In this document: piece by piece, positions 1-64,000 of the stretch
Numbering within the stretch: position 1 is the first letter of the stretch
How the letters are laid out: every line of letters begins with the position of its first letter
From: Naegleria gruberi
Lineage: Eukaryota
Assembly (NCBI GenBank): GCA_000004985.1
Contig: GG738875.1
Reading direction: 5' to 3' (one strand)
Length of the DNA: 64,000 nt
Position numbers and translations under genes: made by a program
Notes under the pieces: generated by a model
The model's database searches: none
The model's input: the letters and a program-made list of their open reading frames with translations, nothing else
What the model was told of the DNA's origin: nothing

Positions 1-108
1 AATCCTATCTCAAATTGGGAATGGAAGTGTCACATTATGAAATGTTTGAGAAAAACTTTTATGAAAAGTAGATCCACACTTTGAATACAACTAGTTTTTA
101 ATAATAAT

Positions 109-984
109 TTAGAATTTAGGACCTCTGCTTCTGGCTGTATATTTTGAAGGTGGTCTAACTTCCTTACCTAATTTTCTATCACGTTCCTTCTTTTTAATAA
201 TGAATTCCTTCAAATTCTTTCTCTTCTTTCCACTTGAAGATGATGCATTCCTCGAATTTTCGTTTTTAACATGTTGTGATACTGGATCTTCTCTTCCTTT
301 TGGAATTTCACTCTTTGGAATATTTGGCATACCGGCAAATAAGACCAAATAGTACTTTCTAATTTTTCTACTATGAGGATAGTCAATAACCAAACCACCA
401 CCAAAACCTGCCTTCATGGCCATATTCGTTATCAATTCAGTTTGCTCAGGTGTTTCAGGATAGAATTGGAATACAGCACGAGCTCCCTTCCTCAAACATT
501 TATAAAGTGTTCCAAAGAATTTTTGTAATCTCTTGAGTGGTTCATGTGACTTTCTGTCAGCATTGCAAAGCCACTGTACAGCTGAAATTGAAATGGCACC
601 ATCAAAACTACCAAGTCTAAATGGTAAACCATTACCCATATCAGCATGAAGTAAATCCGAACCATTTGCTGATGTAGGATCCTCCACCATGGATTCATTT
701 GCAATATCCAACATATCTCTCGAAATATCAACACCAACCCAAACATTTCCTGCTTCCGATAAACAATTACCGGAAATACCAGAACCACAACCAATATCCA
801 ACAAATATTTAGGACATGCATCTTCTGGTAAAGCTAATAATTCAATGGCTCTGTTGGCCATTTCTGTTTGAATTTCCAAAACACGAGTGTTGGTAGCATA
901 CTTTTTAGCAGCTACACCACCATAGAACAATTCTGGTGGAGCAGCATGTTCCGGTCTTGTTGATGATGATACGTAAATACTCAT
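109..984 (-). CDS. 18S rRNA (guanine-N7)-methyltransferase, Bud23/WBSCR22 family
   Basis: Single 291-aa ORF. N-terminus 'RPEHAAPPELFYGG...KKY..NTR...IQ' and the SAM motif 'LDIGCGSGISG' match the Bud23 family. The C-terminal Lys/Arg-rich tail is typical of Bud23. Confidence 0.85.
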   Translation of the reverse strand: MSIYVSSSTRPEHAAPPELFYGGVAAKKYATNTRVLEIQTEMANRAIELLALPEDACPKYLLDIGCGSGISGNCLSEAGNVWVGVDISRDMLDIANESMVEDPTSANGSDLLHADMGNGLPFRLGSFDGAISISAVQWLCNADRKSHEPLKRLQKFFGTLYKCLRKGARAVFQFYPETPEQTELITNMAMKAGFGGGLVIDYPHSRKIRKYYLVLFAGMPNIPKSEIPKGREDPVSQHVKNENSRNASSSSGKKRKNLKEFIIKKKERDRKLGKEVRPPSKYTARSRGPKF

Positions 985-1216
985 TTTTTTCTTTTCAGAA
1001 AATATTTGAAGTTTTCAAAGCCTTCGGAGCTGATTGTTTTTATTCAAAGTCGTTGTTATCAACGGTGATGTGATGGCATAGCTTCTATTGATTTTATAAT
1101 ACTATTATTTCTTGTTTGATGAAGTCTTAAATTTTATTAGCAGATTATGTTGCGGTTTAGCCTTCAGCTCTCATTCATCTCAAAGACCAGCTTGAACAGG
1201 AAGACAAATAAAAAAA

Positions 1217-2992
1217 ATGAGTTCCCCTAGCGAGATGGATTCATCAATGAATGATGATAAGCCTTCCGAAGCGTAAGTATAAAAAATCAGGATGTATTCA
1301 TCTAAATAATAATATCTAGTTATGATGAATTGGAGGAAATGAATGATAGGAAGAGATCCTATGACGATAATCAGGAGGGGTACTATCAAGATGAAGGTGA
1401 GGAAGAAGACAGTAGTGCTCTCAAGAAGAGAAAAACCTCAGCCTCTAGCGCCTTTTTGTGTGGAAGTAAAACACTTGTCTTGTCAGGATCAACATCTAGC
1501 GTTACGGAAAAGTTCCTTGCATCAAAGATGCCTTTCCCTGATGGAGTTTTAAAGTACATCTTTTTGAAGGATGCTGTAGTTATTGAATTTTTGGATACGC
1601 ACTATGCTCTAATGTTTTTATACCTCTATTATGACACTGGTATCCAATGTGATGATGGATCGGTGCTTTCAGTAGAGTTTAATGATAATCTAGTTGAAGG
1701 CATTACCGTATCAATGCCAGGTAATCAATCTAAGAGTTTAGGACAGGTAATTATTTATTATATTTCAAACAACTACAACTATTTATACAATCTGAACATT
1801 TCATAATTGTTGTTGAACTCTACAGAGTGGTAAAGTTTTGTTCTGTCTTATCTATGACACTTTCCCAGTCGAAAATTTTGAAAAGCATGGCAAGATTATC
1901 AAATTTATCAAACTCCCAGAATTGGACAGAGCAAAGAGAGTTATTATGGAATACGAAACTTTAACTGATTCTAACAATGCCTATGAAAAGTTGAAAAACC
2001 ATCAATCACTCAAGTTATACAAGTCTAAAATTACCTATCTAGTTAATAATGAAGAGGATGAACGTGCTGTTCAAAAAGTTCCAGATATGTCAAGCAGTGC
2101 ATCCAATGAGAAGCTTAGCTACGTGATTCAAATCACAGGCTTTACTTCCAACAAGGTAAACTGTGATGTCATGTTCATTCTATTCGGTGTTTATGGAGAT
2201 GTTATTAGAACTAAGATTGTATTCTCATCACCAAAACATGTTGCATATGTGCAATTTAAGGACATTGATGGTGCCCAAAGAGCTATTAAGTTTTTGGGTA
2301 AGAATGGAACACCTTGTCCACTTTACAATGACTTTATTGATATTTGCTATGCTCCATTCCAGGAGATTGATGAATCTGAACCTCTTGAAGAAGGTGATGA
2401 AATTAAATCCTACTTGAATTCTCCTCTTCACAGATTTACAAGAGGAAGTGCTACTGGTAGACTTAAGAATATTGAACATGTCTATCCACCAAATAAGGTT
2501 CTATGTATCAGTAATATCAACATTAACTCTCAAAACACTACATTGGAATCAGAGTTTTCTAGATATAACCTCAAACCTGAAAATATTAAATTCTTTGGAC
2601 ACAAGCAAAAGTTGAACACCAAGATGGGATTGATTACTTTCCCAACTGTTAATGATGCTGTAACAGCACTTGTGGAATGTCACGATATTAAGATTGATAA
2701 TTTCCACATTAACATCAACTTTGCTGATCAAAACAATGGAGTTAGAACATTCAATAATAATCAAGGAAATGGTGACATGACTCATCAATTTATGCACAAA
2801 CCTATGGGTAACTTTGCTTTTAACAACTCTCCTCATATGATGAAGTTCAATCCAACACCTTTCTTTGTTCAAAGAGGAAGAGGTGGAATTAGAGGAGGCT
2901 TTAGAGGTAGAGGTAGAGGAAATTATAACAACTATAATAATAGTAGTAACTATCCAAAACAAGTACCTGACAATAACAATACCAGACAATAG
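1217..2992 (+). CDS. PTB/hnRNP-L-like RRM RNA-binding protein with C-terminal RGG box
   Basis: Three exons read from the sequence: 1217..1272, 1320..1746 and 1826..2992. Donors are GTAAGT at 1273 and GTAATT at 1747; acceptors are CTAG at 1319 and TACAG at 1825. Codon phase is conserved across both introns. RRM-like blocks resemble the PTB/hnRNP-L family ('VLCISNI', 'GLITFPTVNDAVTAL'). The C-terminus is 'RGRGGIRGGFRGRGRG'. Confidence 0.55.
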
Positions 2993-3173
2993 TTTAAAAT
3001 TATACTAAATATCAAGAAAACCTAAAATTATTTATTAAGTTTGAAATAATTTTTTATTCATATTTCTAAATATGCACTAATCAATATTTCTATTTTCGGA
3101 AATAAGTTCTTCTCGTAAAAAACTAAATAGTATTGAAATATTATAGCGTTCATGTCTAATTCGATTATCATTT

Positions 3174-3533
3174 CTATTGTTTTTTATTCTTGTAGTGATA
3201 GTACAGAAAATACGAGTCTTCCATAATATCCGTTATTCTTCTCATTAAACCTCTACATGGAGCTTTTGGCTGTTCTAATTCAGTTAAACCAAATGATGGC
3301 AAATTTTGAAAATTACACAGAGAGAATTGTTCCCACAGTTCAAAGGCCTTTGGTCTTTTATAATTAGGGTCTATGAATTGATATTTATTCTTATCAGCTG
3401 CATATATTTTAAATTTAGTATAACTTTCGGAATCTGTTAAGTCGTGAAGAAGAGTATCCTGTTGTTGCGGTGATGATGAATTATTTGGACTAGTTTTTTC
3501 CGTGTTATTGTTGTTGCTGTTTGGTTCCATTTT
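3174..3533 (-). CDS. hypothetical small protein (N/S-rich N-terminus)
   Basis: ORF on the minus strand with an ATG at the 'MEPNSNNNN' position. No recognisable domain. It is divergent from the 3720 gene. Confidence 0.25.
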   Translation of the reverse strand, partial: KMEPNSNNNNTEKTSPNNSSSPQQQDTLLHDLTDSESYTKFKIYAADKNKYQFIDPNYKRPKAFELWEQFSLCNFQNLPSFGLTELEQPKAPCRGLMRRITDIMEDSYFLYYHYKNKKQ

Positions 3534-3719
3534 TTTGATTGAAGCAAACACAGTGTTTGCTCTAGGCAAATTGATTGTCAGAAAGCAATCAATATAATAA
3601 ATTCGAGTTTTTACATTTGTTTTAAAAGAACAACAAATGATATTACATTTATTCATAATATGTAGAAGTAATGTTCTACCATCTTTTTAAAAACAAAACC
3701 GTGCTTACAGTTTAAAAAA

Positions 3720-6290
3720 ATGCATCAACACCTGGGTGATTCAAATGATATTCATATTAAGGGAGTTTTATCTTTTGAGGAAGTTAAAAGGATGAGAAAT
3801 TCCATCAAAAGCACCCTTCTCACAAAGAATACATCCTTTTATTATGGAGAACCTGATACGACATCTTCATCTTTTAATGAAAAGAAGGAGGTTGAATCAC
3901 CCTTTCAAGCCTCTGAACGACTTCAACAACACATTCCAAATTGGATAAAGGAATCAAAGGAGAAAATAACAAAAGCAGGATTGTGGACTGATTTAAAGGA
4001 AGATATCCGAACAAGAGTACAATTAGCAACACAAGAACAAATTGAAATCAGAAGAGAGATCTCCGATAAGATGTTAACAAATGGAGGTGTTGTTCAAATG
4101 ACTTATAGTCAGAGAAGAAGAGTGAAAGATCTAATGGGAAAATGTATAACAGGTGATCAAAAGTATGATAGACTTGTTGAGGAAGCAGAAGAAATGATGA
4201 AGGATAACACTGCCATTCCCTTACAAGAGGTTGAGAGGAAAGATGAAAATGTAAAGAAAGAACCAGAGGAAGTGATTTCTAAAATGTTATCGAATTATCC
4301 TTGGTCTTTTATGCGAAATAATTTATCAGGATGTTTGTTGCACTCCTTTCCAAGACTTGTAAGAAGACAATTGTGGCACTCGGCTTTCAGAGATGAAGCA
4401 ATAGGATCAGAGATTGAAAGATACAAACAAAAAAAGAAGGAAAAGGAACCTCTACCAAAGGATTACTATCCTATCATTGATAAGGTCATCCAAAACAAAA
4501 TTGAGCAACAACCATTTATTAAGGATTATTCTAACGGAAAATTATGTAAAGAGGTTTTCAAACCAGTGTTGGAATTATTGCTTTTTAGAACGGAAGCTCC
4601 TGTAATGGATAACTTGTCTCAAGTTTCAGATCTTATTAATGTAAATGGACCTTTGAATGATAGCACAATCAAACAATTTGTGCTGAAAACTGTTGAAAGA
4701 TATTCTAATTATTTAGCTTCCATTTTCTGCTTAATGGCTACTCTGTATGGATGGGAAAATGTTGTTGAAAAATATAAGGCCGTAGATGAATTCCATTTCT
4801 ATTCAGAGAAAATCAGTGGGTTTTTAATATTCCACATTCAGACCTTCCACCAAATCGATCCATTCAAGGATCGTAAATTGTACTATAATATGAACTTGAT
4901 ACCTGAGTCTATTGTAAAGTCATTCGTCCATGCAACAGAACAAAAGGACACAGTTCTACTCAATCATATCAGTTCCATTGAGGATGGTGTAAGATCTTTC
5001 CTCAAACCAATCACTAGGTTGTTTGTTTCATTCGTTGAAAACAATGTATCTCTATTCATTATTGAACAATTTTTATTTACAAACTTTAAGCCTGCAGTCA
5101 TAGGTTCTATGACGTCTGCTATTGCCTTGATTCTCAGACAGCAAATACTTAAATGTGACACTCCACTCGGTTTGCAAATGCTATTAAAACAAAATGTCGC
5201 AAGTATAACAGAACCTGACTTGTTGGAAGTATTAGACAATAATTTCAGAAAGTACTTTACTGAAACTCACGGAATAGATATATATCCAAAGGAGTTTGTG
5301 GAAATTTCAGGCCTAAAAGGAGAGAAGGCAACTCTTCTGTTCACGCAAGATACCTCATCTCTGGCTCCTCCTGACAAATTGTCAATAATCAAGGCAGCTC
5401 TTCAATTGGAAACAGATCAAAGGGATGAGAAAGAAATGCTATTTATTTGGAATTCAATTTGGGAGAAAATTGATGCAGAAACAACATTTTTATTTCCATA
5501 CAAGGATGTGAATTTTACTCTTGTATTACCTTCCAAAAAATCCAAAATACTTAAGGAAATATCTTTTTATGATGTGCCAGATATGGTAGTACAATACTCC
5601 TCTAACAAGTTAATTTATATTGACATGGTAAGGAGAGGATTAGCGGAGGAGTATAAACAAAGATTGGCTCAGTATATTAAGGATTCTTTGGTTTACAAAC
5701 AGACAGACTTTTCTAAGGAGATGGACGAAAATCCAACTGTTGAAATTGAATACAATTACCTTGACATGCCATTCAAAACAAAGTTTTTGGAAGAAAAGTT
5801 AATGACAACAGATAAGGAAGAACTGTATGAAATATTGGATGAGAGATTTAAACAATTAGACTCATTTGTTTGCGGTTTGGAGATCCAAGAAATAGCATCC
5901 CAATTGTCAAAGACTTGCGAAGCAAAAATTAGAGCAAAGAGGGAGCACGAATTGAAAGCAAAGGAGCAATTGCTTCAAAAGATTACAACTGATTTGGAAA
6001 AGGAAAGTTTTGCAGAGCTGTCGAAGGTGTTGAAAGAAGTCATGTCAGGAGTTAACATTTTCTTCAAAGGAACTGAACAAGAACAAAGCAAAATTGATAA
6101 GATTACTGCTGATGAACGAGAAGAGAGATCCTACATTAGAGAAGCTACAGGTAGAATTATTAGCACATACGATTATAATAGGATTCCAAAGAAGAGCAGA
6201 CAAAAGTATGACAAGATTATTGAAAAGAAGAAGCTAAGCAATCAGAAAAACAAAAAGACAGGCATGTTTTCAAGAACCAACAAGAAATAA
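3720..6290 (+). CDS. hypothetical large protein (856 aa), coiled-coil/K-E-rich C-terminus
   Basis: Long uninterrupted ORF with coding-like composition. I recognise no confident family. Confidence 0.5.
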   Translation: MHQHLGDSNDIHIKGVLSFEEVKRMRNSIKSTLLTKNTSFYYGEPDTTSSSFNEKKEVESPFQASERLQQHIPNWIKESKEKITKAGLWTDLKEDIRTRVQLATQEQIEIRREISDKMLTNGGVVQMTYSQRRRVKDLMGKCITGDQKYDRLVEEAEEMMKDNTAIPLQEVERKDENVKKEPEEVISKMLSNYPWSFMRNNLSGCLLHSFPRLVRRQLWHSAFRDEAIGSEIERYKQKKKEKEPLPKDYYPIIDKVIQNKIEQQPFIKDYSNGKLCKEVFKPVLELLLFRTEAPVMDNLSQVSDLINVNGPLNDSTIKQFVLKTVERYSNYLASIFCLMATLYGWENVVEKYKAVDEFHFYSEKISGFLIFHIQTFHQIDPFKDRKLYYNMNLIPESIVKSFVHATEQKDTVLLNHISSIEDGVRSFLKPITRLFVSFVENNVSLFIIEQFLFTNFKPAVIGSMTSAIALILRQQILKCDTPLGLQMLLKQNVASITEPDLLEVLDNNFRKYFTETHGIDIYPKEFVEISGLKGEKATLLFTQDTSSLAPPDKLSIIKAALQLETDQRDEKEMLFIWNSIWEKIDAETTFLFPYKDVNFTLVLPSKKSKILKEISFYDVPDMVVQYSSNKLIYIDMVRRGLAEEYKQRLAQYIKDSLVYKQTDFSKEMDENPTVEIEYNYLDMPFKTKFLEEKLMTTDKEELYEILDERFKQLDSFVCGLEIQEIASQLSKTCEAKIRAKREHELKAKEQLLQKITTDLEKESFAELSKVLKEVMSGVNIFFKGTEQEQSKIDKITADEREERSYIREATGRIISTYDYNRIPKKSRQKYDKIIEKKKLSNQKNKKTGMFSRTNKK

Positions 6291-6416
6291 ACATTCTATT
6301 TCAAGATGATGATTATCATAAAATATTATCGTTGATACCTTAGAAACTGTAGCAATTAAAGAAAGTTTACTGACACGGAGGAATTTGTGGAAATAAGCAA
6401 TCTATTTCGAGAATCA

Positions 6417-8375
6417 TTAAGCAATTCTAGTTGTATTGGCCCAACTTGGAAGAACACCAAGTTCTACGCCCATGGCTGGACTTCCTAATCCCATCATTCC
6501 CAAAGTACATGCACAAACGCCAATAATTGACAAAACAGCACCCGATATTACCATATCAATGAAAGTGAAATGTCCATACCCAAAAGCTAAAGAGTTGGCC
6601 AATGTTCCAATTGGTGTCATAAAAGCCAATGAAGAGGCAATGGTGGCTGGAGCCATATATAAAAGTGGATTCTCACCAATTCTTACTGACATTGTGGCAA
6701 GAAGAGGCATCAAAATTGAAGCTGTTCCTACATTGCTAGAAAATTCTGTCAAAATATTCACAACAAAACAAATCAAAAATACCATTAAATAAGGGTGAAT
6801 CTTACTGGCCAAATCAAACTTGACTACTACTAGGTCAACAATAAAATCTGAGAATTTACATTGATTGTAAGCTGCTGCCAATGCAAAACCACAACCCAAT
6901 AGTAAGATAATATCCCATGGCATTTCATTCTTCATTAATTTCCAATCCAAAATTCTTCCAGTAGTTAATTGATTTTCCTTCTTCTTTTTATCATCCACTT
7001 CAGAGTTCATTGAAGGCTTATTAAAAGATGGAATAAAGAAGAGCAAAATACCAATCAAAACCGCAACTGTACCATCTGATGGATACTTCATCAGTGCTGA
7101 TTTTTCCTTCTCATCTCTTCCACTAATCAAATAAATCAAGTTATTCCAACCAACATGATGTGTTCCAAATTGTAAATCTCTAAAAATCCACAACAAACAC
7201 AAAATCACAAACACAATACATAATACTACTTCCTCAAATTTGATTCTTCCTAACTTTTTGTATTCCTCCCTAAACATGTTTGAATTCTTTGGTTTGATAT
7301 TGGAGGTGATTTGTTGTGTAATTTGAGTTTCCTCTTCATTGTGTTCCAGTAAATTAGCATCGCTTTGATAGTTGGAAAGAGAGGCCATACTTGGGTTCTC
7401 AGCAAGTGAAATCTCCATTGAAGAGTCCTGAATAACTTCCAAATCACTCTTCTGATATATTTTAATTGGTCTCACAAATACAATGGAAAAGTAAACATAG
7501 GCCAAAATTAGGAAAATAATTGAAACTGGGAATGCATAAAGGAACCAAGTAAGGAAAGTAACTGGAGATTCTTCAGATGTTTGTAAAAGTGGGAATTTAT
7601 CATTCAAAACGTGAACCAAAATCAAATTGGTTGGAGTACCAATCAGAGTTGAACATCCCATAATTGATGAAGCATAAGCAATGCAGAGGAAAAGAGATTT
7701 GGCAAGTCTCTTGATCTTTTTTGATTCCTTTTCTCGTTCTTCGAGATTTGGATTTTCTTCATTTCTTGCCTTAATTGAAGTTATGACAGCACTGTTATTT
7801 AAATCAATCGTTCAAAATGTGTATTTCAATAATTTATACATACCTTGCCATTGGTAATAACATGGCAGTAGTACATGTATTTGAGAGCCACATACTCAAA
7901 AATCCAGAAATTAACATGAATCCAAGTAAAATCAAATGACTTCTCATTCCAATAAAACTCAAAATTGCAAGGGAAAATCTTCTATGTAAATTCCACTTCT
8001 CCAATGAAATTGTCACCATAAATGATCCAATAAATAAAAATGATAAATCCGAAAAGTATGCCTCAGCAATTATCTTACCAGATGTGACTCCCAATAAAGG
8101 AAATAACACAACAGGTAATAAACTAGTAATTGAAATAGGAATTGGCTCAAATAACCAATAAGTTGCCTATTCAATCATTCAATATAAATTCAGGTCAACT
8201 AACTTACAATCCAAACAGTAATTGCAGCACATCTATTGATCTGTACAGTAGCTCCCAATGGTGTTAACACATTACACAGGAATGGCAATGCCACAAGTGG
8301 ACCACTCAATAATTTTATCAGATACCATACAATTACCTTGAGCTTTCTCCACCTCTCGGAATGAAAGAATTTCAT
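6417..8375 (-). CDS. SLC13/DASS-family (Na+-coupled sulfate/dicarboxylate-type) anion transporter
   Basis: Three exons on the minus strand: 8375..8208, 8166..7844 and 7791..6417. The introns are 8207..8167 (GTAAGT..AATAG) and 7843..7792 (GTATGT..AACAG), with phases consistent. The sequence is a polytopic membrane protein with the family signature 'AYASSIMGCSTLIGTPTNLIL' and a duplicated permease-like N-terminus ('LLPVVLFPLLGV'). Confidence 0.75.
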
Positions 8376-8910
8376 ATTCGAATGTTTTACCTCTCCTCCT
8401 CCTCGACTTCTAACTGATCATCAGCAAACCTCAGAGTAGCAGCCTCCACTTGTTCACTACTATGATTATTCACTTCTAACTCTTCCTCTCTCAAATGTTG
8501 ATGATGTCCATCATCATCATCATCATGATTATCGGAATGATGAGAACGATGTAGAGACATTTTTTTCGATAATAGAGAATCCTCATCATTCACTTGTTGT
8601 TGATATGGGTTTTGAGGTTGTCGATGTTGGGTTGTGGTTGGGTTCATAATTATAGATGAGGAGATGGGATGACTCTGAATAATTCTCGATGTAATGTTGA
8701 TGTTAATCAATAAAATTGTTGTTCTTGAATTTTTCAAGTTGTGTTGATGCATAATTGAATGCTAAAGATTTTTCTGAGGGCATGGTTACCAATGGCGCCT
8801 ACTATTAAGGTTGATTAGCAGAACTGAAATATGAACTATTGAAATCAAAGAATGATGGATGATGGTTATGGAATACTTGTTGTGGAATTTTTTTATGTAC
8901 AATTTTGTTG

Positions 8911-10194
8911 TTAGAGGTGTTTTTCAAAGGTAAGGTGAGCTGTTGGTAGGAATCGACTATATCTTCTCATTTTCACAACAGAAAAGCCATTCTTTTTGTA
9001 AAAGTCAACTGCTGCTGCTTGTAGAGAACTAGTGGAGAGAACAATTGTTTTGTATCCCTTTTCTTTGCTCCATTTCACAAGGTGGTTGAGCATTAGAGAG
9101 GCAACACCTTTTCGTTTCATTGAACTGGATACGCTCATTCTTTTCAATTCTACTGTCTCTTCCTGATTGGCTCTCTTTCGAACACCAATGGTTCCAACTA
9201 TTTCTCCTGTTGATTTTAGTTGAGCCACCCAAAAGTGATTATCTTCATCCCAAATGTAGAACTTTTGAATATTAGACATGTCACTATATTTAAATTGTTG
9301 ATAAATATAAGATCTGGCAGAATAATCGACATATTTAGACAAGCCACAAAGCAGTAATACAACCATACTTGTGCAGGTAATAAAGGTAGAAATTATAGCA
9401 TAAATTGTAGAAGACGCTGATAAATTAGTGAATGAGAGAATGATGGAAAGGAGGGATGTTGTATTGCTATTGGTCGTGGAGGATGAATCATCTGGATTAA
9501 ATAATAATTTAATAATTCCAAATTGAAATATAAACGATGAAATATAGAATAGGGATAGTATTGAAAATACTTGTATAATTCCGAAATGATGAATGAATAA
9601 ATAGAATGTTTGTAAATAAGTTGGTACTATAGACTTGATTCCTTCCACAAAGATCTTGTTCACTTGCTTTTCGTCAGTCTCGTAATTGTATGATCTTATA
9701 ATGATTGAATCGTTAGAATTGTGTAATAATATTTCTTCATTACATGTTTTCCTTAAAGAAGGTGTATTTTGATAAACTTGTTTTTCATACTCGCAAGCCT
9801 GCTGTTCGTATTGTTGTTGTTGATGATCAACAAGGCTTTGAGCATTATTCTCTATATTTGATCTTTCATTCATTCCTAATATTTCTTCTTGTTTTCTATT
9901 GTCATTATTTTGTGGTTCTTGTTGTTGCTGATGATGGTAATTACTAATAGTAGTAGTATTAATATTATTATTATTTGCTGTTGAAGAAGATGTTAATATT
10001 ATGCCCTCTTTTTCTTGTGCAGGGAGAATCCTTCGAATTGTGTTGTTGTTTTTTCGAGCCTTGTCGAGTATTATTGCTGTTGATGAACCTTCACATGATG
10101 ATGATCCGAGAAATAAAGGATCAACATCATCATCTGTTGGCTTGTGATGGACTTCTTCTAATTCGCGACTGTGGTAGGAGAGTACGATCACCAT
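8911..10194 (-). CDS. GNAT N-acetyltransferase, camello/NAT8-like (TM segment + acetyltransferase domain)
   Basis: The C-terminal GNAT core reads 'WVAQLKSTGEIVGTIGV...ELKRMSVSSSMKRKGVASLML...GYKTIVLSTSSLQAAAVDFYKKNGF'. A hydrophobic region precedes it. The upstream ORF 10188..10508 overlaps in the +1 frame, so this may be a 5' extension through a frameshift. Confidence 0.6.
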   Translation of the reverse strand: MVIVLSYHSRELEEVHHKPTDDDVDPLFLGSSSCEGSSTAIILDKARKNNNTIRRILPAQEKEGIILTSSSTANNNNINTTTISNYHHQQQQEPQNNDNRKQEEILGMNERSNIENNAQSLVDHQQQQYEQQACEYEKQVYQNTPSLRKTCNEEILLHNSNDSIIIRSYNYETDEKQVNKIFVEGIKSIVPTYLQTFYLFIHHFGIIQVFSILSLFYISSFIFQFGIIKLLFNPDDSSSTTNSNTTSLLSIILSFTNLSASSTIYAIISTFITCTSMVVLLLCGLSKYVDYSARSYIYQQFKYSDMSNIQKFYIWDEDNHFWVAQLKSTGEIVGTIGVRKRANQEETVELKRMSVSSSMKRKGVASLMLNHLVKWSKEKGYKTIVLSTSSLQAAAVDFYKKNGFSVVKMRRYSRFLPTAHLTFEKHL

Positions 10195-10992
10195 TCTTTA
10201 TTATTATTATCAGTAGTGGTCAATGGAAACTCTTGATGTCCTTCATCTTGTACAATGGCTTCATCAATAACATTTTCATGATGATGATGAGAATAAGTCA
10301 CTCCCTCCTGATCAAAAGCAGTAGAGCTCGTGGAAAGAACGTGATTATCTCTTGATATTTTGCCAATCATCATGAAGAGGTTTTCTTCTTGATCCAAGTT
10401 TAAACTGTCGGAATTGTTCTTCTTCTTACTACTACTAATACTACTACTATTATCACAATCCAATAACATCATAAGAGAAGATAATGGTTGTAACACAACA
10501 GATCCCATATTGATTCTATTCTTTTGTTTAAAGAATCAAAATTGAATTCTTATGTGTGTTTTTGAAATGCACAGAGAGAATAGAGAATCAATAGAGATGA
10601 GACTTTTCTCGATATTGAGAAGTTGAATTGAGAAATTCCAGATTTTTAGTAAAGACAATATCTATTTTCTCTTCTTCTACTACTATTCTTTCTGAGGTTC
10701 TTACTTTTGTGAGAGGATAACAGAGAGGCGTTGTTTTTTCTTTGGAAATGTTATTGCAACTTCAGGAATGATTCTTTTGAAGTTTCGAATAATTTGTTAT
10801 CACCATGAAATTCGGTTTACAATGTGGATGAGAGTACGTTTATGGTTATTGTCAAAATAGAGTACATCAATGCATAGTAATGGACAGAAAAGAACTCTTT
10901 ACCAAACTCAAATCAAACAAATCGAAAAAATTCCATAACACAAATTTGTTTTTTAAGAAATCAAAAGAATAAAATTAACAATATAAAATGGA

Positions 10993-11066
10993 TACAGCGA
11001 GCGGGGCTTGAACCCGCGACCTTAAGCGTGTTAGGCTTACGATCTAACCAACTGATCTATCGCTGC
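10993..11066 (-). tRNA. tRNA-Val (anticodon AAC)
   Basis: The reverse complement folds as a canonical cloverleaf. The acceptor is GCAGCGA/TCGCTGT with a G-U at 1:72. The D arm is GATC...GATC. The anticodon stem is TAAGC/GCTTA with loop CTAACAC (anticodon AAC). The T arm is GCGGG-TTCAAGC-CCCGC. No CCA is encoded. Confidence 0.9.
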
Positions 11067-11289
11067 TTACATTCAACATGAAATTTTTCTTAATATCTAT
11101 TTACCAAAATTTACACAGCTGCTTTTCCTCGAGCCGTCTTACTGTTTCCATTTAGTGCTCAAGCCATTCACATTAATCCACCCGAGCTTTTTTTCTATGA
11201 GCATGTACCAATTCAGTTTCTCCTTTTCACGTTTGATTTAAAACGCACGCAAAGTCCAAAACATGAATTTCAAAACTCAATCATAAAAA

Positions 11290-12597
11290 ATGTCTTCAAC
11301 TCAAAACACTAAAATTCCAACCTATCGTTTGCTTGGTAACTCTGGTCTCAGAGTATTCCCACTCTGTTTAGGAGCCATGCACTTTGGCTATAATGAAACA
11401 TTCTCCAATGCATTTGTAAGTTTCAAAACTTTCATTTATATTGGGTTGATCACCATATATTATTAGGGTATTGGCAGTTCCGATGAAGAAAGTGAGAAGA
11501 TTTTCTTAAAGTACATTCAATTGGGAGGTAATTTCATTGATACGTAAGTAGTAGTTGACCAAAACTATATCTCTAAATGAATTTCAAAGTGCCAATATTT
11601 ACTCATTAGGTAGCAGTGAAATCTTGATCGGTGAATTGATCAAGAAGCACAACATTGATCGTGATACCTTGGTAATTGCTACAAAATACTCTGGACCAAC
11701 TCCAGGTGTTACTGGTCCAAATGCTGCAGGAAATAATAAGAAAAATCTGTTCAAAGCTGTTGATGATTCATTGAAGAGATTGCAAACTCATTATATTGAT
11801 TTATTATATGTCCACTTTTGGGATTTCACTCTTGATGTTACTCAATTGGTTCGTTGGTAAGTAATTTGAGTTTATTCCAATTTCGAATACAATTTCATTA
11901 AGGTTGGACGAATTGGTTAAGAGTGGTAAAGTTCTTCATGTTGCCATCAGTGACACCCCAGCATGGATTGTCTCTAGAGCCAATACCTATGCTGAACAAA
12001 ACGCCCTCACTCCATTCACAGCCTATCAAGGAAGATATTCACTCGTTGATCGTGGCCAAGATCAAGATGTAATTCCAATGAGCAAGGCATTGAATATTGC
12101 AACTGTGCCATGGTAAGTGTGTGTGCATTTTCTATATATATATATATATATGGAAATTAATATGTTAATATCATGATGAATATTATGATGAATATAGGGG
12201 AATTGTTGGACAAGGTAAATTGACTGGTGTTAGAACTCGTGAATCAGATCAAGATGCCAAGAGAAAATTTGTGGAAATTAGTGAACAAGACGCCAAAGTT
12301 CAACAAGTTGTATTTGATATTGCTAAAGAAATTGGTCGTTCTCCAACTCAAGTAGCTATTAATTGGGTTTTGGGAAGAACCACTAGTCCAATTCTTGGTA
12401 CTAGAACTTTGGAACAATTTGAAGATGCTGTCAAAAGTCTTGAATTTGAATTGAGTCAAGAACAACTTGAAAGATTGAACAAGGCAAGTGAAAATTCACC
12501 AGCTGTCATTTTCCCTCACAGTTTTATTGGAAATAGTTTTGATACTAATCGGTGGTTGTTCCTTGGAGGTGATAAGACTTACAATATTACAAATTAA
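11290..12597 (+). CDS. aldo-keto reductase (aryl-alcohol dehydrogenase / AKR9-like)
   Basis: Five exons: 11290..11415, 11467..11543, 11590..11856, 11903..12112 and 12198..12597. All donors are GTAAGT, and the phases were checked by hand. AKR motifs include 'GGNFIDTANIY', 'IATKYSG', 'HYIDLLYVHFWD', and 'SDTPAWIVSRAN'. Confidence 0.8.
12139..12160. repeat. (TA)n microsatellite inside AKR intron 4
   Basis: 'tatatatatatatatatat' read directly from the sequence. Confidence 0.9.
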
Positions 12598-13149
12598 AGT
12601 TGAATCTTTGTAAATAAAATATATTGATGAGGAAGAGCCTTCGCCAATATATGATTTGATTTATTTAACAAGTCTATTTATCATGTCAAGTTAAAGATTA
12701 AAATATTGATATGCTTGTATTTCTTTATCAATTTGAATTAATTTCAAATCAAATTTCATATTATATTGAAAAACAACATGGAAATATTTGCTTATCAAAG
12801 TATGCGGCAGATGCCTTTTTAAACAGTGGTGACGGTTTAATAGATTTTATTAAGGATCATGATGAAGAGTATATAAATGGAAGGGCAAATAGTGACCTCT
12901 ATTTAATTCAAAAAAAATGGAGCCAGATGATACTCGAACAGAGCAACCAACTAACAAGTTTTTCTATAATGGCGATCCAAATGATGCAGTGACAGACAGG
13001 AAAATAATAGACTTTTTGAATAAATTGGTGCTAGACAACAAATGTGTAAACATTACACCATCCGAACTGGATGCTGATTCTATTATTACAGATTTTGATA
13101 TCGAGTGAATAAACATCATCAATGCTGTTTCACAATATCACACTTTTTT

Positions 13150-13290
13150 GACCTCGTCTGGATCTTGACATTGAATTATTGGCTTCATTGTCCATACAGA
13201 ATCAAAGACTGATAGTAGAGATTGTCGCCATATTCGTGGCAGGCTTCTAGTCTAAATTATAATGTTTCAATACAGTGAATAAACAACTTA
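13150..13290 (+). repeat. short dispersed repeat, copy A (inverted partner at 16925..17070)
   Basis: The core 'catacagaatcaaagactgatagtagagattgtcgccatattcgtggcaggcttctagtctaaatta' matches the reverse complement of 16966..17038 at about 85% identity over about 75 bp. Confidence 0.6.
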
Positions 13291-13488
13291 TTCCCTTCTT
13301 AATAAAGTTTCAACCTGTAATGAAAGAAATCTTCATCAATTTACTACCTTTATTACTGAGAAGAAAGTTTTCAGCAAAATTCTTCAATATTCACTCTTGG
13401 GAGATTTCAGAGAAATTATTGAATGATGGTTGTACCCACAGGTCCACGTTGTTTTCTTATTCAATATTAAGATTTTAAGATAGGAAAT

Positions 13489-13606
13489 GACTACGGCCAT
13501 ATCACGATCCATGCACCTCATCCCGTCCGATTTGAGAAGTTAAGCATCGTCGAGCCACATCAGTACTGAGGTTGGAGACAACTTGGGAACCTGTGGTGCT
13601 GTAGTC
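13489..13606 (+). rRNA. 5S ribosomal RNA (copy 1)
   Basis: 'GACTACGGCCATATCACGAT...CATCCCGTCCGATTTGAGAAGTTAAGC...GGTTGGAGACAACTTGGGAACCTGTGGTGCTGTAGTC' is about 118 nt and is followed by a T4 Pol III terminator. Its layout is that of 5S rRNA. Confidence 0.85.
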
Positions 13607-14290
13607 TTTTACTCTTTTTGTACAGTATCAAGATTAAGTGTTAACTTTGTCAGTTAAATTCCATTAACAATTAATATGTGTGTGATGAATTCACCAATTT
13701 ATAAACAAATAAATGTTGATTGTTAAAAATTGTCGTGTGTTAAAAGGCATGGGTGGAGTTGCGCCACCAACACTTCAGAGAAATGAGCTGATCGTGATGT
13801 TAGAATTACACTACATGCCTCAAATGCAGTGTAATTTTACAAGCATTCTAACCTTCAGATTGTTTTAAATGTTCACTTCATTATGGTATAATTCTTTTTT
13901 TAAAAACAGAATTCAGCCAACTCTGAAATGGAAGCTTCAATTAATCGATGCTTTAATTCTCGTTAGTTATGTAACATATGATATTTCATCGTAAATGAAC
14001 TGTTTAACACTGTTAATATGGATCATTTTAGCACAATGTGGACATTATACTAAGGCCAACTAAGGAATCATTTTATTACGAATGAAATTGGGTGAAAGGG
14101 ATCTGTGAGAAGAATCTTATTCGAAAGTGATTACTTGGTTTGTATCAATAGAAAATTGCAAATATTTATACAACCAATGACAACAAGAATATTAATTACT
14201 TTTCCAGTTGATGATCATAAAAAGGAACAACAAACGTCACTCATCAATTAATAAAATAAATCAAAAAAATTAAAAAAATATTAAAAAAAA

Positions 14291-15712
14291 ATGACAACAA
14301 GAATCAACATTCTCCCTGACGAATTACAACTCGCTGCAGGTGTCTTGTCTTTACCAAACATTTTCGAAATCAAGTATTCTGCACCAGTTCGTCTCTACAA
14401 AGCAGCCAATAATAATCAATGGTCATATGCCAATTCTTATGGAATTTTGACAGTTACATTGGTTGAAAAACAATCAGTAGTAATGATTCGGTTGGTAGAT
14501 TTGAAGAGTAAATCAGTTACTATGGAACAAGAATGTTATGAAGGTTTCGACTATCAAACACTTTCTTCCAATTTTCATGCATTCGAATCTGATGATGGTT
14601 TTGTTGGATTGTTATTTGCTGAAAGATTTGATGCTGATCAATTTGCCAAGCAAGTTTGTCAACTCATTCGTTTGAAAGCAACTGGTTCTATCAATGGTGG
14701 TTCAACTCCAAGTTTGCCTTCAACTAAACCTTCTGTTAATGTGAGAAGTGACAGTTCTGATTCTTCTTCACCAACTGGTAATGCTGGTTCCAGTACTGCA
14801 CCACCTACTCCAGTGAAGAAGACTAGTCCTCCTCCATCTACTCCTCCACCAGTTGCTAACAAGCCAACTGCTGTCAATACTTCAATTGCTGCCAGTAGCT
14901 CAGTACATACTACTAGCACTTCCCATAAGGAACCTGAAAAGAAACACACTTCTAGCAATAGTGGTGGAGGTAGTAGCAGTAGTGGAGGTGGTGGTGGTTT
15001 ATTCTCCAAGATTTTCGGAACAAAGAATAAGGACCAAATTCCTGACCGTTCACAAATCAAAATTTCTGGACCAAAGGTTGACAAGTTTAAACACGTTTCA
15101 CACATTGGTTTTGATCCAAAAAGTGGATTTACAGACATCCCTCCGGAGTTAAAAACTATATTTGCGAAGGCGGGCATTTCTGAAGATGAATTGAAAGATA
15201 AGAAAACTGCCAAATTTTTAATGAAGACACTTGTCACTGTCACATCAGATGCTCCTCCACCTCCTTCTTTGGATGTTCCAAGTGGAAGACCACAACCTCC
15301 ACCAACCCCAGGAACTAGATCAACCCCTCCTCCACCTCCTTTCAAGGGAGCTAGCTCAAATGCTCCTTCTAACTCAAGTGCCATTGGAGTTGGTGGTTTT
15401 GTTCCTCCTCCACCAACCAATGTTCCTCCTCCACCAGTTGTCGATCTCTCTGTTAAGCCTAGAGTATCTGTTGCAAGTCCAGCAACTGATTCTGATGGTG
15501 GTGCCTCAGGTGGAGTTGACATGCTTTCTGAAATTAAAAATAAGAAATTGAGAAATGTAAAGCAAGAAGATTTACCAGAATTCAAGAATATGGCTGAAAG
15601 TGATCAAAACAATTTGGCAGCCAAGATTGCAGGTATTATGGAACTTCGTCGTGGTAATATTGAATATTCCAGTGAAGATGAGGAAAGTGATGATGATGAT
15701 TGGGAATTGTAA
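14291..15712 (+). CDS. WASP (Wiskott-Aldrich syndrome protein) homologue: WH1/EVH1 - basic - CRIB/GBD - polyproline - WH2 - acidic (VCA)
   Basis: The N-terminal WH1 domain begins 'NILPDELQLAAGV...WSYANSYGILTVTLVEK'. The CRIB motif is 'ISGPKVDKFKHVSHIGFDPKSGF'. There are long PPPP tracts. The WH2 motif is 'GGVDMLSEIKNKKLRNV'. The acidic tail ends '...SDDDDWEL'. Confidence 0.85.
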   Translation: MTTRINILPDELQLAAGVLSLPNIFEIKYSAPVRLYKAANNNQWSYANSYGILTVTLVEKQSVVMIRLVDLKSKSVTMEQECYEGFDYQTLSSNFHAFESDDGFVGLLFAERFDADQFAKQVCQLIRLKATGSINGGSTPSLPSTKPSVNVRSDSSDSSSPTGNAGSSTAPPTPVKKTSPPPSTPPPVANKPTAVNTSIAASSSVHTTSTSHKEPEKKHTSSNSGGGSSSSGGGGGLFSKIFGTKNKDQIPDRSQIKISGPKVDKFKHVSHIGFDPKSGFTDIPPELKTIFAKAGISEDELKDKKTAKFLMKTLVTVTSDAPPPPSLDVPSGRPQPPPTPGTRSTPPPPPFKGASSNAPSNSSAIGVGGFVPPPPTNVPPPPVVDLSVKPRVSVASPATDSDGGASGGVDMLSEIKNKKLRNVKQEDLPEFKNMAESDQNNLAAKIAGIMELRRGNIEYSSEDEESDDDDWEL

Positions 15713-16289
15713 ATATTTCAAAAACATATATTAATTGCAATAATACAAATCGGTTTATCGTATTTGTGAGCTACATTGTAATTTGTAATAAAATATCACA
15801 AAATGGAATTCAAGAAAAGTTTTAATGATTGATTGGCTAACAAATCAGTTAGTTGACAACACAACTTATTTCCCTCAAGTATTTTCGATTAATTTCAAAT
15901 TGAAAATATTTGGAAATATTTAATGCTTTATGAATATCACCATCTGTTCCATTATAATAGTGTCTCCATAAGGTTCTAATCTTATCCTTACTGAATTATC
16001 AAACACTGAATTGAACTCTCTTATATTGAATCACTTCGGCATTGAATCCAATAGTGGGTATCTACTTTCTCATCTAATTGAATCTTGACAGACTTGATGT
16101 TTTACCAGCATCCAAACCTAATGAACATGGATTGACCCATTCCCACAAGTTTGGTCAATTCGATCCAATTAGAACCTTCAACACCAATATTATTATTGCT
16201 AATATCAAGAATGGTCAACTTCTTCCCAATCCAAGTGTTAATTCATTCAATTATTTTATGAATACTGATCCTTTCTCTACAATATCATT

Positions 16290-16620
16290 ATGACCAATAC
16301 CAAGTTTAATTAACTGTTTCAGTTTGCTAATATATTTAGCTCCTTCACCACTAACGCGATTGTAATACATCAAGTTTGGTTAATTGTTTCATTTCACTAA
16401 TGGATTTAGCTCCTCCATCTCCAATGTTATTAATGCTAATATCAAGATTAGCTCTTTCATTCCCCCAATGAATTTAGCACCTCTTTCTCCAAAATTATTT
16501 TGATTAATAGAAAGATTAGTTAATTGATTCATTTCGCTAATATCCATTTCTGTTAATCCATTCATCAAATTAAATATTTTACAATTAAATATTTTAGAAA
16601 CATTTCTAAGTTCCACTTTT
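16290..16620 (-). pseudogene. decayed tandem array of RNI-type leucine-rich repeats (LRR gene remnant)
   Basis: About four tandem units of roughly 72-84 bp are visible in the DNA. On the minus strand they translate to LRR-like 'L..L.I..N.FGERGAKFI..MKEL' units. The frame is broken between units, and only short ORFs of 75 aa or less survive. Confidence 0.4.
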
Positions 16621-16924
16621 AAAGTTCAACATTTTGCAAAAATCGACCTTCCATTACTTTCGAATCCTTTTCCAATTTTTAATTAAAGAAAGTTTCATTT
16701 CCGAAAAATTGACATTCTGTCACTGTGTTGAAACCAATGCACAATTCATCACCAGAAATTTAAAATCATGATTGTGATGAGATAGAATTTCATCAGGAAA
16801 GAGAATGTGTTTGCTCATTTTTTTGGGTTTTGTAAATTTCAAAGTTGCGCCAACAATAGGCTCTAAGAATGTGGGTTTGATAAGCACACGATTTAAAAGA
16901 ATGAGGATCAGGATTGGATCTTAC

Positions 16925-17070
16925 TAAATCAATGCAAAAGGAATATATGTTGAAAACGATTTCAATTGTTAATTTGGACGGGAAGCCTGCCAGGAATATG
17001 GCGACAATCCCGCTACAGTCTTTGACTGTATGAACAGTGAATTCAAGAGTTCTTGGACGAATCTTGTTTG
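16925..17070 (-). repeat. short dispersed repeat, copy B (inverted relative to 13150..13290)
   Basis: See copy A. 'ggaagcctgccaggaatatggcgacaatcccgctacagtctttgactgtatg' is the reverse complement of the copy A core. Confidence 0.6.
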
Positions 17071-17226
17071 TTCAGGTTATTGAAGAAAGTAAAAAGGTCG
17101 ATCACTCTTCTATTTATTGATCATTAGATATGTTGAATTGCTCGATGAAAATTTTGGTTTCCTATTTTCTTATCATTTCGAAATTGAAACTTCACCTTAC
17201 TTAAGAATTAAAAAAGACTGGTTCTC

Positions 17227-17472
17227 TTATTTTCTCTTTTCAATCTTTCGAATTTCCACTTGTTTTGCCTTCTCTTCAAACTTTTTAATTTCACTTTTAT
17301 ATAACTTCAGCCATCTATCTTCAATTACTCTATTTCTTTCCTCTCCAGTTAATCCTCTTCTAAAATGAATCCTCTTCCAACAATCTTCCTGAAAAATCCT
17401 AAATGCATTACTCATCTTGATGATCTTCTTTGTTATTTTCTGTTTGTTGGGTTTTAATTCATCAATTGACAT
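17227..17472 (-). CDS. small HMG-box-like protein (possibly terminal exon of a larger gene)
   Basis: 'KMSNAFRIFQEDCWKRI...GLTGEERNRVIEDRWLKLYKSEIKKFEEKAKQ' fits the HMG-box helix pattern. The true 5' end is uncertain. Confidence 0.3.
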   Translation of the reverse strand: MSIDELKPNKQKITKKIIKMSNAFRIFQEDCWKRIHFRRGLTGEERNRVIEDRWLKLYKSEIKKFEEKAKQVEIRKIEKRK

Positions 17473-17655
17473 TTTTACTTTCTTTTGGATTGGGTGTTGT
17501 AATGGAAGAGGACGATTTACTGGTGGAACTCTTTTTCTCTTAAGAATGTTTTCATTTTTTTTGTTAAATTATTTGATTGGTTTTGTAACAGACCCAACAT
17601 TTGGACGGTTTCAACTTTACAAAAATTGGTAAATATTAAAATCTCTATCAATGTT

Positions 17656-19089
17656 TTACTCATAGCATCTGTCATAATATTCATTGATTGATGAATGTGA
17701 AATACAAGCCACAAATTTTTCTCTACTCATATCATAATACTCCTTAATGGTATCAAAATTGGCGTCAGGATTACACCTCACAATGTTTGCATAGAGAACC
17801 AATTGATGAATCAATGAGTCCTTTTTCTCAATAAATTGACGATTAACAAAATTGTGAACTCTTCGTTCAGACCAGTTATGAATTTTCTCATAATCTTGGT
17901 TCCTTCTCGTATTAATAATTTCCACATACATCAATTCAGACAATATTTCATAATTTACAAGGTCATCCAAAGAGTTACATCCTTGAATGGAAATTCTCAA
18001 AAGTTTGGGAAATCTCTTCCTTGTTATTGCAGATAGAATATTCCTCTCCAATTTTCCAGTATCTATCTGTAAATAATAATTATTCTCTGTTGAAGGAAAT
18101 CTGATTGTTAAATCACGAACATTTGAAAATTCTTCGTGTCCTTCCAGGAAATTGTCATACTCCTCTCCAGTTTCATAAGATGTTACGAAAGAAAAGCATA
18201 GAAACTGAGCATGTTTCGGAATTGTAAACTGTTGATAATTCTTGTTGAAATTGATTGAAATGGCCACATAAATTGGCTGCAATGTTTCAAATATGATAGA
18301 GTCTTCTTCAAAATTATACTCCAAATCAATTAATAAACCAAGTGAGCTTGAATCCATAAAATTATCGGTAAATAAACCTTTCGAAAATAGATAACATCTT
18401 TCTAAAGTTTCATAACAGCTTTCCCCACTATGCCTTTCACTATCGAAATATGAAACCATATCAAGAGATAATATCAATGCCTTATGTAGAAACAAATCAT
18501 ACGGATCCAGTTGAGTAATTTGTTTGATTTTCTCAAATTTTGACTCTGAAACCATTAATTTCTGAACTCTTTCTTCGAATAATTTGTTCACATCCTCATC
18601 AATAAACTCATTTTCTATTTCATTCAAATCCACATCCTCAAAGGAATAACCAATACATTTCGACTTATCAATAATATCCTTATACTCTCGATTGGAATTC
18701 ATCTCAACTGCCTCTATCAATTTCTGCATTTTGACAAAAGGAATTGATTCGTAAACAGAAATGTCACCTCTTGCCAACGAAAATCCCTCAAAAGATTGAT
18801 ATCGTTTCCAATAAACAACCATCTCCAAAATATTCGAAACCTCCTTCCAGAAATCACCCATTTCAACCAGAAACAAATAGGTAGCCTTTCTTGAAATTGT
18901 TTTACACCATTTATGCACAGCTCTCACATTTTCCACATCCAAACCATTCAAAATTCTTGGATAAATCAAATTCTTAAATTTCATAATTTCATTATTATTT
19001 TGCAATAAAGAAAGATGAATCGGACCAAGCCAATATTCAAAAATACAATAACGCCAAATATCCAGTGGAAGGGAGAGAAGATGAGTCAT
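17656..19089 (-). CDS. hypothetical protein with N-terminal F-box-like motif
   Basis: 477-aa ORF. The N-terminus 'LSLPLDIWRYCIFEYW' is F-box-like. The rest is not recognisable. Confidence 0.45.
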   Translation of the reverse strand: MTHLLSLPLDIWRYCIFEYWLGPIHLSLLQNNNEIMKFKNLIYPRILNGLDVENVRAVHKWCKTISRKATYLFLVEMGDFWKEVSNILEMVVYWKRYQSFEGFSLARGDISVYESIPFVKMQKLIEAVEMNSNREYKDIIDKSKCIGYSFEDVDLNEIENEFIDEDVNKLFEERVQKLMVSESKFEKIKQITQLDPYDLFLHKALILSLDMVSYFDSERHSGESCYETLERCYLFSKGLFTDNFMDSSSLGLLIDLEYNFEEDSIIFETLQPIYVAISINFNKNYQQFTIPKHAQFLCFSFVTSYETGEEYDNFLEGHEEFSNVRDLTIRFPSTENNYYLQIDTGKLERNILSAITRKRFPKLLRISIQGCNSLDDLVNYEILSELMYVEIINTRRNQDYEKIHNWSERRVHNFVNRQFIEKKDSLIHQLVLYANIVRCNPDANFDTIKEYYDMSREKFVACISHSSINEYYDRCYE

Positions 19090-19354
19090 TGATGGTAGTC
19101 GTGGTGAGAATTTTTTTGGTTTGGAAAATAAACTTTTAATGCTCGATAAAACCTTTTGTGAACTTTGTGCAATTCCGTAATTGCAAGACGAATCTAAAGA
19201 ATAATTTCCTTTAGCTTTTTTACGAGGATGAGAATCTAAATATCTTCCTTACAACATTTCATTTTGAAATAGTAAATAGACACTTAGGTTTTTAATTTAG
19301 GTTTTAACTGTACAATGTTTTTAACTTAGGGTTACAAATATTACAACCGATTGA

Positions 19355-20002
19355 TTACTCGCTTTCAGAGTCTTCATCAGAATCATCTTCAGATTCCTCC
19401 TTCTTAGTCTTCTTCTTTGGTGGAGGTGGTTGAGTAGCATCATACTTGCTCTTTTCGATATTGTAGGCAGCCTTAAGTTCAGCAGCCTTGTTGACGTATG
19501 GAGCCTTTTCAGCATCGTTCATCTTTCCCCACTTTTCACCGACGAGTTTGGCAACTTCAGTAACCTTCAAGGTTGGATTTTCAGCAACAAGACTCTTTCT
19601 GTATGTTTGAGAGAAGAGCATATAGGATGAGAGAGGTCTCTTTGGAGCATTTTCGTCCTTCTTGGCCTTTCTCTTCTTTTTCTTCTTCTTGGCACCTTCA
19701 TCATCAGATGATTCGGATTCATCAGAGGATTCTGGCTTATTCTTCTTGTATTCTTCGAATTGCTTCTTGTAGACTTCCATATTCTTCTTAGATACAGAAT
19801 TATACTTGTCCTTTTCACTGTCGGTCAACTTGCCCCATTCTTCACCCAAGAGTTTTGAAACTTCACTAGCACTCTTCTTTTCACCTTCACCCAAGGTGGC
19901 CTTTACTTTTTCTCTACGTTCGTCACAGAACAAGAAGAAACCAGTCTTTGGCCTCTTTGGGGCATTTGGATCCTTTTTCTTTGATGATTTCTTTCCGGCC
20001 AT
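19355..20002 (-). CDS. HMGB-type chromatin protein with two HMG boxes and acidic tail
   Basis: 'DPNAPKRPKTGFFLFCDERR...' and 'ENAPKRPLSSYMLFSQTYRKS...EKWGKMNDAEKAPY' are two HMG boxes. The C-terminus is a D/E/S-rich tail. Confidence 0.85.
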   Translation of the reverse strand: MAGKKSSKKKDPNAPKRPKTGFFLFCDERREKVKATLGEGEKKSASEVSKLLGEEWGKLTDSEKDKYNSVSKKNMEVYKKQFEEYKKNKPESSDESESSDDEGAKKKKKKRKAKKDENAPKRPLSSYMLFSQTYRKSLVAENPTLKVTEVAKLVGEKWGKMNDAEKAPYVNKAAELKAAYNIEKSKYDATQPPPPKKKTKKEESEDDSDEDSESE

Positions 20003-20249
20003 TTGTTATTAGTCGTTAATATCTAGGTTAATGTTGTGAATTTTTATTTGATGGAATTTTTTAGGCTTTTAAATTAAAAATAGTACCGTTGCAGCCAATA
20101 ACCGTTATGATTAAAATTTCGATCCACTTTGAAAGTTATTGTAAAGTTTTCAAACGATGTTTAGCGGTAGTAAAAGTGGTGACATTTTGCAATTGGATCA
20201 GATGATGGAAATAAATAATACAATTTGTTTTGTACACGGTTAATTTAAT

Positions 20250-21678
20250 TTATTTGAACAACTTCTTCAAGCTCATGTTGTGTTCGTCTCCTCTCTTTGT
20301 TACCTTAGCGACAGCCATTTCCAAATCTTCTTGAGTAACGTGGACACGTCTTTCACGCAAAGCAAACATACCACCTTCTGTACAGGTAGCCTTGATTTCA
20401 GCACCAGAAGCACCTCCAAGCATTGATGCAATCTTTCTGAGATTGATACCACGAGTCAAATTCATCTTTCTGGAGTGAATCTTAAGAATATCTAATCTGG
20501 CCAATTCGTTTGGATTTGGGAATTCAATTTTACGATCAATTCTACCTGGTCTTAACAAGGCAGGATCAAGAATATCAATACGATTTGTAGCCATGATAAT
20601 TTTGATGTTTTGTGTAGATTCGAAACCGTCCAATTGGTTAAGTAATTCCAACATGGTTCTTTGTACTTCACTATCACCACCTCCTTTACCACCTTCTGTT
20701 CTCGTACTACCAATACTGTCAATTTCGTCCATGAAAATAATAGATGGGGCATGTTCACGAGCCATGACGAACAATTCTCTGACCATTCTACTACCTTCAC
20801 CAATGTATTTCTGTACCAACTCTGAACCAGAAACACGAATAAAAGTACAATCTGTGTGGTGAGCAACAGCTCTAGCCAATAAAGTCTATTCCAATCATAC
20901 AATTATAATGTTGTTACACAATTTGTAGAGTGATCACAAGTATTCCGAATCATTAATGATGATGATGAAATACAATTATTATACAATAATAAAAAGATCC
21001 AAAGTCAATATAAATACAATCAAATAAAACAAACTCACCTTACCAGTACCTGGTGGACCATACATGATAACTATAGATTTAAAATGTTAAATAAATATTA
21101 AATACTAATGATGATCACTTACCTCCTTTTGGTTGAGCAATACCCAAGCTTTCAAAAAGTTCAGGGTGTTTGATTGGAAGTTCGATCACTTCCTTAACTT
21201 CTTTAATTTGTTCATCAAGACCTCCGACCATTTCATATGTAGCATCAGGAACCTTTTCTACTTTCATCAAACTGACCAAAGGATCAATCTTATTAGGGAG
21301 AATTTTATGGAGAGCATAGGAATCATTTCTGAGAGCAACTCTTACACCTGGTGATAAATCCTTCAATTCAATAGATTTGTCAATATCCACAATATATTTT
21401 CCTTCTTGGCTGATCTTGATAAGAACCTTCTTTTTTCCCATAACTTTAACAACTTCACCAACATGGCTTCCTGGTTCTTGGAGTTGTTGTAATTCTTCCT
21501 TCAAGCTCCTCACACGTCCGTTCAATTCATTTCTTTGTGCTTGTAAACGTCTAAGATTTTCGATTTTATCCTTTAATACAATTTCCTTCTCTTGAATCTT
21601 GGCAATGTAATAATTTTTCAATCCATTGGCTGATGGTGGTTTTGATACCAGTGTATTTCCAGAAGATGATGAGAGCAT
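20250..21678 (-). CDS. 26S proteasome regulatory ATPase subunit Rpt6 (PSMC5/SUG1)
   Basis: Three exons: 21678..21123, 21070..21039 and 20885..20250. The introns are 21122..21071 and 21038..20886, both GT..AG. The protein is near-identical to the conserved Rpt6 blocks. These include '[11 protein letters not shown]', '[16 protein letters not shown]|[11 protein letters not shown]|[31 protein letters not shown]', and the C-terminus '[13 protein letters not shown]...NMSLKKLFK'. Confidence 0.92.
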
Positions 21679-22177
21679 TATTTTTTTTGTTTGATGTTTC
21701 TTCATACAATGGCATTCCGTAAAAATAGAATCTATTTTTATTTTATATTTCCAAGACAAAGGTGTACACCTTGTTTGATTTACAGAATAATCCTTATTGA
21801 TGTTAATTGTTTCATTTCACTGATGAATTTGAGTTGTTCTAAAGAGTCAAACAAATGTTCAGAAAATTCAACATTAACAATACTATTCATAAATTGACTT
21901 TTCATTCCGCGTCAGACATTTCTCTTCCATATTTCCTCCGAATTCATTAATTGATGATTTTCAAAATCATGTCTGTTTCGTTTACTCATTTTTTAAATTG
22001 GAATACTCAACATTAACCTCTGTGAAAGAAGTTGATATCTCTTTATTACCAATCATATTCAATTGTCTGACATCTTCAACTATGACCATATCACGATGAA
22101 CGCATCTCAAAGTATCAGTATTCCCCATACGTTCACATTGTTTTCTTATTCAAAATTAAGATTTTAACAGAGTGAAT

Positions 22178-22295
22178 GACTACGGCCATATCACGATGAA
22201 TGCACCTCATCCCGTCCGATTTGAGAAGTTAAGCATCGTCGAGCCACATCAGTACTGAGGTTGGAGACAACTTGGGAACCTGTGGTGCTGTAGTC
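22178..22295 (+). rRNA. 5S ribosomal RNA (copy 2)
   Basis: Near-identical to copy 1; one difference is 'GATGAATG' versus 'GATCCATG'. The same roughly 40 bp of upstream flank ('ttgttttcttattca.aattaagattttaa') is conserved, and a T5 terminator follows. Confidence 0.85.
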
Positions 22296-22545
22296 TTTTT
22301 ATTTTCACTTAAGGTTCCTTTAATGGAAGACCTTCTTATTTTACATAATAATAGATCACCCCAAAATTCTGTAAAAGTGAAAGTGTTTAAATGTGCCTTT
22401 TATGGCCAGTGGAACCAACATGCAAAAATTTCGTGCGTACAATCTCATCAGTTTGAGCGCTTTGAATTTCCTTTATCTTTCCCGCTCAAAACCATTTTTA
22501 CTTTTTTCAAAATCAAAACAAAAAAGCAAAACTCAAACAATAACA

Positions 22546-23430
22546 ATGAAATTCGAAAAGAGACCATCAAAAGAAAGAGGACATTATGATGCAGGTTGGC
22601 TCGATACCTATCACACATTTTCCTTCTCCACTTATAGAGATTCAAAATTTAATCAATTCGGTCCATTGAGAGTATTGAATGAGGATTGTGTGGAGCCATC
22701 GAGTGGATTCCCAATGCATCCTCATCAGAATTATGAAATATTTTCGTATGTCTTGTCAGGAAATTTGACTCATTCAGATTCTATGGGAAATACAGAAATT
22801 TGTAAGAAAGGTTCAGTTCAGTTTACTTCTGCTGGAAGTGGTATTTATCATAGTGAGTTCAATAGGGACAAGAATGAATATGTTAAATTCTTACAAATTT
22901 GGGTGAAGCCAAGAAGCCTTGATGCGAAACCAAATTATCAAAAGATGAGTTTCTCACCAGACCAAAAACTGAATCAATTGTGTTTAATGATTGCTCCAAA
23001 GGAAAGTGCCAAATTGAAGGAAGAAGAATTAATTGGAATTGATCAGGATTTCTATGTACTTTCTAGCTTATTAGAATCTGGAAAGAAGGTCAATCATACT
23101 TTATATTCTGGTCGTCAGATTTATGTTCATGTTCCAATTATGAGTAGAACTGGATCAGTATCCAATTCTAAATCAAATGGTTTGTTATCTTCTTTACTTC
23201 GTAAGACAACCAACCCTTTTATTACCAATTATTTAAAAACTAAATTTTCAAAAACAAAAGAACAAGTTTCCATCAAACTTTCCAATAATAGTAATGGAAA
23301 TGGTGAACTTATTACATTGAATGAAGGTGATGGCTGTTCCATTCAATCAGATTCACTGTCCGAAGAGGAATTAATCATTGAGGGTGTTAATTCCATGACT
23401 GAATTTGTCGTGATGGATATGAAAAAGTAA
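22546..23430 (+). CDS. Pirin (bicupin)
   Basis: 'RGHYDAGWLDTYHTFSF..Y.D..FNQFGPLRVLNED.VEP..GFPMHPHQNYEIFSYVLSG.L.H.DSMGN.E.I..GSVQFTSAGSGIYHSE.N' is the Pirin N-terminal cupin signature. Confidence 0.85.
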   Translation: MKFEKRPSKERGHYDAGWLDTYHTFSFSTYRDSKFNQFGPLRVLNEDCVEPSSGFPMHPHQNYEIFSYVLSGNLTHSDSMGNTEICKKGSVQFTSAGSGIYHSEFNRDKNEYVKFLQIWVKPRSLDAKPNYQKMSFSPDQKLNQLCLMIAPKESAKLKEEELIGIDQDFYVLSSLLESGKKVNHTLYSGRQIYVHVPIMSRTGSVSNSKSNGLLSSLLRKTTNPFITNYLKTKFSKTKEQVSIKLSNNSNGNGELITLNEGDGCSIQSDSLSEEELIIEGVNSMTEFVVMDMKK

Positions 23431-23717
23431 TTTCTATTGTGGAACTTTGTAAATAAAACAATTCTGTGTAAATTTCTTTCAGGAAGGTTGACTGTTTTAC
23501 CAATCGAAACCCGCATCTATTTCATGTTTATGCTAATACTCATACAGAACTATTCGCAATCTATAAATCATCTTGCCACCATGGTTTTAATCTGATTTAA
23601 TTTCCACTTTAAGATTAGGATTATGAATTAGTTTGAAGTTTCTTTATCAAAGTTCAATACTTTCCACCGGGTTTGCTAACGAAGTACGGGTTCAATGAAA
23701 CTTTAAACACGAGTTTA

Positions 23718-26700
23718 TTAAGCATTAATCTTGAGTCTTCTACCGGCTTGGGCTGGTTTTTTCTTCTTGTCTTCTACCTTTTTGAAACTTAGGGTTGGTT
23801 GTGCTGAATATTCTTCTAGCTTTACAAAACTCTCTGCTTCTCTAACCTTACGATCTTGTTCTGCTAAATGTTTGATGAGTGATATACATAGACTTTTGGT
23901 ATGACATAAACAAACAGAATCAGGGATAATATCTCCATCTTCTATGGCAACAATTTCATTTTGAGAAGTAATAGGCCACAGACTATCCATAATAATATAG
24001 AAATTCAACCCAATATTTGTTTGTTGGTAGAAAGCAGGAATCAAGAACCTTATAATAAATCTTTTGAGAACTGTTGTAAGGTTATTGATATTGACATTGT
24101 TTTCTTGGCATGATCTAATAATTCTTTGCACAATATTTTCTTCCAACTCTATAGTATACAAGTCACTGAGATAATTAACTTCAAAATCAAAGATAACTTC
24201 TTCTACATATTCAAACAAGTTGACAATCTTGTTGAGAGTAAAATTAGCGAAAAACTGTTCCTTGTCATTCAAGTTGATTTTCCAATCATAGCAAAATGTA
24301 GAGACTGTAACATCAGGATTAAAGTTCACCAAATTCATGACTTCCAATAGTTTTTGTAAGGAACCTTGGATTTTTTTCAATCTTGGCAAGTCGTTGATTA
24401 GTATATTCACTTTGGTTCTTTCAGAGTCGTCCAGAGGTATTGGATTTGGAATTTTCTTTCTGGCGGCCATATCTGCATTGCTACCAAAAGATTCACCAAT
24501 GTACTTGATTTTTCTCAAGTTTTCAAAATCCAATCGCTTTTTTCCTAATAAATACTTTGAGGCCAAAGCAAATTCAATCTTATCAAAAAGGTATCCAACT
24601 GTTGTACCTTTTCCATATTCATAATTTTTGTATGAAAAAGTAATGGTTAAATCTTCCAAGTATTCTGGGTTAATAATTACCAGATCTTTCTTTTGAGCTT
24701 TTTGTACTGGAATAGTAGGTAACCCTATGATACCATTAATAGATTTCAAAAAGGCAAGATTTGCTGATTTCTCAGCATTTTGTTCTGCAATATCTATAAA
24801 ATTATTTTGTACTTCAGCATAGCCTTGCAAGGCAGCACAAATATACAACCCAAATGGCTCTTGCTGATCTTCTATCAAGAAGAATGATAGCATTTCTGTG
24901 TCAATCTTTTTCTTTGATTTAGGTTGTTTACATCCATAATTTACAGCTTTTTCTGCTTTCCATTCTGTAACTACCTTTCCATAGAGTTCTTTCAAGCCAT
25001 TAGTTTCTGCATAATACTTCATTTCTGTTTTTTCAGCAGTTGCTCGTTCAATAGTGTTATCACATTTATCCATCAATAAATTGGAAAAAGTGATAAGGTC
25101 GAAAAGGCTTTCGATGTGATGTAGCTCTTTTTCATTAGTCAAGTAGGCTTTCAGGAAAGGATACAATTGTGCATTCTCTGGATTAGACATGAATAATGCC
25201 TTCATGCCTTGGACAGAAGGAGATGATGTAATTCTAAATTCTGTAAATTTGTTAATTTGGGAATTATTTGGCGTACATGTTTCTTCAATGATTGCTTGGA
25301 GACTACTGTTTTCTTCGGACCTGGTAGAATTCATTTTTATATCTCTGATTGAGAGGTTAATGTCTCCCAGAACTCTGGAGGTATATTCTATCAATCCATT
25401 TTCGAAAATGGCTCTCTTGTCCTCTGTATCTAACCTTTCATTATTTCCAAATAAATAATCCAAATTTGAAATAATACATTGCTGCAATAGGAAGCACAAA
25501 TTTTCACCTTGTTGATCTAAAATTTGGGCCAATATATTCCAATCCTTAGCAGCTTTTTCATTAAAGTAATCAATAGGGTTATTAAGTTGATTCTGGATGA
25601 AGAAACCTCTAATTTCATCTATGCTAACTAAATTGATATCTAAGCCATTGAGGATAATTGAATTAATAAAGAATTGCCAAACTCTGAACATTGCTGGAGG
25701 GAATTGTCTTACGGTATGATAATCATCATTAATTGCAGACATTGTACATCCTTTTTCGTTGGATGAATCGGTTCCGTCTCTTTTAGCTTCATCAATTCTA
25801 CTTCCTTGAATAAGTTTGTGACCTTCTCCTCCAAGTGTTGCTCCACATGTTGGGCATCTAGCAGTACCATTAGGTTGTCCACAATTTCCAATCAAATATA
25901 CATAACCACAATTACATCTGTATCTACTGTGACCTCCATCTTTGGTGTTGATAGCCTTCAAAATACCACCTAAAATATCGTGTTCTGCTGTAACTACGTA
26001 TGTGGAACGGACTGTATTTGGATTTTTGATGAAGATGGAAATAGGGTTTTCTGGTATGCATACAGCAAGACACATAACACTAATTCTAATAACATAACTG
26101 CAATCCCTTACAGTTGCTGATCTAAGTAAGCGTGTCACAAGGTTTTTTACAGATTTTGAAAAGCTTTGGAAGCTGCTTGCAAAGAATTCCACACAGAGAC
26201 GTAATGTTGAATCGGTAATTTGTGAAAAGTGAATATTGTTAGTAATCAATCCCATCAATGTGTACAACAACTTTGGATTGGACTTTGCCTCTTGAATAAG
26301 TTCCAACATATCTCTTGTATTATTCAAGTAGTACATTTCATCAAAAGCTTTTTCTGCTTCTTTGTATCTAGGTAGTGACCTAAATATGTTATAACCAAGT
26401 GTGTCGAACGATTTGTTTGTTAAATCAACATCTAATGATCCAGAGATATCAGACTCCACAAATTCTTTAAAATCTAACCAATTATCGAAAGATTGTTTCA
26501 CACATTTGAGAAGATAATTTTTTGCGTCTTCGTCTTGAGATAAATAATTGGAAATTATTGATCCAGAAATAGTGGTTTGAAGGTCTTCTTGACTTGAAAT
26601 ATTTTTCAAATGGTGTCTAATTGATGCAACGTAGTAGGCTCTTTCAATATCTGGAACTGACTCACTATTAGGAGAATTGATTTTGTTACCTAATATTCTT

Positions 26701-29700
26701 AATTCTTCTTCATTGGTCAATTCTTGGTCTGAAACCAGTTCTTCAAGTACATCTATAAACACATAGTAAAGAGGGCAATATGGGTTATTCACAAGAAGAT
26801 TGTTTAGAACCCTCAGGTTCTCAAAATTTCCCTCCTCTAACTCTTCTATATGATCAACACAAATCTTATAGACAATTTGCGTCAAATATTTAACATCTTG
26901 GATTTCAACAAGTTCTCTACATACTACCTCCAATAACTCTTCTGTAAGCTCTAGTCTTGAAATAAATACCATCTTGGATTGGAATAGGTTTTGGGACTTT
27001 GATAAAATTTGCAATATGTTTTCTATTAATTTTGGATCTTCAAGATTGCAATCATAGCAGAGAATCTCTGTACATATTTGTTGGATTTCATATGGGTATT
27101 CCAGTAAATAGTGAGAGAAATCTTTCAAAATTTTTAACAAAGTAGCTGAAACATTCTCTTCCAACAATATTGGCAAAACTGTTGCTATTTTGTCTTTCCA
27201 TTCATTGTTAGGGGTTCTAGTTCCGTCTTGAAGCAGAGATAAGGTGATTATATCAAGTAAATCATCCAAGCATTCAATATCCTCAGGTATCTCAATAGAA
27301 TTTCCACAACAATACTTGATTAATTCTACAACAGCAAGTAATGTTTTTTGGTTATTCCAAACCATTAGTATTAATCTTTCTTTTGGAGAGAGTACTAAGT
27401 TGATCTCGAATAAACCAAGTATGATATTTTCGAATATTTGAGCGAATTCTGAGTTCAGCCCCAGTTCTTGAGCAGTGATTGTCAAAAAATCTCTTTTAAG
27501 AAGTTCTTCTGAGTAATCTTGCAGGCCAAAAACGCATTCAGATGACTCTATCAAAGAAAGAAGTAGAGGCTCTAACTGTTGTTCTTGATTATCACCTTTT
27601 TCAATACTGGAATTTTGTTTTAACATTTCCAACTTGTCTTTGAGTTCCTTATAGATTTCACATTGCCACTTACTATATGGAAGTCTCAAGCCCTTTATCA
27701 ACATAATTTTAGAATTATTAGCTCCATTATTGTGGTATTTAGCAGTGATATTCTTCCATAAAGCTCTCAACTTCGGATCTGCAATGAAAAAGGTCTCAAG
27801 AGCTGAATGTTGTTCAATGAATTTCAAAATATTGAGCAATTTTCGTTGAACAAGGTCTTGCATTTCGTTTTTGATAGCATCTATCAGACAACCAGATTCT
27901 GCAAGCTTTTTCTTGTCAAGGGCAACATGTTTCCTCCAATCAAACTGAACCTTTTGCAATTCTTCATTAAGAATTTCTCCAATAAATTGTAAAAATTCGG
28001 CATCTTCAATTATCTTGGAAGATAATGTACTTATGTATTCAATATTTACGGCAAAGTAGTCTATCTTCATTAATGTTGCCTGAATGATATCTTTCAAGAT
28101 ACTTTCAACATTGTAAAATTCACTCGAGAACATATCATGGATATCTAATAAGTTGGTCTGGTCAAAATTAGGGGACAACTCGTCAATAGTCACTTGTTTC
28201 CACCCATTCATGAAATTTAATTTCCAATCTTCATTTGCATTCTCATAAATATCTCTGGAGATGTGTAAAATGAGGAATACCTTCTTGTCAGTCCTGTCAG
28301 AGTTTTGAATATGATGATCTACAATAAATTTTACCATCGGTACAAATTTACCATCCAAATGAGATTCAAAGTGTATGGTCAACAGCCCATTTTCTTCATC
28401 ATTAAAGAAATCTTCGACTTTTTTAGCAAATTCCCTCTCTGTATTAAACTCTCTTACCCTAATGGAGGATAACCAGGTAAAGTTTAATTCTGTCAAAATA
28501 TGTGAAAAGGTCATAATCATGTGAGCAAAACCATCACAATTGTTGTAGTAGTCTAATAGATTATTATGTTTGTCTAATTGGTATCTATTCAACCAGTTGT
28601 CACATTCTTCCTTAGATACGCTGGAATATGCCAATCTGACTATACCATCAAAGGTTGAAGTTGCGATCAGTGCTTCTTTGCAAATTTCTACACAGTGTTC
28701 TACTGAGGTAGTTGAATTAGTATTTGCAAGAACCAGTGATGATAGTGTATCTGAAGAATAGGATGGAAACATGTCGTTAACAGTAAAAACGTTACTATCT
28801 AAATTAGTAATATTTTCTACCCATTCATTTAAACGCATCACACATTCATTCACTTTAGATTCACTAATATTCTCAAAGTTAAGAATTTGTTTTTCGAATC
28901 GGTTCAAAAAAGGAGGATCACAGGTTGCCAGACGCTTTTGGTCAACTAAAACTATGCATCTAAAATTCTCGTTAACGTGGCACATAGGGTTACTATGTGG
29001 GCCAATAGCAATTCTACAATTTCTTCTTTTAGCGACATAAGTATAGTTTTGATTCAGCATATCGTATAAGCTGCCATAGACACTATCTAAATCTTTCAAA
29101 ATCAATGTGTACCCTTCTTCCATACAATAAATAATCTTATTCAAAACCACATAGCTGTATTCTTCTGTCTTGTCCAAATTGAACTGACTTCCATAAATAA
29201 TTTCAGGACTTCTATTAAGGAACTCTTTGTAATAGTACGTAATGATATCTAATGCAGAATCACTATTAGTAATTAACATTAGATGTCTGGCATTCTTATC
29301 TTCAATATTTTCTTTGATTAGTTCCAATATTGGCAAGTCTGATGGTACAGATTCAGTAATTGATGCTTTTTCAAATAATATTTTCTTGAAATTCATAGCC
29401 GAAGCTGAAAGACCTCCAAAATTTCTATCTATAGCTCTACAAAGACTAACAGCAAAATTTTCTTCTTCTTCAATGATAACACTTTTGACAAGTGAGTAGT
29501 AATCTCTCAAACCATGGAAATTGTTATATTTTTTGTTTGAAATAAATTCGTAGTAGGACTTAGAAAGATAATCTAATAGAAGTTCTATTGTATCTGTCTT
29601 TTCAATATGATTATTTTCAAATAAAATTGTTTTTGCAATTTCCTTTAGCTCATTTTCATCAGCTTCAGGTCTAGAAACATGGACTGCTCTGTTCATTTTT

Positions 29701-32700
29701 GCTGCGTCCAACCTCCAGTTTGAGATACCAACCACGGCAACATCCCTTTTCTTTGGTTCTAACAATGCGTGTAGAGCTTTTAGAGGGTTGTGTGCTGAAA
29801 TTTCAGCTAAACCAATTTCATCCAAAATTACTACTGGTATAACTTTTTCTTCTTTTTCATTAATTTTCAAATATCCTCTTGCCTTATCAAATACCTTGAG
29901 AATACCCTCTGATGTAGAAGACTCTGAACCTTGGAATGCAATGAAGATGAGTTGTGGGAGAGTTTTGAAGTATTTATCTATTGAATCTTCTCCTCTTAAA
30001 TTACTAGTCAAAAGTTGAATAGCTAAACTTTTGCTACAACCTGGCTTACCAACAACAAAAACAGGAAGCTTGTTCAAAATGCACACCAATATTACGAAAA
30101 TATTTTCTTTCAAAGACCTATTCCAGGCAATATTTGGTGGAATTTCCATTCTTCTTAGATAACTTGTCTGCTCTTCATCAACTATCCTTACAAAGTCTTC
30201 TTTTGAAATTCTTGGTAAATGTTTACAAACAGTAGTTAGATAATTTTCTCTATATTCTAACTTTGCTAATCTAGAGTAATAACAAACAGAAAGTGCTAAT
30301 ACAACGCTAGAAATATCATATTTGTCATCACGTTGGTTTTCTTGTATCCACATGATTTGGTTTGCTTTTTTCAATGGTTCTGATCTTTTTTTAAGGGTTT
30401 CTAAGAAATACTGACACAAAACAATAAATCTATTGACGTCTCGCAAACTAACGCTAGAAGCATCTTCCAAATCTCTTACAAAAGCTTGGGATTCACAAAT
30501 TATTGTGCAGAGAATATGTTTTGGAAATTGTATGGTTAATCTTCCAAGCATTGTTTGGATATAACTCATTTCGTCAGTTTGAGATAAAAAGCCATAATCC
30601 CAAATATAATCAATTAAACAATCAGGTAAAGGATTGACTCTATAAGCAAGGTCTGATGCTTTATCTTTTTCTAGAGCAGATGTATAAATATGCTTCCTTG
30701 TTCTATATGGATTGCATGCAGCAATAACTGAGATATTAATTGGTAGGCTGATTCCACGTATTGACTTTAAAGTTACAATTTCTGAGACCAAACCTAAATA
30801 GTCACATGTGTTAATTTCATCCAAGAATACCAAATGCTTTGTATTAGGATTGTTATAAGCTTGTTCTATAACTGCTTCCATAAAGCTGATAATTATGTCA
30901 GGTGTTGTTCCAGCATGGAAATTAAGTAAATTAAAGGAGGCACCTGTTTTTTTAGCTAAAAACTCTACCAGACTTGTTTTTCCACAACCTGTTTCACCTG
31001 ATATCACAACTGGTATACAGGCTTCTACTCTTAATAGTATTAACATCATTTTCAACAAATTGTCTGCAGTCATGGCATATTGACCATCATACTCTGTAAT
31101 AGATCCGGCCATCTTTCCCAACTCAAATAACAAGGCTTCTTGATTGAGAGAGGAGTAATCTGGAAGAGAAACTTTTTGGCTTTGCAAAGTGTCAAAAATA
31201 TCGGAATGGGTTTGTTGAAGGAAAGACAAGTCTCTATATAGAGCTGTGATAGTGGAATCGTACTTATGGAAAGCAACAATAAGGTGATTACTTTCCTCCC
31301 ATCTAACCATTCCAGATTCTTTAAACAACACCACATCTGATTTTGATCCCATCACATGATGTTGTTGTTGTTTTCTATTTCCATGCACAGATCTGGTTGA
31401 AAATTCAGAATACACATCCATTAGTACTTTAACTAGTTTGCTTCTAATTTTTTGGGATTCTGTAACATGTGTAATTTGTTGGGTTTTTAAGAAAACTGAC
31501 TGAGAAAATTTGATAAATTGTTCAGCAAGAACATTAATGAATACGTGCATTAAAGAGTAATTGATCTCCTTCTTATTTTTAAAAAAGTACTTTTGAATCA
31601 AGAGTCTACATTCTTCATCAGATACAACGGTTGCATTTGCATTTGGGCCACTGAATATAATATCTTCCGTATCTATTGTGTCATTATCCAACGCTTTCAG
31701 GTAATTAAATGTGACTTGACTTCTAGATAATAATGATTTGTTGAAAACTAAATTTTCTAAACGAAATTCAATATCTTTCTTATTAATCAAATATGTTTCT
31801 CGAATGGTCAAGAAGTTCCAAAATCTGGATTGGCTCTCTAATTCAATAAATATATCAAGGTTATTAACAGGAATTTTGAACATAACACGGTCATCTATCA
31901 CCATACCAAAAGTTATAATCTCGAACAAAAGATTATTCAGCAAGCAAGCATTTGATTGGGATAAATTTCTTATATCAATGTGTAAACAGTCTATATGTGA
32001 GAGATTCAACCTCTTTAATCTATTGCACAATTCTGCTCTGTTTACTGAATCCATAATAGGTAAATGAACCAGTTTTTTACGTCTACGGAGTGCCTCAAGC
32101 CTAATATTTTCTGTTTTTCCGACACCAGATACATCTGATGAGTAAAGATAGGCTTTTGAAAATGGTTGAATAGCTTTAGTAGTGGTTGTGTTTGGAATAT
32201 TTTGTAGGAATCGTTTGAATTGGTTTACAACATAGCTAGTTTGGTTTCCACTGGTATCTATCAAGCACAGTGAGCTCTTTTTTTCTAGATTAAGTTCTTT
32301 GAGTCTATTAATTTTATCAACTAGTTGAGCTTGAAGTGAGAACGAAAGCTTCTCTATTTGTGCTATGCAATATAGATCACCAGATAGATTGTTAAAAAAC
32401 GATCTTGAAACAATAGCATTAAGTGGCTGCCAAGTAGTACCATATTCACAAAATAGTACTGTGGAGGGTTTAGGAAGGCTATTAGTGAAAATTTTCAGGA
32501 TTGTGCTAATGAGCTCTTTGTTTTCCACAGATAGGACTACAAAAGTATTTCTAAAGTAGGATGATACATTTGCATCAGATTTAACCTTATTGTGAAAGAT
32601 TTTATCCAAAATCTTACCCAATCTTTCTAATCTATGTTCCATGTCTAATAGCTGTTCTTGTTGTTGGAATTGTATCAATTTAATTTCATTCTTGGATATT

Positions 32701-35700
32701 GGATGGATAAAATTTAATAGAGGATAAACATCATCTACTGTGCCATTTCCAGAAAAATACCTTTCCAACACCCAGAATCGCTCTGGAGCGAAGAAATTCA
32801 AAAAGAAATGTTTTCCTAAATAATTATCCAAAATGGTTTGCCAGTTTTGTGTTTCCGTCTCAATTTCTTGGATATTATCTGGCAATGCATCGAAATCTAT
32901 TTTTTCAGAACAATAATCCTTATTGTTTCCCAAAGCTTTCAAATTGTTAATTTTTGTTAAGTAATCAAAAGCAAGATCACAATATTCTATAAACATTTCC
33001 ATATCATGGAAATTTCTTTCAAGAGATTGGTCTTTTCTTGAATTTATAATCAACAATGCTCCGCTTCGTAAATCTTGTATATCAGCTATACTGACTTGTT
33101 TTACCTGGTCGTCATTACCATTGTAAAGCAGAGATAAAATATAGGCAGTAACATTTTCCAATGAAACTCTAAAATAGCCAGATTGTGTGGCATTGTAAAT
33201 TGTTTCCTTTGTGAGCTCTCCTCTGTTAGCAATAGAGTCTAGCAGATTTTTCAAACCGTTAATAGAATGATTTGAGCTTTCGACCTTCACTACTAATTTT
33301 AAATCTACAACAATATTTGATAAACGGTTACAAAAATCTTGGATGCTTCTATATTCCTGGCTAATGATTGGCCTGATTAATTTGCTGGCCTCAATCAAAT
33401 CTGCCACTGTTTCTTGCCTTATAAAGTTTTCTCCCAAATCTTCAACTGCATTTACCAAAGCCATAATACTTTGTTGATCAGTCTCCTTAATGAATTGAAG
33501 GAGTGGAGAAGAAGTAGACAAGGCATCTAGAAAAAGACAGTCCATTCTAGCAAGAGAATAGGTGCTAATTATTTGCTCTACACGCTTACAAGTTTCAATC
33601 CAATTCGATTCTAAGCTCATATTCTTGAATTCATTTAATTCATCAATTTCAGTATCAATATCACCGATGTCAAGAGCATTTGAGCCAGTAATCTCTATAA
33701 TTTTTTGAACCAGCTCCATTACCTGTTTTGTAAAGAGAAGGGTTTTCAATTTGGTAGTAAGTTCTATTACTTTTTCATCACTTGCGTCAACAAGATTACC
33801 CAAAAATTTCACTTCATTTGTAATATTTTCTTTTTTGATAGCTCCTAAAATTTCAATAACTTTGGAGGAAGGTAGTATTCTCCCCTAAAAACAGTTCATA
33901 AGAAAAATGTGTAAGCTCTACACTTATAGCAGAACCAAGATCGATTATATCACTAACCAAGCTAGTATGTTTGCTTGTTCTCGCTTTAAGGAGTTTGGAA
34001 AAGGATTTTGACTGCTTGCAGCAAATGATAGTCTTCAAATTTTTGTTTTCAGCTCCAGATACAGATTGATTTTGGAATTCTGAAAAGCTCATCTTCATCA
34101 TGCCATCATATAAATCCTTATATTTCTTTTTCATCTTTTCGAAATCAGAACAATGGGTACAGTATGCATCAAGAATTTTTCTCATATCATTGATGTGTTC
34201 TTTGTATGTATTGATTTGTTGTATCATATCAGCAAGACTTTTAACACAATCCTCTCCGAGATATAACTTCAATATTTGATGATCATTGTTGTTCAAATTT
34301 TCAATTTTTTCCACTGTTACAGCTGCAAGGTTCTTCTTTAAAAAGTTAATCTTTGTGGTAATGTTCAAAAGTTTTGGCTCTGGTTTTAGAGTAAAGTACT
34401 TAATCAATAAAAACCAAGCATTGTCTTTAAACACTCTTTCCGTGTCCATCAATTCTAATATCTTCAAAAGGATGGCACGTAAGTGAGAAGTGTTGAACTC
34501 CTTTCCGCAACAAACACCATCAATGACATAAAGGTACAAGGGTACTTTTTTGCTTTGCAATTTTTTGATAGTAATTTTAATCACTTCAACCACAGATTCA
34601 TCAAGAAATTTAATTGGCAACGCACACGGTTCGTTGATGATCGTCTTTAAACAAAAATCCAACAGTGACTCATCAGTTCCCTTTTTCTCCAATCGAGGGA
34701 GAATAACCTCATGCACAGTATCTAGAAAATTCTTTCCAAGATTTACGGTACACAAGTGAAGATAATAAGTTAAATCTTCTACACGTACACCTCCGAAAGT
34801 AACTCTAGCGGCAAGCCATTTCTTCAGCTGATCTTTCAATTCATTGTTTTGGAATTTTTTTATAAATTTGCAATGGTGATAAAAAACTTTACAGTCTTTT
34901 CATTGTCGGTCAATTGCATGGTGCTAAGAAGTACTTTTAGTTTGTCTTCCTTCTTGATTTCAGATTGGTCAATGAGTTCTTGAATTCTGATCAATTCTGT
35001 TTCATCTTCCAAATCAACCTTTTCAGACAAAATCAATGCAACCATTTGTGTGTCAACAGATAAACTCAACTTGGGATAGTTTTCTCTAATTGAGAACAAC
35101 TTATCCATGTTGGATTCTGTACCAATTGCTTTCTTGAACTTGTCTTTAAATTCATATGAGTTTGAATATTCTGGATTCAGTTCTAAAATGAAATCAAGAT
35201 ACGTCATTCTAACTGGTAACGAATTCAAGAGGAAACGTGCCACTGCACCAACGTAAGGACTATTCAAAATGGCTTGCTTCTTTTTCATAAGGTTTTCCAT
35301 TATCTCACTCAAAGCTCCTTCGTTTGTTATTAAGTAATTAGTATGATTGTTCTTTACAAACTCATAACCTGTAATTTCGGTGTAATCTGAAGACAAAAGT
35401 CTTAAGGCAAAATCAGGAGTGAGACTGATGGCAATTCTGGTGAGAATAACACCTAAACATTTGGATATTGTTTTGTATTGCTTCATTTCTGAATTAAAGG
35501 GAACAGCTAAAAGAGAGTTGAAAATCAATTTCATATCATTAAATTGCAAATTGAATAGAGCATCTGACAATCCAAGTAGAGTACATATGATGAACCGAGT
35601 GTTAACATCTTCTGGGGTTAGGTTCTTCATAAAGGTCACAGCATAATAGAGATCAAGTTTTTTGTTTGATTGGACGAATGATGTTAATAAACTTTCTAAC

Positions 35701-36941
35701 TTTTCATAAATGTTTCTACCTGTTTACAGATATAACACGGCAATATTCTACAAGTCCAACAGTATGGTTTTGGTCGAACGCAAAACTATATCTACTTTCA
35801 CCAAGCATGACCATACAAGGTCTAATGTCATTGCCAGTGAAAAATCTATTTACTACATTCTTGGAAACGTGCATTTGTAAAACGACAGAATGGACATATG
35901 GATCAAAGTTACCTCTCATTACATAAAATTGTTGCCCAATCGGTTCCATCTCTCCCAATTTTCTTTTTCTATCATCAAAAACCTCTACCTTGCTGTATTG
36001 ATTGTTCTCTTGCCACAAATAGATGGTTCGTTTCAAGAATGCCTCATTGCTGACAATAGAACTGGAAGAAGTTGCTACCTGGTTGTCTTTTGTAATTGGA
36101 ATCTGAATCAGTCTTTTGGAGCGAGTACCCTTTCTGAAAAGTTTCGATCTTCTTCTCTTGTTGCTGATTTTCCTTACTCTCTGATACCACTGAAACAGTC
36201 TGTTGTTCGATTGTTTCTGGAGGATCTGAAATAGGAGGATATTGAACCTTCTTTGGTTCACTGATCGTACTGTTTTCGACTGCTGGTAACTCATTACCAA
36301 TAGTCTGATCAGTATCAATGTCCATATTATCATTCGATTGGTTACCACTTGTTTGATCGACTGGAGGTATGTGTGTTTGATCACCAGATGAAGTGCTAGT
36401 TCTAGGTGTTTGGGATTCGGTTGATGGTTTTGGAGGGCCTTCAGAATTCCCAACCCTATTCTCCTCTTGCACAGTTGTGGAACTGTTGGGAGGATTAGCT
36501 GTTAACATTTTTTTTGAGATGATGAGACGAAACGTGATGAAGTGTCAAAGTTTTATTTACCCAAAGGTTTGGAAACTGTTTGCCTCTCTGATCTTTGATT
36601 GGTACATGAAGAAGTTGCGTTGTGGACGCAGGTTGCCAATCCTCTTGTGTTCGAATTACAACAAGTGCATGGTCCTAAACAGACGAAACAAAACTTAAGT
36701 GAACAATTACTGCATAACATGTGACGACATCCTCTACCACTATGAGTATTTGGAGTAAAGAAGTCTGGACACAAACGCATTGAAGGCACTCCTGTAGCAA
36801 GAAATGGAGCTGATCCGTTCATTGAAATATTCTATTCGAATCACGTTTAGTTACAGATGGATCAATTACGGATAATGAACCAATTAAAATACTTACAACT
36901 GTTTTGCATTTAGAGGCTGCGTCTTGTTTGTGTTCATTCAT
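23718..36941 (-). CDS. giant RNF213/mysterin-like protein: N-terminal Cys-rich module, S/T-rich linker, dynein-like AAA ATPase units, RZ-type zinc finger (putative E3)
   Basis: The main exon 33812..23718 (3364 aa) has no ATG. Its frame stays open upstream to a 'tttttag' acceptor. The exons 34839..33853 and 35639..34860 lie in the same frame, separated by one TAA that sits inside a candidate 65-nt GTAAAG..CAG intron. Further upstream exons are found on the same strand. The first exon 36941..36897 ('MNEHKQDAASKCKTV') ends in GTAAGT. The next exon is Cys-rich, with 'CPDFF..GCRHMLCSNCSLKFCFVCLGPCTCC'. A phase-1 GTAAAT..AACAG intron then joins it to an S/T/Q-rich exon. AAA motifs include 'VISGETGCGKTSLVEFLAKK', 'VVGKPGCSKSLAIQLL' and 'DVSGVGKT'. 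The RZ finger is 'RYRCNCGYVYLIGNCGQPNGTARCPTCGATLGG'. The exact exon boundaries at 35650..36100 are unresolved. Confidence 0.65.
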
Positions 36942-37145
36942 TTTTTTGTAATGAAAACTTCACGTTCAAGTCATCAATCAAATATAAAAAATGGAATGCT
37001 CATCATGTCACTTTGTGCTGCCATCATCAATGTTTGTTGGTTTTCCATTGAGTGATGACTGTGATCACATCACCACTTCTTGTTTATCTGTAGTTAGTTT
37101 ATTAGTACAAACATATATTTAACAAAATTTAAGTGTTTATTAGAA
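36942..37145. promoter_or_regulatory. putative bidirectional promoter between giant RNF213-like gene and UBL-TerD gene
   Basis: A 204-bp AT-rich spacer lies between the two divergent start codons at 36941 (minus) and 37146 (plus). It is inferred from the gene arrangement only. Confidence 0.3.
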
Positions 37146-38048
37146 ATGGATAAATGTCCAGAAGATGGATTTCTCCTTCCGGAACAAACCAAGGATTTTA
37201 TCTCAAGATCTTTGAGAGGGCAACAAGTAGAGGTGAATGATCAAGAAATTAATGTGATTGAAACTCCACAAGTTGATGAACCAATCACTGTTCAAATTTT
37301 GACACTTGGTGGCTCAGTTTGTCAAGTTAAAACTAACAAGAAGCACTCAATCATCACATTGAAGGAAGAAATTGAGAAGTACATGGATATTCCAGTTGGT
37401 AAACAGTCGCTCTTCTTTAGGAATACAGAATTGGAGAATTACAATAATGGTATGTCAAGAAGAGTGGGAGATTTTGGAATTCAAGATAATGACAAGATCT
37501 ATCTCTCCATTTTAATGAAGGAAATTGATGTTGGAGACAATATCAATGCAGTGAAAGTTAGATTACAATGGAATTGGGTTAATTCTCGTGATTTCTTGGA
37601 TGGAATCGTCTACGTTCTCGATGGAAATAACAACATTACAGCAAGACTCGATTATGATAACAATGTTTCTCCTCTTTGTGGAGAATCAATCTTCCACAAA
37701 GGAGACGATATTGACAATGACAGAAAATTAGGATGTCAAATCATTGGCATGAACCTTGAAAACATTCCAATGTCTGTTCAAACTATTGTCTTTACTTTGA
37801 GCTCATACAGAGCATCTTCTCTCAGCTCCTTCAAGAATCCTCGTGTTCACATCGAAGAGGAAACAAGAGGTCAACCATTGGCTGGTTGTGATACTGATGC
37901 GATTAAATCTCAGGCAATTATTGTTTGTGCTTTTAGAAGATCACAACAAGGATGGAGAATCATTCAAATCAATAGAGAATCTTCAGGCAATGCACAAAAT
38001 GATTCTGCTCTCATAACATCCATTATTGATGTTGTCAGAAATTTGTAG
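37146..38048 (+). CDS. ubiquitin-like (beta-grasp) domain fused to TerD-family domain
   Basis: The N-terminal 'ITVQILTLGGSVCQVKTNKKHSIITLKEEIEKYMDIPVGKQSLFFRNTELEN' has a ubiquitin-fold pattern. The C-terminal half aligns with TerD: 'VKVRLQWNW', 'FLDGIVYVLDG', 'HKGDDIDNDRKLGCQIIGMNLENIPMSVQTIVFTLSSY', and 'QAIIVCAFRRSQQGWRIIQI'. Confidence 0.7.
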   Translation: MDKCPEDGFLLPEQTKDFISRSLRGQQVEVNDQEINVIETPQVDEPITVQILTLGGSVCQVKTNKKHSIITLKEEIEKYMDIPVGKQSLFFRNTELENYNNGMSRRVGDFGIQDNDKIYLSILMKEIDVGDNINAVKVRLQWNWVNSRDFLDGIVYVLDGNNNITARLDYDNNVSPLCGESIFHKGDDIDNDRKLGCQIIGMNLENIPMSVQTIVFTLSSYRASSLSSFKNPRVHIEEETRGQPLAGCDTDAIKSQAIIVCAFRRSQQGWRIIQINRESSGNAQNDSALITSIIDVVRNL

Positions 38049-38059
38049 AATAAACTTTA

Positions 38060-38320
38060 TTAGAAGAAACTAAAAGATGAACCATCTTTGACACCAGAAA
38101 TAACAATATGATCACCATCAAATATTCTCAACTTTTTCAAGCTATCATTAAAACGATCATCACTATTATTAATAGAATCTTGACTTTCCTGTACGTAGAG
38201 ACTCATCTCTGAGCTATTGAGTTTAAATTCGATTCTTGCTGTGGCAGCAACTTCAGAGAGAGTTGTAGTTTCGGCTACTGTGATTTCCTTCTTGGTATTG
38301 TATTCAATCCAAATCTTCAT
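38060..38320 (-). CDS. small stand-alone beta-grasp/ubiquitin-like candidate protein (86 aa)
   Basis: 'MKIWIEYNTKKEITVAETTTLSEVAATARIEFKL...LRIFDGDHIVISGV' shows the beta-beta-alpha-...-beta hydrophobic pattern of a ubiquitin fold. There is no terminal Gly-Gly; it ends '...GVKDGSSFSFF'. It sits tail-to-tail 12 bp from the TerD gene and 94 bp divergent from the E1 gene. Confidence 0.3.
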   Translation of the reverse strand: MKIWIEYNTKKEITVAETTTLSEVAATARIEFKLNSSEMSLYVQESQDSINNSDDRFNDSLKKLRIFDGDHIVISGVKDGSSFSFF

Positions 38321-38413
38321 ATTTTTTATTTATAATTTGCTTGGCAAGCTACGGGTGAATCGTGATTCTATTTGGACCTTTAGGATAATTCACGTTTCGT
38401 ATTTGCGTTTACA

Positions 38414-41400
38414 ATGGGAATCGTGAAACAAAAACATAAAAAAATGTCTGATACGCTCCTTCTCAGTCGTCAATTTAGTGTGTTTGGTGCCAATGAGACT
38501 CATCATATTGAAAACTGCAAGCTTTTGATCATTGGTTGTAATGGATTAGGCAATGAAGTTGGTAAGTTTTGTTTCGTCATTCATTCTCACAACAGTTTTA
38601 TAGCCAAGAACTTGATCATGGCAGGTGTGAAGAATGTTACTCTATTCGATCCGAAGGGTGTAGAATGGAGAGATTTATCAGGTCTTGTAAGTGAGAACAA
38701 TTCCACTTTTTCGAATACTTTTGTTAACATGATTATTCGAAACGTACTACAGACATTTGTTGGTTCGATTACAATGAAAACCAGAGCCAAGATCGTAATG
38801 GATTATTTGAAAGATCTTGCTCCCAAAACAAACATCAAGGAATCAACTGCAAAGACTTTTTCTGCATTATGTCAAGAAAGTTATCTCAGAGAATTCACTT
38901 TTGTTGTTTGTTGTGGTTATCCTCTTTCTTTGAATTCTAAACTTAACGAAACTTGCAGAAAGGTCGGTATACCTTTCCTTTGCTGTGATTCAAAGGGAGT
39001 TTTGAGTTATGTTTTTGAAGATTTGGGTGAAAATTATACCTACATTGTTGATGATGGTAAAACAAATTATGACACCTCAATTCCTATTGTTTCCATTCAA
39101 AAAGTTGAGAATTCTGATAACAAATATCAAATTATGTGTACTTCTACCTTGAGTGATGGGGTTCTTGTTTCATTCCATCAAATTGTTAACAAATCAATGG
39201 GTGAGGTCAGTGTTGAGGCAAAGAATGACAAGTCAATTGAAACTTCTGAGCATCTTAAAGAAGAATCTATTGATAAGGCTGCAACAACGTCTTCTGCCCC
39301 TGAAGTGAGTAATGAAGGGGAAGTTGAAACTGAAAAGCAAGAAAACATTCCACTTGAACAAACAAAACAAAACGAATCCAATATGAATCCTCAAAATTCC
39401 CAAGTCGAAGAAGAGGTGAACATGATGGAAATTCAAGAAAAATCACACCACCTCCTCGTGAAGAACTATTGGTCCAAAAATCATTCAATCTTCCTACTGG
39501 AAAGTTTAAAATTTCCAACTCTTCCAAGAACTGCTTTACAATTGAATGTGAAGATGAAATTAATCCTGAATGTTATGAAGGAGGATGTTTCTTGAAATTG
39601 GTACGAGAACAAAAAAGTGTTTCCTTTGTAAGTAGTTTTGAGTTTTTTCATGTTCAATTTGACAATGTTAATTAGAAACCATTGGAAGAATTGATTAATC
39701 ATTCCAAGGACAGTTTCTTTTACAATAGAAGAAAGCCAATTGACAATTTACAACTAATGTGCTTGAAAGTATATGATATCTTTGTTCAAGAAAATGGACG
39801 TTCTCCACTTCCATGGAACACTAAAGATTGTACTCAATGCAAGGATTTATCAATTCAGCTTATCAATTCCTATATTAATAATGATATCGTTGAAGACCTC
39901 AAAGGTTTAGAAAGCAAAGCAGAGCTATTCTTTAATACAAGCCAGCAAATATTGCACCATTGAATGCCATGGTTGGTGGTCTAGTTGCCCAAGAAACCTT
40001 GAAATCCATCTCCAGAAAGTACACTCCTCTCAAAGATGATCGAGCCCTTAATCAATTCCTTTTCATTGACAACTTTAATTTGGGTGATACTTTGGAAGAA
40101 TCAATAATGAAGGAAAATGTTCAAAATCTTAGAGGAACAATCTATGAAGGTGTTTCCCCACTTCTTACTGAGAGGGCAATTTCACATTTGAACGGAATGA
40201 ATGTTCTTGTGGCTGGTGCAGGTGCTGTTGGTTGTGAGGTTTTGAAAAATCTCTCTTCCATGATGGTGAGCACAAACAAGAACTCTTCGATTCATGTAGT
40301 TGACTATGATCGTGTTGCTCCTTCAAATCTCCACAGACAAATTTTATTTAGAGATTCAGATGCCAAATTAATGGAATTTAAGGCTATTGCTGCGAGTAGA
40401 AAGCTCAAGCAAATGAATCCAGATTTGAATTTGATTGCCAAAACTGAGAAATTATGCTATGAGAGTGAAGAGACTGAATTTCCTGAACAATTCTGGCAGA
40501 ATGTCAATGTCATCTTTTCATGTGTTGATAGCAAGGATGCAAGAGGTTATTTAAGCGATAAAGCTCAAATCCTTCACATTCCCATGATTGAAGGTGGTAC
40601 TGAGGGATCTAAAGGTTCCTCTCTCATCATTCACGAACAAGTTGCAGGTTATGGATCCTACATGAATCTGAATGCTTCAAGAGAGGAGGAAGTTGTAATC
40701 AATAATGCATGTATTCCATCCTTTGCAATTTATAAACCAGAGCAAGCCATAAGAAAGGCAGTAGAACTTTTCACATGGTTCTTTAAGGAAAATGTTGAAG
40801 TTGTGAATTTGCTTGGCAAACATGATCTTTCTGATGAGAAGGTTAAAGAAAATTATGAAATGTATAGAGATGGTCTTGAGAAACCAGAAAAAATGTCCAG
40901 ACAACTCTTTAATATATTGTTTGAGGAACAAATTAATGAAGCTGCTGCCAAATATAATGAAATCAATGAGAAGGGTAAGTTGTAAAATGTTGGAATTGTT
41001 CATAACCAAACTATTCGAAAGATGATGTCAAATTATTGTTGAGAAAACCACCCATTCAAGAAAAATTCAATGCTCATGACGAATCCCATTTAAGATTCCT
41101 CAAAGCATCCAATGCTATCATTAAGGAATTTAAAATCAAAAAGAAAAAGCTCACACCTATCCATTTTGAGAAAGATGAGGATTCTCATTTGGAATGGATT
41201 GTTTCCTGCTCTATTCTATTGTCCAAATGTTATGGAATATTCCATAATGGAGAGAGAGAATTTGTTAGAAGAGTTGCTGGACAAATTATCCCTGCCATCA
41301 TTACAACCACTTCAATGGTCTCAGGTTTCATGTGTCTCAATTTGTTCAAGTATGTCCAGACTGGATATAAGAATCTCAGTAATTTGGATTTTAATACTGC

Positions 41401-42740
41401 AAGTAATGGATATAGTTTCCATCATTGTGTTCAAAAACTGAAGAGTCCAGTCCCTGGAAAGTTAATTTCCAACTTTGAAACAGTTTCAGATTTTGTAATT
41501 TATCCTTCCACAACAATTACTGAATGGGTTGACTTTGTAAAGAGAAAGTATGAAATTGGAGTTGAAAAGATAACAATCTATCCAAAGTTTGATGTTTATG
41601 ACTTTGGATCTCTTCCATGGGGTGAAACGTAAGTTATTTGCAGGCAATCTGATTTTATATTCGAAACCATTTCTAGATTTTATGAAACTTTCAGCAAGAA
41701 TAGAACAATGCAAAAGAAAGAATGGATTACCCTCATCAGTGAGACATACATTGATGGTTTTCCATACAGTTTCAAAACTCAAGTCAGAGTTTCTGTTCCA
41801 CTCAAACTGCAAAATGTTGAAGGATCGTGTTATTTGAATTCTGCATTGCAAGTTTTGCATTCATGTCATGAATTTGTTGAGCAATTGAGAAATAGCTCAC
41901 CAACAACACCTGTTGCAAAGGTTTTGAAATCTGTTTTTGAGGATAACTTTTCAAGAGTAAGTTTTTTCTTAATTCATGTTAATTTGAACCCAAAAAGTCC
42001 AAAATTAATGAACTCAGACGATTGACAAACAGATCAGACAAATATTCAGGAGATACACCAGTAAGTTTTTTTTGCCTAATCATCATCAAAATATTCTAAA
42101 TAATAATAATATTGACAACTAGAAATATGTGAGATCAATTTTTACTGAAATTTTAGGAGAGGAAGAAATTGATAGTGAACTCATCGATTGTAAACTGGTT
42201 GACTATTTCAGTTGGAAATCTCCTCAAATTTGTGATGTTTGTGAAGAGTGTCAACAGTCTATTAGAGGACCTATCAGACCCATTTCCTCTCAAGTTCTTC
42301 TACTTCAAGGAAATCCAAAAGTTTCCACTGAACAATTACTGAACAATAGTTTCTGTTTCGATTCCAATAACAAGTGTCAATGTGGAGGTAAAATTTTCAG
42401 ACACAAAATATTCCAATCCTGCCCAGAATATCTTCTCTGTGAAATTGAAAATCCACAACAAAAGTGGATTCCAAACAATTCTATCGAAACCAAAGTTTAT
42501 ATTGAAACAGTTGACTGTACTTATGAACTAGTTGGTGGAGCCATTTATAGTGGAAATAGAAGTGGTGGACATTGGAGAGCCTACTCAAAACAAGCTTATG
42601 GTTGGTTTAGTTGTGATGATTCAATGGTTTCCTATATTGGAACAACTATTCCAAGTTCATACTTGTTAGGAAGTGCCTTTGTGGCATATAAGAAAGTTGG
42701 CAATGATCCAACAAATGAAGATGAAATGGTTGATGAATAA
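38414..42740 (+). CDS. canonical two-domain E1 (UBA1/UBA6-like ubiquitin-activating enzyme) fused in-frame, via splicing, to a C-terminal USP-type deubiquitinase domain
   Basis: E1 part: the first Rossmann half reads 'LLIIGCNGLGNEV|AKNLIMAGVKNVTLFD', with a 41-nt GTAAGT intron at 38562..38602. The junction into the second half is 'PLNAMVGGLVAQETLKSISRKYTPL'. The active adenylation half is 'VLVAGAGAVGCEVLKNL...VVDYDRVAPSNLHRQILFRDSD'. A catalytic-Cys candidate is 'NNACIPSF'. The E1 continues with 'FEKDEDSHLEWIVSCSIL...GQIIPAIITTTSMVSGFMCLNLFKYVQ' and a UFD-like end. Fusion point: the E1 ORF's TAA at 41630 is part of the donor 'ac|GTAAGT'. Splicing to the TTTCAG acceptor at about 41685 keeps the frame into 'KNRTMQKKEW...'. 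USP part: the Cys box is 'LQNVEGSCYLNSALQVL', the zinc ribbon is 'ICDVCEEC...CQCGGK', and the His box is 'YELVGGAIYSGNRSGGHWRAYSKQAYGWFSCDDSMVSY'. Unresolved frame shifts are noted at about 39440-39470 and about 39935-39960. Confidence 0.7.
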
Positions 42741-42899
42741 ACTAATGTACAATTTATTGACAAACTAATCGAATTGCCTTAGTTTCGTATGATGTTGTCG
42801 GAGAACACTCTCGAACTATATTCATTAATATTCGTACAAAAACTGGAAATTGCTTTTGAAACCAGTTTATTCAACAACAATCAAACTAAACATAAAAAA

Positions 42900-43991
42900 A
42901 TGAGTTTATGTATTGGTGGTTGTGGTTTCTATGGAACACCAGAACGTAGAGGATATTGTTCTTCATGTGAAAAAAAGCATCCGAATAATAATTCAAGTAA
43001 TTTAACAAATGACAGCTTCCAAAAATGGAAAGATGAGCATGATAAACAAAAAGAAGAGGAAGAAATTCTAAAGAAACGTTCTGCTGAATATTTAATTGAA
43101 AATCAACAAAAGAAAGTTCGTAATGAGCCTTGTGTGAAATTTAACATGTCGGAAGTCAGTATGTTGACAGATGGTGGATTATTTGTTGAGATTGTCAAGT
43201 TTTTGGAAGTTTCTGATATGTATCACATTATGCTGGCTTCAAAATCAATGAGTTCATTGGTAAATAATGAGTATATTTGGAAAATTTTATTCGAAAACAA
43301 ATATGGAAATGAGGAGAAACCAATAGTTGGAACTTGTTATGAAAATCTCAGAATGAGAGGAAGGTTTACAAGATCTGAAGTGTCATGGAACTATTTCACT
43401 GAAAATCCATGGGTATTAGAAAAGTTGCTCACCATTAAAATTACCAAAATTGGAAAAATTGGAAATCTCAATTCACCATTGGATCAATTAATTCCTCCCT
43501 CAATTAATAGACAAAACATCACTCAAATAATCAAACATTTATGGCAACCACTCAAAAATGACCTTCCACATCTTATTGAACTACTCACACAAAGAATCAA
43601 AAATCTCCTAGTTGTCAGAGATGAATTATCAAGATGGCATTTGATTTATGTTTTTAAATTACAATCAGAGGATGAAGAGGAAGATGAAGAGGATGAAGAG
43701 GAAAATGTTAGGTTTCTCTCAGGAGGTCTGCCTTACCATCCAGGAAACTCTGGAAATGAATTACAATTTGATTGGTGGGGGAAATGTCCAACCTCTCTGA
43801 AAAGTTTCATGTCAATTCATAATGGATTTGGTGATAATCCAAGTTTGGATTATAGTAAGGGAACTTTTGATAGTTCAGTATTTGTGAATTATCCAAAGTT
43901 TGATGGATTGGAAGTTTTGACGTTTCATCATGGTGCTGATTTGGATCAATGTAAGTATGATAATATTGTAAATTATTGTAATTTTCAATGA
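42900..43991 (+). CDS. A20-type zinc finger + F-box protein
   Basis: The N-terminus 'MSLCIGGCGFYGTPERRGYCSSCEKK' is the A20 zinc-finger pattern C-x2-C-x11-C-x2-C. 'LTDGGLFVEIVKFLEVSDMYHIMLASKSMSSLVNNEYIWKILF' is F-box-like. The protein also has an acidic E/D tract. Confidence 0.55.
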   Translation: MSLCIGGCGFYGTPERRGYCSSCEKKHPNNNSSNLTNDSFQKWKDEHDKQKEEEEILKKRSAEYLIENQQKKVRNEPCVKFNMSEVSMLTDGGLFVEIVKFLEVSDMYHIMLASKSMSSLVNNEYIWKILFENKYGNEEKPIVGTCYENLRMRGRFTRSEVSWNYFTENPWVLEKLLTIKITKIGKIGNLNSPLDQLIPPSINRQNITQIIKHLWQPLKNDLPHLIELLTQRIKNLLVVRDELSRWHLIYVFKLQSEDEEEDEEDEEENVRFLSGGLPYHPGNSGNELQFDWWGKCPTSLKSFMSIHNGFGDNPSLDYSKGTFDSSVFVNYPKFDGLEVLTFHHGADLDQCKYDNIVNYCNFQ

Positions 43992-44191
43992 AATTGTAAA
44001 GGTTTTGTAAGAGATTCAGGAAGTTTAGAACTAGAACCAAAAACTGGTCAGTTCTGGAGAAGATATAAAGGTCGTCCATCACCTGAGATTTCATTTTACA
44101 AATTTATGGATTCGTATTATTCACAAGCTTTTCAAGAATAACCGAAACATATCTATTCACTATCTGGCCATGACATTTTCGCAATAAAAAA

Positions 44192-45193
44192 ATGTCGTTA
44201 ATCATTGATGTTGGTTGCTATCAAACAAAGTTTGGACATTCAGATGAAAATTCACCTAAAATTATTTCAACAACAATTAGTGGAGAAAATCAAGAAGTGG
44301 AATATTTTGTAGATAGTAATGGACAATTAGTATCGGAGAAAGTTGGAGAATTTCTTGAAAATGTTTTTGGAATGGATGAGTATCCGGTTGTGATGAGTGA
44401 AAATCCATCATGGGAAAAGAAATTAGCTGATAAAAACATGTTTGAAATTTTATTCGAAAAGTTTCGAATTCCTTCTGTGAATATTGTTAATGAAGCAGAA
44501 TTAATCATGCTTGAGAATGGAAGAACTAATGGATGTGTTTTAAATTCTGGTCATGGAAATAGTTATGCTGTTGTGGTTCGAGATGGAAAATCTGTAAGTG
44601 AAACATTGGTGACAAGTGAATTGGGTGGACGAAACCTATCCGAATATTTGAAAAAGCTCATTTTGGAGAATAGAGGAATGGATATGAATCAATCTATTGC
44701 ATTCACCAAGTCTCTTACAGAATTGAAGGAAACTTTATGTTTAGTTTCGAATGATTATTCGTATGATATACAGCAAGCAGCAGAATTTGAAGAAAGTTTC
44801 TCCCTTCCAGATGGAAACTCAATAACTGTTGGATTGGAACGTTTCAAATCTTGTGAGGAATTATTTTCTCCTTCTCTCACCGAAACCATTGGTTTTCCAG
44901 AGCTAATTGTCAACTCGATTGACAAGTTGGAATTAGAATGGAGAAGAGACACATTTTCTAATATTGTTTTGGCAGGAGGAACGACAATGATTCCAAGATT
45001 TATGGATAGATTAAAGAGTGGTATTAAAGATTTGATTCCAACTGCCACTCCTGTCAACGTGAGAGGTTATTCCAATAGAATTCATTCAGCTTGGAGAGGA
45101 GGCAAGATATTGGCAAATTTGATGAATGGAAAATCGACATTTGGCATGAATATCAATAGGGAAGAATATGCTGAAAGTAAAAGATTGAATTAG
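44192..45193 (+). CDS. divergent actin-related protein (Arp)
   Basis: Actin-fold signatures are present: 'IIDVGCYQTKFGHSDENSPK' (phosphate-1 loop), 'VLNSGHGNSYAVVV', and 'IVLAGGTTMIPRFMDRLKSGIKDL'. Confidence 0.6.
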   Translation: MSLIIDVGCYQTKFGHSDENSPKIISTTISGENQEVEYFVDSNGQLVSEKVGEFLENVFGMDEYPVVMSENPSWEKKLADKNMFEILFEKFRIPSVNIVNEAELIMLENGRTNGCVLNSGHGNSYAVVVRDGKSVSETLVTSELGGRNLSEYLKKLILENRGMDMNQSIAFTKSLTELKETLCLVSNDYSYDIQQAAEFEESFSLPDGNSITVGLERFKSCEELFSPSLTETIGFPELIVNSIDKLELEWRRDTFSNIVLAGGTTMIPRFMDRLKSGIKDLIPTATPVNVRGYSNRIHSAWRGGKILANLMNGKSTFGMNINREEYAESKRLN

Positions 45194-45203
45194 ATTTTTG
45201 ATT

Positions 45204-48200
45204 CTACTTCTTGTTTTTACAAATACATTGATGGAATATCCAATCTGATAATTGACATTCTCGTGAGCAGTAGTACACTTTTTTACATTCACCACATCTA
45301 CTCTTCACTCCATTTCTTGCACAAAAACAACATCTTGAAGGTTGACTTGTTTTGGCAGGATTGAAAGGTGTGTAATCTTCGGCCTGAAGGTCCGTTGTGC
45401 CTACTTTAAAGGTAATCTTTGAATCCTTTTGAGTGGATAAATGCATTGCAGTAAGCAGGTTTAAACAACCATTTTGAAGGAATGGGTTTGTTCCCATAGA
45501 TTCTTTCATTGCCCAATCTAATAATCCCAAAAATAGAGGATCATTCGTGATTCTAAAATCTTCCATAATATCTGATTTGTAACAAAGTACACCAATTGTG
45601 GATACAAGATTTGCTTTAAGTCTCTCTGGACCAATCAAGCACATTTTTACAAAGTACAACAATCCTCGTTCAGTATTCTTGAGAAGCATGTTTGCTAATT
45701 CTCTGCTTTCACTAGATAGAATTGAGAAGGATTGGGTGCTATGTCTAAATAAAGATACCTGCTCATCACTCAAGTTGTTGGTTTTTGGAGGAATGTGGTG
45801 CTGCACAGCTTTGATTAGTGTTTTAAGAAAATTCTCCTTCTCACTGTCTGACATTGTGCCATAATTAATTACAAAACTAAGAGCACGAATGGAATAATTT
45901 ACGAATTGAGTGTTGTACTTTTGATAATTTTTTAAGTAGCCATACGTTCTCTCCATAATCTTAAATTGTTTTTCAATTTGTTGCCTCATTTCGGGTGGCA
46001 CATTTTGAAGTATTCCGAAAATGACAGCCAAAGAGTTTTCATTTGTTTCCCACACAAGGAATTCCATATTATCAAGATATTCCAAAGCCATTTGAATTCC
46101 TTCCAAATTGTAAACTTCTTGAGGGAAATCCCATGAATAATATTGTACAATATCCATTAGTAATCTAGTAATTTCAGGATCTACAAGTTTGAATCCGGAC
46201 TTGAGATTTTTTTTCAATAGAGAAATAACATGTTCCATACCATTTGCATTATTAAGCATGTAGTGAACGTGATACCTCATCTCATTTTGATTAGCAAATA
46301 GTAGACAAACATCTTTGAATAGAGGGGCACCAAGTTGTTGGATTTTCACATCTTCTTGTATAAGTAAGAAAATTGAGTTATTAATCAAGTGTCCAATTAA
46401 TCCTCCTTCAAGCTTAAGAAGTACCTCTACGTATGATGATCCACCATACCAGTTTCTGATGGATTGGGTTGTTAGTGCAAGTAAGCTTTTCTTTTTGAAT
46501 CTGTCTTTACCAAACATTATCTTGGAGAAGAATTTATCAAAACATTTTTCTTGATTCAGTTTTGATTTGTTATCTTGGCTCATAAACATGAACATGTTAG
46601 AATAGAAAATATTGAGGTAGATAAGATCTTCATCACTAATATCATCAGCATGTTTGATTAACCTGCACCACTCCAGATCAAAATTCATTTTACACAACCT
46701 CTTCATACCTTCCGAGTCGAGTAACAATTCTCCCAATGTATCATCTTTGCAAGATTTTCCGCTGTTAATTGCAGAAATAGCCCTTTCCAATAATATCTTC
46801 ATTTCTTTAGAAAACATGCCATCAGAGAGCTTGTTAAATGTTGTTGAAGTTGGAATGTGTTGATTTAACTGAGACAGATTTTCATCGCCTACAGTATTAG
46901 ATGGAAGGTTGTAAGGCTGAAACATTATATTAGGTTCTGTGCTTGTTGTTTTGTTCTTTTTCTTTTCTATTTTTTTGGAAGCCTGTTCTACAGATTTTCT
47001 AATATTCTCAACATTGTCAAGTACTATTCCGTACCCTCTGACTGCTTTTTCTAAAGCATTGAACGAACTAATATTACCAGTATTTGCAGCAATCTCAATA
47101 CAGTTACATCCTTCTTTAGTTTTTTGCGTCATTAGTAATTGAGCAATCTTAATTTTATCTTTCATATCTTTACTTGTCTTTTCAAAATGGCTGAAAATTG
47201 CATTTACCAGTTCTTCGTTTCCATGAGATGCAACATATATCATAATAGAATTTCCTAAACTGTCTATTAACATAGGATTGGCTCCAACACTCAATAAATA
47301 TAAAACCAATTTTGGTCGATTACTCATACAAGCTGCGTGCAATGGTAAATATTTCACACCATTTGGGACTTGGTTTACATTAATTTTTTGCTTTCTATAT
47401 CCCAAAATCAAGCGAACTATATCCAAATTTCCCTGCAGACAAGCCTGTACCAGAGGTGTTAGCTTTGTAACCTTTTTTTCAATTAACCATGGTATGTTAA
47501 TATCTGGGACAGCTTGACTTTCAAGTAATATTTTCACACATGTTGCATGACCCTCAAATATTGCCATATTCAAAGAATCAGAAGATGGAATTACTTGATT
47601 GTCCAAAAGAATTTGTAAACAATTGGTATTTCCTTTAGAGCACGCCAATGCAGACAAAGTAAATAGCTCTTCATGAAGGTACTGGTTCTTGGATAACGCT
47701 CCAACTTCAATTAATGTCTGTGTGGCTTGAAAGTGGCTATGTGATACACTTACTGATAACGGTGTAAGTTTTGATTCATCTAATAAAAACTGGTCTGCTC
47801 CTAATTCTGTTACAAGAATATCTATTACTTGGGAATGAATACAGTTCTCACAAACAGAATGATCACAGGATGGTTTTCCAATCATACTAAAACCTCCCAT
47901 ATCTTTGGTAATAGGTGAGTTACCACTTGCTGCCAAGTGTAGAGAAGTGCTCCCATAAGAATTTTTCTCATTTACATCCAAATATTCCATAAAATTGTTA
48001 TCAATAAGAAATCTCAAAGAATCCACTGCTCCTGTTTCTGCAATCATATGAAGAAAACCTTGTCCCTTGATTTTAACCTTTGAAATTTCTTCCTTAGTAA
48101 TGATTTTCCCAGTGAAAAGAAATGAATTCAAGATAATTTCCAATGATTCTACAGAATTCCTTGATAGTGAAATAACAAAAGGAGATCCACTTTTTTCCTC

Positions 48201-49048
48201 ATTGGACATGAAAAGATTCTTGAGATTAGTAGCTTGAGATGGATCTCTGATATACTCTTCATATAATCTTTTCAAAAGTAAATCTAGGAATGCAGGCTCA
48301 ACGAGCAAACAAGTCATTTGAAGAACATTATACTTGAAAGGTGGGCTCGTTCTCTCTTCCCATCTGCATCCTTTTTGTAAGAGGAACTGAAAAGCTTCCT
48401 TATTATCTACCAGTAATGCTACTAGCAAAGCATTCACACGAGAAGTAAAACCAATGTCAATATTTGCAGTTGAATTAACATCATGCTTGTCTTGTTCCAC
48501 GAATTTTCGTAAGCTTGTCATGTCACTATTGACAATAACCTGAAAGAATGGCGTTAATGTACTTGTTAATCCTTTGATTCTTTCCTTTAGTTCCTCCTTT
48601 CCAGTTTCAAAACTGTCCAATTCAGACATTGTAATTCCTTTCTTCAATTTCTTTCGAATTACTCTAATTTCCTCTTTTAATTTCTTGATCAACTCAATTC
48701 CTTCCTTATTGTCAGCACTACCGTCAGACTGCAACAGTTCCAAAGCATCGGAACATGTTTTTGCAGCCTGATCATAGTTCTTCAATAACTTCAAGCTGGT
48801 TACTTTTCTGTGGTATTCTTTTCAATGCAAGCCTCACTATCATGGAGAGCATTGTAGTAATGACCCAAATCTATGTTTGCTTTTGCCCTATTCGAATAAC
48901 TTAAATGATCATTCTCATCAAGAGCAATTGCTCTCGAATAAGAGTTGATTGCCAGTTGCAATTTATTGCTTTTCATCAGAGCATTTCCTTCTTGTCTATA
49001 TTCCTCGGCTGTTTTGCCCATTTTTTTGTTGTCTTCTCCATACAACAT
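45204..49048 (-). CDS. TPR - ankyrin-repeat - MYND zinc-finger protein
   Basis: The N-terminal exon 49048..48800 encodes TPRs ('AEEYRQEGNALMKSNKLQLAINSYSRAIALDENDHLSYSNRAKA'). The 1196-aa exon 48794..45204 has many ANK repeats ('GSTSLHLAASGN', 'LTPLVQACLQGNLDIVRLILG', 'YLPLHAACMSNRPKLVLYLLSVGANP'). The C-terminus carries zf-MYND, 'CCFCARNGVKSRCGECKKVYYCSRECQLSDWIFHQC'. The junction 48794..48800 changes frame with no room for an intron. Confidence 0.7.
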
Positions 49049-49207
49049 GATAATCCGAATAATTGTTAGCCATCATCAACTTTGTGTGTATACAACCACA
49101 ACAGCTTATTCATCTTCTTCTTTACCGTTACGAAATTTGATATGAAGATTTAATCCATTTTTTAAAAAATATTAAAATTTCCATTTTAAAATTCAAAAAC
49201 AATAAAA

Positions 49208-49495
49208 ATGTCCTTTGTATTATTGCAAGTGTTGACCGTTATTCCTGTGGTGGTGCTTTTCTCTACTATGGATGCACAACAGGCTCGTTTCTATGCTAAT
49301 ACATTCCGTTCCATGATGAACAAGTATCAGGAGAAGGCTACAGAGTTTCAAGATGAGTACAAGAGGATGATTACTAATAGTCGTGATGGAAGGAAACAAA
49401 TTACATCTTTATCATTATCATCATTGGAGCAACAACAACAACAAATTCAAGAGTTTGATCAAGTAGTGGAAGATGTTATGAGAACATCAAAATAA
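49208..49495 (+). CDS. hypothetical small protein with hydrophobic N-terminus
   Basis: 95-aa ORF. The N-terminus is signal/TM-like, followed by a coiled-coil-like Q-rich segment. Composition is the only evidence. Confidence 0.3.
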   Translation: MSFVLLQVLTVIPVVVLFSTMDAQQARFYANTFRSMMNKYQEKATEFQDEYKRMITNSRDGRKQITSLSLSSLEQQQQQIQEFDQVVEDVMRTSK

Positions 49496-49543
49496 TTTAT
49501 TATCAAAATTTTAGCTAGGAAGAGAGGAACAAATCATATATAT

Positions 49544-50596
49544 TTACAGGTTGTTATTTGTACAATATTCATTTACAAGTCGTGAAATTCTCTTCAGATG
49601 GCCAATCTTCTTAATATTGAATTTATCCCGATAATCATCAGTGGTAAAGTTTTTAAGCTGGTCTACAGTGATCAACTTCTTCTTGGCGAAGACTTTCACA
49701 TATTCTCCCATTTCATTGGCATTCAACATGTCTTCTACGAGATAGGTTGGTGGTTTAGAGGTCTGAATGGAAACCACTGGTGATGATTCATTACTCAATT
49801 CAATCACTCGTGTAAGAAGGAAGGTTATAAATTCAGGTGTCTTTTTGAAGGTTGGCATAATTTCATTATTGAATTGCATTTTCAGTGCTAAATCTATTTT
49901 CTCCATACATCTATCGATGGATTCTATTGTTGTAAGATGTGAAATATTTTCCTTTCTGGATGGTGAGAAGGAGGTGGATGATTGATATACAGATTGTGCT
50001 AATTGTCTAATAGCACTTGGTAAATTTACACAGGTTTTACTTTCCATGTCGATGAAAGTATTGTAAAAGTTTTGGAACTGTTTCACTTTGAGGGAGGCAA
50101 TTTCACCAAGTTCTAAACTTGATGTAGGAGAGGTAATTTGTGGTCTATTCGCTTTGAATAATCCAAAAGGAGATGAGGAAGTAGATGGTGAAGGTGGACT
50201 CGATGTAGTTGGAGAAGCTCTCTTTTGTGTATTATTCGAATAACTATTTCTTATCAGAGCAATATGTTGTAGACAAGAAAGCATTTCTTCATTCTTTCTT
50301 CTCTTGAGATATTCCTTCAGAACTTCAATACAGTCATCGTTCAACTCTACAATTGCCTCTATTGAATGATAGAGTTTGAGTTGTTCCTGAATGGCACTTG
50401 GTGATCTACTTGTCATTTCCTCACTCTCCACCACTCTTACTAAGTGGTTATTCATAGTAGTAGTGGTAGTATTAGTTGTGTTAACAGAAGAACACGACAT
50501 ATCCAATCGAGGTAGAGTAGCCATCGTTATCATTTCTATGGAGCTGATGTTTGTTGTTTTTTTAATGATTTGAAAAGCCAGACGGAACCAACACAT
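49544..50596 (-). CDS. hypothetical protein with C-terminal SAM (sterile alpha motif)-like domain
   Basis: 'GEYVKVFAKKKLITVDQLKNFTTDDYRDKFNIKKIGHLKRISRLV' matches the SAM pattern. The N-terminal region is S/T-rich. Confidence 0.45.
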   Translation of the reverse strand: MCWFRLAFQIIKKTTNISSIEMITMATLPRLDMSCSSVNTTNTTTTTMNNHLVRVVESEEMTSRSPSAIQEQLKLYHSIEAIVELNDDCIEVLKEYLKRRKNEEMLSCLQHIALIRNSYSNNTQKRASPTTSSPPSPSTSSSPFGLFKANRPQITSPTSSLELGEIASLKVKQFQNFYNTFIDMESKTCVNLPSAIRQLAQSVYQSSTSFSPSRKENISHLTTIESIDRCMEKIDLALKMQFNNEIMPTFKKTPEFITFLLTRVIELSNESSPVVSIQTSKPPTYLVEDMLNANEMGEYVKVFAKKKLITVDQLKNFTTDDYRDKFNIKKIGHLKRISRLVNEYCTNNNL

Positions 50597-51436
50597 CAGT
50601 TTTAAAGAATCATTTGGTGATCTTGCATAATCTGGTTCTTAAAACGTTGAGGGCAGTTGGCGAATATTTATACTGACGAGCTGCTATTTTAACATTGTTT
50701 TGGTTTTTGTGAACGATTGTGACAAAAAGACAATTTTTATTTGGTAAATTACCTCGTACTTATAGCAAGATCCGGATGCGGCACTTGACTAAATTTTAAA
50801 AGAATATTCGAAAACGATGAATTCGTATTAACCATACATTTTGAATATTAGGAATCAATCATATGTTTCTTCCTTGATTGGTAATTTAAACCAATCAAGG
50901 AATTGCATTGCTTTGCAAAGATGTTGTTGAGAAACATGCCCTTTTAACTTCGTTCAAATCTAACCACACCGTGGCCATTAATTGTCAAAATGAATACCAC
51001 AGTTTGATGTTTTGGTGAAACTGAGAGATATCCAGCGCCAAAATTGCAGCTATTGTCCTTTGTCTATTATAATAATGCATTCAAGTATTGCAACAAGTTT
51101 ACTGTAGTTGGGTTGTTAACTGTAAAGAACAGAAGCATGCCCAACAGGGAAGAGTTCTACATAATTTGATAATAACTGCTGAATGATTCGGGTAAAAGAA
51201 ATTGACACGATTATTTTCGCAATTGGTATAATTTTTCACTTTTGTATATTGGTTTATTGAGCTGAGGATCAATGAAGTGTAGGAATTTAAATATGGAAAG
51301 TAATGGTTGTTCTTGTTAAGATTATTCCATAATGTTAGGTCAAATTATACAGAAGGTTCAAATCGCTAAGTGGAATCAATAACAAATGCAGCCCTTAAGA
51401 AAGGTTTCCAAATGTTTGAATTATTTGTAAATGTTT

Positions 51437-54292
51437 TTATTTTACAGCTTTAGATTTGATGGACTTTCTCTTACATGTGGCACAAACTGGATCACCCAAA
51501 AGGTCATAGAATTTCATATTCTCAAATTCATTACCACACTTTTGACAGACAAAGCATTGTTTGTGGTAGGTCTTGGAGAGGGCCTTAACCATGTCTGCCT
51601 TGTTGATAATCTTTTCTTTACAGGCAGCACACTCCATATCCGTTGAAGCTGCTGCTGGTTTTGGCTTCTTTTCTGGATCTTCTTTGGTTTGATATTTCAC
51701 GTGTTTGTTCTTGTTTTGAATACAAGTAGCACACCAGAATTTACCAGATACATTGGCAAATGGTCCATTAATTTCCTTAATACAGTTAGAACAAGTGAAA
51801 CAGTGTTTGTGGAAGTAACTATCAGATGTTTCCATAAACTCTCCAGTAATTTTCTTTTTGCAAGCTCCACAACGTTTGGTAATTCCTGTATCATCATCGG
51901 ACGAAGAGCTATCCTTCTTCTTATTGTTAGTAGGAAGGAAAACACTAGAAGAAGGAGCTGTCTTATTAATTGATGATTGAGGTGTCTTGTCATCTAAATC
52001 ATTGAATAATACACTCTTGGATGGCTTGTGTTTGTTCTTGATGGCTTCTTCTTCATCACTGTCATCACTATCATCATCACCCTTTCTTGGAGGAGCTGAA
52101 GTGGCATCTGTCTTCTTCTTGAAACGAGAGTCTACAGCAATCTTTTGTCCAATCACAGATCTAGAAGTATTTCTGTTGGAAGATGGAGTATCTCCTGTTT
52201 CAGGATTTTCTTCAGTAGAAGCACGAGTACCTGGTGGAGCACTGTTTGCAGCCATTCTAGAAACTGCATCATCGTCTTCATCTCCCATAACAACATCAAT
52301 TTGGAAGTTTGTAATGCTATAATATTCAAGTGTTTTCTTGAATTGATCTCTGCTTTCTTCGACTTCCTTGGTTCTCTTTGCTTTTTCCTTTTCCAATTCA
52401 ACTTTTTCATTTTCCCAATTGAGTGCAATTTGTTCCCTTTGAAGTTCCCATTCTTGCCTCTTTTGAGCAATGTACTTTTTCTTTTCATCAAGTTGTTCTT
52501 TCAAGTTGGCAAGTTGTCCCTTGATTTGACTTCTTTCAAATTCAATTTCATCCTTTGTACTCTTAATTGTCTCGACCGTTTGCTCGTGAGCAATCTTTTC
52601 ATCTTGGTATTTCTTCTTCCAACTTTCAACAAATTGCATCCAAGATTTTTGGATTCCTTCCCATTCTTCTTCATTTTTAGTTGTTGGTTTTTTAGGTTCT
52701 CTTGGTGAGAAGATACTATTGGAAGAATCACCTGGGCGTTTCAAAGCAATATTGCTACTGCTTGAACTTGGATTTTGTTGTTGTTTGTGATCTTGCAACT
52801 TTTGAATGAATGCATCCAATGTCTTGGTGCCCATCATGTTGTTATTGGACTTGTCCTTTTTCTTTTTGTGATGGATTTTATGTTCCATCTCATTCTCAAA
52901 TATAGAACTATAATTATCAATAATAGCTCCAACTGTTTTACAATAAAAGTCAACCATCTTTTGTGATAATTGTCTAGTGGTGATTAGTTTTGTAGCACTA
53001 ATTGTGCCTTTCTTATTAGCATCGGTGACCTGAATGGCAACCTCTTCATCCTCCTTTACTTTACCACGAAGGAATACTGGTCCAAATACAACACTCAAGG
53101 ATTTAACACTCAATCTATTCTCTTCCTTGTACAAGAGTACTTGCACGAAATAATAGAATAAATCTCTAATAACATTTTTACAAATTGGATTCATATCTTC
53201 GATTTCTCTCCTGATCATATTGACACGTTCATTTTCAGATGTTTGTTCGCTAATTTCTACAAACTTTTGGAATGGTTCAAAGAGACCTCTATCTAAACTT
53301 TTGAAATATTCCAACATTAAATTACAAACAATATTAGGATCGATAGAGTTTGGGAACACAACTGGTGTCAAGTCACCATTCTTTCCTTGTGCTTCATTCA
53401 ATAATTGAATATATCTTTCCTTTTCCATTGTAGATCCTGTCAATCTGAAAATACCTGTTGTTCTTTGAACTCTTTCTTGTTTCAAATAACTCAACATTTT
53501 CTCCAAAACAGGAGGAATACTCTCCATTGCAATTGAAGAGTGAGCTGGGAAGTGATTCTCCAACAATCCTCCAAATAAAATTGGAGAACTCTGATTCACT
53601 TTAATTACACTAGCATTCCTCATCATTGTGTGCATACTATCCGATGAAGCATCAGCAGTATTCTTACCAGTCAACTTGTTCAACAACAAGTGCAAACTAA
53701 CCTTCGGAGGCTCTCCATTATTATTATCTGATGATGATGTTGCTGTTGCTGTTGTTGTTGTTCCACTATTCAAACCACTCATCAAATGTTGTCCAACACC
53801 CACTCCTTTAATTCTTGGTGAGGTAGTTGTAATCTCCTCCACCAACTTATCCGTACTATTACCAATGGCCAATGATGATGAAGAAGCTCCTGCTTCATTT
53901 TTCGATAGGGAAGTTGTAGAATTGGCGGGAGAATTTAAATTACTGCTACTGTTAGTAGCAACGCTTCCACTGCGTGGCGTTGTTTTTGGTGAGGCTGAGC
54001 CACCGTTGAGAAGAGCGAGTGGTGGATCGATGGTGAGAGTGAATTGTTCCTTGATGAGGTTTTTGATGGAGGTACCCCAGTTTACTTTTCTCGATTTAAA
54101 GTTGGTAACGTGGAGTTCATGAGTAGTGGCTGAAGGAGGTGGTATGATTTCTGGATGCTTGGTGATGATTTCTGGCAGCAAGTCATCAATGATGGCGTTT
54201 TGATCGAGTGTGTATTCTTCGGTGATGGTGGGAGTGAGTTGGAGGGTGAAATGTTTGCGAGAATTGGATTTTAGAGAGAAGCTACGAATCAT
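51437..54292 (-). CDS. RhoGAP domain - coiled-coil - tandem LIM domain protein
   Basis: The RhoGAP region reads 'GIFRLTGSTMEKERYIQLL...DPNIVCNLMLEYFKSLDRGLFEP...SLSVVFGPVFLR'. The C-terminal LIM fingers are 'CGACKKKITGEF...HKHCFTCSNC' and 'CAACKEKIINKAD...HKQCFVCQKC...CATCKRK'. The ATG at 54292 is preferred over the tool's GTG start at 54343. Confidence 0.8.
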   Translation of the reverse strand: MIRSFSLKSNSRKHFTLQLTPTITEEYTLDQNAIIDDLLPEIITKHPEIIPPPSATTHELHVTNFKSRKVNWGTSIKNLIKEQFTLTIDPPLALLNGGSASPKTTPRSGSVATNSSSNLNSPANSTTSLSKNEAGASSSSLAIGNSTDKLVEEITTTSPRIKGVGVGQHLMSGLNSGTTTTATATSSSDNNNGEPPKVSLHLLLNKLTGKNTADASSDSMHTMMRNASVIKVNQSSPILFGGLLENHFPAHSSIAMESIPPVLEKMLSYLKQERVQRTTGIFRLTGSTMEKERYIQLLNEAQGKNGDLTPVVFPNSIDPNIVCNLMLEYFKSLDRGLFEPFQKFVEISEQTSENERVNMIRREIEDMNPICKNVIRDLFYYFVQVLLYKEENRLSVKSLSVVFGPVFLRGKVKEDEEVAIQVTDANKKGTISATKLITTRQLSQKMVDFYCKTVGAIIDNYSSIFENEMEHKIHHKKKKDKSNNNMMGTKTLDAFIQKLQDHKQQQNPSSSSSNIALKRPGDSSNSIFSPREPKKPTTKNEEEWEGIQKSWMQFVESWKKKYQDEKIAHEQTVETIKSTKDEIEFERSQIKGQLANLKEQLDEKKKYIAQKRQEWELQREQIALNWENEKVELEKEKAKRTKEVEESRDQFKKTLEYYSITNFQIDVVMGDEDDDAVSRMAANSAPPGTRASTEENPETGDTPSSNRNTSRSVIGQKIAVDSRFKKKTDATSAPPRKGDDDSDDSDEEEAIKNKHKPSKSVLFNDLDDKTPQSSINKTAPSSSVFLPTNNKKKDSSSSDDDTGITKRCGACKKKITGEFMETSDSYFHKHCFTCSNCIKEINGPFANVSGKFWCATCIQNKNKHVKYQTKEDPEKKPKPAAASTDMECAACKEKIINKADMVKALSKTYHKQCFVCQKCGNEFENMKFYDLLGDPVCATCKRKSIKSKAVK

Positions 54293-54415
54293 TTTTTTAT
54301 GATGTTTTTTGTTATCGTCAGACGGGTGACATGTAAGAACCACAGAAGATTGATGATTGGAGTTTAGAAGAATGGATTGAAGCCTTATCAGTGTTAATGG
54401 ATCAGTAAATGAATT

Positions 54416-56263
54416 TTAATGTGAATGAAGATAAATGTCACCTTCTTCATCTTCTGCACCGCTATAACATTCTGCTGGAGATGTATTCACAATAATTGGA
54501 AGTTGATTCAATCTACTTCTCACCTTATTGGAGACGAAACAGTGACTCAGGTCTAGAATTTGTAAATGTAAATAATCACTTTCAATTCCACTTTCCAAAA
54601 GTTCTACAAATTCATTAACTCCCTTATCATTAAGGTTTGAAAGAGAAAAATCAATAATGTGAACTCTCTTTGAGATGGCACTTTCGAAAATTGTCTTTGT
54701 GCATTGATTAAGAAACTCAAAATTTCTCAAACCTAGATAGGTCAAACTTGGAAAGATTCCCTTCTCATCCTTGGAAAGTAATTTGGAATTCTTCATAAAT
54801 TCATCATTGCATCCATCAACTGAAAGTCCTATAAAGAGTTCCAAATGAGTTAAATTTGGAAGATAGGCATTGAATAAATTTGTTAAAAAATCTGTGCTCA
54901 GTGAGGCAGAAATTAAAACAAGAGACTTGAGATTGATGTGACTGAATTGAGCTGAAATGTTCAAATTTTCACCACCCTTAGATCTCCAAAATGACAACTT
55001 TGGGAGGCTATTGAAAACACTAGTCATGTCATCTTGTTGAATATAGCATACATCATTATCTTCTTCATCAACATTTAACAAGTTAATTGAATTGATTTGT
55101 TGTAATTTCTTAGAATTCTGCTTGATCCAATCAATGAATATCTTTGGCTTCTTATCGTGGAAATCTTCTTCAAATTTGGCAAGATCCAACTCTTCAAATT
55201 TTTCAATATTATCCAATGTCTTTTTGAGTTGAAGTTTAACTGATCCCTTATAAGTATTCTTTCTTTTTACTTTTCCTTCCTCTTCATCATCATCATCCTC
55301 GTCCTCATCACCGTCATCCTCGTCTTTGAAATAGATTCGAGAATATTTGAGACCAGTTGTGAAATATCTACTCATGGCCTCTTCACTCTTAATCAAGTGG
55401 AAGATAGTTGAGGAATTGTAGTCTGTTCTCTTTGCATGCTTGTGATTGGTGACATCGACTTGAATGGCTTTTTGGACTCTCTTTTTCCAATCCTTTCTCT
55501 TTTCAGCAGTGATAGCTAATCTACCAATGGATTTCTGCAAGTTGCAGATCTCCTCAGGTGTTAACTTTAATACTGGCTCTCCTTTAAATTCGTATTCATT
55601 ATCATGAATATGGTGAAACAGATTATTTTCAACTCTAGATTTCACATTTTGATTTCTAACAGAAAGTAAAAATGCAACTGTTTCCTCTTCTGTTTCATCA
55701 GCAATAAGGGTATTGAATTTTGAAATACAAGACAATCTAATCAAATCAGAAACTGAACAGAATGTGAAGATCTGACGAACAATTTCGTCTGGCAACTTGT
55801 TAAACTCTTTAAATTTGATAATCTTGCTTCCAGAACTGCTTGCCTTACCAGAACTACTGGCAGTTGATTTCGATGATGTTTTCCTCTTCTTCTTAGCTTT
55901 GGAATCACTATCCGAATCACTGCCACTATCATCCGAATGGCTGCCACTGCCACTTCCTGATATCAACAAGTACTTTCTATAATCTACAACCTTTCCACTA
56001 TCAATACACTTCCATAGAAAATCTTCACTCACAATAGGAACATCTTTTGCTTTTGCATTATTCACCTTTGACGTAGGAATACCACGAGCTTCATGTTCTG
56101 TTGTGATCAGAAAATTAGTCGAGTTGGTCACTGATGATGAAGTCTTTCCTCCATTCTTCTTGATATCACTCTCCACATCCGATCGTTTCTTGCTGAGTGT
56201 TCCAGAGCAACAGAAAACCAAACTAGATAGCACACCAGATTTACCGTTACTCTTTTTGACCAT
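54416..56263 (-). CDS. BRCT domain - F-box - leucine-rich repeat protein
   Basis: The N-terminal BRCT reads 'NFLITTEHEARGIPTSKVNNAKAKDVPIVSEDFLWKCIDSGKVVDYRKYLL'. The F-box is 'LPDEIVRQIFTFCSVSDLIRLSCISKFN'. C-terminal LRRs include 'LQILDLSHCFVSNKVRSRLNQL'. The protein has a poly-Ser/Asp linker and an acidic tract. Confidence 0.6.
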   Translation of the reverse strand: MVKKSNGKSGVLSSLVFCCSGTLSKKRSDVESDIKKNGGKTSSSVTNSTNFLITTEHEARGIPTSKVNNAKAKDVPIVSEDFLWKCIDSGKVVDYRKYLLISGSGSGSHSDDSGSDSDSDSKAKKKRKTSSKSTASSSGKASSSGSKIIKFKEFNKLPDEIVRQIFTFCSVSDLIRLSCISKFNTLIADETEEETVAFLLSVRNQNVKSRVENNLFHHIHDNEYEFKGEPVLKLTPEEICNLQKSIGRLAITAEKRKDWKKRVQKAIQVDVTNHKHAKRTDYNSSTIFHLIKSEEAMSRYFTTGLKYSRIYFKDEDDGDEDEDDDDEEEGKVKRKNTYKGSVKLQLKKTLDNIEKFEELDLAKFEEDFHDKKPKIFIDWIKQNSKKLQQINSINLLNVDEEDNDVCYIQQDDMTSVFNSLPKLSFWRSKGGENLNISAQFSHINLKSLVLISASLSTDFLTNLFNAYLPNLTHLELFIGLSVDGCNDEFMKNSKLLSKDEKGIFPSLTYLGLRNFEFLNQCTKTIFESAISKRVHIIDFSLSNLNDKGVNEFVELLESGIESDYLHLQILDLSHCFVSNKVRSRLNQLPIIVNTSPAECYSGAEDEEGDIYLHSH

Positions 56264-56321
56264 TTTTTTTAAATTAAATTTTATTAAAAACAATTTGGGC
56301 GGGAAACAATTTCAAAAAAAA

Positions 56322-57371
56322 ATGCAGAAAATATCTTTCCTGTTGGTTGTCTTGTTGATTGTGGGATTTGTTATTGTGAATCATTCGGAATGTGCTGATG
56401 CAACATCAGCAATGATTTTACGAGGAAATTCATCTTTGAGAAAATTTAATAATTTAGAATCATCATCTTTATTTGCAACTTATAATCAAGCAATGGTTCA
56501 ATTATTTTCAGTGAATGCTTCGGATGCTAGTTTTAATCCAGTTGGTCCTCCGAATCAAGCTGCTGGACAATCAATTATGGCACAACAATTGAGTGATATT
56601 GATGAGGTGAATAAGATTTTCTATGTCTTGTCTTTGAATAGTACAAATAATAGAGTTTACTTGTTGGGAATGAGTTTAAAGAGTGGAGAAATTGTGAGGA
56701 ATATTCTATTGCCAATTGTGGAAACTTATTGGGTTGGATTTGGACAATCTCTTGTTGTGAATCAAAATAATGGAGATGTTTATGTTGTGGGTCAGGAGAG
56801 TATGAATGCCAAGTTTGTTCTCCTCTCAATTAATTATGAAACCTCACAAATTACCAAACTAAATGAAATGCAAGAACTTATTGCAATTGGAAGCATTTGT
56901 GGATTTGATCCAAAGAATAATATTTTGTGGTTGGAATTTGCCAAGAATAGATCTGGAGTTGCTGAGTATGATTTGTATGCATTTGAACCAAAGAGTGGAA
57001 AATTAATTACAACTATTGTGAATACAGAGCTGATGCAAACCATGGAATTCGACAGAAAGACAGGTGTAATGATTGGAATAGGATTGAAACAACTCTCAAA
57101 AACCGCATTCCAGAGAACCATTGTTACACTTGATGGTTCAACATTCAAAATGAAAACCATTCTCAATGTTCAAGGCAACTATGTCGAATTGAATGATATT
57201 ATGGGACCAATTGATTATGTCAATAGAATTTTGTACTGTTTGATGAGACCTGCTGCCGCTAAAGTCTTTGATTTCTTAATGATTGATTTGGACAGTGGAG
57301 CAATTTTGAACAAGGTAAACATGTTAGGAAAGAGAACACCATGGAATTTACAATTTCTCAATAATTTATAA
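56322..57371 (+). CDS. predicted secreted protein (signal peptide), unknown family
   Basis: The N-terminus 'MQKISFLLVVLLIVGFVIVNHSECA' is a signal peptide. The ORF is 349 aa. It is divergent 58 bp from the BRCT-F-box gene. Confidence 0.5.
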   Translation: MQKISFLLVVLLIVGFVIVNHSECADATSAMILRGNSSLRKFNNLESSSLFATYNQAMVQLFSVNASDASFNPVGPPNQAAGQSIMAQQLSDIDEVNKIFYVLSLNSTNNRVYLLGMSLKSGEIVRNILLPIVETYWVGFGQSLVVNQNNGDVYVVGQESMNAKFVLLSINYETSQITKLNEMQELIAIGSICGFDPKNNILWLEFAKNRSGVAEYDLYAFEPKSGKLITTIVNTELMQTMEFDRKTGVMIGIGLKQLSKTAFQRTIVTLDGSTFKMKTILNVQGNYVELNDIMGPIDYVNRILYCLMRPAAAKVFDFLMIDLDSGAILNKVNMLGKRTPWNLQFLNNL

Positions 57372-57372
57372 T

Positions 57373-58587
57373 TTACAACTCTGATAATAATTTAATGTAA
57401 TAGTAAGGATCCGAAACTTCCTTAAATAAAATACAAGAAATGGTTTCTTCAAATATCTTAATCTTTCCATAGACATTTCCTTCATGGTCTGCATCATTGA
57501 AAATCTCTGAAACATTCTCTCTCATCACATAACTCAAATTACTTGCAATGTGGTCAACTCTGAGACAATATATTCTCTTGTTGGTAATGAAATAATGTTC
57601 CGAAACTTGAATGTATCGTGTTGTGTGGAATAGAGCAAATAAAACTGGAAGAATTAGAATTGGAGCCATCCATGAAACAATTGTCTGATCATCAGTTGAG
57701 GCATACGAATACACAAACATTACAATTCCAGCAATAATGCAACCTATCAGCAATACAATAGTAATAATAGAGGAAACCAATAAATATCTGAATGACTTTC
57801 TACGAATGGCTTCATAGGTGAATAGTTCTTCTTCAGGAAGAAAAGTGGCCGATAGAATATTCAAAGAAGGATGTTCAGTATTGATAACCAGTTGTTCAGA
57901 TGACTTGTGTTCTGATATTATTGCAATATTATTGGAATCTTCTCCTAAACATTTCATTCCCTTTCCAAATCTGATAAATTCTTGGACTTTTTGACTTGAA
58001 GCATATTTGTTCACAAGAAAAAGTGTAATTGATAATCCGAATATTACTCCTGCACATACTATTAAACTCCAATACAATTCATCATAGTTAAATTCATCCA
58101 ATAACTTTAGGGAAATATCACTCGATGTTTGGATTGAGCTAGTGGATTGTACTTTCTTTGAATTGGCATAACAAGCAAATGACCTTGATTCCAATAAACT
58201 TTGAGCACATTTCAAAGTTTCATTCAATTTCTTATATTTACAAAAAGATGTCCATTCAATATTATTCCCAACATTAGTCATATTCACTTGAATAGGATAA
58301 ACAAAATGTTCCAAATCCTGCCTAATCAAACTCTGAATAGATTCCTTCCTCTCAACATTTGCAATCTCACACCTGTACTCATCAAACTTGATATACATTG
58401 TATCGAATAATACCAAGGCACCATACAGCACCACAATCACCAAGATGGAAATTAGAAAATAGAGCAAAATCCTACCAACATGATAACTGCTCCTACTTTC
58501 GGACTTTATCTTTGAGTGCTGATGAAAAGATTGTTCATGAGATGGGAGGCAATAATGTGTCGGATGAAGTAGAATCATTTTTTTCAA
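57373..58587 (-). CDS. predicted multi-pass membrane protein, unknown family
   Basis: Several roughly 20-aa hydrophobic segments are present ('ILLYFLISILVIVVLYGALVLF', 'LIVCAGVIFGLSITLFLV', 'LLVSSIITIVLLIGCIIAGIVMFVY', 'MAPILILPVLFALF'). The 3' end abuts the convergent 56322 gene. Confidence 0.45.
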   Translation of the reverse strand: MKKMILLHPTHYCLPSHEQSFHQHSKIKSESRSSYHVGRILLYFLISILVIVVLYGALVLFDTMYIKFDEYRCEIANVERKESIQSLIRQDLEHFVYPIQVNMTNVGNNIEWTSFCKYKKLNETLKCAQSLLESRSFACYANSKKVQSTSSIQTSSDISLKLLDEFNYDELYWSLIVCAGVIFGLSITLFLVNKYASSQKVQEFIRFGKGMKCLGEDSNNIAIISEHKSSEQLVINTEHPSLNILSATFLPEEELFTYEAIRRKSFRYLLVSSIITIVLLIGCIIAGIVMFVYSYASTDDQTIVSWMAPILILPVLFALFHTTRYIQVSEHYFITNKRIYCLRVDHIASNLSYVMRENVSEIFNDADHEGNVYGKIKIFEETISCILFKEVSDPYYYIKLLSEL

Positions 58588-58908
58588 GTGTTGTTTATTG
58601 AGGATGATCCTTTTTGTTTGCCATTAATGGTGCGCCCATTCTAATGTGATGGTGGTGCCCTTTGAATTGTTTTTTAATATTGCACGTATGATGACAATGA
58701 TGGTAATTTATCTAATATTTGAAGCAATTTGTGGAGTTTTAGAGTGTTCGGGTGTGTTAATTGTTGTAATATTTGCTATTAGTACGTTGAAAGAATCTGT
58801 CTTTGGGGAAGGAGTTTTGTTTACTGAGAGAATACAAGTGGATTTTCGAATTTTGGAAATTTGAAGAATAATTTAAAAGTGTATTGTAATAAGGAAAGCA
58901 ATTTTTAT

Positions 58909-60361
58909 TTAAACCTTAATAAGAGAAGCAGAGACAGAGGAAGCTTGATTGAGTCCACTGATAGCATACAATGTGTGCCAACAATTACTAGCTGGCCAAG
59001 TGAATACGAAACTTTGTCCATTATTAAGAGCTCCACTATTGATTACCTTTGTAGAATCTGAACAATCCAAATTGAATGAAAGACGCAATTGACCTCCCCC
59101 AGTTGTAATAGCAGTGAGATTGTATGATTGACCAGCAATTGGCTTGGCCCAATTCAACTTGGCAAAACCAGTTCCATTACTATTGGTTTGAGTAACACGA
59201 GCACTCTTGGAAGGGAAAACTACAGCTTGTTGATAAGTATCAAAAACTCCCAAAGCATCACCAGATTGCAAGGTCCATGGTCCTCTCATTGACAACAAGT
59301 TTTGATTTTGTGAAAAAGTAACTGGTTGACCATTACCATTCAACCAACTGGAGGCACTAACAAGAGGACGCAAAGCTTCTCTAATAGTTTGCAATTCACT
59401 GGCTGCGGTGTTGCTCCAACCACCAGGAGGATGCAAAGAGTAATTAGCTCCAATTTCAACATAGATTGCATAAGGAGTTCCAACATTTCTATCAACTACT
59501 CTAGCTCCATAAGTTTTCAAAGTTTCTGCAACTTTTCTAAGCTTTTGAGTAGTCAACTTGGAAGCATTGAATGAGGATGGAAGCATTAACAAACTACCTT
59601 CTGGAATAGCTCCATAATTGGTTGTAGAAGCATCACCATCTGCAGAAGTTGCTGGGAAAACATAAGTGTTACTACCATTAGCAAGAGCATTGTAAGTTAA
59701 AGATAAAGCCAATGCGTGTCTGTACATGACATCACCATCATCAACTTCGTGCTTTCTTATAATACCAGCAGAACTGACAATACCAACGGCACGAGCACCT
59801 TGATAGTAATGAGCTGGATCTCCCCAACCAGTTCCATCCAAAGCAGCCCATCCATAAAGAGTAGCTCTCCAAACACCTGTGACATTCTTGAGTTGCCAGA
59901 ATGAGTGAATAACCTTTGCAATTGGATCCTACAATAAAATATATTCGATAGTTCAATACGTTAACAATTTTGAACATTACAAGAATACTTACATAAATTT
60001 CACAATGTCCATCAGATCCAGTGGCTGGAACAGCATTAGCTGGCCAACGTGGAATTACCATACTAGTAACATAACCTCCAATATCAACATTCTTAATACC
60101 AACAGTTGCTGAAGGTCCGTAAACGGTCATTGGTTGATCGGTTGCTGAAGCAACATAAACACCAGTTGAGTAAGCACCTCCTTGAACAGTTGGGAAATAA
60201 GTTGATGCTGGAACTGTTACACCTGAAAGAATTGGGTTGACTGGACGACTATTCCACAATGAGTTGACAGAGAATGGTTTGTTGACTGTTCCCCATTGTG
60301 CTGCTACAGAATATGCAGCAGCGAGATAACAAAAAGTAATAGCTAGGATTACTTTAAACAT
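58909..60361 (-). CDS. predicted secreted protein, two exons, unknown family
   Basis: The signal peptide is 'MFKVILAITFCYLAAAYSVAAQ'. Exon 1 ends at a GTAAGT donor near 59996. The acceptor '...ttattgtag' lies near 59932. The reading frame continues as '...GHCEIY|MDPIAKVIHSFWQL...'. Confidence 0.45.
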
Positions 60362-61129
60362 TTTGATTTTTTTTGTTTCGAATAATGTTTAGGTTGTTTA
60401 ACAATGATCTTTTTAAAGGGGTTTGGTTTGTTACTGTTTCTAATAGATTACGAGACATAACTAACCATGTTCTAGTGCGGAATGTCAACTTGAATTAAAA
60501 TGTTTAGTATATTCACAAATCATTATTCGAATTAGTATGTGAATCATCATGAGATCTCGAATAAAACGCGAAAACCATACGAATTTCCAATACATTGTTA
60601 AATAATCCACGATTCGGCTGCTCTACAATCATACAATGATTGTAAAACAATGTTAAAAGTCCCACCTTATCAAAGGTTATTCAATGAACTGGAATGTTTT
60701 AATTAAACAATATCTTTATACTACGACTACTGTAGAATATTGTAATGTTAAATTGTCAGCTGTTTATTTTCAAATTTGAAAAAATAGCTTGCAAAATGAT
60801 TCGCTCTAGAAATTTATTGGTTTTTTGCTTGCATTTATCATTGCTCCATTGCAATCAATGATGACTAAAATAATATAATGAATTAATTAATACTTTATCA
60901 TGAACATTCCTATCATGATCAAATTATCTTAGATCTGCTCAGAATTAACAAGTACTAATTACATTCTTTGCTAAATAGATGGTTACTGTTGAACATCTCT
61001 TTAATTGTAGCTATCAATCTATTTTGCACAGCTGTCATAATCAGCTTCAAACAGATTTTTTTTCTGGGGCCATTTCCTCCAAATGTTCCTTATCATCCCT
61101 AACATACTTTCTGAGAATCTTTTCACATT

Positions 61130-61340
61130 ATGTTGCTACAATAATACAAGCTAAAGTAAATGGAGAACGATTCTTGCTATCCTTAATGTTGTAATCAGCT
61201 CCATGTTCCAATAAAAATTCAACCTAGTTTACCAATCTGTAAAATACTGCACCATGGAGAGAAGCCCATTGATCTCCAATCTTGAGCTTTTCATTGAGGA
61301 GATGTTGCTTTTCAGAGGTTTTGCACAACATAATGACAGG
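61130..61340 (-). pseudogene. ankyrin-repeat gene fragment with in-frame stop codons
   Basis: The minus-strand translation is 'ASLHGAVFYRLVN*VEFLLEHGADYNIKDSKNRSPFTLACIIVAT*CEKIL'. It matches the ANK consensus perfectly except for one TAG and one TAA in frame. There is no room for introns. Confidence 0.4.
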
Positions 61341-62662
61341 CTCGCTTTGTATAACAGAGATCTGTCACAAGACAACTTTAAAAAAATGCAAAACTTAACA
61401 TTCATTATTATGAGTAAATAGTCAAACAACTCAGATAAGCTCAATAATCTGTAAAACTTCAATCCTTAAATGTTGTACTGGTTGAAAATCCATTTTTTTG
61501 TTGTCAATTATCCTTTGTTGTATTTCAAGTGAAACAGGTTTTTGCTCGGTGAAGTGAAACATCATTGCCATGGTTTGAAAAGATTCCAACAATTAAAATT
61601 CTATGGGTTTGCCTTACCAATAATAGGACTATTTTCTGCTTCCGTCCCTTGAACTTTTTTAAACTCCACATGTCAATCTTTCATAATACTGAACTGGTCA
61701 GATAATCACGTCACTGACCATTGTATAAAAAAACCACCGCATAATAATTCACCAGATTTAAACAAATACTATCAGTTGACCACAAAGATCACCTCCAATT
61801 TCATATCAATATTCGTTATATCTTGTTTTATCAAATTCCTAATACTATTGACCCCAACTTTATATTCCCCAGATATTCATCTGACTAAACGCCACAAATC
61901 CAAAAAACTGTTTGAAAAATTTGGAGGCAAACGTAAAAATTGACTTTTTGAGAAGTAAAAAAATTTCGCAAACACACATCTTGGAGCTTGTGCGAAGAAG
62001 AATATTCAAAGCAAGGAACACACGGAAACAGCAACATTGATAGTAGTTTGTTTTCATTGCTGTAATCATCAATTCATCATTTAGTGAAATTTCCGATTGG
62101 TAAATAGTTGGTGGACGAACATCTTGTAGACAGAGAGTGTTGTTATTGTTCATCATCAGTAGCATTGGAATATATTCTAACATAAAATCGGAAGGTTTTT
62201 TAAAGTAACCAATTTAGAGGCTGATAATTTGTAGACTTTCCAGTCATTAAATTCTAGTTGGTTGATAATCTTCCAATTATAATTGTAGCAAGCATTTGAC
62301 TGGCTACCAATATTACTTTGATCAAAGCTTAGCCATCAGTTTGGATCCGCTAAATTGCAACAGTATTGTTTGTGGTAGGAAGATTGTTGCATAATTTTTT
62401 TCTATTGCTAAAGAGGATTCTCTTCGTGACTCCTCGTTGTTATTAAGATTCTCTTTACAAAAAGAATCAAGAATCAGATCCTCAACCTTCTGTTTTGACT
62501 GGCTCTTAAGAAAGACAAAGAATCCAATACCATTCAACAGATATTGAATTCAACTTTTGGAAGTATCCAACAAAATAGACAACACTTGTCACTGCTTTTG
62601 TGATTGATCTAACTGTTTTAGAAGATAGCTCAAGATAACGGTTCCTCTTGCATTTCAGTCGT

Positions 62663-64000
62663 TTTTGAAAAATGTTCAATAATCCAAATGCATCCCACTT
62701 TCTTGGAGCTTCAGGAAGAAGAGGCAGCACCAGCTCCACTGCCAGCTCAACTTCATCAAGTCCATTCTTTCCCACCAGCATTCTCCAAAACAATGCATTC
62801 AATTTGAATCAACAAATTAATAATGTGAAAGGAACACCACCAATTCTTTCGACTGGCTACTACTTTCAACAATACCAAAAGCAAATAGAACAAAATAAGT
62901 CACTACGAAATACATTCAATTCGCCATCCATTCAAAGACAATCACCACAAGAATTGGCTACCACTCTTTATAGAACATCTACTGTTACAGGTAAACAACC
63001 AACTCTTGATTTTGTAATGAATAGACAAGAAGAAGAAGGTAACAATTCGAGTATGAATAGTGTTAAGAAAAATAATGCGAGCACTTCATCTTTCTCAACA
63101 GATTTACACAATAGTATGCAATCCATGAATAGTCACCAACAGGATTCATCCTCCTCTTCGACCACCTCAATTTTAACTACTGCGAATAATAACAATATAA
63201 TGACAAACAATAACACATCCTATCCAGTTAATTTCATTACACAAAATCAATCACAACCATATCAAAGTTTGTTTTCTTCCCAAACAAGTACCCCAATATT
63301 ACAAGGCAGCAGTCAACAACAACTCCACCACCACAATAAGATTACAAATGCAACTCTATGTAATTCACCATTTGGAGAATTTGAGCACGAACCTCACCAA
63401 TCCAAGAGAGACGAACAAGGAAACAATCAGAGCAAGACCATAATAACGAACAACGCGCCTTCTCTTGTGCAACAACAAAACAAGTCTAAAAAATTATCAG
63501 AAGGAACAACAAATTCCAAAACAAACAAATGNNNNNNNNNNNNNNNNNNNNNNNNNNNNNNNNNNNNNNNNNNNNNNNNNNTGTTGTTGAAAACATCTTC
63601 TTCATCATTATCACCAACTCTAAACAATAATTATTTAAATTCTATTGTTGTTAATAATAACCAAGGAGTTCAACTTGAAAATACCTTGGGTGAAAATTAT
63701 TCTTCAACAAACTCTTCCTCCGCCACAAGAAAACAATCTGCTGGGATTGTACCATCCTCCCCTAAAGAAGCAAACAAACAGTTTCTGTCGCAAAGAAATA
63801 ACATGTCTGTGAGTACAGCATCGAGCAATAATAACATGCTGATGAATCCTTCATCAGCATCACCAACCAAACAAAGTCCGCATCTTACCTCTTCACTTAA
63901 AACTAATGTTGGTTTTACGAGTATGCAGCCTCCTTCAAGCAGTTCATCAACAATTCCATCTTCCAATAGAAAGCTAGATATTCCCACGACGTCGAATAAT
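62663..64000 (+). CDS. S/T/N/Q-rich low-complexity protein (transcription-factor-like), 5' part; continues beyond window and across a scaffold gap
   Basis: Hand translation from the ATG at 62663 is open in one frame to the N-run at 63532 ('MFNNPNASHFLGASGRRGSTSSTASS...'). An open frame resumes after the gap and runs to the window end. The ORF is missing from the supplied track, probably because of the Ns. Confidence 0.4.
63532..63581. other. assembly gap (50 N)
   Basis: A run of exactly 50 n characters. This is a draft-scaffold joint. Confidence 0.99.

What the first reader, a model, noticed from the sequence alone, without database searches (positions are those of the whole stretch)
23718..43991. 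Physical cluster of ubiquitin-system genes in a eukaryote: giant RNF213-like E3, UBL-TerD fusion, small beta-grasp ORF, E1-USP fusion, A20/F-box protein
Five adjacent genes over about 20 kb all carry ubiquitin-pathway modules. They cover a writer (E1), a candidate ligase (an RZ-finger AAA giant), an eraser (USP), ubiquitin-fold proteins and ubiquitin-binding/F-box adaptors. Eukaryotic pathway genes are normally dispersed, so this looks like a dedicated, co-regulated ubiquitin-like conjugation module. Spacers are short: 204 bp, then 12 bp tail-to-tail, then 94 bp divergent. The content parallels vertebrate ISG15-type innate-immune circuits (UBA7, HERC5, USP18, ISG15) and RNF213/ZNFX1 antimicrobial RZ-finger proteins. 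I saw no E2 gene in the cluster. The cluster is read directly from the sequence; the functional coupling is my inference.
Basis: partly seen in the sequence, partly recalled or inferred. Interest (0 to 1): 0.85.

Follow-up and report, generated by a model that had tools for sequence, protein, structure and literature searches.

The report
RNF213-like ubiquitin gene cluster in Naegleria
A 20-kb stretch of the amoeba Naegleria gruberi really does hold a row of ubiquitin-system genes, and its core, a giant RNF213-like enzyme next to a small zinc-finger/ubiquitin-like/TerD protein, is also found as neighbouring genes in a sea anemone, so these two probably work together.

Summary
The window is Naegleria gruberi: the giant ORF is 100% identical to NAEGRDRAFT_80150. 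The domain calls largely hold.
- The giant is a true RNF213 homologue (E 2e-123 to solved RNF213). It has an intact RZ finger and no RING.
- The next gene has ubiquitin-like and TerD domains.
- A UBA1-type E1 (E 5e-67) is joined by a predicted 48-nt intron to a USP with its catalytic Cys and His boxes.
- The last gene has an A20 zinc finger and a weak F-box.
- The 86-aa "beta-grasp" ORF looks coding, but its fold is unproven.
- There is no E2 in the window.

New here: the TerD gene has a missed first exon (36991-37089) encoding a RING-like finger. Its ATG lies only 49 bp from the giant's ATG, not 204 bp. RING-like/UBL/TerD proteins form a family in sponges, corals, bivalves, a starfish, amphioxus and Glomeromycota, the same patchy groups that hold the closest RING-less RNF213-like proteins. 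In Nematostella the two genes are divergent neighbours. In one invertebrate-like metagenome contig they lie 4 kb apart. The first intron sits at the same codon in all three.

So the giant/TerD pair is a conserved functional unit. Coupling of the E1-USP, the small ORF and the A20 gene to it rests on adjacency alone.

The parts
23718..33812 (-). Main exon (3364 codons) of the RNF213-like giant gene, NAEGRDRAFT_80150
   Evidence: 100% identical to P0003 from N. gruberi. phmmer against solved RNF213 gives E 2e-123. No RING motif is present.
28275..31133 (-). Dynein-like AAA core (ORF residues 894-1846), with Walker A GETGCGKT and a second P-loop GKPGCSKS
   Evidence: Aligns to human RNF213 residues 2417-3453. 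Pfam AAA, AAA_5 and AAA_7 hits. Motif scan.
25797..25940 (-). RZ finger (ORF residues 2625-2672): RCNCGYVYLIGNCGQPNGTARCPTCGATLGGEGH
   Evidence: Pfam ZnF_RZ-type E 5e-16. Alignment with vertebrate and fungal RZ fingers keeps the nucleophile Cys, the CPxC pair and the terminal His. Residue roles are taken from PMC11549300.
33853..36941 (-). Probable upstream exons of the giant gene: same-strand ORFs 33853-34839, 34860-35639, about 35716-36050, 36044-36508, 36553-36822, and a first exon starting at ATG 36941. Exon 36553-36822 carries an IBR/Rcat-like Cys-rich motif, GCRHMLCSNCSLKFCFVC.
   Evidence: Coding-like codon scores. Short GT..AG joins exist but are ambiguous. A GTAAGT donor lies at 36896. 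IBR_2 E 0.001, below its cut-off. Homologues have 335-1225 residues N-terminal to the point where the big ORF starts to align, but show no sequence similarity to these ORFs.
36942..36990 (.). 49-bp divergent spacer between the ATG of the giant gene (36941, -) and the ATG of the RING-like/UBL/TerD gene (36991, +)
   Evidence: Gene models.
36991..37089 (+). It is followed by a 44-nt intron, 37090-37133.
   Evidence: the splice join restores the frame. (aligns with the N-termini of family members). (Nematostella exon 1 is also 33 codons, and the intron lies before the same Cys codon). The public model NAEGRDRAFT_49954 is the 300-aa version.
37134..38048 (+). Second exon of the RING-like/UBL/TerD gene: end of the finger, an internal UBL without Gly-Gly, and the TerD domain
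   Evidence: Pfam ubiquitin E 3e-6 and TerD E 3e-11. 369 relatives at E<=1e-3 in 1.84e9 representatives, many matching UBL and TerD together. All 12 aligned members carry both domains.
38060..38320 (-). 86-aa ORF, a candidate small ubiquitin-like protein ending ...HIVISGVKDGSSFSFF
   Evidence: The codon-usage score of 0.293 equals that of real genes. Pfam TUG-UBL1 and UBL_USP40 hits at E 0.003. UBL HMM 7.4 bits, above all 2000 shuffles. Against: hhalign 0.4% and pLDDT 39.
38414..41628 (+). UBA1-type E1 part of the E1-USP gene (7 exons). It has an inactive and an active adenylation domain, an acidic insert in the FCCH region, 4HB, a short SCCH and a partial UFD.
   Evidence: Splice model. ThiF E 2e-62. 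S. pombe Uba1 E 5e-67, then UBA6 and UBA7. The ATP motif GAGAVGCE is present. The Cys in NNACIPSF is offset by one residue from PICTLKNFP (alignment).
41677..42740 (+). End of the UFD-like region plus the USP domain of the same predicted gene (3 exons), joined to the E1 part by the 48-nt intron 41629-41676
   Evidence: UCH E 5e-13. The Cys box NVEGSCYLNSALQ and His box SGGHWRAY..DDS align with Ubp6 catalytic residues. An E1 ending at 41632 would lack about 48 residues of the UFD.
42789..43991 (+). A20 zinc-finger / F-box-like gene. A possible extra exon 44024-44141 follows a 69-nt intron.
   Evidence: zf-A20 28.3 bits and F-box-like 16.2 bits, the latter below cut-off. Splice alternatives.

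Best explanation
The region is a genuine, compact ubiquitin-system neighbourhood in Naegleria gruberi.

Core. The core is an evolutionarily conserved two-gene unit:
- a RING-less RNF213 homologue of about 4,250 aa, with a dynein-like AAA core and an intact RZ finger;
- a small RING-like/UBL/TerD protein of 337 aa, transcribed divergently with the two ATGs 49 bp apart.

Proposed mechanism (inferred, not shown). The TerD domain senses a small ligand, either Ca2+ or a nucleotide-derived signal. The RING-like finger brings a charged E2. The internal UBL docks the small protein on the giant. The giant assembles on its target in an ATP-dependent way and transfers ubiquitin through its RZ-finger cysteine, as vertebrate RNF213 does on bacteria. 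In relatives whose RZ finger has decayed (Nematostella, contig L052), the small RING-like partner would supply the ligase site.

Other genes. The neighbouring divergent E1 fused to a USP, the 86-aa ORF and the A20/F-box gene may feed or edit this pathway in N. gruberi. That link rests on adjacency only.
For: Shown:
- Identity and domains of all the genes.
- The RZ catalytic Cys and His are retained.
- The missed RING-like exon.
- A UBL+TerD family of 369 relatives, named from sponge, soft and stony coral, bivalve, starfish, amphioxus and four Glomeromycota genera.
- The closest relatives of the giant are RING-less proteins from Nematostella, Xenia, bivalves, Glomeromycota and rotifers.
- Nematostella: the RNF213-like gene P0005 has a 342-aa ubiquitin+TerD gene as its divergent neighbour, about 4 kb away.
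- Contig L052: UBL and TerD exons lie 4 kb from the 3' end of an RNF213-like gene.
- Exon 1 is 33 codons in N. gruberi and Nematostella. In all three sequences (L052's exon 1 was not found) exon 2 starts at the same Cys codon right after an AG acceptor.

From the literature:
- The RZ finger and ATPase are needed for RNF213 coats on bacteria (PMC11549300).
- An RNF213 homologue is induced by poly(I:C) in Nematostella immune cells (PMC13319465).
- TerD has been proposed to bind nucleotide derivatives (PMC7159879).
Against: - The pair is not linked within 10 kb in Rhizophagus irregularis, Diversispora eburnea or Entrophospora, nor on ENA contig L004. In R. clarus the two genes' recorded longest contigs differ in length, which suggests they sit on different contigs.
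- Only one of about eight metagenome TerD loci longer than 6 kb shows an RNF213-like neighbour.
- The N. gruberi finger is not detected by Pfam RING models, and its last Cys is Asp. Only 1 of 12 family members reaches zf-C3HC4.
- No physical interaction, expression or ligand data exist.
- No other Naegleria homologue of the giant was returned.
Confidence: 0.7

Rival explanations
1. Full five-gene pathway. The 86-aa protein is a new ubiquitin-like modifier. The USP trims its SSFSFF tail, the fused E1 activates it, an unlinked E2 carries it, and the RNF213-like RZ ligase attaches it to targets. The TerD protein acts as sensor and the A20/F-box protein as reader or adaptor.
For: - The E1 keeps its ATP motif and a Cys at the SCCH site.
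- The USP keeps its catalytic Cys, His and Asp.
- The 86-aa ORF is coding-like and sits 93 bp head-to-head with the E1-USP.
- It aligns in register with UBL domains, and a Gly lies 5 residues after the last strand.
- The 9-mer GTTTCGTAT lies just upstream of the E1-USP ATG and overlaps the A20 ATG. It occurs 4 times in the window against 0.2 expected.
- Four or five consecutive ubiquitin-system genes are unlikely by chance (my rough estimate, about 0.01 genome-wide).
Against: - The beta-grasp fold of the 86-aa ORF is unproven. It has no Gly-Gly.
- There is no E2 in 64 kb.
- No E1, USP, A20 or small-ORF homologue lies near the pair in Nematostella, L052 or the fungal loci.
- Two word-indexed searches found only housekeeping UBA1-like proteins and no other E1-USP fusion.
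- The fusion itself is a splice prediction.
Confidence: 0.25
2. Chance neighbourhood. The genes are unrelated members of a large ubiquitin repertoire that happen to lie together in a gene-dense genome.
For: - All spacers in this window are short, so tight spacing is not special.
- Other ubiquitin-related genes are scattered nearby: a proteasome Rpt ATPase at 20250-21759 and a BRCT/F-box gene at 54416-56293.
- Synteny is absent in Glomeromycota.
Against: The giant/TerD adjacency recurs in Nematostella and in L052, and the two families co-occur phyletically. That excludes chance for this pair. For the other three genes chance is not excluded.
Confidence: 0.1
3. Transferred island. The pair, or the whole cluster, entered the Naegleria lineage by eukaryote-to-eukaryote or virus-mediated transfer, rather than descending vertically from the last eukaryotic common ancestor (LECA).
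For: - Very patchy distribution: marine invertebrates, Glomeromycota and Naegleria.
- No other Naegleria hit for the giant.
- Identical intron position and the same head-to-head order as in Nematostella.
Against: - Identity to the nearest relatives is only 26-35%, so any transfer is old.
- GC content equals that of the flanks.
- Intron style is that of the host.
- Two viral-contig scans found nothing.
- This rival concerns origin, not function, and is compatible with the best explanation.
Confidence: 0.3

Closest known systems
Vertebrate RNF213 (mysterin), solved structures 6TAX, 7OIK, 8S24
   Same: - About 1000 residues of the dynein-like AAA core align at E 2e-123, with both P-loops.
- The C-terminal region aligns, including an RZ finger that keeps the nucleophile Cys and the His.
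   Different: - No RING domain.
- No CBM20 detected.
- The E3-module region is about 300 residues shorter.
- A possible N-terminal IBR/Rcat-like finger.
- Belongs to a RING-less clade shared with cnidarians, bivalves and Glomeromycota.
- Paired with a separate RING-like/UBL/TerD gene.
UBA1/UBA6/UBA7 single-chain E1 enzymes
   Same: - Two ThiF domains, 4HB, SCCH remnant, start of the UFD and the ATP-binding motif.
- Best solved match is Uba1 at E 5e-67.
   Different: - Only 27-29% identical to any E1 found.
- An acidic insert of about 80 residues in the FCCH region.
- A short SCCH, with the Cys shifted by one position.
- Pfam E1_FCCH and E1_UFD are not detected.
- A C-terminal USP domain is predicted in the same polypeptide.
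ISG15 system (UBA7, UBE2L6, HERC5, USP18, ISG15)
   Same: In outline: a dedicated E1, a USP-type protease and a small ubiquitin-like candidate, beside an immune-type ligase.
   Different: - No di-ubiquitin-like modifier, no HECT ligase and no E2.
- The E1 is no closer to UBA7 than to UBA1.
- The resemblance is an analogy, not homology.
Bacterial TerD / Dictyostelium CABP1-type TerD proteins
   Same: The TerD domain scores above the Pfam cut-off.
   Different: Here it is fused behind a RING-like finger and an internal UBL, in a eukaryote-only family of about 340-370 aa proteins. I found no paper describing this architecture.
Parkin-type UBL-plus-ligase proteins
   Same: A non-conjugatable UBL domain in the same chain as a zinc-finger ligase-like domain.
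   Different: The order is finger, then UBL, then TerD. There is no RBR module. This is resemblance only and was not tested.

Membership tests
RNF213 | Dynein-like AAA core with two active P-loop modules | tested here: met
   E 2e-123 over query residues 894-1846 against human residues 2417-3453. GETGCGKT and GKPGCSKS are present.
RNF213 | RZ finger with nucleophile Cys and general-base His | tested here: met
   Pfam 58.5 bits against a cut-off of 27. The alignment keeps the NCG Cys, CPTC and GGEGH. The first His ligand is replaced (CNCGY).
RNF213 | RING domain in the E3 module | tested here: not met
   No RING Pfam hit. Outside the RZ finger there is only one CxxC in 3364 residues. The closest relatives also lack RING hits.
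RNF213 | N-terminal CBM20 and stalk | tested here: inconclusive
   No CBM_20 hit in any upstream ORF. The upstream exon structure is unresolved. A Diversispora relative has CBM_20.
Canonical E1 (UBA1/6/7) | Pseudo-dimeric pair of ThiF adenylation domains with an ATP motif | tested here: met
   ThiF 211 bits in two stretches. GAGAVGCE aligns with GAGAIGCE.
Canonical E1 (UBA1/6/7) | Catalytic Cys in the SCCH domain | tested here: inconclusive
   UBA_E1_SCCH scores 23.7 bits against a cut-off of 21. A Cys is present but lies one residue after the canonical position.
Canonical E1 (UBA1/6/7) | C-terminal ubiquitin-fold domain that recruits the E2 | tested here: inconclusive
   Only the first part aligns, up to Uba1 residue 928. 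There is no Pfam E1_UFD hit.
USP (peptidase C19) | Cys box and His box with the catalytic triad | tested here: met
   UCH 49.7 bits against a cut-off of 23.9. Cys, His and Asp align with Ubp6.
Conjugatable ubiquitin-like modifier (86-aa ORF) | Beta-grasp fold | tested here: inconclusive
   Pfam UBL hits at E 0.003, below cut-off. hhalign 0.4%. pLDDT 39. UBL HMM 7.4 bits, above 2000 of 2000 shuffles.
Conjugatable ubiquitin-like modifier (86-aa ORF) | C-terminal Gly-Gly (or Gly), exposed or followed by a short propeptide | tested here: not met
   The sequence ends ...ISGVKDGSSFSFF. There is no Gly-Gly. A single Gly 6 residues from the end could serve only if the protein is processed (read directly from the sequence).
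TerD | TerD domain above the curated cut-off | tested here: met
   43.7 bits against a cut-off of 25.3. 12 of 12 family members match.
RING-like/UBL/TerD family (defined here) | N-terminal CxxC..CxH..CxxC..CPxC finger, internal UBL, C-terminal TerD | tested here: met
   N. gruberi keeps 7 of the 8 ligand positions (last Cys replaced by Asp). Pfam RING models do not detect it.
A20-type zinc finger | zf-A20 above cut-off | tested here: met
   28.3 bits against a cut-off of 21.6.
F-box protein | F-box above cut-off | tested here: inconclusive
   F-box-like scores 16.2 bits against a cut-off of 24.3. The pattern looks right by eye.
ISG15 system | Tandem-UBL modifier, UBE2L6-type E2, HERC5-type HECT ligase | tested here: not met
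   None of these is in the window.

The most novel reading that the evidence does not exclude
Naegleria carries a self-contained, orthogonal ubiquitin-like conjugation pathway of immune type. Its parts would be a private E1 fused to its own processing and deconjugating USP, a new 86-aa modifier, an RZ-finger RNF213-like ligase and a ligand-sensing RING-like/UBL/TerD partner. On this reading the RNF213/TerD core would be a pre-metazoan defence module retained in cnidarians, bivalves, amphioxus and arbuscular mycorrhizal fungi.
Probability: 0.2. Interest if true: 0.85.

Novelty: new variant of a known kind. Interest (0 to 1): 0.65.

Why it matters
RNF213 is a major human disease gene (moyamoya) and an antimicrobial ligase. 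How it is regulated, and which partners it uses, is poorly known.

A conserved partner gene would give a concrete, testable candidate regulator or co-ligase. Here that partner is a RING-like/UBL/TerD protein that sits beside RING-less RNF213 homologues from an amoeba to a sea anemone. It would also open tractable non-vertebrate models, Naegleria and Nematostella.

It also suggests that the RING inside vertebrate RNF213 and the separate RING-like partner may be alternative solutions to the same need.

A predicted E1-USP fusion would, if confirmed by cDNA, be an unusual 'writer plus eraser' in one polypeptide.

The work also corrects two public N. gruberi gene models.

Tried and rejected
- Exact look-ups of window ORFs found only an HMG-box ORF in a metagenome. 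They did not give the source genome.
- Two word-indexed protein searches with the E1-USP returned only a few housekeeping UBA1-like proteins in unrelated neighbourhoods. They say nothing on whether the fusion exists elsewhere.
- The single-protein metagenome scan and two viral scans found nothing.
- The alignment of all 12 family members was too diverse to scan with. A closer six-sequence alignment worked.
- AlphaFold on the 86-aa ORF without an alignment was useless.
- hhalign of the 86-aa ORF against a small UBL alignment gave no support.
- The upstream ORFs of the giant show no similarity to the N-termini of homologues, so their membership in the gene rests on geometry and codon usage.
- Several exon junctions of the giant's 5' part are ambiguous.
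- A 262-nt intron in the E1 was rejected in favour of a 47-nt one, because the acidic insert has coding-like codon usage.
- Shared promoter words are weak: TTCACGTT occurs 4 times against 1.6 expected.
- Exact look-ups of my gene models showed that only the 300-aa TerD model is public.
- Poly-UBL proteins that hit the UBL region are generic UBL arrays and were not pursued.


Full report
**Source and gene structure.**
- The window is about 34% GC throughout and gene-dense.
- Introns are short, 41-66 nt, and mostly start GTAAGT.
- Flanking genes are plainly eukaryotic: WASP-like WH1+PBD, RhoGAP+LIM, SAM+RGS, HMG-box, pirin and a proteasome Rpt ATPase.
- The giant ORF 23718-33812(-) is 100% identical to NAEGRDRAFT_80150 of Naegleria gruberi.
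- The 300-aa TerD ORF is NAEGRDRAFT_49954.

**Check of the domain claims.** Pfam confirms the following.
- Giant ORF: ZnF_RZ (E 5e-16) and AAA domains.
- 37146-38048: ubiquitin plus TerD.
- 42789-43991: zf-A20. The F-box-like hit is below its cut-off.
- Exon-sized ORFs of 38414-42740: ThiF, E1_4HB, SCCH and UCH.

I built a ten-exon model of that last gene. Seven of its nine introns start GTAAGT. The 1294-aa product has two ThiF domains (E 2e-62), SCCH, 4HB and UCH at residues 1019-1264 (E 5e-13). Its best solved relatives are Uba1 (E 5e-67), then UBA6 and UBA7. The ATP motif is present. A Cys lies one residue after the canonical catalytic position. The USP Cys and His boxes align with the catalytic residues of Ubp6.

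**Is the E1-USP a fusion?** The fusion depends on intron 41629-41676, whose GTAAGT donor overlaps an in-frame TAA. Unspliced, an E1 of 975 aa and a USP starting at ATG 41708 would be separate genes 75 nt apart. An E1 ending there would lack about 48 residues of its ubiquitin-fold domain. This favours the fusion, but only cDNA can settle it.

**The giant gene.**
- It is a real RNF213 homologue. About 1000 residues of the AAA core align to human RNF213 at E 2e-123, and the C-terminal region aligns including the RZ finger.
- It has no RING.
- The RZ finger keeps the Cys and His that PMC11549300 assigns as nucleophile and general base.
- Same-strand ORFs from 33853 to 36941 are probably its 5' exons. 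Their codon usage is coding-like, and homologues have 335-1225 residues in front of the aligned part. However, the junctions are ambiguous and there is no sequence similarity to homologues.
- One of these exons has a weak IBR/Rcat-like motif (E 0.001).

**The 86-aa ORF.**
- Evidence that it is a real gene: its codon score of 0.293 is as high as that of genuine genes.
- Evidence for a beta-grasp fold is thin. There are two sub-threshold Pfam UBL hits. An in-register alignment to a UBL HMM scores 7.4 bits, above all 2000 shuffles.
- Evidence against the fold: hhalign gives 0.4% and the single-sequence structure model is useless.
- It has no Gly-Gly.
- No E2 is encoded in the window.

**New finding 1: a missed exon.**
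- A HMMER search of 1.84 billion representatives with the TerD ORF found 369 relatives. Many are 340-370 aa long and match the UBL and TerD together.
- Their alignment shows a conserved N-terminal CxxC..CxH..CxxC..CPxC finger.
- N. gruberi has it too, in a 99-nt exon at 36991-37089. It is joined by a 44-nt intron to the annotated ORF.
- The '204-bp spacer' therefore shrinks to 49 bp between the two divergent ATGs.
- The UBL of this family is internal and ends ...LLYSIS, not Gly-Gly. It is a docking-type UBL, not a modifier.

**New finding 2: a conserved gene pair.**
- Named family members come from a sponge, soft and stony corals, a bivalve, a starfish, amphioxus and Glomeromycota.
- The closest relatives of the giant (31-35% identity, all without Pfam RING hits) come from Nematostella, Xenia, bivalves, Glomeromycota and rotifers.
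- In Nematostella the RNF213-like gene has a 342-aa ubiquitin+TerD gene as its divergent upstream neighbour.
- In metagenome contig OMLO01000466.1 (locus L052), UBL and TerD exons lie 4 kb from the 3' end of an RNF213-like gene. Its TerD is 63% identical to the amphioxus protein.
- Exon 1 is 33 codons in both N. gruberi and Nematostella (L052's exon 1 was not found). In all three sequences, exon 2 starts with the same Cys codon directly after an AG.
- The pair is not linked within 10 kb in three Glomeromycota loci or on one ENA contig.

**RZ decay in relatives.** The RZ finger is degenerate in the Nematostella, L052, P0004 and P0008 proteins. It is intact in N. gruberi, Glomeromycota and vertebrates. 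This fits the idea that the small RING-like partner can supply ligase activity.

**Interpretation.** I conclude that the RNF213-like gene and the RING-like/UBL/TerD gene form a conserved functional unit.

The mechanism I commit to is inferred, not shown. TerD senses a ligand. The finger recruits an E2. The UBL docks the small protein on the giant. The giant assembles on its target using ATP and transfers ubiquitin through the RZ finger. An immune or conflict role is likely. The grounds are the role of vertebrate RNF213 (PMC11549300), the poly(I:C) induction of an RNF213 homologue in Nematostella (PMC13319465), and the proposed nucleotide-derivative sensing by TerD (PMC7159879).

For the E1-USP, the small ORF and the A20/F-box gene I found no comparative support. 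Their link to the pair is plausible for two reasons. Five consecutive ubiquitin-type genes are unlikely by chance (my rough estimate is about 0.01 genome-wide). A 9-mer, GTTTCGTAT, lies just upstream of the E1-USP ATG and overlaps the A20 ATG. The link remains unproven.

**Novelty.** Full-text searches found no paper linking TerD with RNF213, RNF213 with Naegleria, or this locus tag. I class the finding as a new variant of a known kind.

Noticed in passing
window 36991-37133; L085 5829-5927; L052 about 600-615: The first intron of the RING-like/UBL/TerD gene lies at the same codon and phase (phase 0, before the same Cys) in Naegleria, Nematostella and an invertebrate-like metagenome contig. 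Such conservation between Discoba and animals points either to a very old intron or to old eukaryote-to-eukaryote transfer.
   Followed up: partly
window 36991-38048 and 23718-36941: The public N. gruberi models appear incomplete. NAEGRDRAFT_49954 (300 aa) lacks the RING-like first exon. NAEGRDRAFT_80150 (3300 aa) covers only the large exon of the giant gene.
   Followed up: partly
window 36553-36822 (-): A Cys-rich exon near the 5' end of the giant gene resembles the catalytic RING2/Rcat (IBR) finger of RBR ligases: GCRHMLCSNCSLKFCFVC. The IBR_2 hit (E 0.001) is below its cut-off.
   Followed up: partly
relatives P0005, P0004, P0008 and L052 5820-11747: In several RING-less RNF213-like proteins (Nematostella, L052, two ENA proteins) the RZ finger has lost the nucleophile Cys and the GGxxH motif. 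These giants may have no ligase site of their own.
   Followed up: partly
window 38394-38402 and 42782-42790 (+): The 9-mer GTTTCGTAT occurs just upstream of the E1-USP ATG and overlapping the A20-gene ATG. It occurs 4 times in the window against 0.2 expected. The other two copies lie inside ORFs.
   Followed up: partly
window 39205-39456 (+): An acidic, low-complexity insert of about 80 residues lies in the FCCH region of the E1. Its codon usage is coding-like, and it swamped the word-indexed homology search.
   Followed up: partly
window 20250-21759 (-): A proteasome Rpt-type AAA ATPase gene, split by an intron, lies two genes upstream of the cluster, with a pirin gene between them.
   Followed up: no
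window 54416-56293 (-): A BRCT plus F-box protein lies 10 kb downstream. It is another ubiquitin-system gene in the same window.
   Followed up: no
L005 1-24247 (Rhizophagus irregularis CP110709.1): Two RNF213-like paralogues of about 4170 aa, each with an RZ finger, lie head-to-head 650 bp apart.
   Followed up: no
proteins P0074, P0079, P0130 and others: Proteins of 960-1740 aa made of 8-13 tandem UBL repeats without Gly-Gly ends, from metagenomes, match the UBL region of the TerD protein.
   Followed up: partly
window 19355-20002 (-); L001: The HMG-box protein of this window is encoded identically on a 3-kb contig of ENA metagenome ERZ929261, so N. gruberi or a very close relative was present in that sample.
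   Followed up: no
window 44192-45193 (+) and 45204-48794 (-): A divergent actin-family gene and a large ankyrin-repeat protein with a C-terminal MYND finger directly follow the cluster.
   Followed up: no

What the first reader, a model, noticed from the sequence alone, without database searches (positions are those of the whole stretch)
23718..36941. Giant (>4000 aa) RNF213/mysterin-like AAA + RZ-finger protein with an extra N-terminal Cys-rich module
This is a roughly 13-kb gene. It has dynein/midasin-like AAA Walker A sites (GETGCGKT, GKPGCSKS) and a textbook RZ finger (C-x-C-G-Y-x-Y-x-I-G-x-C-G-x-P-x5-C-P-x-C-G). I found no RING finger. The newly joined 5' exons encode a Cys-rich segment 'CPDFF..GCRHMLCSNCSLKFCFVCLGPCTCC' that I do not recognise from RNF213. 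In vertebrates, RZ-finger AAA giants such as RNF213 and ZNFX1 are innate-immune effectors. Finding one in a protist next to an E1-DUB gene suggests that part of this system is ancient.
Basis: partly seen in the sequence, partly recalled or inferred. Interest (0 to 1): 0.7.

Follow-up and report, generated by a model that had tools for sequence, protein, structure and literature searches.

The report
Naegleria RNF213-like ubiquitin ligase gene
This is a real relative of the human immune ubiquitin ligase RNF213 in the amoeba Naegleria gruberi, but its front part is broken by small frameshifts rather than split by introns, and the "extra" cysteine-rich module belongs to a separate small gene next door.

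Summary
The window is Naegleria gruberi. ORF 23718..33812(-), 3364 aa, is 100% identical to the deposited NAEGRDRAFT_80150. It belongs to the RNF213 family: the AAA core matches human and mouse RNF213 at E~1e-123, and midasin only at 1e-9. Walker A/B pairs are present at the AAA3 and AAA4 positions. The RZ finger passes Pfam (E 5e-16) and keeps the catalytic Cys/His dyad at the exact spacing. The modelled C-terminal module matches only RNF213 structures. There is no RING.

A 97%-identical metagenome contig (L004) carries the upstream pieces as one uninterrupted ORF starting at ATG 36508. The window differs from it by +1, +1 and -4 nt exactly where the reading frame changes, so these are frameshifts (real or assembly errors), not introns. 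Repaired, the gene would encode about 4263 aa.

The Cys-rich segment is an 89-aa ORF ending 45 nt upstream of that ATG. It resembles the catalytic RING2 (Rcat/IBR) of Ariadne-type ligases. In its relatives the module sits at the C-terminus, and they stop at the same place. It is therefore most likely a separate gene.

This is a new member of a known family, of moderate interest.

The parts
23718..33812 (-). Intact 3364-codon ORF of the RNF213-like gene (stop codon included). The deposited model NAEGRDRAFT_80150 (3300 aa) starts at the internal Met at 33620.
28176..31202 (-). AAA core aligned to mouse/human RNF213 (ORF aa 871-1879 against mouse construct 1787-2881).
   Evidence: E 2e-123 to 3e-119; only RNF213 chains returned
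32109..32129 (-). Degenerate P-loop SGVGKTE. It is shared with homologues and is read here as the AAA2-type nucleotide site.
   Evidence: the AAA2 assignment is an inference
30975..30998 (-). Walker A GETGCGKT at the AAA3 position. Its Walker B LVFLDE lies at 30816..30833.
30027..30050 (-). Walker A GKPGCSKS at the AAA4 position. Its Walker B VVILDE lies at 29817..29834.
25818..25922 (-). RZ finger YRCNCGYVYLIGNCGQPNGTARCPTCGATLGGEGH. The predicted catalytic Cys is ORF C2644 (25881..25883) and the dyad His is H2665 (25818..25820). The predicted Zn ligands are C2633, C2635, C2653 and C2656.
   Evidence: the dyad is defined in PMC12075652
23721..26045 (-). E3-shell plus C-terminal domain region.
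   Evidence: phmmer E 4e-5 to human RNF213 4505-5020; AF2 model, Foldseek top 9 all RNF213
36080..36508 (-). Segment B. It holds the likely true start ATG (36506..36508, context CAAAAAAAATG) and a Ser/Thr/Pro/Gln-rich, disordered-looking N-terminus.
36079..36079 (-). Frameshift 1: an extra G relative to L004 (CCAGGTAG against CCAGTAG).
35723..36078 (-). Segment C: a predicted all-beta domain. This block is about 8% divergent from L004.
35722..35722 (-). Frameshift 2: an extra C relative to L004 (GTAAACAGG against GTAAAAGG).
34864..35721 (-). Segment D: helical N-arm.
34861..34863 (-). Frameshift 3: 4 nt missing relative to L004 (TTTGCATCCAAAAAAA against TTTATAAAAAAA).
33856..34860 (-). Segment E: helical N-arm. 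L004 covers it only down to 34683.
33856..33884 (-). Zone of the fourth frame change (E to the big ORF), unresolved. Either one extra G in the GGGG run at 33881..33884, or a 73-nt GTTAGT..TTTTTAG intron at 33885..33957.
36553..36822 (-). Separate 89-aa ORF holding an IBR/Rcat-like Cys-rich module with the GCRHMLC catalytic-Cys motif. A possible 5' exon lies at 36897..36941, with a 65-nt GTAAGT intron at 36832..36896.
36509..36552 (-). Spacer between the stop of the 89-aa ORF and the ATG of the RNF213-like ORF.

Best explanation
The locus holds two genes on the minus strand.

(1) An RNF213-family giant E3 ubiquitin ligase.
- In its intact form it is a single uninterrupted ORF of about 4263 aa, starting at ATG 36508.
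- Its layout is a disordered N-terminus, a small beta domain, a helical arm, a dynein-like AAA core, an E3 module without a RING, an RZ finger and a C-terminal domain.
- By homology (inferred, not tested), ATP binding at the AAA3/AAA4 sites switches on the E3 module. An E2~ubiquitin thioester docks on the C-terminal domain and E3 shell. Ubiquitin passes to the RZ cysteine (ORF C2644), assisted by His2665, and then to a substrate.
- In the sequence given, the first ~2.7 kb is out of frame at three proven points and one probable point. These are small indels, not introns. Only the 3364-aa ORF, which keeps every catalytic motif, is open.
- Whether the indels are real mutations or consensus errors of the reference assembly is not settled. 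If real, they would leave an arm-less or dead protein in strain NEG-M. My split is roughly 55:35.

(2) A separate 89-107-aa gene immediately upstream. It encodes a lone IBR/Rcat-type zinc module of the Ariadne kind.
For: Family identity:
- phmmer against PDB returns only RNF213 chains (E 2e-123 to 3e-119) over ORF aa 871-1879, plus a second stretch in the E3 module.
- Database homologues are RNF213 and RNF213-like giants; midasin scores 3.6e-9.
- Pfam RZ at E 5e-16.
- The Cys..GG..His dyad is spaced 21 residues apart, as in human C4516/H4537, and is invariant across the nine sequences of alignment A1 (the query plus eight homologues).
- Walker A/B pairs are present at both active sites.
- The AF2 model of the last 805 aa hits only RNF213 structures, E 6e-13 to 7.5e-8.

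Gene structure:
- L004 is collinear with window 37100..34683 at 97.2% identity. It has one 610-aa ORF where the window has four frame pieces, and the window indels sit exactly at the frame changes.
- pN/pS over 605 codons is 0.31, with 22.5 synonymous and 26.5 non-synonymous differences. By my own hand calculation this is a chi-square of about 19 against neutrality.
- Codon-usage scores are positive in the expected frame for every piece.
- Three L004-guided repairs plus one guessed repair give a 4263-aa ORF.
- The conserved IDAVE motif then lies about 1000 aa from the start, as in Nematostella, Xenia and P0011.

Separate upstream gene:
- The 89-aa ORF has its own stop in both the window and L004.
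- Its relatives carry the module at their C-terminal end and stop 6-15 residues after a conserved RQT tail.
- The next ATG has the A-rich context of other start codons in the window.
- The best PDB match is ARIH1 RING2 at E 7.5e-5, then parkin RING2.
Against: - L004 ends at 34683, so the fourth frame change and the rest of the gene have no comparator.
- L004 is a short metagenome contig of unknown organism. A close Naegleria relative is an inference from 97% identity.
- The 62-nt spacer is a formally in-frame GT..AG interval (GTAAAT..AACAG). A stop-skipping splice that fuses the Cys-rich ORF to the ligase therefore cannot be excluded without RNA data.
- No expression data were available.
- The AF2 model is of moderate quality (mean pLDDT 64.8, TM about 0.33).
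- The catalytic mechanism is transferred from mammalian RNF213 at about 30% identity.
- The human Zn-ligand His4509 is Tyr here.
Confidence: 0.75

Rival explanations
1. One reading: one spliced gene of about 4250 aa whose first coding exons include the Cys-rich module. On this reading Naegleria RNF213 carries an extra N-terminal Rcat-like catalytic domain.
For: - A stop-free 4250-aa model can be built with six GT..AG intervals of 62-103 nt.
- The spacer after the Cys-rich ORF is an in-frame GT..AG interval whose donor overlaps the stop codon.
Against: - Three of the six 'introns' are disproved by L004, which reads through them in frame and differs from the window only by 1-4-nt indels.
- Only one of the six donors is GTAAGT, whereas seven homology-supported introns in the window are GTAAGT (six) or GTGAGT (one).
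- Relatives of the Cys-rich ORF end where it ends.
- None of the 65 RNF213-like homologues has an IBR domain in its precomputed Pfam list.
Confidence: 0.07
2. The frameshifts are consensus errors of the reference assembly, for example from switching between divergent haplotypes. On this reading strain NEG-M really has an intact, intron-less 4263-aa gene.
For: - The indels are clustered.
- Two of them flank exactly an 8%-divergent block, while the flanks are 1-1.5% divergent.
- All of them involve G or C bases in an AT-rich context.
- The region shows purifying selection.
- The other 10 kb of the gene is flawless.
Against: - Four indels in 2.7 kb would be far above the error rate expected of a finished Sanger assembly (my background knowledge, not measured here).
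- The 4-nt difference is complex.
- The neighbouring 89-aa ORF has Phe at a zinc-ligand position that is Cys in all eight relatives compared.
- The neighbouring E1 gene also has an apparent frameshift. That fits real decay of the neighbourhood.
Confidence: 0.3
3. The indels are real and the whole gene is a recently dead pseudogene. The 3364-aa ORF is open only because too little time has passed.
For: - There are three or four frameshifts upstream.
- No expression evidence was available to me for any part of the gene.
- Nearby ubiquitin-system genes also carry lesions.
Against: If decay were neutral after a first hit, later hits should be spread over 12.8 kb. All later hits falling in the first 21% has a probability of about 0.01-0.04 (my calculation). 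This suggests the 3' 10 kb is still constrained, perhaps as an arm-less protein started at Met 33719 or 33620.
Confidence: 0.2

Closest known systems
Mammalian RNF213 (mysterin); structures 6TAX, 7OIK, 8S24, 9JW1
   Same: - Homologous dynein-like AAA core, with Walker A/B at the AAA3 and AAA4 positions.
- RZ finger with the Cys/His dyad at identical spacing.
- E3-shell and C-terminal-domain fold.
- The RZ finger lies about 700 aa from the C-terminus.
- A long N-terminal arm of about 1000 aa precedes the conserved IDAVE motif.
   Different: - No RING domain.
- The RZ zinc ligand His (human H4509) is Tyr, with a CxC pair instead.
- The N-terminal beta domain is not recognisable as CBM20.
- About 30% identity in the core; about 4263 aa against 5207.
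- Broken by frameshifts in this sequence.
- Function untested.
Uncharacterised RNF213-like giants of cnidarians, bivalves, rotifers, Glomeromycota and ciliates (e.g. Nematostella LOC5509270, Rhizophagus OCT59_013464, Tetrahymena TTHERM_00006030)
   Same: - These are the closest sequence relatives (31-35% identity over 57-62% of the ORF).
- Most lack a RING in their precomputed Pfam lists.
- The fungal and ciliate-like members share the CxCG[YF] form of the RZ finger.
   Different: - The very closest hits (the P0002-P0009 group) have no Pfam RZ hit, and the four whose RZ position I read by eye (P0002, P0003, P0004, P0008) show only a shortened Cys motif there. Naegleria keeps a complete RZ finger.
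- A CBM20 Pfam hit is listed only for the Diversispora protein P0012.
ZNFX1
   Same: It shares only the RZ finger with its catalytic Cys/His.
   Different: ZNFX1 is an SF1 RNA helicase with NFX1-type zinc fingers and a Miz-like second E3 domain (10.1101/2025.10.14.682297). There is no AAA core and no homology outside the RZ finger.
ARIH1/HHARI RING2 (Rcat) of RBR ligases; relevant to the upstream 89-aa ORF only
   Same: The motif CP..(x9)GC.HM.C..C...FC.VCLGP aligns to the catalytic RING2, including the active-site Cys (E 7.5e-5).
   Different: - No RING1 or IBR precedes it, and the protein is only 89-107 aa.
- It has a family-specific C..RQT tail.
- The window copy has Phe in place of the second zinc ligand.

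Membership tests
RNF213 family | Dynein-like AAA core homologous to that of RNF213 | tested here: met
   E 2e-123 over about 1000 aa, only RNF213 chains returned; midasin at 3.6e-9 against RNF213-like at 0 to 1e-120.
RNF213 family | Intact Walker A and Walker B in the two catalytically competent modules (AAA3, AAA4) | tested here: met
   GETGCGKT/LVFLDE and GKPGCSKS/VVILDE align to the human GETGCGKT/FFDE and GKPGSSKS/VVLDE.
RNF213 family | RZ finger carrying the catalytic Cys/His dyad (mouse C4462/H4483) | tested here: met
   PF20173, 58.5 bits, cutoff 27; aligned to the human dyad, spacing 21; invariant across the nine sequences of alignment A1; definition from PMC12075652.
RNF213 family | Zinc-ligand His of the RZ finger (human H4509) | tested here: not met
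   Tyr at this position. A Cys two residues after the first ligand (CxC) probably substitutes. The same variant occurs in 12 of the 18 other RZ-bearing homologues found.
RNF213 family | RING domain inside the E3 module | tested here: not met
   no RING Pfam hit, no C3HC4 pattern, no Cys cluster between the AAA core and the RZ finger. The RING is dispensable for RNF213 activity according to PMC12075652.
RNF213 family | E3-shell and C-terminal E2-binding domain fold | tested here: met
   Foldseek top 9 all RNF213, E 6e-13 to 7.5e-8, alignments of 575-842 columns. The model is only moderate (pLDDT 64.8, TM 0.33). E2-contact residues were not mapped.
RNF213 family | N-terminal CBM20 carbohydrate-binding domain (human; PMC11549300) | tested here: inconclusive
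   no Pfam hit; predicted all-beta domain with no significant structural match; the best probabilities go to CBM48/Ig-like domains.
RNF213 family | ATP-gated transthiolating E3 activity | not testable with these tools
   Needs biochemistry.
RBR ligases (for the 89-aa ORF) | Rcat/RING2 with the catalytic Cys motif | tested here: met
   ARIH1 RING2 E 7.5e-5, parkin RING2 1.5e-3. Pfam IBR_2, IBR_1 and IBR hits, below the curated cutoff.
RBR ligases (for the 89-aa ORF) | RING1-IBR-RING2 triad | tested here: not met
   Only 18-35 residues precede the module, and the divergent Ubl-TerD gene starts about 200 bp upstream.
ZNFX1 family | SF1 helicase core and NFX1-type zinc fingers | tested here: not met
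   the only helicase-named Pfam hits (RNA_helicase E 0.0016, Viral_helicase1 E 0.026) lie below their curated cutoffs on the AAA3 P-loop; no NFX1-type zinc-finger hit.
Dynein / midasin | Best homology to the dynein heavy chain or midasin AAA ring | tested here: not met

The most novel reading that the evidence does not exclude
The stretch from about 20 to 44 kb may be a functional ubiquitin-system island. It contains a lone Rcat-type mini-protein, the RNF213-like ligase 45 nt downstream of it, a divergently transcribed Ubl-TerD protein, an E1-USP fusion, an A20 zinc-finger protein and a proteasome ATPase. On this reading the Rcat mini-protein works with the RZ ligase, either as a partner or through a stop-skipping splice, as a second thioester-forming site. 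The lesions seen in three of these genes would then reflect co-decay of one dispensable defence module in the axenic laboratory strain.
Probability: 0.1. Interest if true: 0.7.

Novelty: new member of a known kind. Interest (0 to 1): 0.35.

Why it matters
- It shows that a complete RNF213-type machine (AAA3/AAA4 sites, RZ Cys/His dyad, C-terminal domain) exists in Discoba, ciliates, fungi and animals. The RING is not part of the shared core. This fits an old origin for this unusual class of E3 ligase.
- N. gruberi is a culturable, bacteria-eating amoeba, so it could be used to ask what the ancestral job of RNF213 was.
- The deposited gene model is about 960 aa too short at its 5' end. The reference sequence either has errors here or records a strain-specific truncation.
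- None of this changes what is known about how RNF213 works.

Tried and rejected
1. Intron model. I built a stop-free 4250-aa spliced model with six GT..AG intervals and supported it with codon-usage scores. L004 showed three of the 'introns' to be coding sequence with 1-4-nt indels, so I rejected it.
2. A 16-nt intron or a -1 slippery heptamer (AAATTTA at about 34863) as explanations of the frame changes. I considered both while reading the sequence and dropped them for the same reason.
3. Word-indexed protein searches with the N-terminal 862 aa and with the E1-USP concatenate. Neither returned an identical protein. I first read this as 'unannotated'. One search then found P0075, showing that the prefilter had been swamped by low-complexity words. 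Those negatives are unreliable.
4. Homology of the upstream pieces to the N-arms of homologues. BLASTP found nothing. A profile of nine N-arms aligned collinearly across the E/F boundary, but piece E alone gave p of about 0.05 and piece D gave no signal.
5. Conserved neighbourhood. No E1, USP or Ubl genes lie next to homologues P0002, P0012 or P0018.
6. AF2 of the beta domain without an alignment gave pLDDT 56.6 and no significant fold match.
7. A scan of JGI metagenome contigs for a relative covering the E/F boundary found nothing.
9. Literature. No paper holds both 'RNF213' and 'Naegleria', and I found no survey of RNF213 outside animals.
Full report
**What is in the sequence**

The minus strand carries one open reading frame of 3364 codons at 23718..33812. 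Four or five shorter open frames lie directly upstream of it, in different phases, up to about 36941. The window has 33% G+C. The large ORF is 100% identical to NAEGRDRAFT_80150 of Naegleria gruberi. That entry is 3300 aa, is deposited as a hypothetical protein, and is labelled 'RZ-type domain-containing protein' by UniProt. The deposited model starts at an internal Met (window 33620), although the frame is open further upstream.

**Family identity**

- A sequence search of all PDB chains returns only RNF213: nine distinct sequences, E 2e-123 to 3e-119. The match covers ORF residues 871-1879 against the AAA core. A second, weaker stretch covers the E3 module.
- In the large protein database the relatives are RNF213 and RNF213-like giants. 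They come from cnidarians, bivalves, rotifers, Glomeromycota, ciliates and vertebrates. Midasin appears only at 3.6e-9.
Each has its Walker B.
- The RZ finger passes Pfam's threshold at E 5e-16.
- Aligned to human RNF213, the cysteine of '..NCGQP..' and the histidine of 'GGEGH' fall on C4516 and H4537, 21 residues apart. This is the catalytic dyad described for mouse C4462/H4483 (PMC12075652; human C4516 in 10.1101/2025.10.14.682297).
- Both dyad residues and three zinc cysteines are invariant across the nine sequences of alignment A1, the query plus eight homologues.
- One zinc ligand differs. Human H4509 is Tyr here, with an extra Cys two residues after the first ligand. The same CxCG[YF] form is found in the fungal and ciliate-like relatives.
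- An AlphaFold model of the last 805 residues, built with eight homologues, reached mean pLDDT 64.8. It matches only RNF213 structures (E 6e-13 to 7.5e-8). The next hit is at E 0.3.
- There is no RING. No RING-type Pfam hit and no C3HC4 pattern were found, and no cysteine cluster lies between the AAA core and the RZ finger.

**Gene structure**

Codon usage supported coding potential in every piece, in the expected frame. Two things did not fit:

- Only one of the six donors was GTAAGT. Seven homology-supported introns elsewhere in the window are GTAAGT (six) or GTGAGT (one).
- Two of the 'introns' looked like coding sequence.

The decisive result came from a full HMMER search with the Cys-rich ORF. 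Its best hit, P0075, is a 99%-identical 89-aa protein from a 2428-bp ENA metagenome contig, L004. L004 is collinear with window 37100..34683 at 97.2% identity. In L004 the 89-aa ORF stops. 45 nt later an ATG opens one uninterrupted ORF of 610 aa that runs to the end of the contig.

The window differs from L004 by an extra G at 36079, an extra C at 35722 and 4 missing nucleotides at 34861-34863. These are exactly the points where its reading frame changes. The differences between the two sequences are biased towards synonymous sites: pN/pS is 0.31 over 605 codons. The region is therefore genuine coding sequence under purifying selection.

The 'exon joins' are thus frameshifts, not introns. With the three L004-guided repairs the ORF from ATG 36508 runs 885 aa. 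Removing one G from the GGGG run at 33881-33884 gives a single ORF of 4263 aa. That fourth point is not covered by L004. A 73-nt GTTAGT..TTTTTAG intron there remains possible. In the repaired protein the conserved IDAVE motif lies about 1000 residues from the start, as in the full-length cnidarian relatives.

**Are the frameshifts real?** This is not settled.

For real lesions:
- Four indels in 2.7 kb is far more than I would expect from a finished Sanger assembly (my background knowledge, not measured here).
- The 4-nt change is complex.
- The 89-aa ORF has Phe where all eight relatives compared have a zinc-ligand Cys.
- The neighbouring E1 gene also appears frameshifted inside a conserved motif.

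For assembly error:
- The indels are clustered and all involve G or C.
- Two of them bound exactly a block that is 8% divergent from L004, while the flanks are 1-1.5% divergent. That pattern could come from a switch between haplotypes in the consensus.

If the lesions are real, their confinement to the first fifth of the gene suggests that the 3' 10 kb is still under constraint. By my estimate the probability of that confinement under neutral decay is about 0.01-0.04.

**The Cys-rich module**

- It matches the catalytic RING2 (Rcat) of ARIH1 at E 7.5e-5 and of parkin at 1.5e-3, including the active-site 'GC.HM.C' motif.
- It gives sub-threshold hits to all three Pfam IBR families.
- Its relatives in the 1.8-billion-protein library carry the module at their C-terminal end, behind PARP, kinase or HECT domains. 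They stop 6-15 residues after a conserved 'RQT' tail, just as the window ORF does.
- None of the 65 RNF213-like homologues has an IBR domain in its precomputed Pfam list.
- The ATG at 36508 has the same A-rich context as other start codons in the window.

I therefore read it as a separate gene of 89-107 aa, tightly linked to the ligase gene. The spacer is formally an in-frame GT..AG interval (GTAAAT donor), so a fusion by splicing is not excluded. I give it about 7%.

**Mechanism**

Everything in this paragraph is inferred from mammalian RNF213 and was not tested here. ATP binding to the AAA core activates the E3 module. E2~ubiquitin docks on the C-terminal domain and E3 shell. Ubiquitin is passed to the RZ cysteine and then to the substrate. 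The RING is not needed for this in the mammalian enzyme. All sequence features required for these steps are present in the 3364-aa ORF. What the N-arm recognises, and what the protein does in an amoeba, is unknown.

**Surroundings**

On the plus strand lie:
- a ubiquitin-like domain fused to TerD (37146..38048), about 200 bp from the 5' exon proposed for the small gene (ATG 36941);
- an E1 fused through a GTAAGT intron to a USP deubiquitinase (38414..42740);
- an A20 zinc-finger ORF (42789..43991).

A proteasome ATPase lies at 20250..21759 on the minus strand. The ubiquitin-like domain has no C-terminal Gly-Gly. This clustering looks non-random. However, three homologues elsewhere have no such neighbours.

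**Novelty and score**

The protein is already deposited and carries an automatic RZ label. I found no paper that mentions RNF213 together with Naegleria, and no survey of the family outside animals. It is a new, RING-less member of a known family.

The corrected gene structure, the broken 5' end and the ubiquitin-system neighbourhood are worth recording. Interest 0.35.

Noticed in passing
window 36553..36822 (-), possibly with a 5' exon at 36897..36941: A stand-alone 89-107-aa protein consisting of little more than an Ariadne-type Rcat/IBR module with a C..RQT tail. The window copy has Phe at the second CPxC zinc ligand, where the 97%-identical contig L004 and all seven other relatives compared have Cys. 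The donor of the possible 5' intron is GTAAGT in the window but GTACGT in L004.
   Followed up: yes
window 35735..36040: A block that is 8% divergent from L004 (pS 0.21, pN/pS 0.18) inside sequence that is otherwise 1-1.5% divergent. It covers the predicted beta domain and is bounded by the two +1 insertions. It could be an old allelic lineage of a recognition domain or a haplotype switch in the assembly.
   Followed up: partly
window 37146..38048 (+): A gene encoding a ubiquitin-family domain (no C-terminal Gly-Gly) fused to a TerD domain. It is transcribed divergently, about 200 bp from the 5' exon proposed for the Cys-rich mini-gene (ATG 36941).
   Followed up: partly
window 38414..42740 (+): A very divergent UBA1-like E1 (22-28% identity to its best E1 hits). 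It is joined by a GTAAGT..CTAG intron at about 41633 to a USP deubiquitinase (Cys box GSCYLNSALQ, His box in ORF 42129..42740). An apparent frameshift lies at about 39925-39950, between ..AELFFNTS and the conserved ANIAPLNAMVGG motif, in a 25-nt zone with no GT. The word-indexed protein search returned no identical protein, but that negative is unreliable.
   Followed up: partly
window 42789..43991 (+): An ORF with an A20-type zinc finger starts only about 50 nt after the USP stop codon. Tight tandem spacing recurs at this locus.
   Followed up: no
window 20250..21759 (-): A proteasome Rpt ATPase gene with two introns (GTAAGT, about 53 nt; GTGAGT, about 170 nt). They flank a 32-nt mini-exon that encodes the Walker A loop. 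I used it to calibrate N. gruberi splice sites.
   Followed up: partly
L001 10001..22111: The closest non-Naegleria relative (P0002, 4036 aa, 34% identity) is a single intron-less 12-kb ORF on a 63-kb metagenome contig of unknown organism. It has only a shortened Cys motif where the RZ finger should be.
   Followed up: no
(method): The word-indexed protein search returned nothing for queries containing long low-complexity stretches, even though a 99%-identical protein (P0075) is in the collection. 'No hit' from that tool is not evidence of absence for such queries.
   Followed up: yes

What the first reader, a model, noticed from the sequence alone, without database searches (positions are those of the whole stretch)
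38060..38320. Orphan 86-aa beta-grasp ORF wedged between TerD and E1 genes - candidate UBL modifier lacking a C-terminal Gly-Gly
An E1 plus a DUB imply a modifier. This ORF has a ubiquitin-fold-like hydrophobic periodicity and sits in the 366-bp gap between the two genes on the opposite strand. It ends '...GVKDGSSFSFF', so if it is a modifier it would need C-terminal processing, which the adjacent USP might do. Alternatively it is spurious.
Basis: inference. Interest (0 to 1): 0.5.

Follow-up and report, generated by a model that had tools for sequence, protein, structure and literature searches.

The report
Unannotated ubiquitin-like gene beside an E1
A short, unannotated gene in the amoeba Naegleria gruberi probably encodes a small ubiquitin-shaped protein placed head-to-head with an unusual ubiquitin-activating enzyme, but whether it is attached to other proteins as ubiquitin is remains unproven.

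Summary
The window is Naegleria gruberi NEG-M. Three independent lines say the ORF is a real coding gene. An ORF this long arises in only 18 of 5000 shuffles of the gap. Its codon usage is as good as that of true genes and better than all 82 spurious open frames tested. Against a 98-99% identical metagenome strain it shows 4 synonymous changes and 1 non-synonymous change, the same pattern as its TerD neighbour. It is absent from public protein sets. The beta-grasp fold is probable but not shown. The only Pfam hits are three sub-threshold ubiquitin-like families, shuffled controls give nothing comparable, and there is weak similarity to UFM1 and to the NBR1 PB1 domain. AlphaFold failed twice. 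No homologue exists beyond the near-identical strain, so synteny could not be tested. The neighbouring E1 is a divergent UBA1-type enzyme apparently spliced in frame to the USP. The modifier idea (trimming to Gly80 or Gly76, then activation) is coherent but unsupported: there is no Gly-Gly, no E2 in the window, and the E1 may carry a frameshift. Verdict: partly supported, moderately interesting.

The parts
38060..38320 (-). 86-codon single-exon ORF (ATG 38318-38320, TAA 38060-38062): the candidate small ubiquitin-fold protein
   Evidence: sequence. (length, P = 0.0036 in the gap). (codon usage 0.32 bits/codon, above all 82 spurious frames). (4 synonymous: 1 non-synonymous changes against L001). 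(sub-threshold UBL Pfam hits, clean shuffled controls).
38063..38095 (-). C-terminal tail G76-V-K-D-G80-S-S-F-S-F-F86. Gly76 is encoded at 38093-38095 and Gly80 at 38081-38083. These are the only candidate processing or activation sites, and there is no Gly-Gly.
   Evidence: Read directly from the sequence. Placing the tail after the last strand (HIVIS, residues 71-75) is inferred from the extent of the Pfam matches (residues 9-75 and 11-74).
38321..38443 (.). 123-bp divergent intergenic region between the ORF ATG and the probable true E1 ATG (38444). It carries three copies of TCACGWTTC (38357-38365 minus, 38390-38398 plus, 38418-38426 minus).
   Evidence: 4 matches in 64 kb against 0.58 expected, 3 of them here; a 2-nt indel in L001 between 38414 and 38444 argues that the E1 starts at 38444.
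38444..42740 (+). Divergent UBA1-type E1 (inactive ThiF domain, 4HB, active ThiF domain with GxGxxG and the catalytic-Cys motif NNACIPSF, short SCCH, probable UFD). It is apparently spliced in frame to a USP domain with a Cys box (GSCYLNSALQ) and a His box (GGHWRAY).
   Evidence: Pfam. (TIGR01408 Ube1, E = 9e-44). (seven GTAAGT donors, each at an ORF break; the donor at 41629 overlaps the TAA, and 48- or 66-nt in-frame introns lead into the USP). (two frame changes without a GTAAGT donor).
37146..38048 (+). Convergent neighbour: a ubiquitin-domain plus TerD-domain protein (XP_002675874.1, UniProt D2VJ35, Naegleria gruberi). Its stop codon lies 11 nt from the ORF's stop.
   Evidence: TerD E = 2.8e-11, ubiquitin E = 3.3e-6. 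(100% identity to the N. gruberi protein).

Best explanation
The ORF is a genuine, so far unannotated, lineage-specific single-exon gene of Naegleria gruberi. It encodes a free-standing protein of about 86 aa with a ubiquitin-like (beta-grasp) fold. It is transcribed divergently from the 123-bp region it shares with a very divergent UBA1-type E1 gene whose product carries a fused USP domain, and it works with that enzyme. The mechanism I commit to is as follows. The protein is made as a precursor. The USP domain removes the C-terminal tail to expose a single glycine, Gly80 (...GVKDG|SSFSFF) or less likely Gly76. The E1 then adenylates that glycine and takes it onto its catalytic cysteine. Shown: the ORF exists, it has coding signatures, it is absent from annotation, and the neighbours have the stated domain make-up. 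Inferred, with my probabilities: real gene about 0.85; beta-grasp fold about 0.7; functional link to the E1-USP about 0.5; covalent conjugation after processing about 0.25-0.3. The confidence given here refers to 'real gene, ubiquitin-fold protein, partner of the E1-USP', not to conjugation.
For: Coding status. The ORF length is unlikely by chance (18 of 5000 shuffles). Codon usage scores 0.32 bits/codon, against 0.23 +/- 0.09 for true gene segments and 0.00 +/- 0.11 for 82 spurious open frames, none of which reaches it. Against the near-identical metagenome strain L001 there are 4 synonymous and 1 non-synonymous change, pN/pS 0.06, binomial P = 0.006 (0.04 if only transitions are allowed), and only this frame gives that pattern. 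The bona fide TerD neighbour shows the same pattern, 5 synonymous and 1 non-synonymous codon. Fold. The three Pfam hits below E = 0.1 are all ubiquitin-like beta-grasp families: TUG-UBL1 (E = 0.003), USP40 UBL (E = 0.0031, residues 9-75 against profile positions 16-82 of 88) and NPL4 UBD (E = 0.038). Nine shuffled or reversed controls give nothing below 0.088. The best PDB sequence hits are the NBR1 PB1 beta-grasp domain (E about 0.04). Pairwise similarity to human UFM1 gives E = 7e-4 and shuffle P = 0.0017, z = 5.8. Context. The E1 is UBA1-type with intact ATP and catalytic-Cys motifs and is so divergent that its best database match is 33% identical. A GTAAGT donor overlapping the E1 stop joins it in frame to an active-looking USP. 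Ubiquitin-system genes lie in a row: an RZ-finger/AAA giant, Ub-TerD, the ORF, the E1-USP and an A20/F-box protein. A 9-mer repeated three times marks the shared intergenic region.
Against: No Pfam hit reaches its gathering score. AlphaFold2 gave pLDDT 39 and 35, so no fold was obtained. No homologue exists other than a 99% identical strain variant, in 5.8 billion and 1.84 billion proteins, JGI metagenomes and IMG/VR, so conservation of the fold and tail is untested. The selection evidence rests on five substitutions. There is no Gly-Gly. By established knowledge, every known canonical two-ThiF E1 and every USP acts on Gly-Gly C-termini, and the residue before the scissile bond would be Asp or Ser here. 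No E2 core motif is found in the 64 kb. The E1 needs two frame changes without a GTAAGT donor. One of them (39936-39960) looks like a 1-nt frameshift, and no public protein model covers its active domain, so the E1 might be a pseudogene. In a compact genome, head-to-head adjacency does not prove a shared function. No transcript or peptide evidence was accessible.
Confidence: 0.45

Rival explanations
1. It is a real gene for a small beta-grasp protein that is never conjugated. It would act as a non-covalent adaptor or regulator, in the manner of a PB1 domain, the NPL4 UBD, TUG-UBL1 or Hub1. It would bind a partner (the E1-USP, the Ub-TerD protein, the RZ-finger giant or p97) through its surface or its aromatic FSFF tail.
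For: All sub-threshold family hits are to non-conjugated UBL domains, and the PDB hits are to the NBR1 PB1 domain. The stretch Y42-VQESQDSINNSDDRF resembles the acidic OPCA segment of PB1 domains (my reading of the alignment). There is no Gly-Gly, and Asp or Ser precedes the candidate glycines. No E2 is present in the window.
Against: The Pfam PB1 family itself does not hit at E <= 1. By established knowledge, most free-standing ~80-aa beta-grasp proteins in eukaryotes are modifiers. The best single-protein similarity is to the modifier UFM1. No PB1 partner was seen in the neighbouring genes. This reading does not explain why a USP is fused to the neighbouring E1.
Confidence: 0.28
2. It is a spurious ORF: non-coding DNA between two genes that happens to be open for 86 codons.
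For: No annotation and no exact entry among about 15 billion public proteins. No homologues beyond a strain variant. After correction for the number of gaps, the length statistic alone is only about 0.1. AlphaFold is not confident. All Pfam hits are below threshold.
Against: Codon usage is above the mean of true genes and above every one of 82 spurious open frames. The 4:1 synonymous bias appears only in this frame. Three beta-grasp Pfam hits contrast with none in nine controls. The ATG is the first after an in-frame stop and has an A-rich context.
Confidence: 0.13
3. It is a real lineage-specific small protein with some other fold or partly disordered, functionally unrelated to the ubiquitin-system neighbours. 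On this reading the UBL-like matches are chance.
For: AlphaFold2 gives no fold. The Pfam 'ubiquitin' family and the Ufm1 family do not hit. Residues 44-60 are polar and loop-like. Adjacency in a compact genome may be coincidental.
Against: The sub-threshold hits agree with each other, all falling in one structural class over nearly the whole length. Shuffle controls are clean. It is improbable that a protein picked at random would both look beta-grasp-like and sit inside a run of five ubiquitin-system genes.
Confidence: 0.09

Closest known systems
UFM1 (ubiquitin-fold modifier 1)
   Same: Almost the same length (85 against 86 aa). It is the best pairwise similarity found: 28% identity over 65 residues covering strand 2, helix 1 and strand 3, E = 7e-4, shuffle P = 0.0017. 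UFM1 is conjugated through a single C-terminal glycine exposed by removal of a short propeptide (established knowledge).
   Different: The Pfam Ufm1 family does not hit at E <= 1, and phmmer against the PDB does not list UFM1. In the BLAST alignment UFM1 Gly83 falls opposite Val73, not a glycine. UFM1 is activated by the single-domain E1 UBA5 and trimmed by UfSP proteases (established knowledge), whereas here the neighbour is a two-ThiF UBA1-type E1 with a USP.
Ubiquitin/NEDD8-type modifiers with their UBA1-type E1 and USP-type proteases
   Same: A free-standing ~80-aa candidate beta-grasp protein lies next to an E1 with inactive and active ThiF domains, 4HB, SCCH, a catalytic Cys and a probable UFD, plus a USP with Cys and His boxes. 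The motif H71-I-V-I followed by a 5-residue tail ending in Gly80 mirrors ubiquitin H68-L-V-L-R-L-R-G-G (my alignment).
   Different: No Gly-Gly. The Pfam ubiquitin family does not hit. Similarity to ubiquitin and NEDD8 is not above shuffles (P = 0.1 and 0.34). No E2 is nearby. An E1 fused to a USP is not a known eukaryotic architecture as far as I know.
Non-conjugated beta-grasp interaction domains (TUG-UBL1, USP40 UBL, NPL4 UBD, NBR1 PB1)
   Same: These are the only families or structures that score at all: E = 0.003, 0.0031 and 0.038 and about 0.04, with matches spanning nearly the whole protein.
   Different: All are below the gathering thresholds. Those domains are parts of larger proteins, whereas this is a stand-alone ORF.
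Prokaryotic operon-encoded Ubl systems (Bil systems BilA-D; CBASS Cap2/Cap3)
   Same: The genes for the E1, a deubiquitinase-type protease and a small candidate Ubl are physically clustered, and the target C-terminus need not be Gly-Gly (established knowledge). The E1 active domain has weak hits to PADLOC E1-E2 (Cap2-like) and BilD models.
   Different: The E1 here is clearly the eukaryotic two-domain UBA1 type (TIGR01408) and contains spliceosomal introns. The protease is a USP, not a JAB. The ORF, TerD and USP have no PADLOC hits.

Membership tests
Ubiquitin superfamily (beta-grasp UBL, Pfam clan of PF00240) | A profile match above the curated threshold to a member family | tested here: not met
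   Best hits are 18.1 bits against a cut-off of 23.3 (TUG-UBL1), 17.9 against 23.2 (USP40 UBL) and 14.9 against 21.9 (NPL4 UBD). PF00240 itself is not listed.
Ubiquitin superfamily (beta-grasp UBL, Pfam clan of PF00240) | Beta-grasp fold (mixed sheet wrapped around one helix) | tested here: inconclusive
   AlphaFold2 gave pLDDT 39 (single sequence) and 35 (two sequences), so there is no usable model. Indirect support comes from concordant sub-threshold hits with clean shuffle controls.
Conjugated ubiquitin-like modifiers | A C-terminal Gly-Gly, or at least a glycine, at the end of a flexible tail, free or followed by a short propeptide | tested here: inconclusive
   No Gly-Gly. Single glycines are present at 76 (ISG) and 80 (KDG), followed by 10 or 6 residues. 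The tail is unchanged in the single strain variant, which is uninformative.
Conjugated ubiquitin-like modifiers | A cognate E1 with an adenylation site and a catalytic cysteine | tested here: inconclusive
   A UBA1-type E1 with GxGxxG, SNLHRQ and NNACIPSF motifs lies 123 bp away, head-to-head. Cognacy is inferred from position only, and the E1 reading frame may be broken at 39936-39960.
Conjugated ubiquitin-like modifiers | A dedicated E2 or E3, and conjugates on substrates | not testable with these tools
   No HPN...C E2 core motif appears in any frame of the 64 kb. An RZ-finger/AAA giant and an A20/F-box protein are nearby. Detecting conjugates needs mass spectrometry.
UFM1 family | A match to the Ufm1 profile and a Val-Gly C-terminus at the aligned position | tested here: not met
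   No Ufm1 Pfam hit at E <= 1. In the pairwise alignment UFM1 Gly83 is opposite Val73. Only pairwise similarity is found (E = 7e-4).
UFM1 family | Activation by a UBA5-type single-domain E1 | tested here: not met
   The neighbouring E1 is two-domain UBA1-type (TIGR01408 E = 9e-44; two ThiF domains, 4HB and SCCH).
PB1 domain | A match to the PB1 profile, with either an OPCA acidic motif or a conserved strand-1 lysine | tested here: inconclusive
   NBR1 PB1 chains are the best PDB hits but only at E about 0.04. Pfam PB1 is not listed at E <= 1. An acidic stretch at residues 42-59 and Lys2 are present (sequence).

The most novel reading that the evidence does not exclude
The ORF is the precursor of a previously unknown, Naegleria-specific ubiquitin-like modifier with a single C-terminal glycine. 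It is matured by the USP domain fused to its own dedicated UBA1-type E1. Together with the neighbouring Ub-TerD protein, the A20/F-box protein and the RZ-finger/AAA giant E3, it would form a physically clustered, self-contained conjugation system. That would be a eukaryotic counterpart of the operon-encoded bacterial Ubl defence systems, and the first canonical-type E1 and USP working on a non-Gly-Gly C-terminus.
Probability: 0.2. Interest if true: 0.75.

Novelty: new member of a known kind. Interest (0 to 1): 0.42.

Why it matters
If real, this is a missed gene in a reference protist genome, and it is the missing small-protein component of a tight run of ubiquitin-system genes: an RZ-finger/AAA giant, Ub-TerD, an E1 fused to a USP, and an A20/F-box protein. 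Lineage-specific ubiquitin-like modifiers are rare. One that uses a UBA1-type E1 without a Gly-Gly end, matured by a protease fused to that E1, would widen the known rules of E1 and USP specificity. It would also give a simple, testable two-protein system. If it is only a non-conjugated beta-grasp adaptor, it is an ordinary orphan small gene whose main value is to improve the annotation.

Tried and rejected
- **AlphaFold2.** Run on the single sequence and on the two-sequence alignment; both were useless (pLDDT 39 and 35). I therefore did not run fold search. I chose not to pad the alignment with unrelated ubiquitin domains, because that would be circular.
- **Homologue searches.** I searched the word-indexed 5.8-billion set, full HMMER on 1.84 billion representatives, JGI metagenome contigs and IMG/VR.
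- **Neighbours as a route to syntenic loci.** Ub-TerD finds only itself. The E1 active domain finds only a 33% identical protein (my 1e-10 cut-off was strict for that database size). Nothing turned up in metagenomes or viral contigs.
- **Exact look-ups of gene positions.** All failed.
- **Paralogue search within the window.** tblastn found none. There is no similarity to the ubiquitin domain of the TerD protein.
- **Other profile libraries.** PADLOC and NCBIfam gave nothing for the ORF.
- **Literature.** Nothing on this locus, on the project PRJEB11402, or on RNF213-like proteins in Naegleria.
- **AATAAA as a poly(A) signal.** It is present at the ORF's stop, but only about 5 of 23 genes in the window have one, so it is not a usable test.
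- **Internal intron that would give a Gly-Gly end.** Rejected: there is no GTAAGT-like donor in the ORF, and only 11 nt separate it from the TerD stop.

Full report
**Source of the window.** The window is nuclear DNA of the amoeboflagellate Naegleria gruberi NEG-M. The 300-aa protein encoded at 37146-38045 is 100% identical to XP_002675874.1 / UniProt D2VJ35 on a 396-kb scaffold, and two other window ORFs are also exact N. gruberi proteins. The DNA is about 35% G+C and gene-dense. It has short introns that almost all begin with GTAAGT.

On the minus strand an ATG at 38320 opens an 86-codon frame that ends at TAA 38060-38062. An in-frame TAA lies four codons upstream, so this is the first possible start. 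The ORF occupies 261 of the 365 bases between the stop of the Ub-TerD gene (+ strand) and the first ATG of the E1 ORF (+ strand). It is therefore convergent with TerD, with the two stops 11 nt apart, and divergent from the E1.

**Is it a gene?** Three independent tests say yes.
- **Length.** Only 18 of 5000 dinucleotide-preserving shuffles of the gap contain an ATG ORF of at least 86 codons. That is P = 0.0036 for this gap, and about 0.1 after allowing for the roughly 30 gaps in such a window.
- **Codon usage.** I trained a codon log-likelihood ratio on 15 well-supported genes of the window against their five non-coding frames. The ORF scores 0.32 bits/codon. True 86-codon gene segments score 0.23 +/- 0.09. 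The 82 spurious open frames of at least 60 codons score 0.00 +/- 0.11, and none reaches the ORF. The other five frames of the same region are negative.
- **Substitution pattern.** An ENA metagenome contig (L001, 1132 bp, sample ERZ929261) from a near-identical Naegleria strain spans the locus. Inside the ORF it differs at five positions: four synonymous third-position changes and one replacement (S53G, in the polar loop). This gives pN/pS = 0.06, with binomial P = 0.006, or 0.04 if only transitions are considered. No other frame gives this pattern. The bona fide TerD gene on the same contig shows the same signature, five synonymous codons and one non-synonymous codon.

The ORF is not annotated. 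Its exact sequence is absent from a collection of about 15 billion public proteins that does contain its neighbours. I put the probability that it is a real protein-coding gene at about 0.85.

**What is the protein?** It has no detectable relatives other than the strain variant. I searched the word-indexed 5.8-billion protein set, a full HMMER scan of 1.84 billion representatives, JGI metagenome contigs and IMG/VR. It has no paralogue in the window. A diverged, unannotated orthologue in other Naegleria would have been missed.

- **Family-level evidence is sub-threshold but consistent.** The only Pfam matches below E = 0.1 are three ubiquitin-like beta-grasp families: TUG-UBL1 (E = 0.003), the USP40 UBL (E = 0.0031, residues 9-75 against profile positions 16-82 of 88) and the NPL4 ubiquitin-like domain (E = 0.038, residues 11-74).
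- **Controls are clean.** Nine shuffled or reversed versions of the sequence gave nothing below E = 0.088 and nothing from this class.
- **Solved structures.** The best sequence matches are the PB1 domain of NBR1, also a beta-grasp, at E about 0.04.
- **UFM1.** I checked my recalled human UFM1 sequence against the PDB. It aligns with 28% identity over 65 residues (strand 2, helix 1, strand 3), pairwise E = 7e-4, z = 5.8 and P = 0.0017 against shuffles. Ubiquitin, NEDD8 and the TerD protein's own ubiquitin domain are not above shuffles.
- **AlphaFold2 failed twice.** pLDDT was 39 and 35. That is usual for orphans and says nothing either way.

I put a beta-grasp fold at about 0.7. By the extent of the Pfam matches, the last strand is H71-I-V-I-S75. 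The tail G76-V-K-D-G80-S-S-F-S-F-F then follows it.

**The surroundings.** The downstream gene is a UBA1-type E1.
- **Domain make-up.** It has an N-terminal inactive ThiF domain, a 4HB, and an active ThiF domain with GAGAVG, SNLHRQ and the catalytic-cysteine motif NNACIPSF. A short SCCH remnant and a UFD-like end follow. The active domain matches TIGR01408 (Ube1) at E = 9e-44.
- **Divergence.** The nearest database protein is only 33% identical, and no public gene model covers the active domain.
- **Start codon.** L001 has a 2-nt indel between the ATGs at 38414 and 38444. The E1 therefore probably starts at 38444 (MSDTLLLSRQF...), which leaves a 123-bp divergent intergenic region.
- **Intergenic motif.** That region contains three of the four copies of TCACGWTTC in the whole window (0.58 expected), in both orientations. 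They could serve a bidirectional promoter. They could equally serve the E1 alone.
- **Fusion to the USP.** All seven GTAAGT hexamers between 38400 and 42800 coincide with ORF breaks. The one at 41629 overlaps the apparent E1 stop codon. Both plausible acceptors, giving introns of 48 or 66 nt, keep the frame into a USP domain with intact Cys and His boxes. The E1 and the USP are thus most likely a single polypeptide.
- **Unresolved frame changes.** Two further frame changes have no GTAAGT donor. One (39201-39463) can be bridged by a GTGAGG...AG intron. The other (39936-39960) has no room for an intron that keeps the conserved helix, and it looks like a 1-nt frameshift: an assembly error or a pseudogene lesion.
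- **Wider cluster.** Nearby lie a 3364-aa AAA protein with an RZ-type zinc finger (RNF213/ZNFX1-like) whose upstream exons include an IBR-like Cys-rich piece, the Ub-TerD protein, and an A20-zinc-finger/F-box protein. No E2 core motif occurs anywhere in the 64 kb.

**Most likely mechanism.** I read the ORF as the small ubiquitin-fold partner of the E1-USP. A USP fused to an E1 makes most sense if it matures a dedicated precursor that housekeeping proteases cannot handle. A very divergent E1 suggests an altered substrate. The one free-standing beta-grasp candidate in the cluster sits head-to-head with that gene and carries a glycine five residues after its last strand, followed by a six-residue extension. 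The proposed path is that the USP trims the protein at Gly80 (or Gly76) and the E1 then adenylates it and forms a thioester with it. Only the sequence facts are shown; every functional step is inferred.

Against this reading:
- All known canonical E1s and USPs work on Gly-Gly, whereas Asp or Ser would precede the scissile bond here.
- There is no E2 in the window.
- The E1 may be broken.
- The similarity hits are mostly to non-conjugated domains.
- Nothing shows that the tail is conserved.

I put a functional partnership at about 0.5 and true conjugation at 0.25-0.3.

**Rivals.**
- A non-conjugated beta-grasp adaptor, PB1-like or UBX/NPL4-like or Hub1-like (about 0.28).
- A spurious ORF (about 0.13).
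- A real small protein of another fold, unrelated to its neighbours (about 0.09).

**Comparison with known families.**
- **UFM1.** The ORF resembles it most in size, in pairwise similarity and in the single-glycine-plus-propeptide logic. It fails the membership tests: no profile hit, the aligned position is not glycine, and the neighbouring E1 is not UBA5-type.
- **Ubiquitin/NEDD8 systems.** It resembles them in the type of E1 and protease but lacks Gly-Gly and any profile match.
- **Ubiquitin superfamily in general.** It cannot be filed in any Pfam family at curated thresholds. Membership is probable, not established.
- **Bacterial Bil and CBASS Ubl operons.** The system-level analogy rests on gene clustering only.

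**Verdict.** The solid result is a probable missed gene for an orphan ubiquitin-like protein inside an unusual ubiquitin-system gene cluster. The modifier claim remains a testable hypothesis.

Noticed in passing
window 41600-41720: The E1 and the USP appear to be one gene. A GTAAGT donor at 41629 overlaps the apparent E1 stop (TAA 41630-41632). Acceptors at 41676 (48-nt intron) or 41694 (66-nt intron) both continue in frame into the USP Cys-box exon. As far as I know, an E1 fused to a USP is not a described eukaryotic architecture.
   Followed up: partly
window 39930-39960 and 39201-39463: The E1 reading frame changes twice without a GTAAGT donor. At 39936-39960 (frame 1 to frame 0) the conserved helix VEDLKGLESKAELFF and the motif APLNAMVGG lie in different frames with no room for an intron, which points to a 1-nt frameshift (assembly error or pseudogene). 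The low-complexity acidic stretch at 39201-39463 can be removed by a GTGAGG...AG intron. No public protein covers the active ThiF exon.
   Followed up: partly
window 38414-38444; L001 columns 273-274 of alignment A1: The metagenome strain has a 2-nt insertion between the two candidate E1 start codons. The real E1 start is therefore probably the ATG at 38444 (MSDTLLLSRQF...), not 38414.
   Followed up: yes
window 38357-38426, and 36529-36537: The 9-mer TCACGWTTC occurs 4 times in 64 kb (0.58 expected). Three copies lie in both orientations inside the 123-bp ORF/E1 intergenic region, and the fourth lies in the 5' part of the RZ-finger gene region. It is a possible shared cis-regulatory element of the cluster.
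   Followed up: partly
window 23718-36822 (minus strand): A giant gene: a 3364-aa ORF with AAA ATPase modules and an RZ-type zinc finger (PF20173, E = 5e-16), resembling RNF213/ZNFX1. Further upstream ORFs on the same strand include a Cys-rich IBR-like piece (36553-36822). It lies next to the Ub-TerD, UBL, E1-USP and A20/F-box genes, making an unusual run of ubiquitin-system genes for a eukaryote.
   Followed up: partly
window 37146-38048 (+): The neighbour combines an internal ubiquitin-family domain (residues ~47-122, no Gly-Gly) with a C-terminal TerD domain. It found no relative other than itself in the 5.8-billion protein search. Codons 279-287 carry a cluster of changes against the metagenome strain.
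   Followed up: partly
window 42789-43991 (+): An ORF with an A20-type zinc finger (E = 1.6e-6) and a weak F-box-like match starts only 48 nt after the USP stop. Its exact sequence is not in the public protein collection.
   Followed up: no
L001 (ENA ERZ929261, run ERR1078381, project PRJEB11402): An environmental metagenome contains a Naegleria strain about 98.6% identical to NEG-M over this locus. Two other window proteins also have ENA metagenome cluster-mates at >=90% identity (P0005, P0007). More contigs of that strain could give further substitution data.
   Followed up: no
window 38046-38062: The 11-nt spacer between the convergent stop codons reads TAG-AATAAACTTTA-TTA. Each strand therefore presents AATAAA at or overlapping its own stop. 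Only about 5 of 23 genes in the window have AATAAA near the stop, while many have TGTAA-like motifs, so its meaning as a poly(A) signal is unclear.
   Followed up: partly

Follow-up and report, generated by a model that had tools for sequence, protein, structure and literature searches.

The window analysed here, a 64,000-nucleotide stretch of one Naegleria gruberi contig (GG738875.1), contains between positions 38444 and 42740 a series of about ten short exons with similarity to E1 enzymes in its left part and to USP peptidases in its right part. Very probably these exons make up a single gene, the public locus NAEGRDRAFT_80153 (XP_002675875.1 / EFC43131.1 / UniProt D2VJ36), predicted to encode a UBA1-type E1 with a C-terminal USP domain, and the TAA at 41630 that seems to separate the two parts is intronic. 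Cutting the nine exons of the public model, itself a computational prediction, from the window reproduced the deposited protein exactly (1229/1229 amino acids; label P0154). The public entry, which bears only the title "predicted protein [Naegleria gruberi]", already joins E1 to USP and reads the junction as '...GSLPWGET|FYETFSKNRTMQKKEW...'. Its donor at this point is the one proposed in an earlier note on this DNA, while its acceptor is TAG 41676 (48-nt intron) and not CAG 41694. The same note had described the architecture as one not known among characterised E1s. This stands in so far as no paper on an E1-USP fusion was found in the literature, yet the fusion is not new to databases: D2VJ36 was deposited with the 2010 genome as a predicted protein and has never been studied. 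The coordinates of the gene and its neighbours are collected in Table 1.

Table 1. Exons, introns and sequence motifs of the probable E1-USP gene, and the surrounding gene cluster
Feature	Position	Strand	Remarks
Exon 1	38444..38561	+	starts MSDTLLLSRQ; inactive adenylation domain; exact public-model match
Intron 1	38562..38603	+	42 nt, GTAAGT..TAG
Exon 2	38604..38686	+	public model
Intron 2	38687..38752	+	66 nt, GTAAGT..CAG; TATTCGAAAC 9 nt ahead of acceptor
Exon 3	38753..39627	+	remaining inactive adenylation domain; acidic low-complexity insert; end of first catalytic-cysteine half-domain (YEGGCFLKLVREQKSVSF, 39574-39627)
Intron	39628..39675	+	48 nt, GTAAGT..TAG
Exon	39676..39904	+	four-helix-bundle region; public model
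Putative intron	39905..39945	+	41 nt, weak donor GTTTAG..CAG; alternative, a second 1-nt frame change
Exon	39946..40974	+	active adenylation domain (Pfam ThiF, PDB Uba1 alignments); GAGAVGCE 40215-40238, NLHRQILF 40326-40349, CVDSKDARGY 40521-40550; candidate catalytic Cys codon 40710-40712
Intron	40975..41021	+	47 nt, GTAAGT..AAG; identical in contig L001
Exon 7	41022..41628	+	end of shortened second catalytic-cysteine half-domain; IIPAIITTT 41285-41311; first ubiquitin-fold half
Junction intron	41629..41676	+	48 nt, GTAAGT..TAG; contains in-frame TAA 41630-41632; alternative acceptor CAG 41694 (66 nt)
Exon 8	41677..41956	+	about 40 linker residues, then USP Cys box NVEGSCYLNSALQVL 41813-41857 (catalytic Cys codon 41828-41830)
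Intron	41957..41997	+	41 nt, GTAAGT..AAG; public model
Exon 9	41998..42060	+	SKINELRRLTNRSDKYSGDTP; public model
Intron	42061..42122	+	62 nt, GTAAGT..TAG
Exon 10	42123..42740	+	USP fingers and palm; CDVCEEC 42231-42251 (CDVC 42231-42242); CQCGG 42375-42389 (CQC 42375-42383); GGHWRAY 42564-42584 (His codon 42570-42572); CDDSMVSY 42612-42635 (Asp codon 42618-42620); stop TAA 42738-42740
RNF213-like E3	23718 to ~36940	-	giant AAA + RZ-finger protein; cluster gene
Rest of cluster			ubiquitin-like-TerD protein; 86-aa ubiquitin-like ORF; E1-USP; A20-zinc-finger / F-box-like protein

Exon structure and a frame break in exon 3

The first ATG of the open reading frame lies at 38414; the start chosen in the public model is ATG 38444 (MSDTLLL), whose upstream context, 'aaacataaaaaaaATGTC', matches that of the start of a neighbouring gene at 42900. 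The N-terminus encoded by exon 1 aligns to that of Uba1 ('LYSRQLYVLG'), and removal of intron 1 restores 'GLGNEVAKNLIMAGVK' in a gapless alignment to the same protein. Likewise, splicing out the putative intron with the weak donor gives a gapless alignment to S. pombe Uba1 over the junction.

Three-frame translation shows that exon 3 passes from window frame 2 into frame 1 at some point within 39352-39445. No convincing GT..AG intron accounts for this frame change, which makes it uncertain that the allele yields a full-length protein. The public model splices from 39416 to 39675 (a 260-nt GTGAAC..TAG intron), dropping 39416-39627. We rejected this doubtful intron, which deletes residues, PPPREELL...YEGGCFLKLVREQKSVSFKPLEE in frame 1, that are conserved with an environmental homologue (P0155, see below) and with yeast and S. 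pombe Uba1. It probably serves to get round the frame break, and the public gene model is probably wrong in its E1 half. The break had been overlooked in the earlier note.

The E1 half

By its sequence, the left part of the product is a divergent single-chain UBA1-type E1, with inactive and active adenylation domains and a cysteine kept at the catalytic position. In the spliced model Pfam recognised ThiF in two stretches (1.7e-62). Alignment to UBA1, UBA6 and UBA7, which the earlier note had proposed as a check together with alignment to the USP triad, gave three colinear stretches in phmmer comparisons with the Uba1, UBA6 and UBA7 structures (E ~1e-65 to 1e-67). The motifs of the active adenylation domain given in Table 1 all align to Uba1, and the ATP-binding GxGxxG, the arginine of NL.RQ and the Mg-binding Asp are all present. 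The candidate catalytic cysteine, in NACIPSF, falls in the same column as the cysteine of Uba1 'P.CT'; the counterpart in P0155 is KCLPS, and the surrounding motif departs from the consensus. The second catalytic-cysteine half-domain is not full-size (Pfam UBA_E1_SCCH, positions 159-245 of 254, E 5e-5), owing to a deletion of about 75-100 residues that is common to P0155. In the four-helix-bundle exon, the match to Pfam E1_4HB was under the cut-off (E=4e-4).

An E1 ending at 41632 would have a tail of 115 aa after IIPAI; the median among 46 full-length E1s is 169 aa, and only one of the 46 has a tail shorter than 115 aa. Both Uba1 and a profile built from 83 E1 tails align with the first half of the ubiquitin-fold domain. 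Neither alignment reaches the Naegleria stop: that with S. pombe Uba1 breaks off 23 residues short of it, at chain residue 928 of 1000, and the profile is matched only up to node 100 of 181, which leaves about 14 residues. These alignments support the view that the second half of the ubiquitin-fold domain would be missing from an E1 made without the splice. The exon 8 linker may complete the domain. A profile-profile alignment spans the post-intron region with low confidence only, and the similarity of the post-intron residues to the C-terminal half of canonical domains of this type is not statistically significant. Pfam E1_UFD was not detected in the spliced protein, and the score against the 83-tail profile does not rise upon splicing (66.7 against 67.1 bits).

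The USP half

The right part of the product, a USP domain (peptidase C19), scores 51.5 bits (1.4e-13) against Pfam UCH/PF00443 in the spliced model and 49.8 bits in the public model, the cut-off being 23.9 bits. The intact Cys and His boxes reported in the earlier note were both located, as was the Asp, and the triad GSCYLNSALQ / GGHWRAY / CDDSMVS aligns with GNTCYLNATLQ / SGHYQAF / NDDKVS of Ubp6. The note had also reported a Zn-ribbon CxxC pair: the cysteines are indeed present, some 48 residues apart, as one CxxC (CDVC) and one CxC (CQC); the corresponding pairs in P0155 are CLEC and CPQC. The four-cysteine zinc site of the fingers (CxxC...CxxC) is often degenerate in real USPs. Yeast Ubp6 and human USP14 provide the closest solved structure, from which the Naegleria USP is very divergent (PDB E ~5e-4), with the two cysteine pairs, including the CxC, sitting at the position of the fingers zinc site. 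Unlike usual USPs, the domain is without a ubiquitin-like or other accessory domain and is appended to an E1. A word-indexed search of 5.8-billion proteins returned no match to it.

An environmental homologue of the fusion

A search for the same fusion elsewhere, also proposed in the earlier note, led to an environmental E1-USP protein, P0155 / P0064 (Logan SRR5248432_10719; JGI 3300002345), about 28-31% identical to the Naegleria protein. P0155 is encoded, E1 then USP, by a single uninterrupted, intron-free ORF of 1274 aa on a 3878-nt mRNA-like contig (L003), which has a 31-nt 5' leader and an AATAAA directly after the stop. Colinearity with the Naegleria protein extends from the first adenylation domain to the USP inclusive, and Pfam recognises both parts (ThiF 5e-18, UCH 5.6e-5). 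The two proteins have in common the shortened second half-domain, the motif E[FY]VRRVAG and, in the Cys-box region, 'G.C..N.ALQ.L.SC....EQLR' (BLASTP 6e-6 for the HSP); the His box and the motif with the Asp are kept in P0155 as well. P0155 differs in having a longer linker ahead of the USP, a C-terminal extension of about 90 residues that Pfam does not recognise, and a Gly in place of the Arg of NL.RQ.

The E1-USP junction

As claimed in the earlier note, the stop codon of the E1 reading frame (TAA 41630-41632, terminating ORF 41036..41632) is embedded in a consensus donor: it lies within ACGTAAGT (41627-41634), GTAAGT occupying 41629-41634. The TTTCAG acceptor chosen in the note is in frame but lies at 41689-41694, not at about 41685. 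The intron that it defines, 41629-41694, is 66 nt long, a multiple of 3, and its removal joins the codon 'ac|c' in frame to ATG 41708 and the USP ORF. A second in-frame acceptor, TTCTAG, ends at 41676 and gives a 48-nt intron. TAG 41676 is the likelier of the two acceptors, both of which keep the frame. An intron of 48 nt lies inside the 41-66 nt span of the seven other accepted introns of the gene, six of which have the same perfect GTAAGT donor (7/8 donors in the public model).

An environmental contig (L001) that is 98% identical to the Naegleria sequence keeps the junction donor, both acceptors and the flanking exons. Within the junction segment it has a 1-nt deletion and a 3-nt insertion; since these indels are not a multiple of 3, the segment is non-coding. 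In exon 7, where the ORF is 98% identical, the two differ by 3 synonymous and 2 non-synonymous changes, suggesting a dN/dS of roughly 0.2, a rough estimate from very few sites. A pattern search for the spliced junction in JGI metagenome and metatranscriptome contigs gave no match.

Could the locus instead hold two adjacent genes, an E1 whose ubiquitin-fold domain, degenerate or cut short, ends at TAA 41630, and a USP starting from ATG 41708, the GTAAGT being coincidental? We consider this most improbable. The hexamer alone is indeed not special: composition predicts about 44 copies on the two strands of the window and 25 are observed, approximately 9 of them within coding or antisense sequence. 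L001 retains ATG 41708, which could act as an independent start, and the alignment is at its most variable in the 31 nt preceding it (41677-41707), with 3 substitutions, all non-synonymous under the TAG-acceptor model, a variability that fits untranslated sequence too. Furthermore, prokaryote-style gene callers separate both ORFs, the post-intron residues are without a significant ubiquitin-fold match, and the genome is very compact (e.g. 11 nt between the convergent genes 38048/38060). Two genes, however, are at odds with P0155, which holds both halves in one uninterrupted ORF, and would cost the C-terminal domain of the E1 about 54 residues. The 75 nt between the E1 stop and the USP ATG would have to accommodate a 3' end as well as a promoter, while four other tandem gaps in the window measure 159, 200, 247 and 265 nt. 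A triple coincidence would also be needed: the G-TAA-GT arrangement, expected by composition arithmetic for about 1% of TAA stops, an in-frame acceptor, and an E1 that happens to lie next to a USP with both on one strand. The position of the stop within the donor is a real observation, by itself no proof of splicing. It is the exact public-model match, the single ORF of P0155, the short E1 tail without the splice and the 75-nt gap that together make E1-USP on one polypeptide the best-supported model.

Two further possibilities accept the architecture. This copy might be decaying or inactive, the exon 3 break being a 1-nt frameshift that ends translation at 39595 and precludes any E1-USP. The frame switch without an acceptable intron points this way, as do the public model's need for a 260-nt intron that removes conserved residues and the weak donor (GTTTAG) needed for the second frame change, at 39905-39945. 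An uninterrupted 10-kb ORF elsewhere in the window, moreover, indicates that the assembly is not generally error-prone. Decay is nonetheless unlikely: the remaining 3.3 kb downstream is free of stop or frame defects, with all catalytic motifs intact, exon 7 has the above ratio of changes against the 98% relative, and the A-rich runs in which the break falls (caaaacaaaac, gaaaaatc) make an allelic indel or the miscall of one base plausible. There is a similarly small chance that both products are made, with splicing of the junction giving E1-USP, retention giving an E1 without USP, and the fusion being a regulated isoform. The in-frame TAA is the second codon of the retained intron, and the acceptors at 41676 and 41694 are both in frame; since the stop overlaps the donor, retention would yield a cleanly terminated product. 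The E1 made in this way, on the other hand, would have an incomplete ubiquitin-fold domain. The single gene encoding an E1-USP protein remains our preferred reading.

Discussion

Every cascade of ubiquitin or a ubiquitin-like modifier begins with an E1, and few components of the system are as conservative in their architecture. The Naegleria E1 has the same domain order as canonical UBA1, UBA6 and UBA7 (PDB 3CMM, 4II2, 6DC6, 7SOL, 8SE9), namely inactive adenylation, first half-domain, four-helix bundle, active adenylation, catalytic cysteine and ubiquitin-fold, and conserves the ATP-binding motifs and the cysteine at an overall identity of about 25-30%. It differs in its large acidic insert in the first half-domain, in a second catalytic-cysteine half-domain about 75-100 residues shorter, in a ubiquitin-fold domain too divergent for Pfam E1_UFD, and in the C-terminal USP. 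In a survey of the eukaryotic ubiquitin system, the accessory domains of E1s were found to be exclusive, with few connections to other families (PMC4327156).

The closest known parallel is found in bacterial E1-JAB proteins, where an adenylating E1 and a deconjugating peptidase share one polypeptide or operon. Such fusions are now known in anti-phage defence, and the CBASS Cap2/Cap3 and Bil systems are related to them. Both E1-JAB fusions and E2-E1-JAB triple-module proteins have been described in bacteria (Iyer, Burroughs and Aravind 2006, PMC1779556). The bacterial peptidase is a JAB/MPN metalloprotease, whereas that of Naegleria is a papain-like USP (Pfam found UCH/USP and no JAB family in the fusion), and the bacterial E1 is single-domain where that of Naegleria is a UBA1-type pseudo-dimer. 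The likeness is an analogy, with nothing to indicate that the fusions descend from a common ancestor.

We infer that the tethered USP would act on the same modifier as the E1. It might trim a C-terminal extension of the modifier, exposing the glycine needed by the E1, or it might strip the modifier off wrong targets, the enzyme itself included, so that the modifier is recycled; the same logic has been proposed for the bacterial E1-JAB fusions. In this region, domains of the ubiquitin system pass the Pfam thresholds in four consecutive genes, and a weaker fifth case lies among these (Table 1). Such a neighbourhood, with its RNF213-like E3, A20 finger protein and ubiquitin-like proteins, suggests that the genes serve a dedicated pathway and not bulk ubiquitination. 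It is tempting, if rather doubtful, to picture the E1-USP protein as the core of a self-contained, non-canonical ubiquitin-like conjugation module whose genes are clustered, a eukaryotic counterpart of the bacterial E1-JAB conflict systems, possibly immune-like (cf. RNF213). The 86-aa ubiquitin-like ORF ends in '...IVISGVKDG-SSFSFF' and in this picture would need C-terminal trimming before activation; the USP would mature this dedicated modifier and pass it straight to the E1.

The practical value of the finding is moderate, the protein being already deposited, unnamed and unstudied. If true, E1-USP, conserved in at least two distant eukaryotes, would provide the first example from this domain of life of a single chain that combines activation with deconjugation. 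It would offer a compact system in which to ask whether the processing of a precursor is coupled to its activation, whether an E1 can proof-read its own products, and which modifier is served.

The predicted E1-USP gene and its public counterpart

At about 34% GC, the window is rich in AT; ORFs crowd both of its strands and its genes are broken by very short GTAAGT...YAG introns. Together with 5S rRNA and tRNA genes dispersed among the protein-coding genes (see table), these features point to a compact eukaryotic genome. The ciliate code, in which TAA is read as glutamine, was considered and dropped, given that long ORFs stop at TAA across the window and that the organism is Naegleria.

Exon 7 of the E1-USP gene, used as the query of an exhaustive profile search, retrieved a 198-aa ORF, P0004, 98% identical to it. 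The 90%-identity cluster of P0004 includes a 1229-aa protein (XP_002675875.1 / EFC43131.1 / UniProt D2VJ36, locus NAEGRDRAFT_80153) whose database title is "predicted protein [Naegleria gruberi]" and which nine exons of the window reproduce at 1229/1229 residues; this exact match assigns the window to the reference genome of N. gruberi. Public databases already list the E1-USP locus, its predicted product bearing no name.

The spliced product matches ThiF (1.7e-62) and UCH (1.4e-13) far over the Pfam thresholds. With its two adenylation domains, the E1 half is predicted to be an enzyme of the UBA1 type, though a divergent one; alignment with Uba1 finds the GAGAVGCE, NLHRQ and DSKDAR motifs intact and a cysteine, at codon 40710, in the catalytic column. 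In the USP half, the Cys box described in the earlier note lies at 41813-41857, the His box at 42564-42584 and CDDSMVSY at 42612-42635, and the alignment with Ubp6 contains the complete catalytic triad, its cysteine at codon 41828. Cysteine pairs lie where the fingers have their zinc site (CDVC at 42231 and CQC at 42375); the second had been read as CxxC and is in fact CxC. In profile match and catalytic residues the USP half agrees with known USPs.

Features at and around the E1-USP locus (window positions)
Feature	Position	Strand	Details
tRNA-Val	10993-11066		amid protein-coding genes
Two dispersed 5S rRNA genes	13489-13607, 22178-22296	+	Rfam 98 and 106 bits; among protein-coding genes
Giant AAA + RZ-finger gene, RNF213-like	23718 to about 36940	minus	3364-aa uninterrupted ORF plus more 5' exons
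Ubiquitin-TerD gene, single exon	37146-38048	+	N-terminal ubiquitin PF00240 3e-6, TerD 3e-11
86-aa ORF	38060-38320	minus	weak ubiquitin-like matches: TUG-UBL1, UBL_USP40, E about 0.003
Intron	38562-38603	+	42 nt, GTAAGT..TAG
Intron	38687-38752	+	66 nt, GTAAGT..CAG
Intron	39628-39675	+	48 nt, GTAAGT..TAG
Intron	39905-39945	+	41 nt, GTTTAG..CAG, weak donor
Intron	40975-41021	+	47 nt, GTAAGT..AAG
Junction intron	41629-41676	+	48 nt, GTAAGT..TAG
Intron	41957-41997	+	41 nt, GTAAGT..AAG
Intron	42061-42122	+	62 nt, GTAAGT..TAG
A20-type zinc finger gene	42900-43991	+	A20 finger at start 1.4e-6; weak F-box-like match

Probable splicing at the junction

Removal of the first two introns of the gene restores a gapless alignment with Uba1. 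At the junction, the TAA at 41630-41632 closes the ORF 41036..41632 and sits within ACGTAAGT, as the earlier note had observed. The TTTCAG acceptor that it proposed is also found, with its last base at 41694; the resulting 66-nt intron is divisible by three and carries the E1 frame to the ATG at 41708. The public model joins the two halves as "...GSLPWGET|FYETFSK..." and therefore uses a different acceptor, the TAG at 41676. Both acceptors are in frame, and we mildly favour the TAG on sequence grounds. The sequence TATTCGAAAC lies 9 nt upstream of it, with identical spacing in intron 2; since TTCGAA is common in the window (39 occurrences, chiefly Phe-Glu codons), this position lends the TAG weak support. 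For the same reason the TATTCGAAA motif, common to three introns of the gene, was rejected as a branch-site-like signal, and it favours the TAG acceptor only weakly.

A GTAAGT donor by itself would be weak evidence for splicing. The hexamer occurs 25 times on the two strands of the window, fewer than the roughly 44 that base composition predicts, and about 1% of TAA stops would fall in a G-TAA-GT context by chance.

One polypeptide or two genes

A close relative is represented by L001, an 897-nt ENA metagenome contig (ERZ929261 / ERR1078381) that runs from the end of exon 6 into exon 8 at about 98% identity; the Naegleria strain behind it, present in an environmental metagenome, shares about 98% identity with the reference across the E1-USP locus. 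L001 differs from the window by five substitutions in the 607 nt of exon 7, three of them synonymous, and by none in the 47-nt intron 6. Changes in the junction segment comprise two indels (1 nt lost, 3 nt gained) and two substitutions; a third substitution follows shortly after it, at 41705. GTAAGT, TAG, CAG and the ATG are unchanged. The interval 41650-41705, with two indels and three substitutions, is a local hotspot in this comparison. The indels indicate that the segment is non-coding; a non-coding segment would fit an intron and an intergenic spacer alike, and L001 alone is no discriminator between them. The spacer required if the E1 ended at its stop and the USP began at its own ATG would measure 75 nt, compared with 159-265 nt in the four other tandem gaps of the window.

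The E1 tail bears on the same question. The phmmer alignment with S. pombe Uba1 halts at chain residue 928 of 1000, 23 residues ahead of the Naegleria stop. Measured from IIPAI, the C-terminal tails of 46 full-length E1s have a median length of 169 residues, versus 115 up to the stop at 41632; just one of the 46 has a tail shorter than 115. Against a profile of 83 E1 tails (181 positions), the match breaks off at position 100, some 14 residues short of the stop. An E1 stopping at 41632 would therefore retain no more of the ubiquitin-fold domain than its first strands and helix. Ahead of the USP core, where the Ubp6 alignment opens at "VPLKLQN", exon 8 contributes about 40 residues. Splicing in exon 8 raises no score against the profile of 83 tails, E1_UFD is not detected by Pfam, and the sequence of the exon 8 linker does not significantly resemble the latter half of the ubiquitin-fold domain. 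In a low-stringency profile-profile comparison (hhalign), "KNRTMQKKEWITLISETY" is placed with low confidence on the helix "kerl..pl.elv". This placement is consistent with exon 8 residues completing the ubiquitin-fold domain, but is not proof of it.

A distant homologue provides a separate line of evidence. Among the best 150 E1 matches, one also matches the USP half: P0064 (856 aa, JGI 3300002345). Its cluster mate P0155 is a protein of 1274 aa, all of it read from one unbroken ORF of contig L003 (3878 nt). This contig has a 31-nt leader and a TAG stop followed by TGTAAATAAATAAAAG, and looks like an mRNA. P0155 matches ThiF (5e-18) and UCH (5.6e-5), and its colinearity with the Naegleria protein begins at the first adenylation domain and reaches the His box of the USP. 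The two proteins share the motifs E[FY]VRRVAG and "G.C..N.ALQ.L.SC....EQLR", which canonical E1s and USPs lack, and a shortened second catalytic-cysteine half-domain, whereas canonical E1s have the full one. Since P0155 is a single ORF and two independent assemblies of its sample recover the contig identically, E1 and USP form one polypeptide in a second, distant eukaryote, where the earlier note had advised looking for the fusion in related species. After the USP domain, P0155 extends for ~90 residues (L003 3560-3856) with no Pfam match; a BLASTP comparison of this extension with the 86-aa ORF of Naegleria gave E = 0.41, no significant homology.

The nearest E1 fragment to exon 7 outside Naegleria is P0005, at 33% identity, encoded by a 922-nt contig (L002, JGI 3300030741). 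It has the motif IIPAIITTTSMVSG.MCLNL in common with exon 7, and its tail, which is complete, ends at a stop codon without any USP; there are therefore also related E1s that lack the fusion.

Word-indexed protein searches added little. The whole E1-USP protein gave three matches and missed the identical public protein, the search being too insensitive; the ubiquitin-fold-domain plus USP region gave none, and the family alignment only P0064 and two bird E1s. An exact look-up of the public Naegleria protein returned no record, and scans of JGI metagenomes with a peptide pattern and with a spliced-junction DNA pattern found no match.

Sequence evidence shows a single gene model, the identity of its domains, and conservation both of the catalytic residues and of the fusion itself. 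It confirms what the earlier note observed, and the one-polypeptide interpretation is very probably correct, with a corrected acceptor, a pre-existing public model and a frame break in the E1 half.

A frame break in the E1 half

The E1 coding frame must shift from window frame 2 to frame 1 within 39352-39445. The frame-1 residues past the break are clearly coding: "YEGGCFLKLVREQKSVSFKPLEE" aligns with a 23-residue stretch of yeast Uba1, and "PPPREELL" pairs with "PPAQWEEL" of P0155. No credible GT..AG intron for the frame change was found among the pairs examined. A 47-nt GTGAAG..AAG intron (39458-39504) was rejected because it would remove "ELLVQKSFNLPTG", which matches "WEELTKKFE" of P0155 and whose counterpart in yeast Uba1 we take to be "KLNDGTLFKV". 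The 260-nt GTGAAC..TAG intron of the public model (39416-39675) was rejected too, as it cuts out the conserved end of the first catalytic-cysteine half-domain, and is regarded as a probable annotation work-around that hides the break. The remaining GT..AG pairs, with poor donors and purine-rich acceptors, were also discarded. The break has two possible origins: a one-base error or an allelic indel within A-rich runs, or else a true frameshift.

Relation to known systems and gene neighbourhood

Nothing specific on an E1-USP fusion, or on Naegleria E1 or USP proteins, was found in the literature. A survey of the eukaryotic ubiquitin system describes E1 accessory domains as exclusive, with few links to other families (PMC4327156). 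Coupling of E1 and peptidase has been suggested in bacteria, whose E1-like enzymes are "typically fused ... to the JAB domain" (PMC1779556). The resemblance to these systems is functional; the peptidase fold differs, which places the Naegleria protein outside the bacterial E1-JAB group.

Ubiquitin-system domains exceed Pfam thresholds in four successive genes, with weaker matches in a fifth among them. Directly upstream of the ubiquitin-like and E1-USP genes, the giant gene combines dynein-like AAA domains with an RZ-type zinc finger (PF20173, 5e-16) and so resembles the E3 ligase RNF213. At its exon junctions (33812-36500, minus strand) no GTAAGT was found on the gene strand; inspection by eye picks out AAG acceptors and possible donors, GTAAAG among them. 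Intron spotting based on GTAAGT may miss introns in this gene. The pairing of ubiquitin with TerD in the next gene is unusual, and an exact look-up of its protein found no identical record in the contig collection. Downstream, the A20-finger gene has the same start context, "aaacataaaaaaaATGTC", as the E1 start at 38444, and it may contain another intron, marked by the GTAAGT at 43951 close to its 3' end.

The 86-aa ORF lies head-to-head with the E1-USP gene, the two having 123 nt of upstream region in common. Its C-terminal end reads "...IVISGVKDGSSFSFF", and an AlphaFold2 model made without an alignment was uninformative (pLDDT 39). It is possible that this ORF encodes a dedicated modifier requiring C-terminal trimming. 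By a rough estimate, and taking the ubiquitin system to make up about 2-3% of genes, such a run is unlikely to be fortuitous. The cluster supports, rather than shows, the existence of a dedicated pathway.
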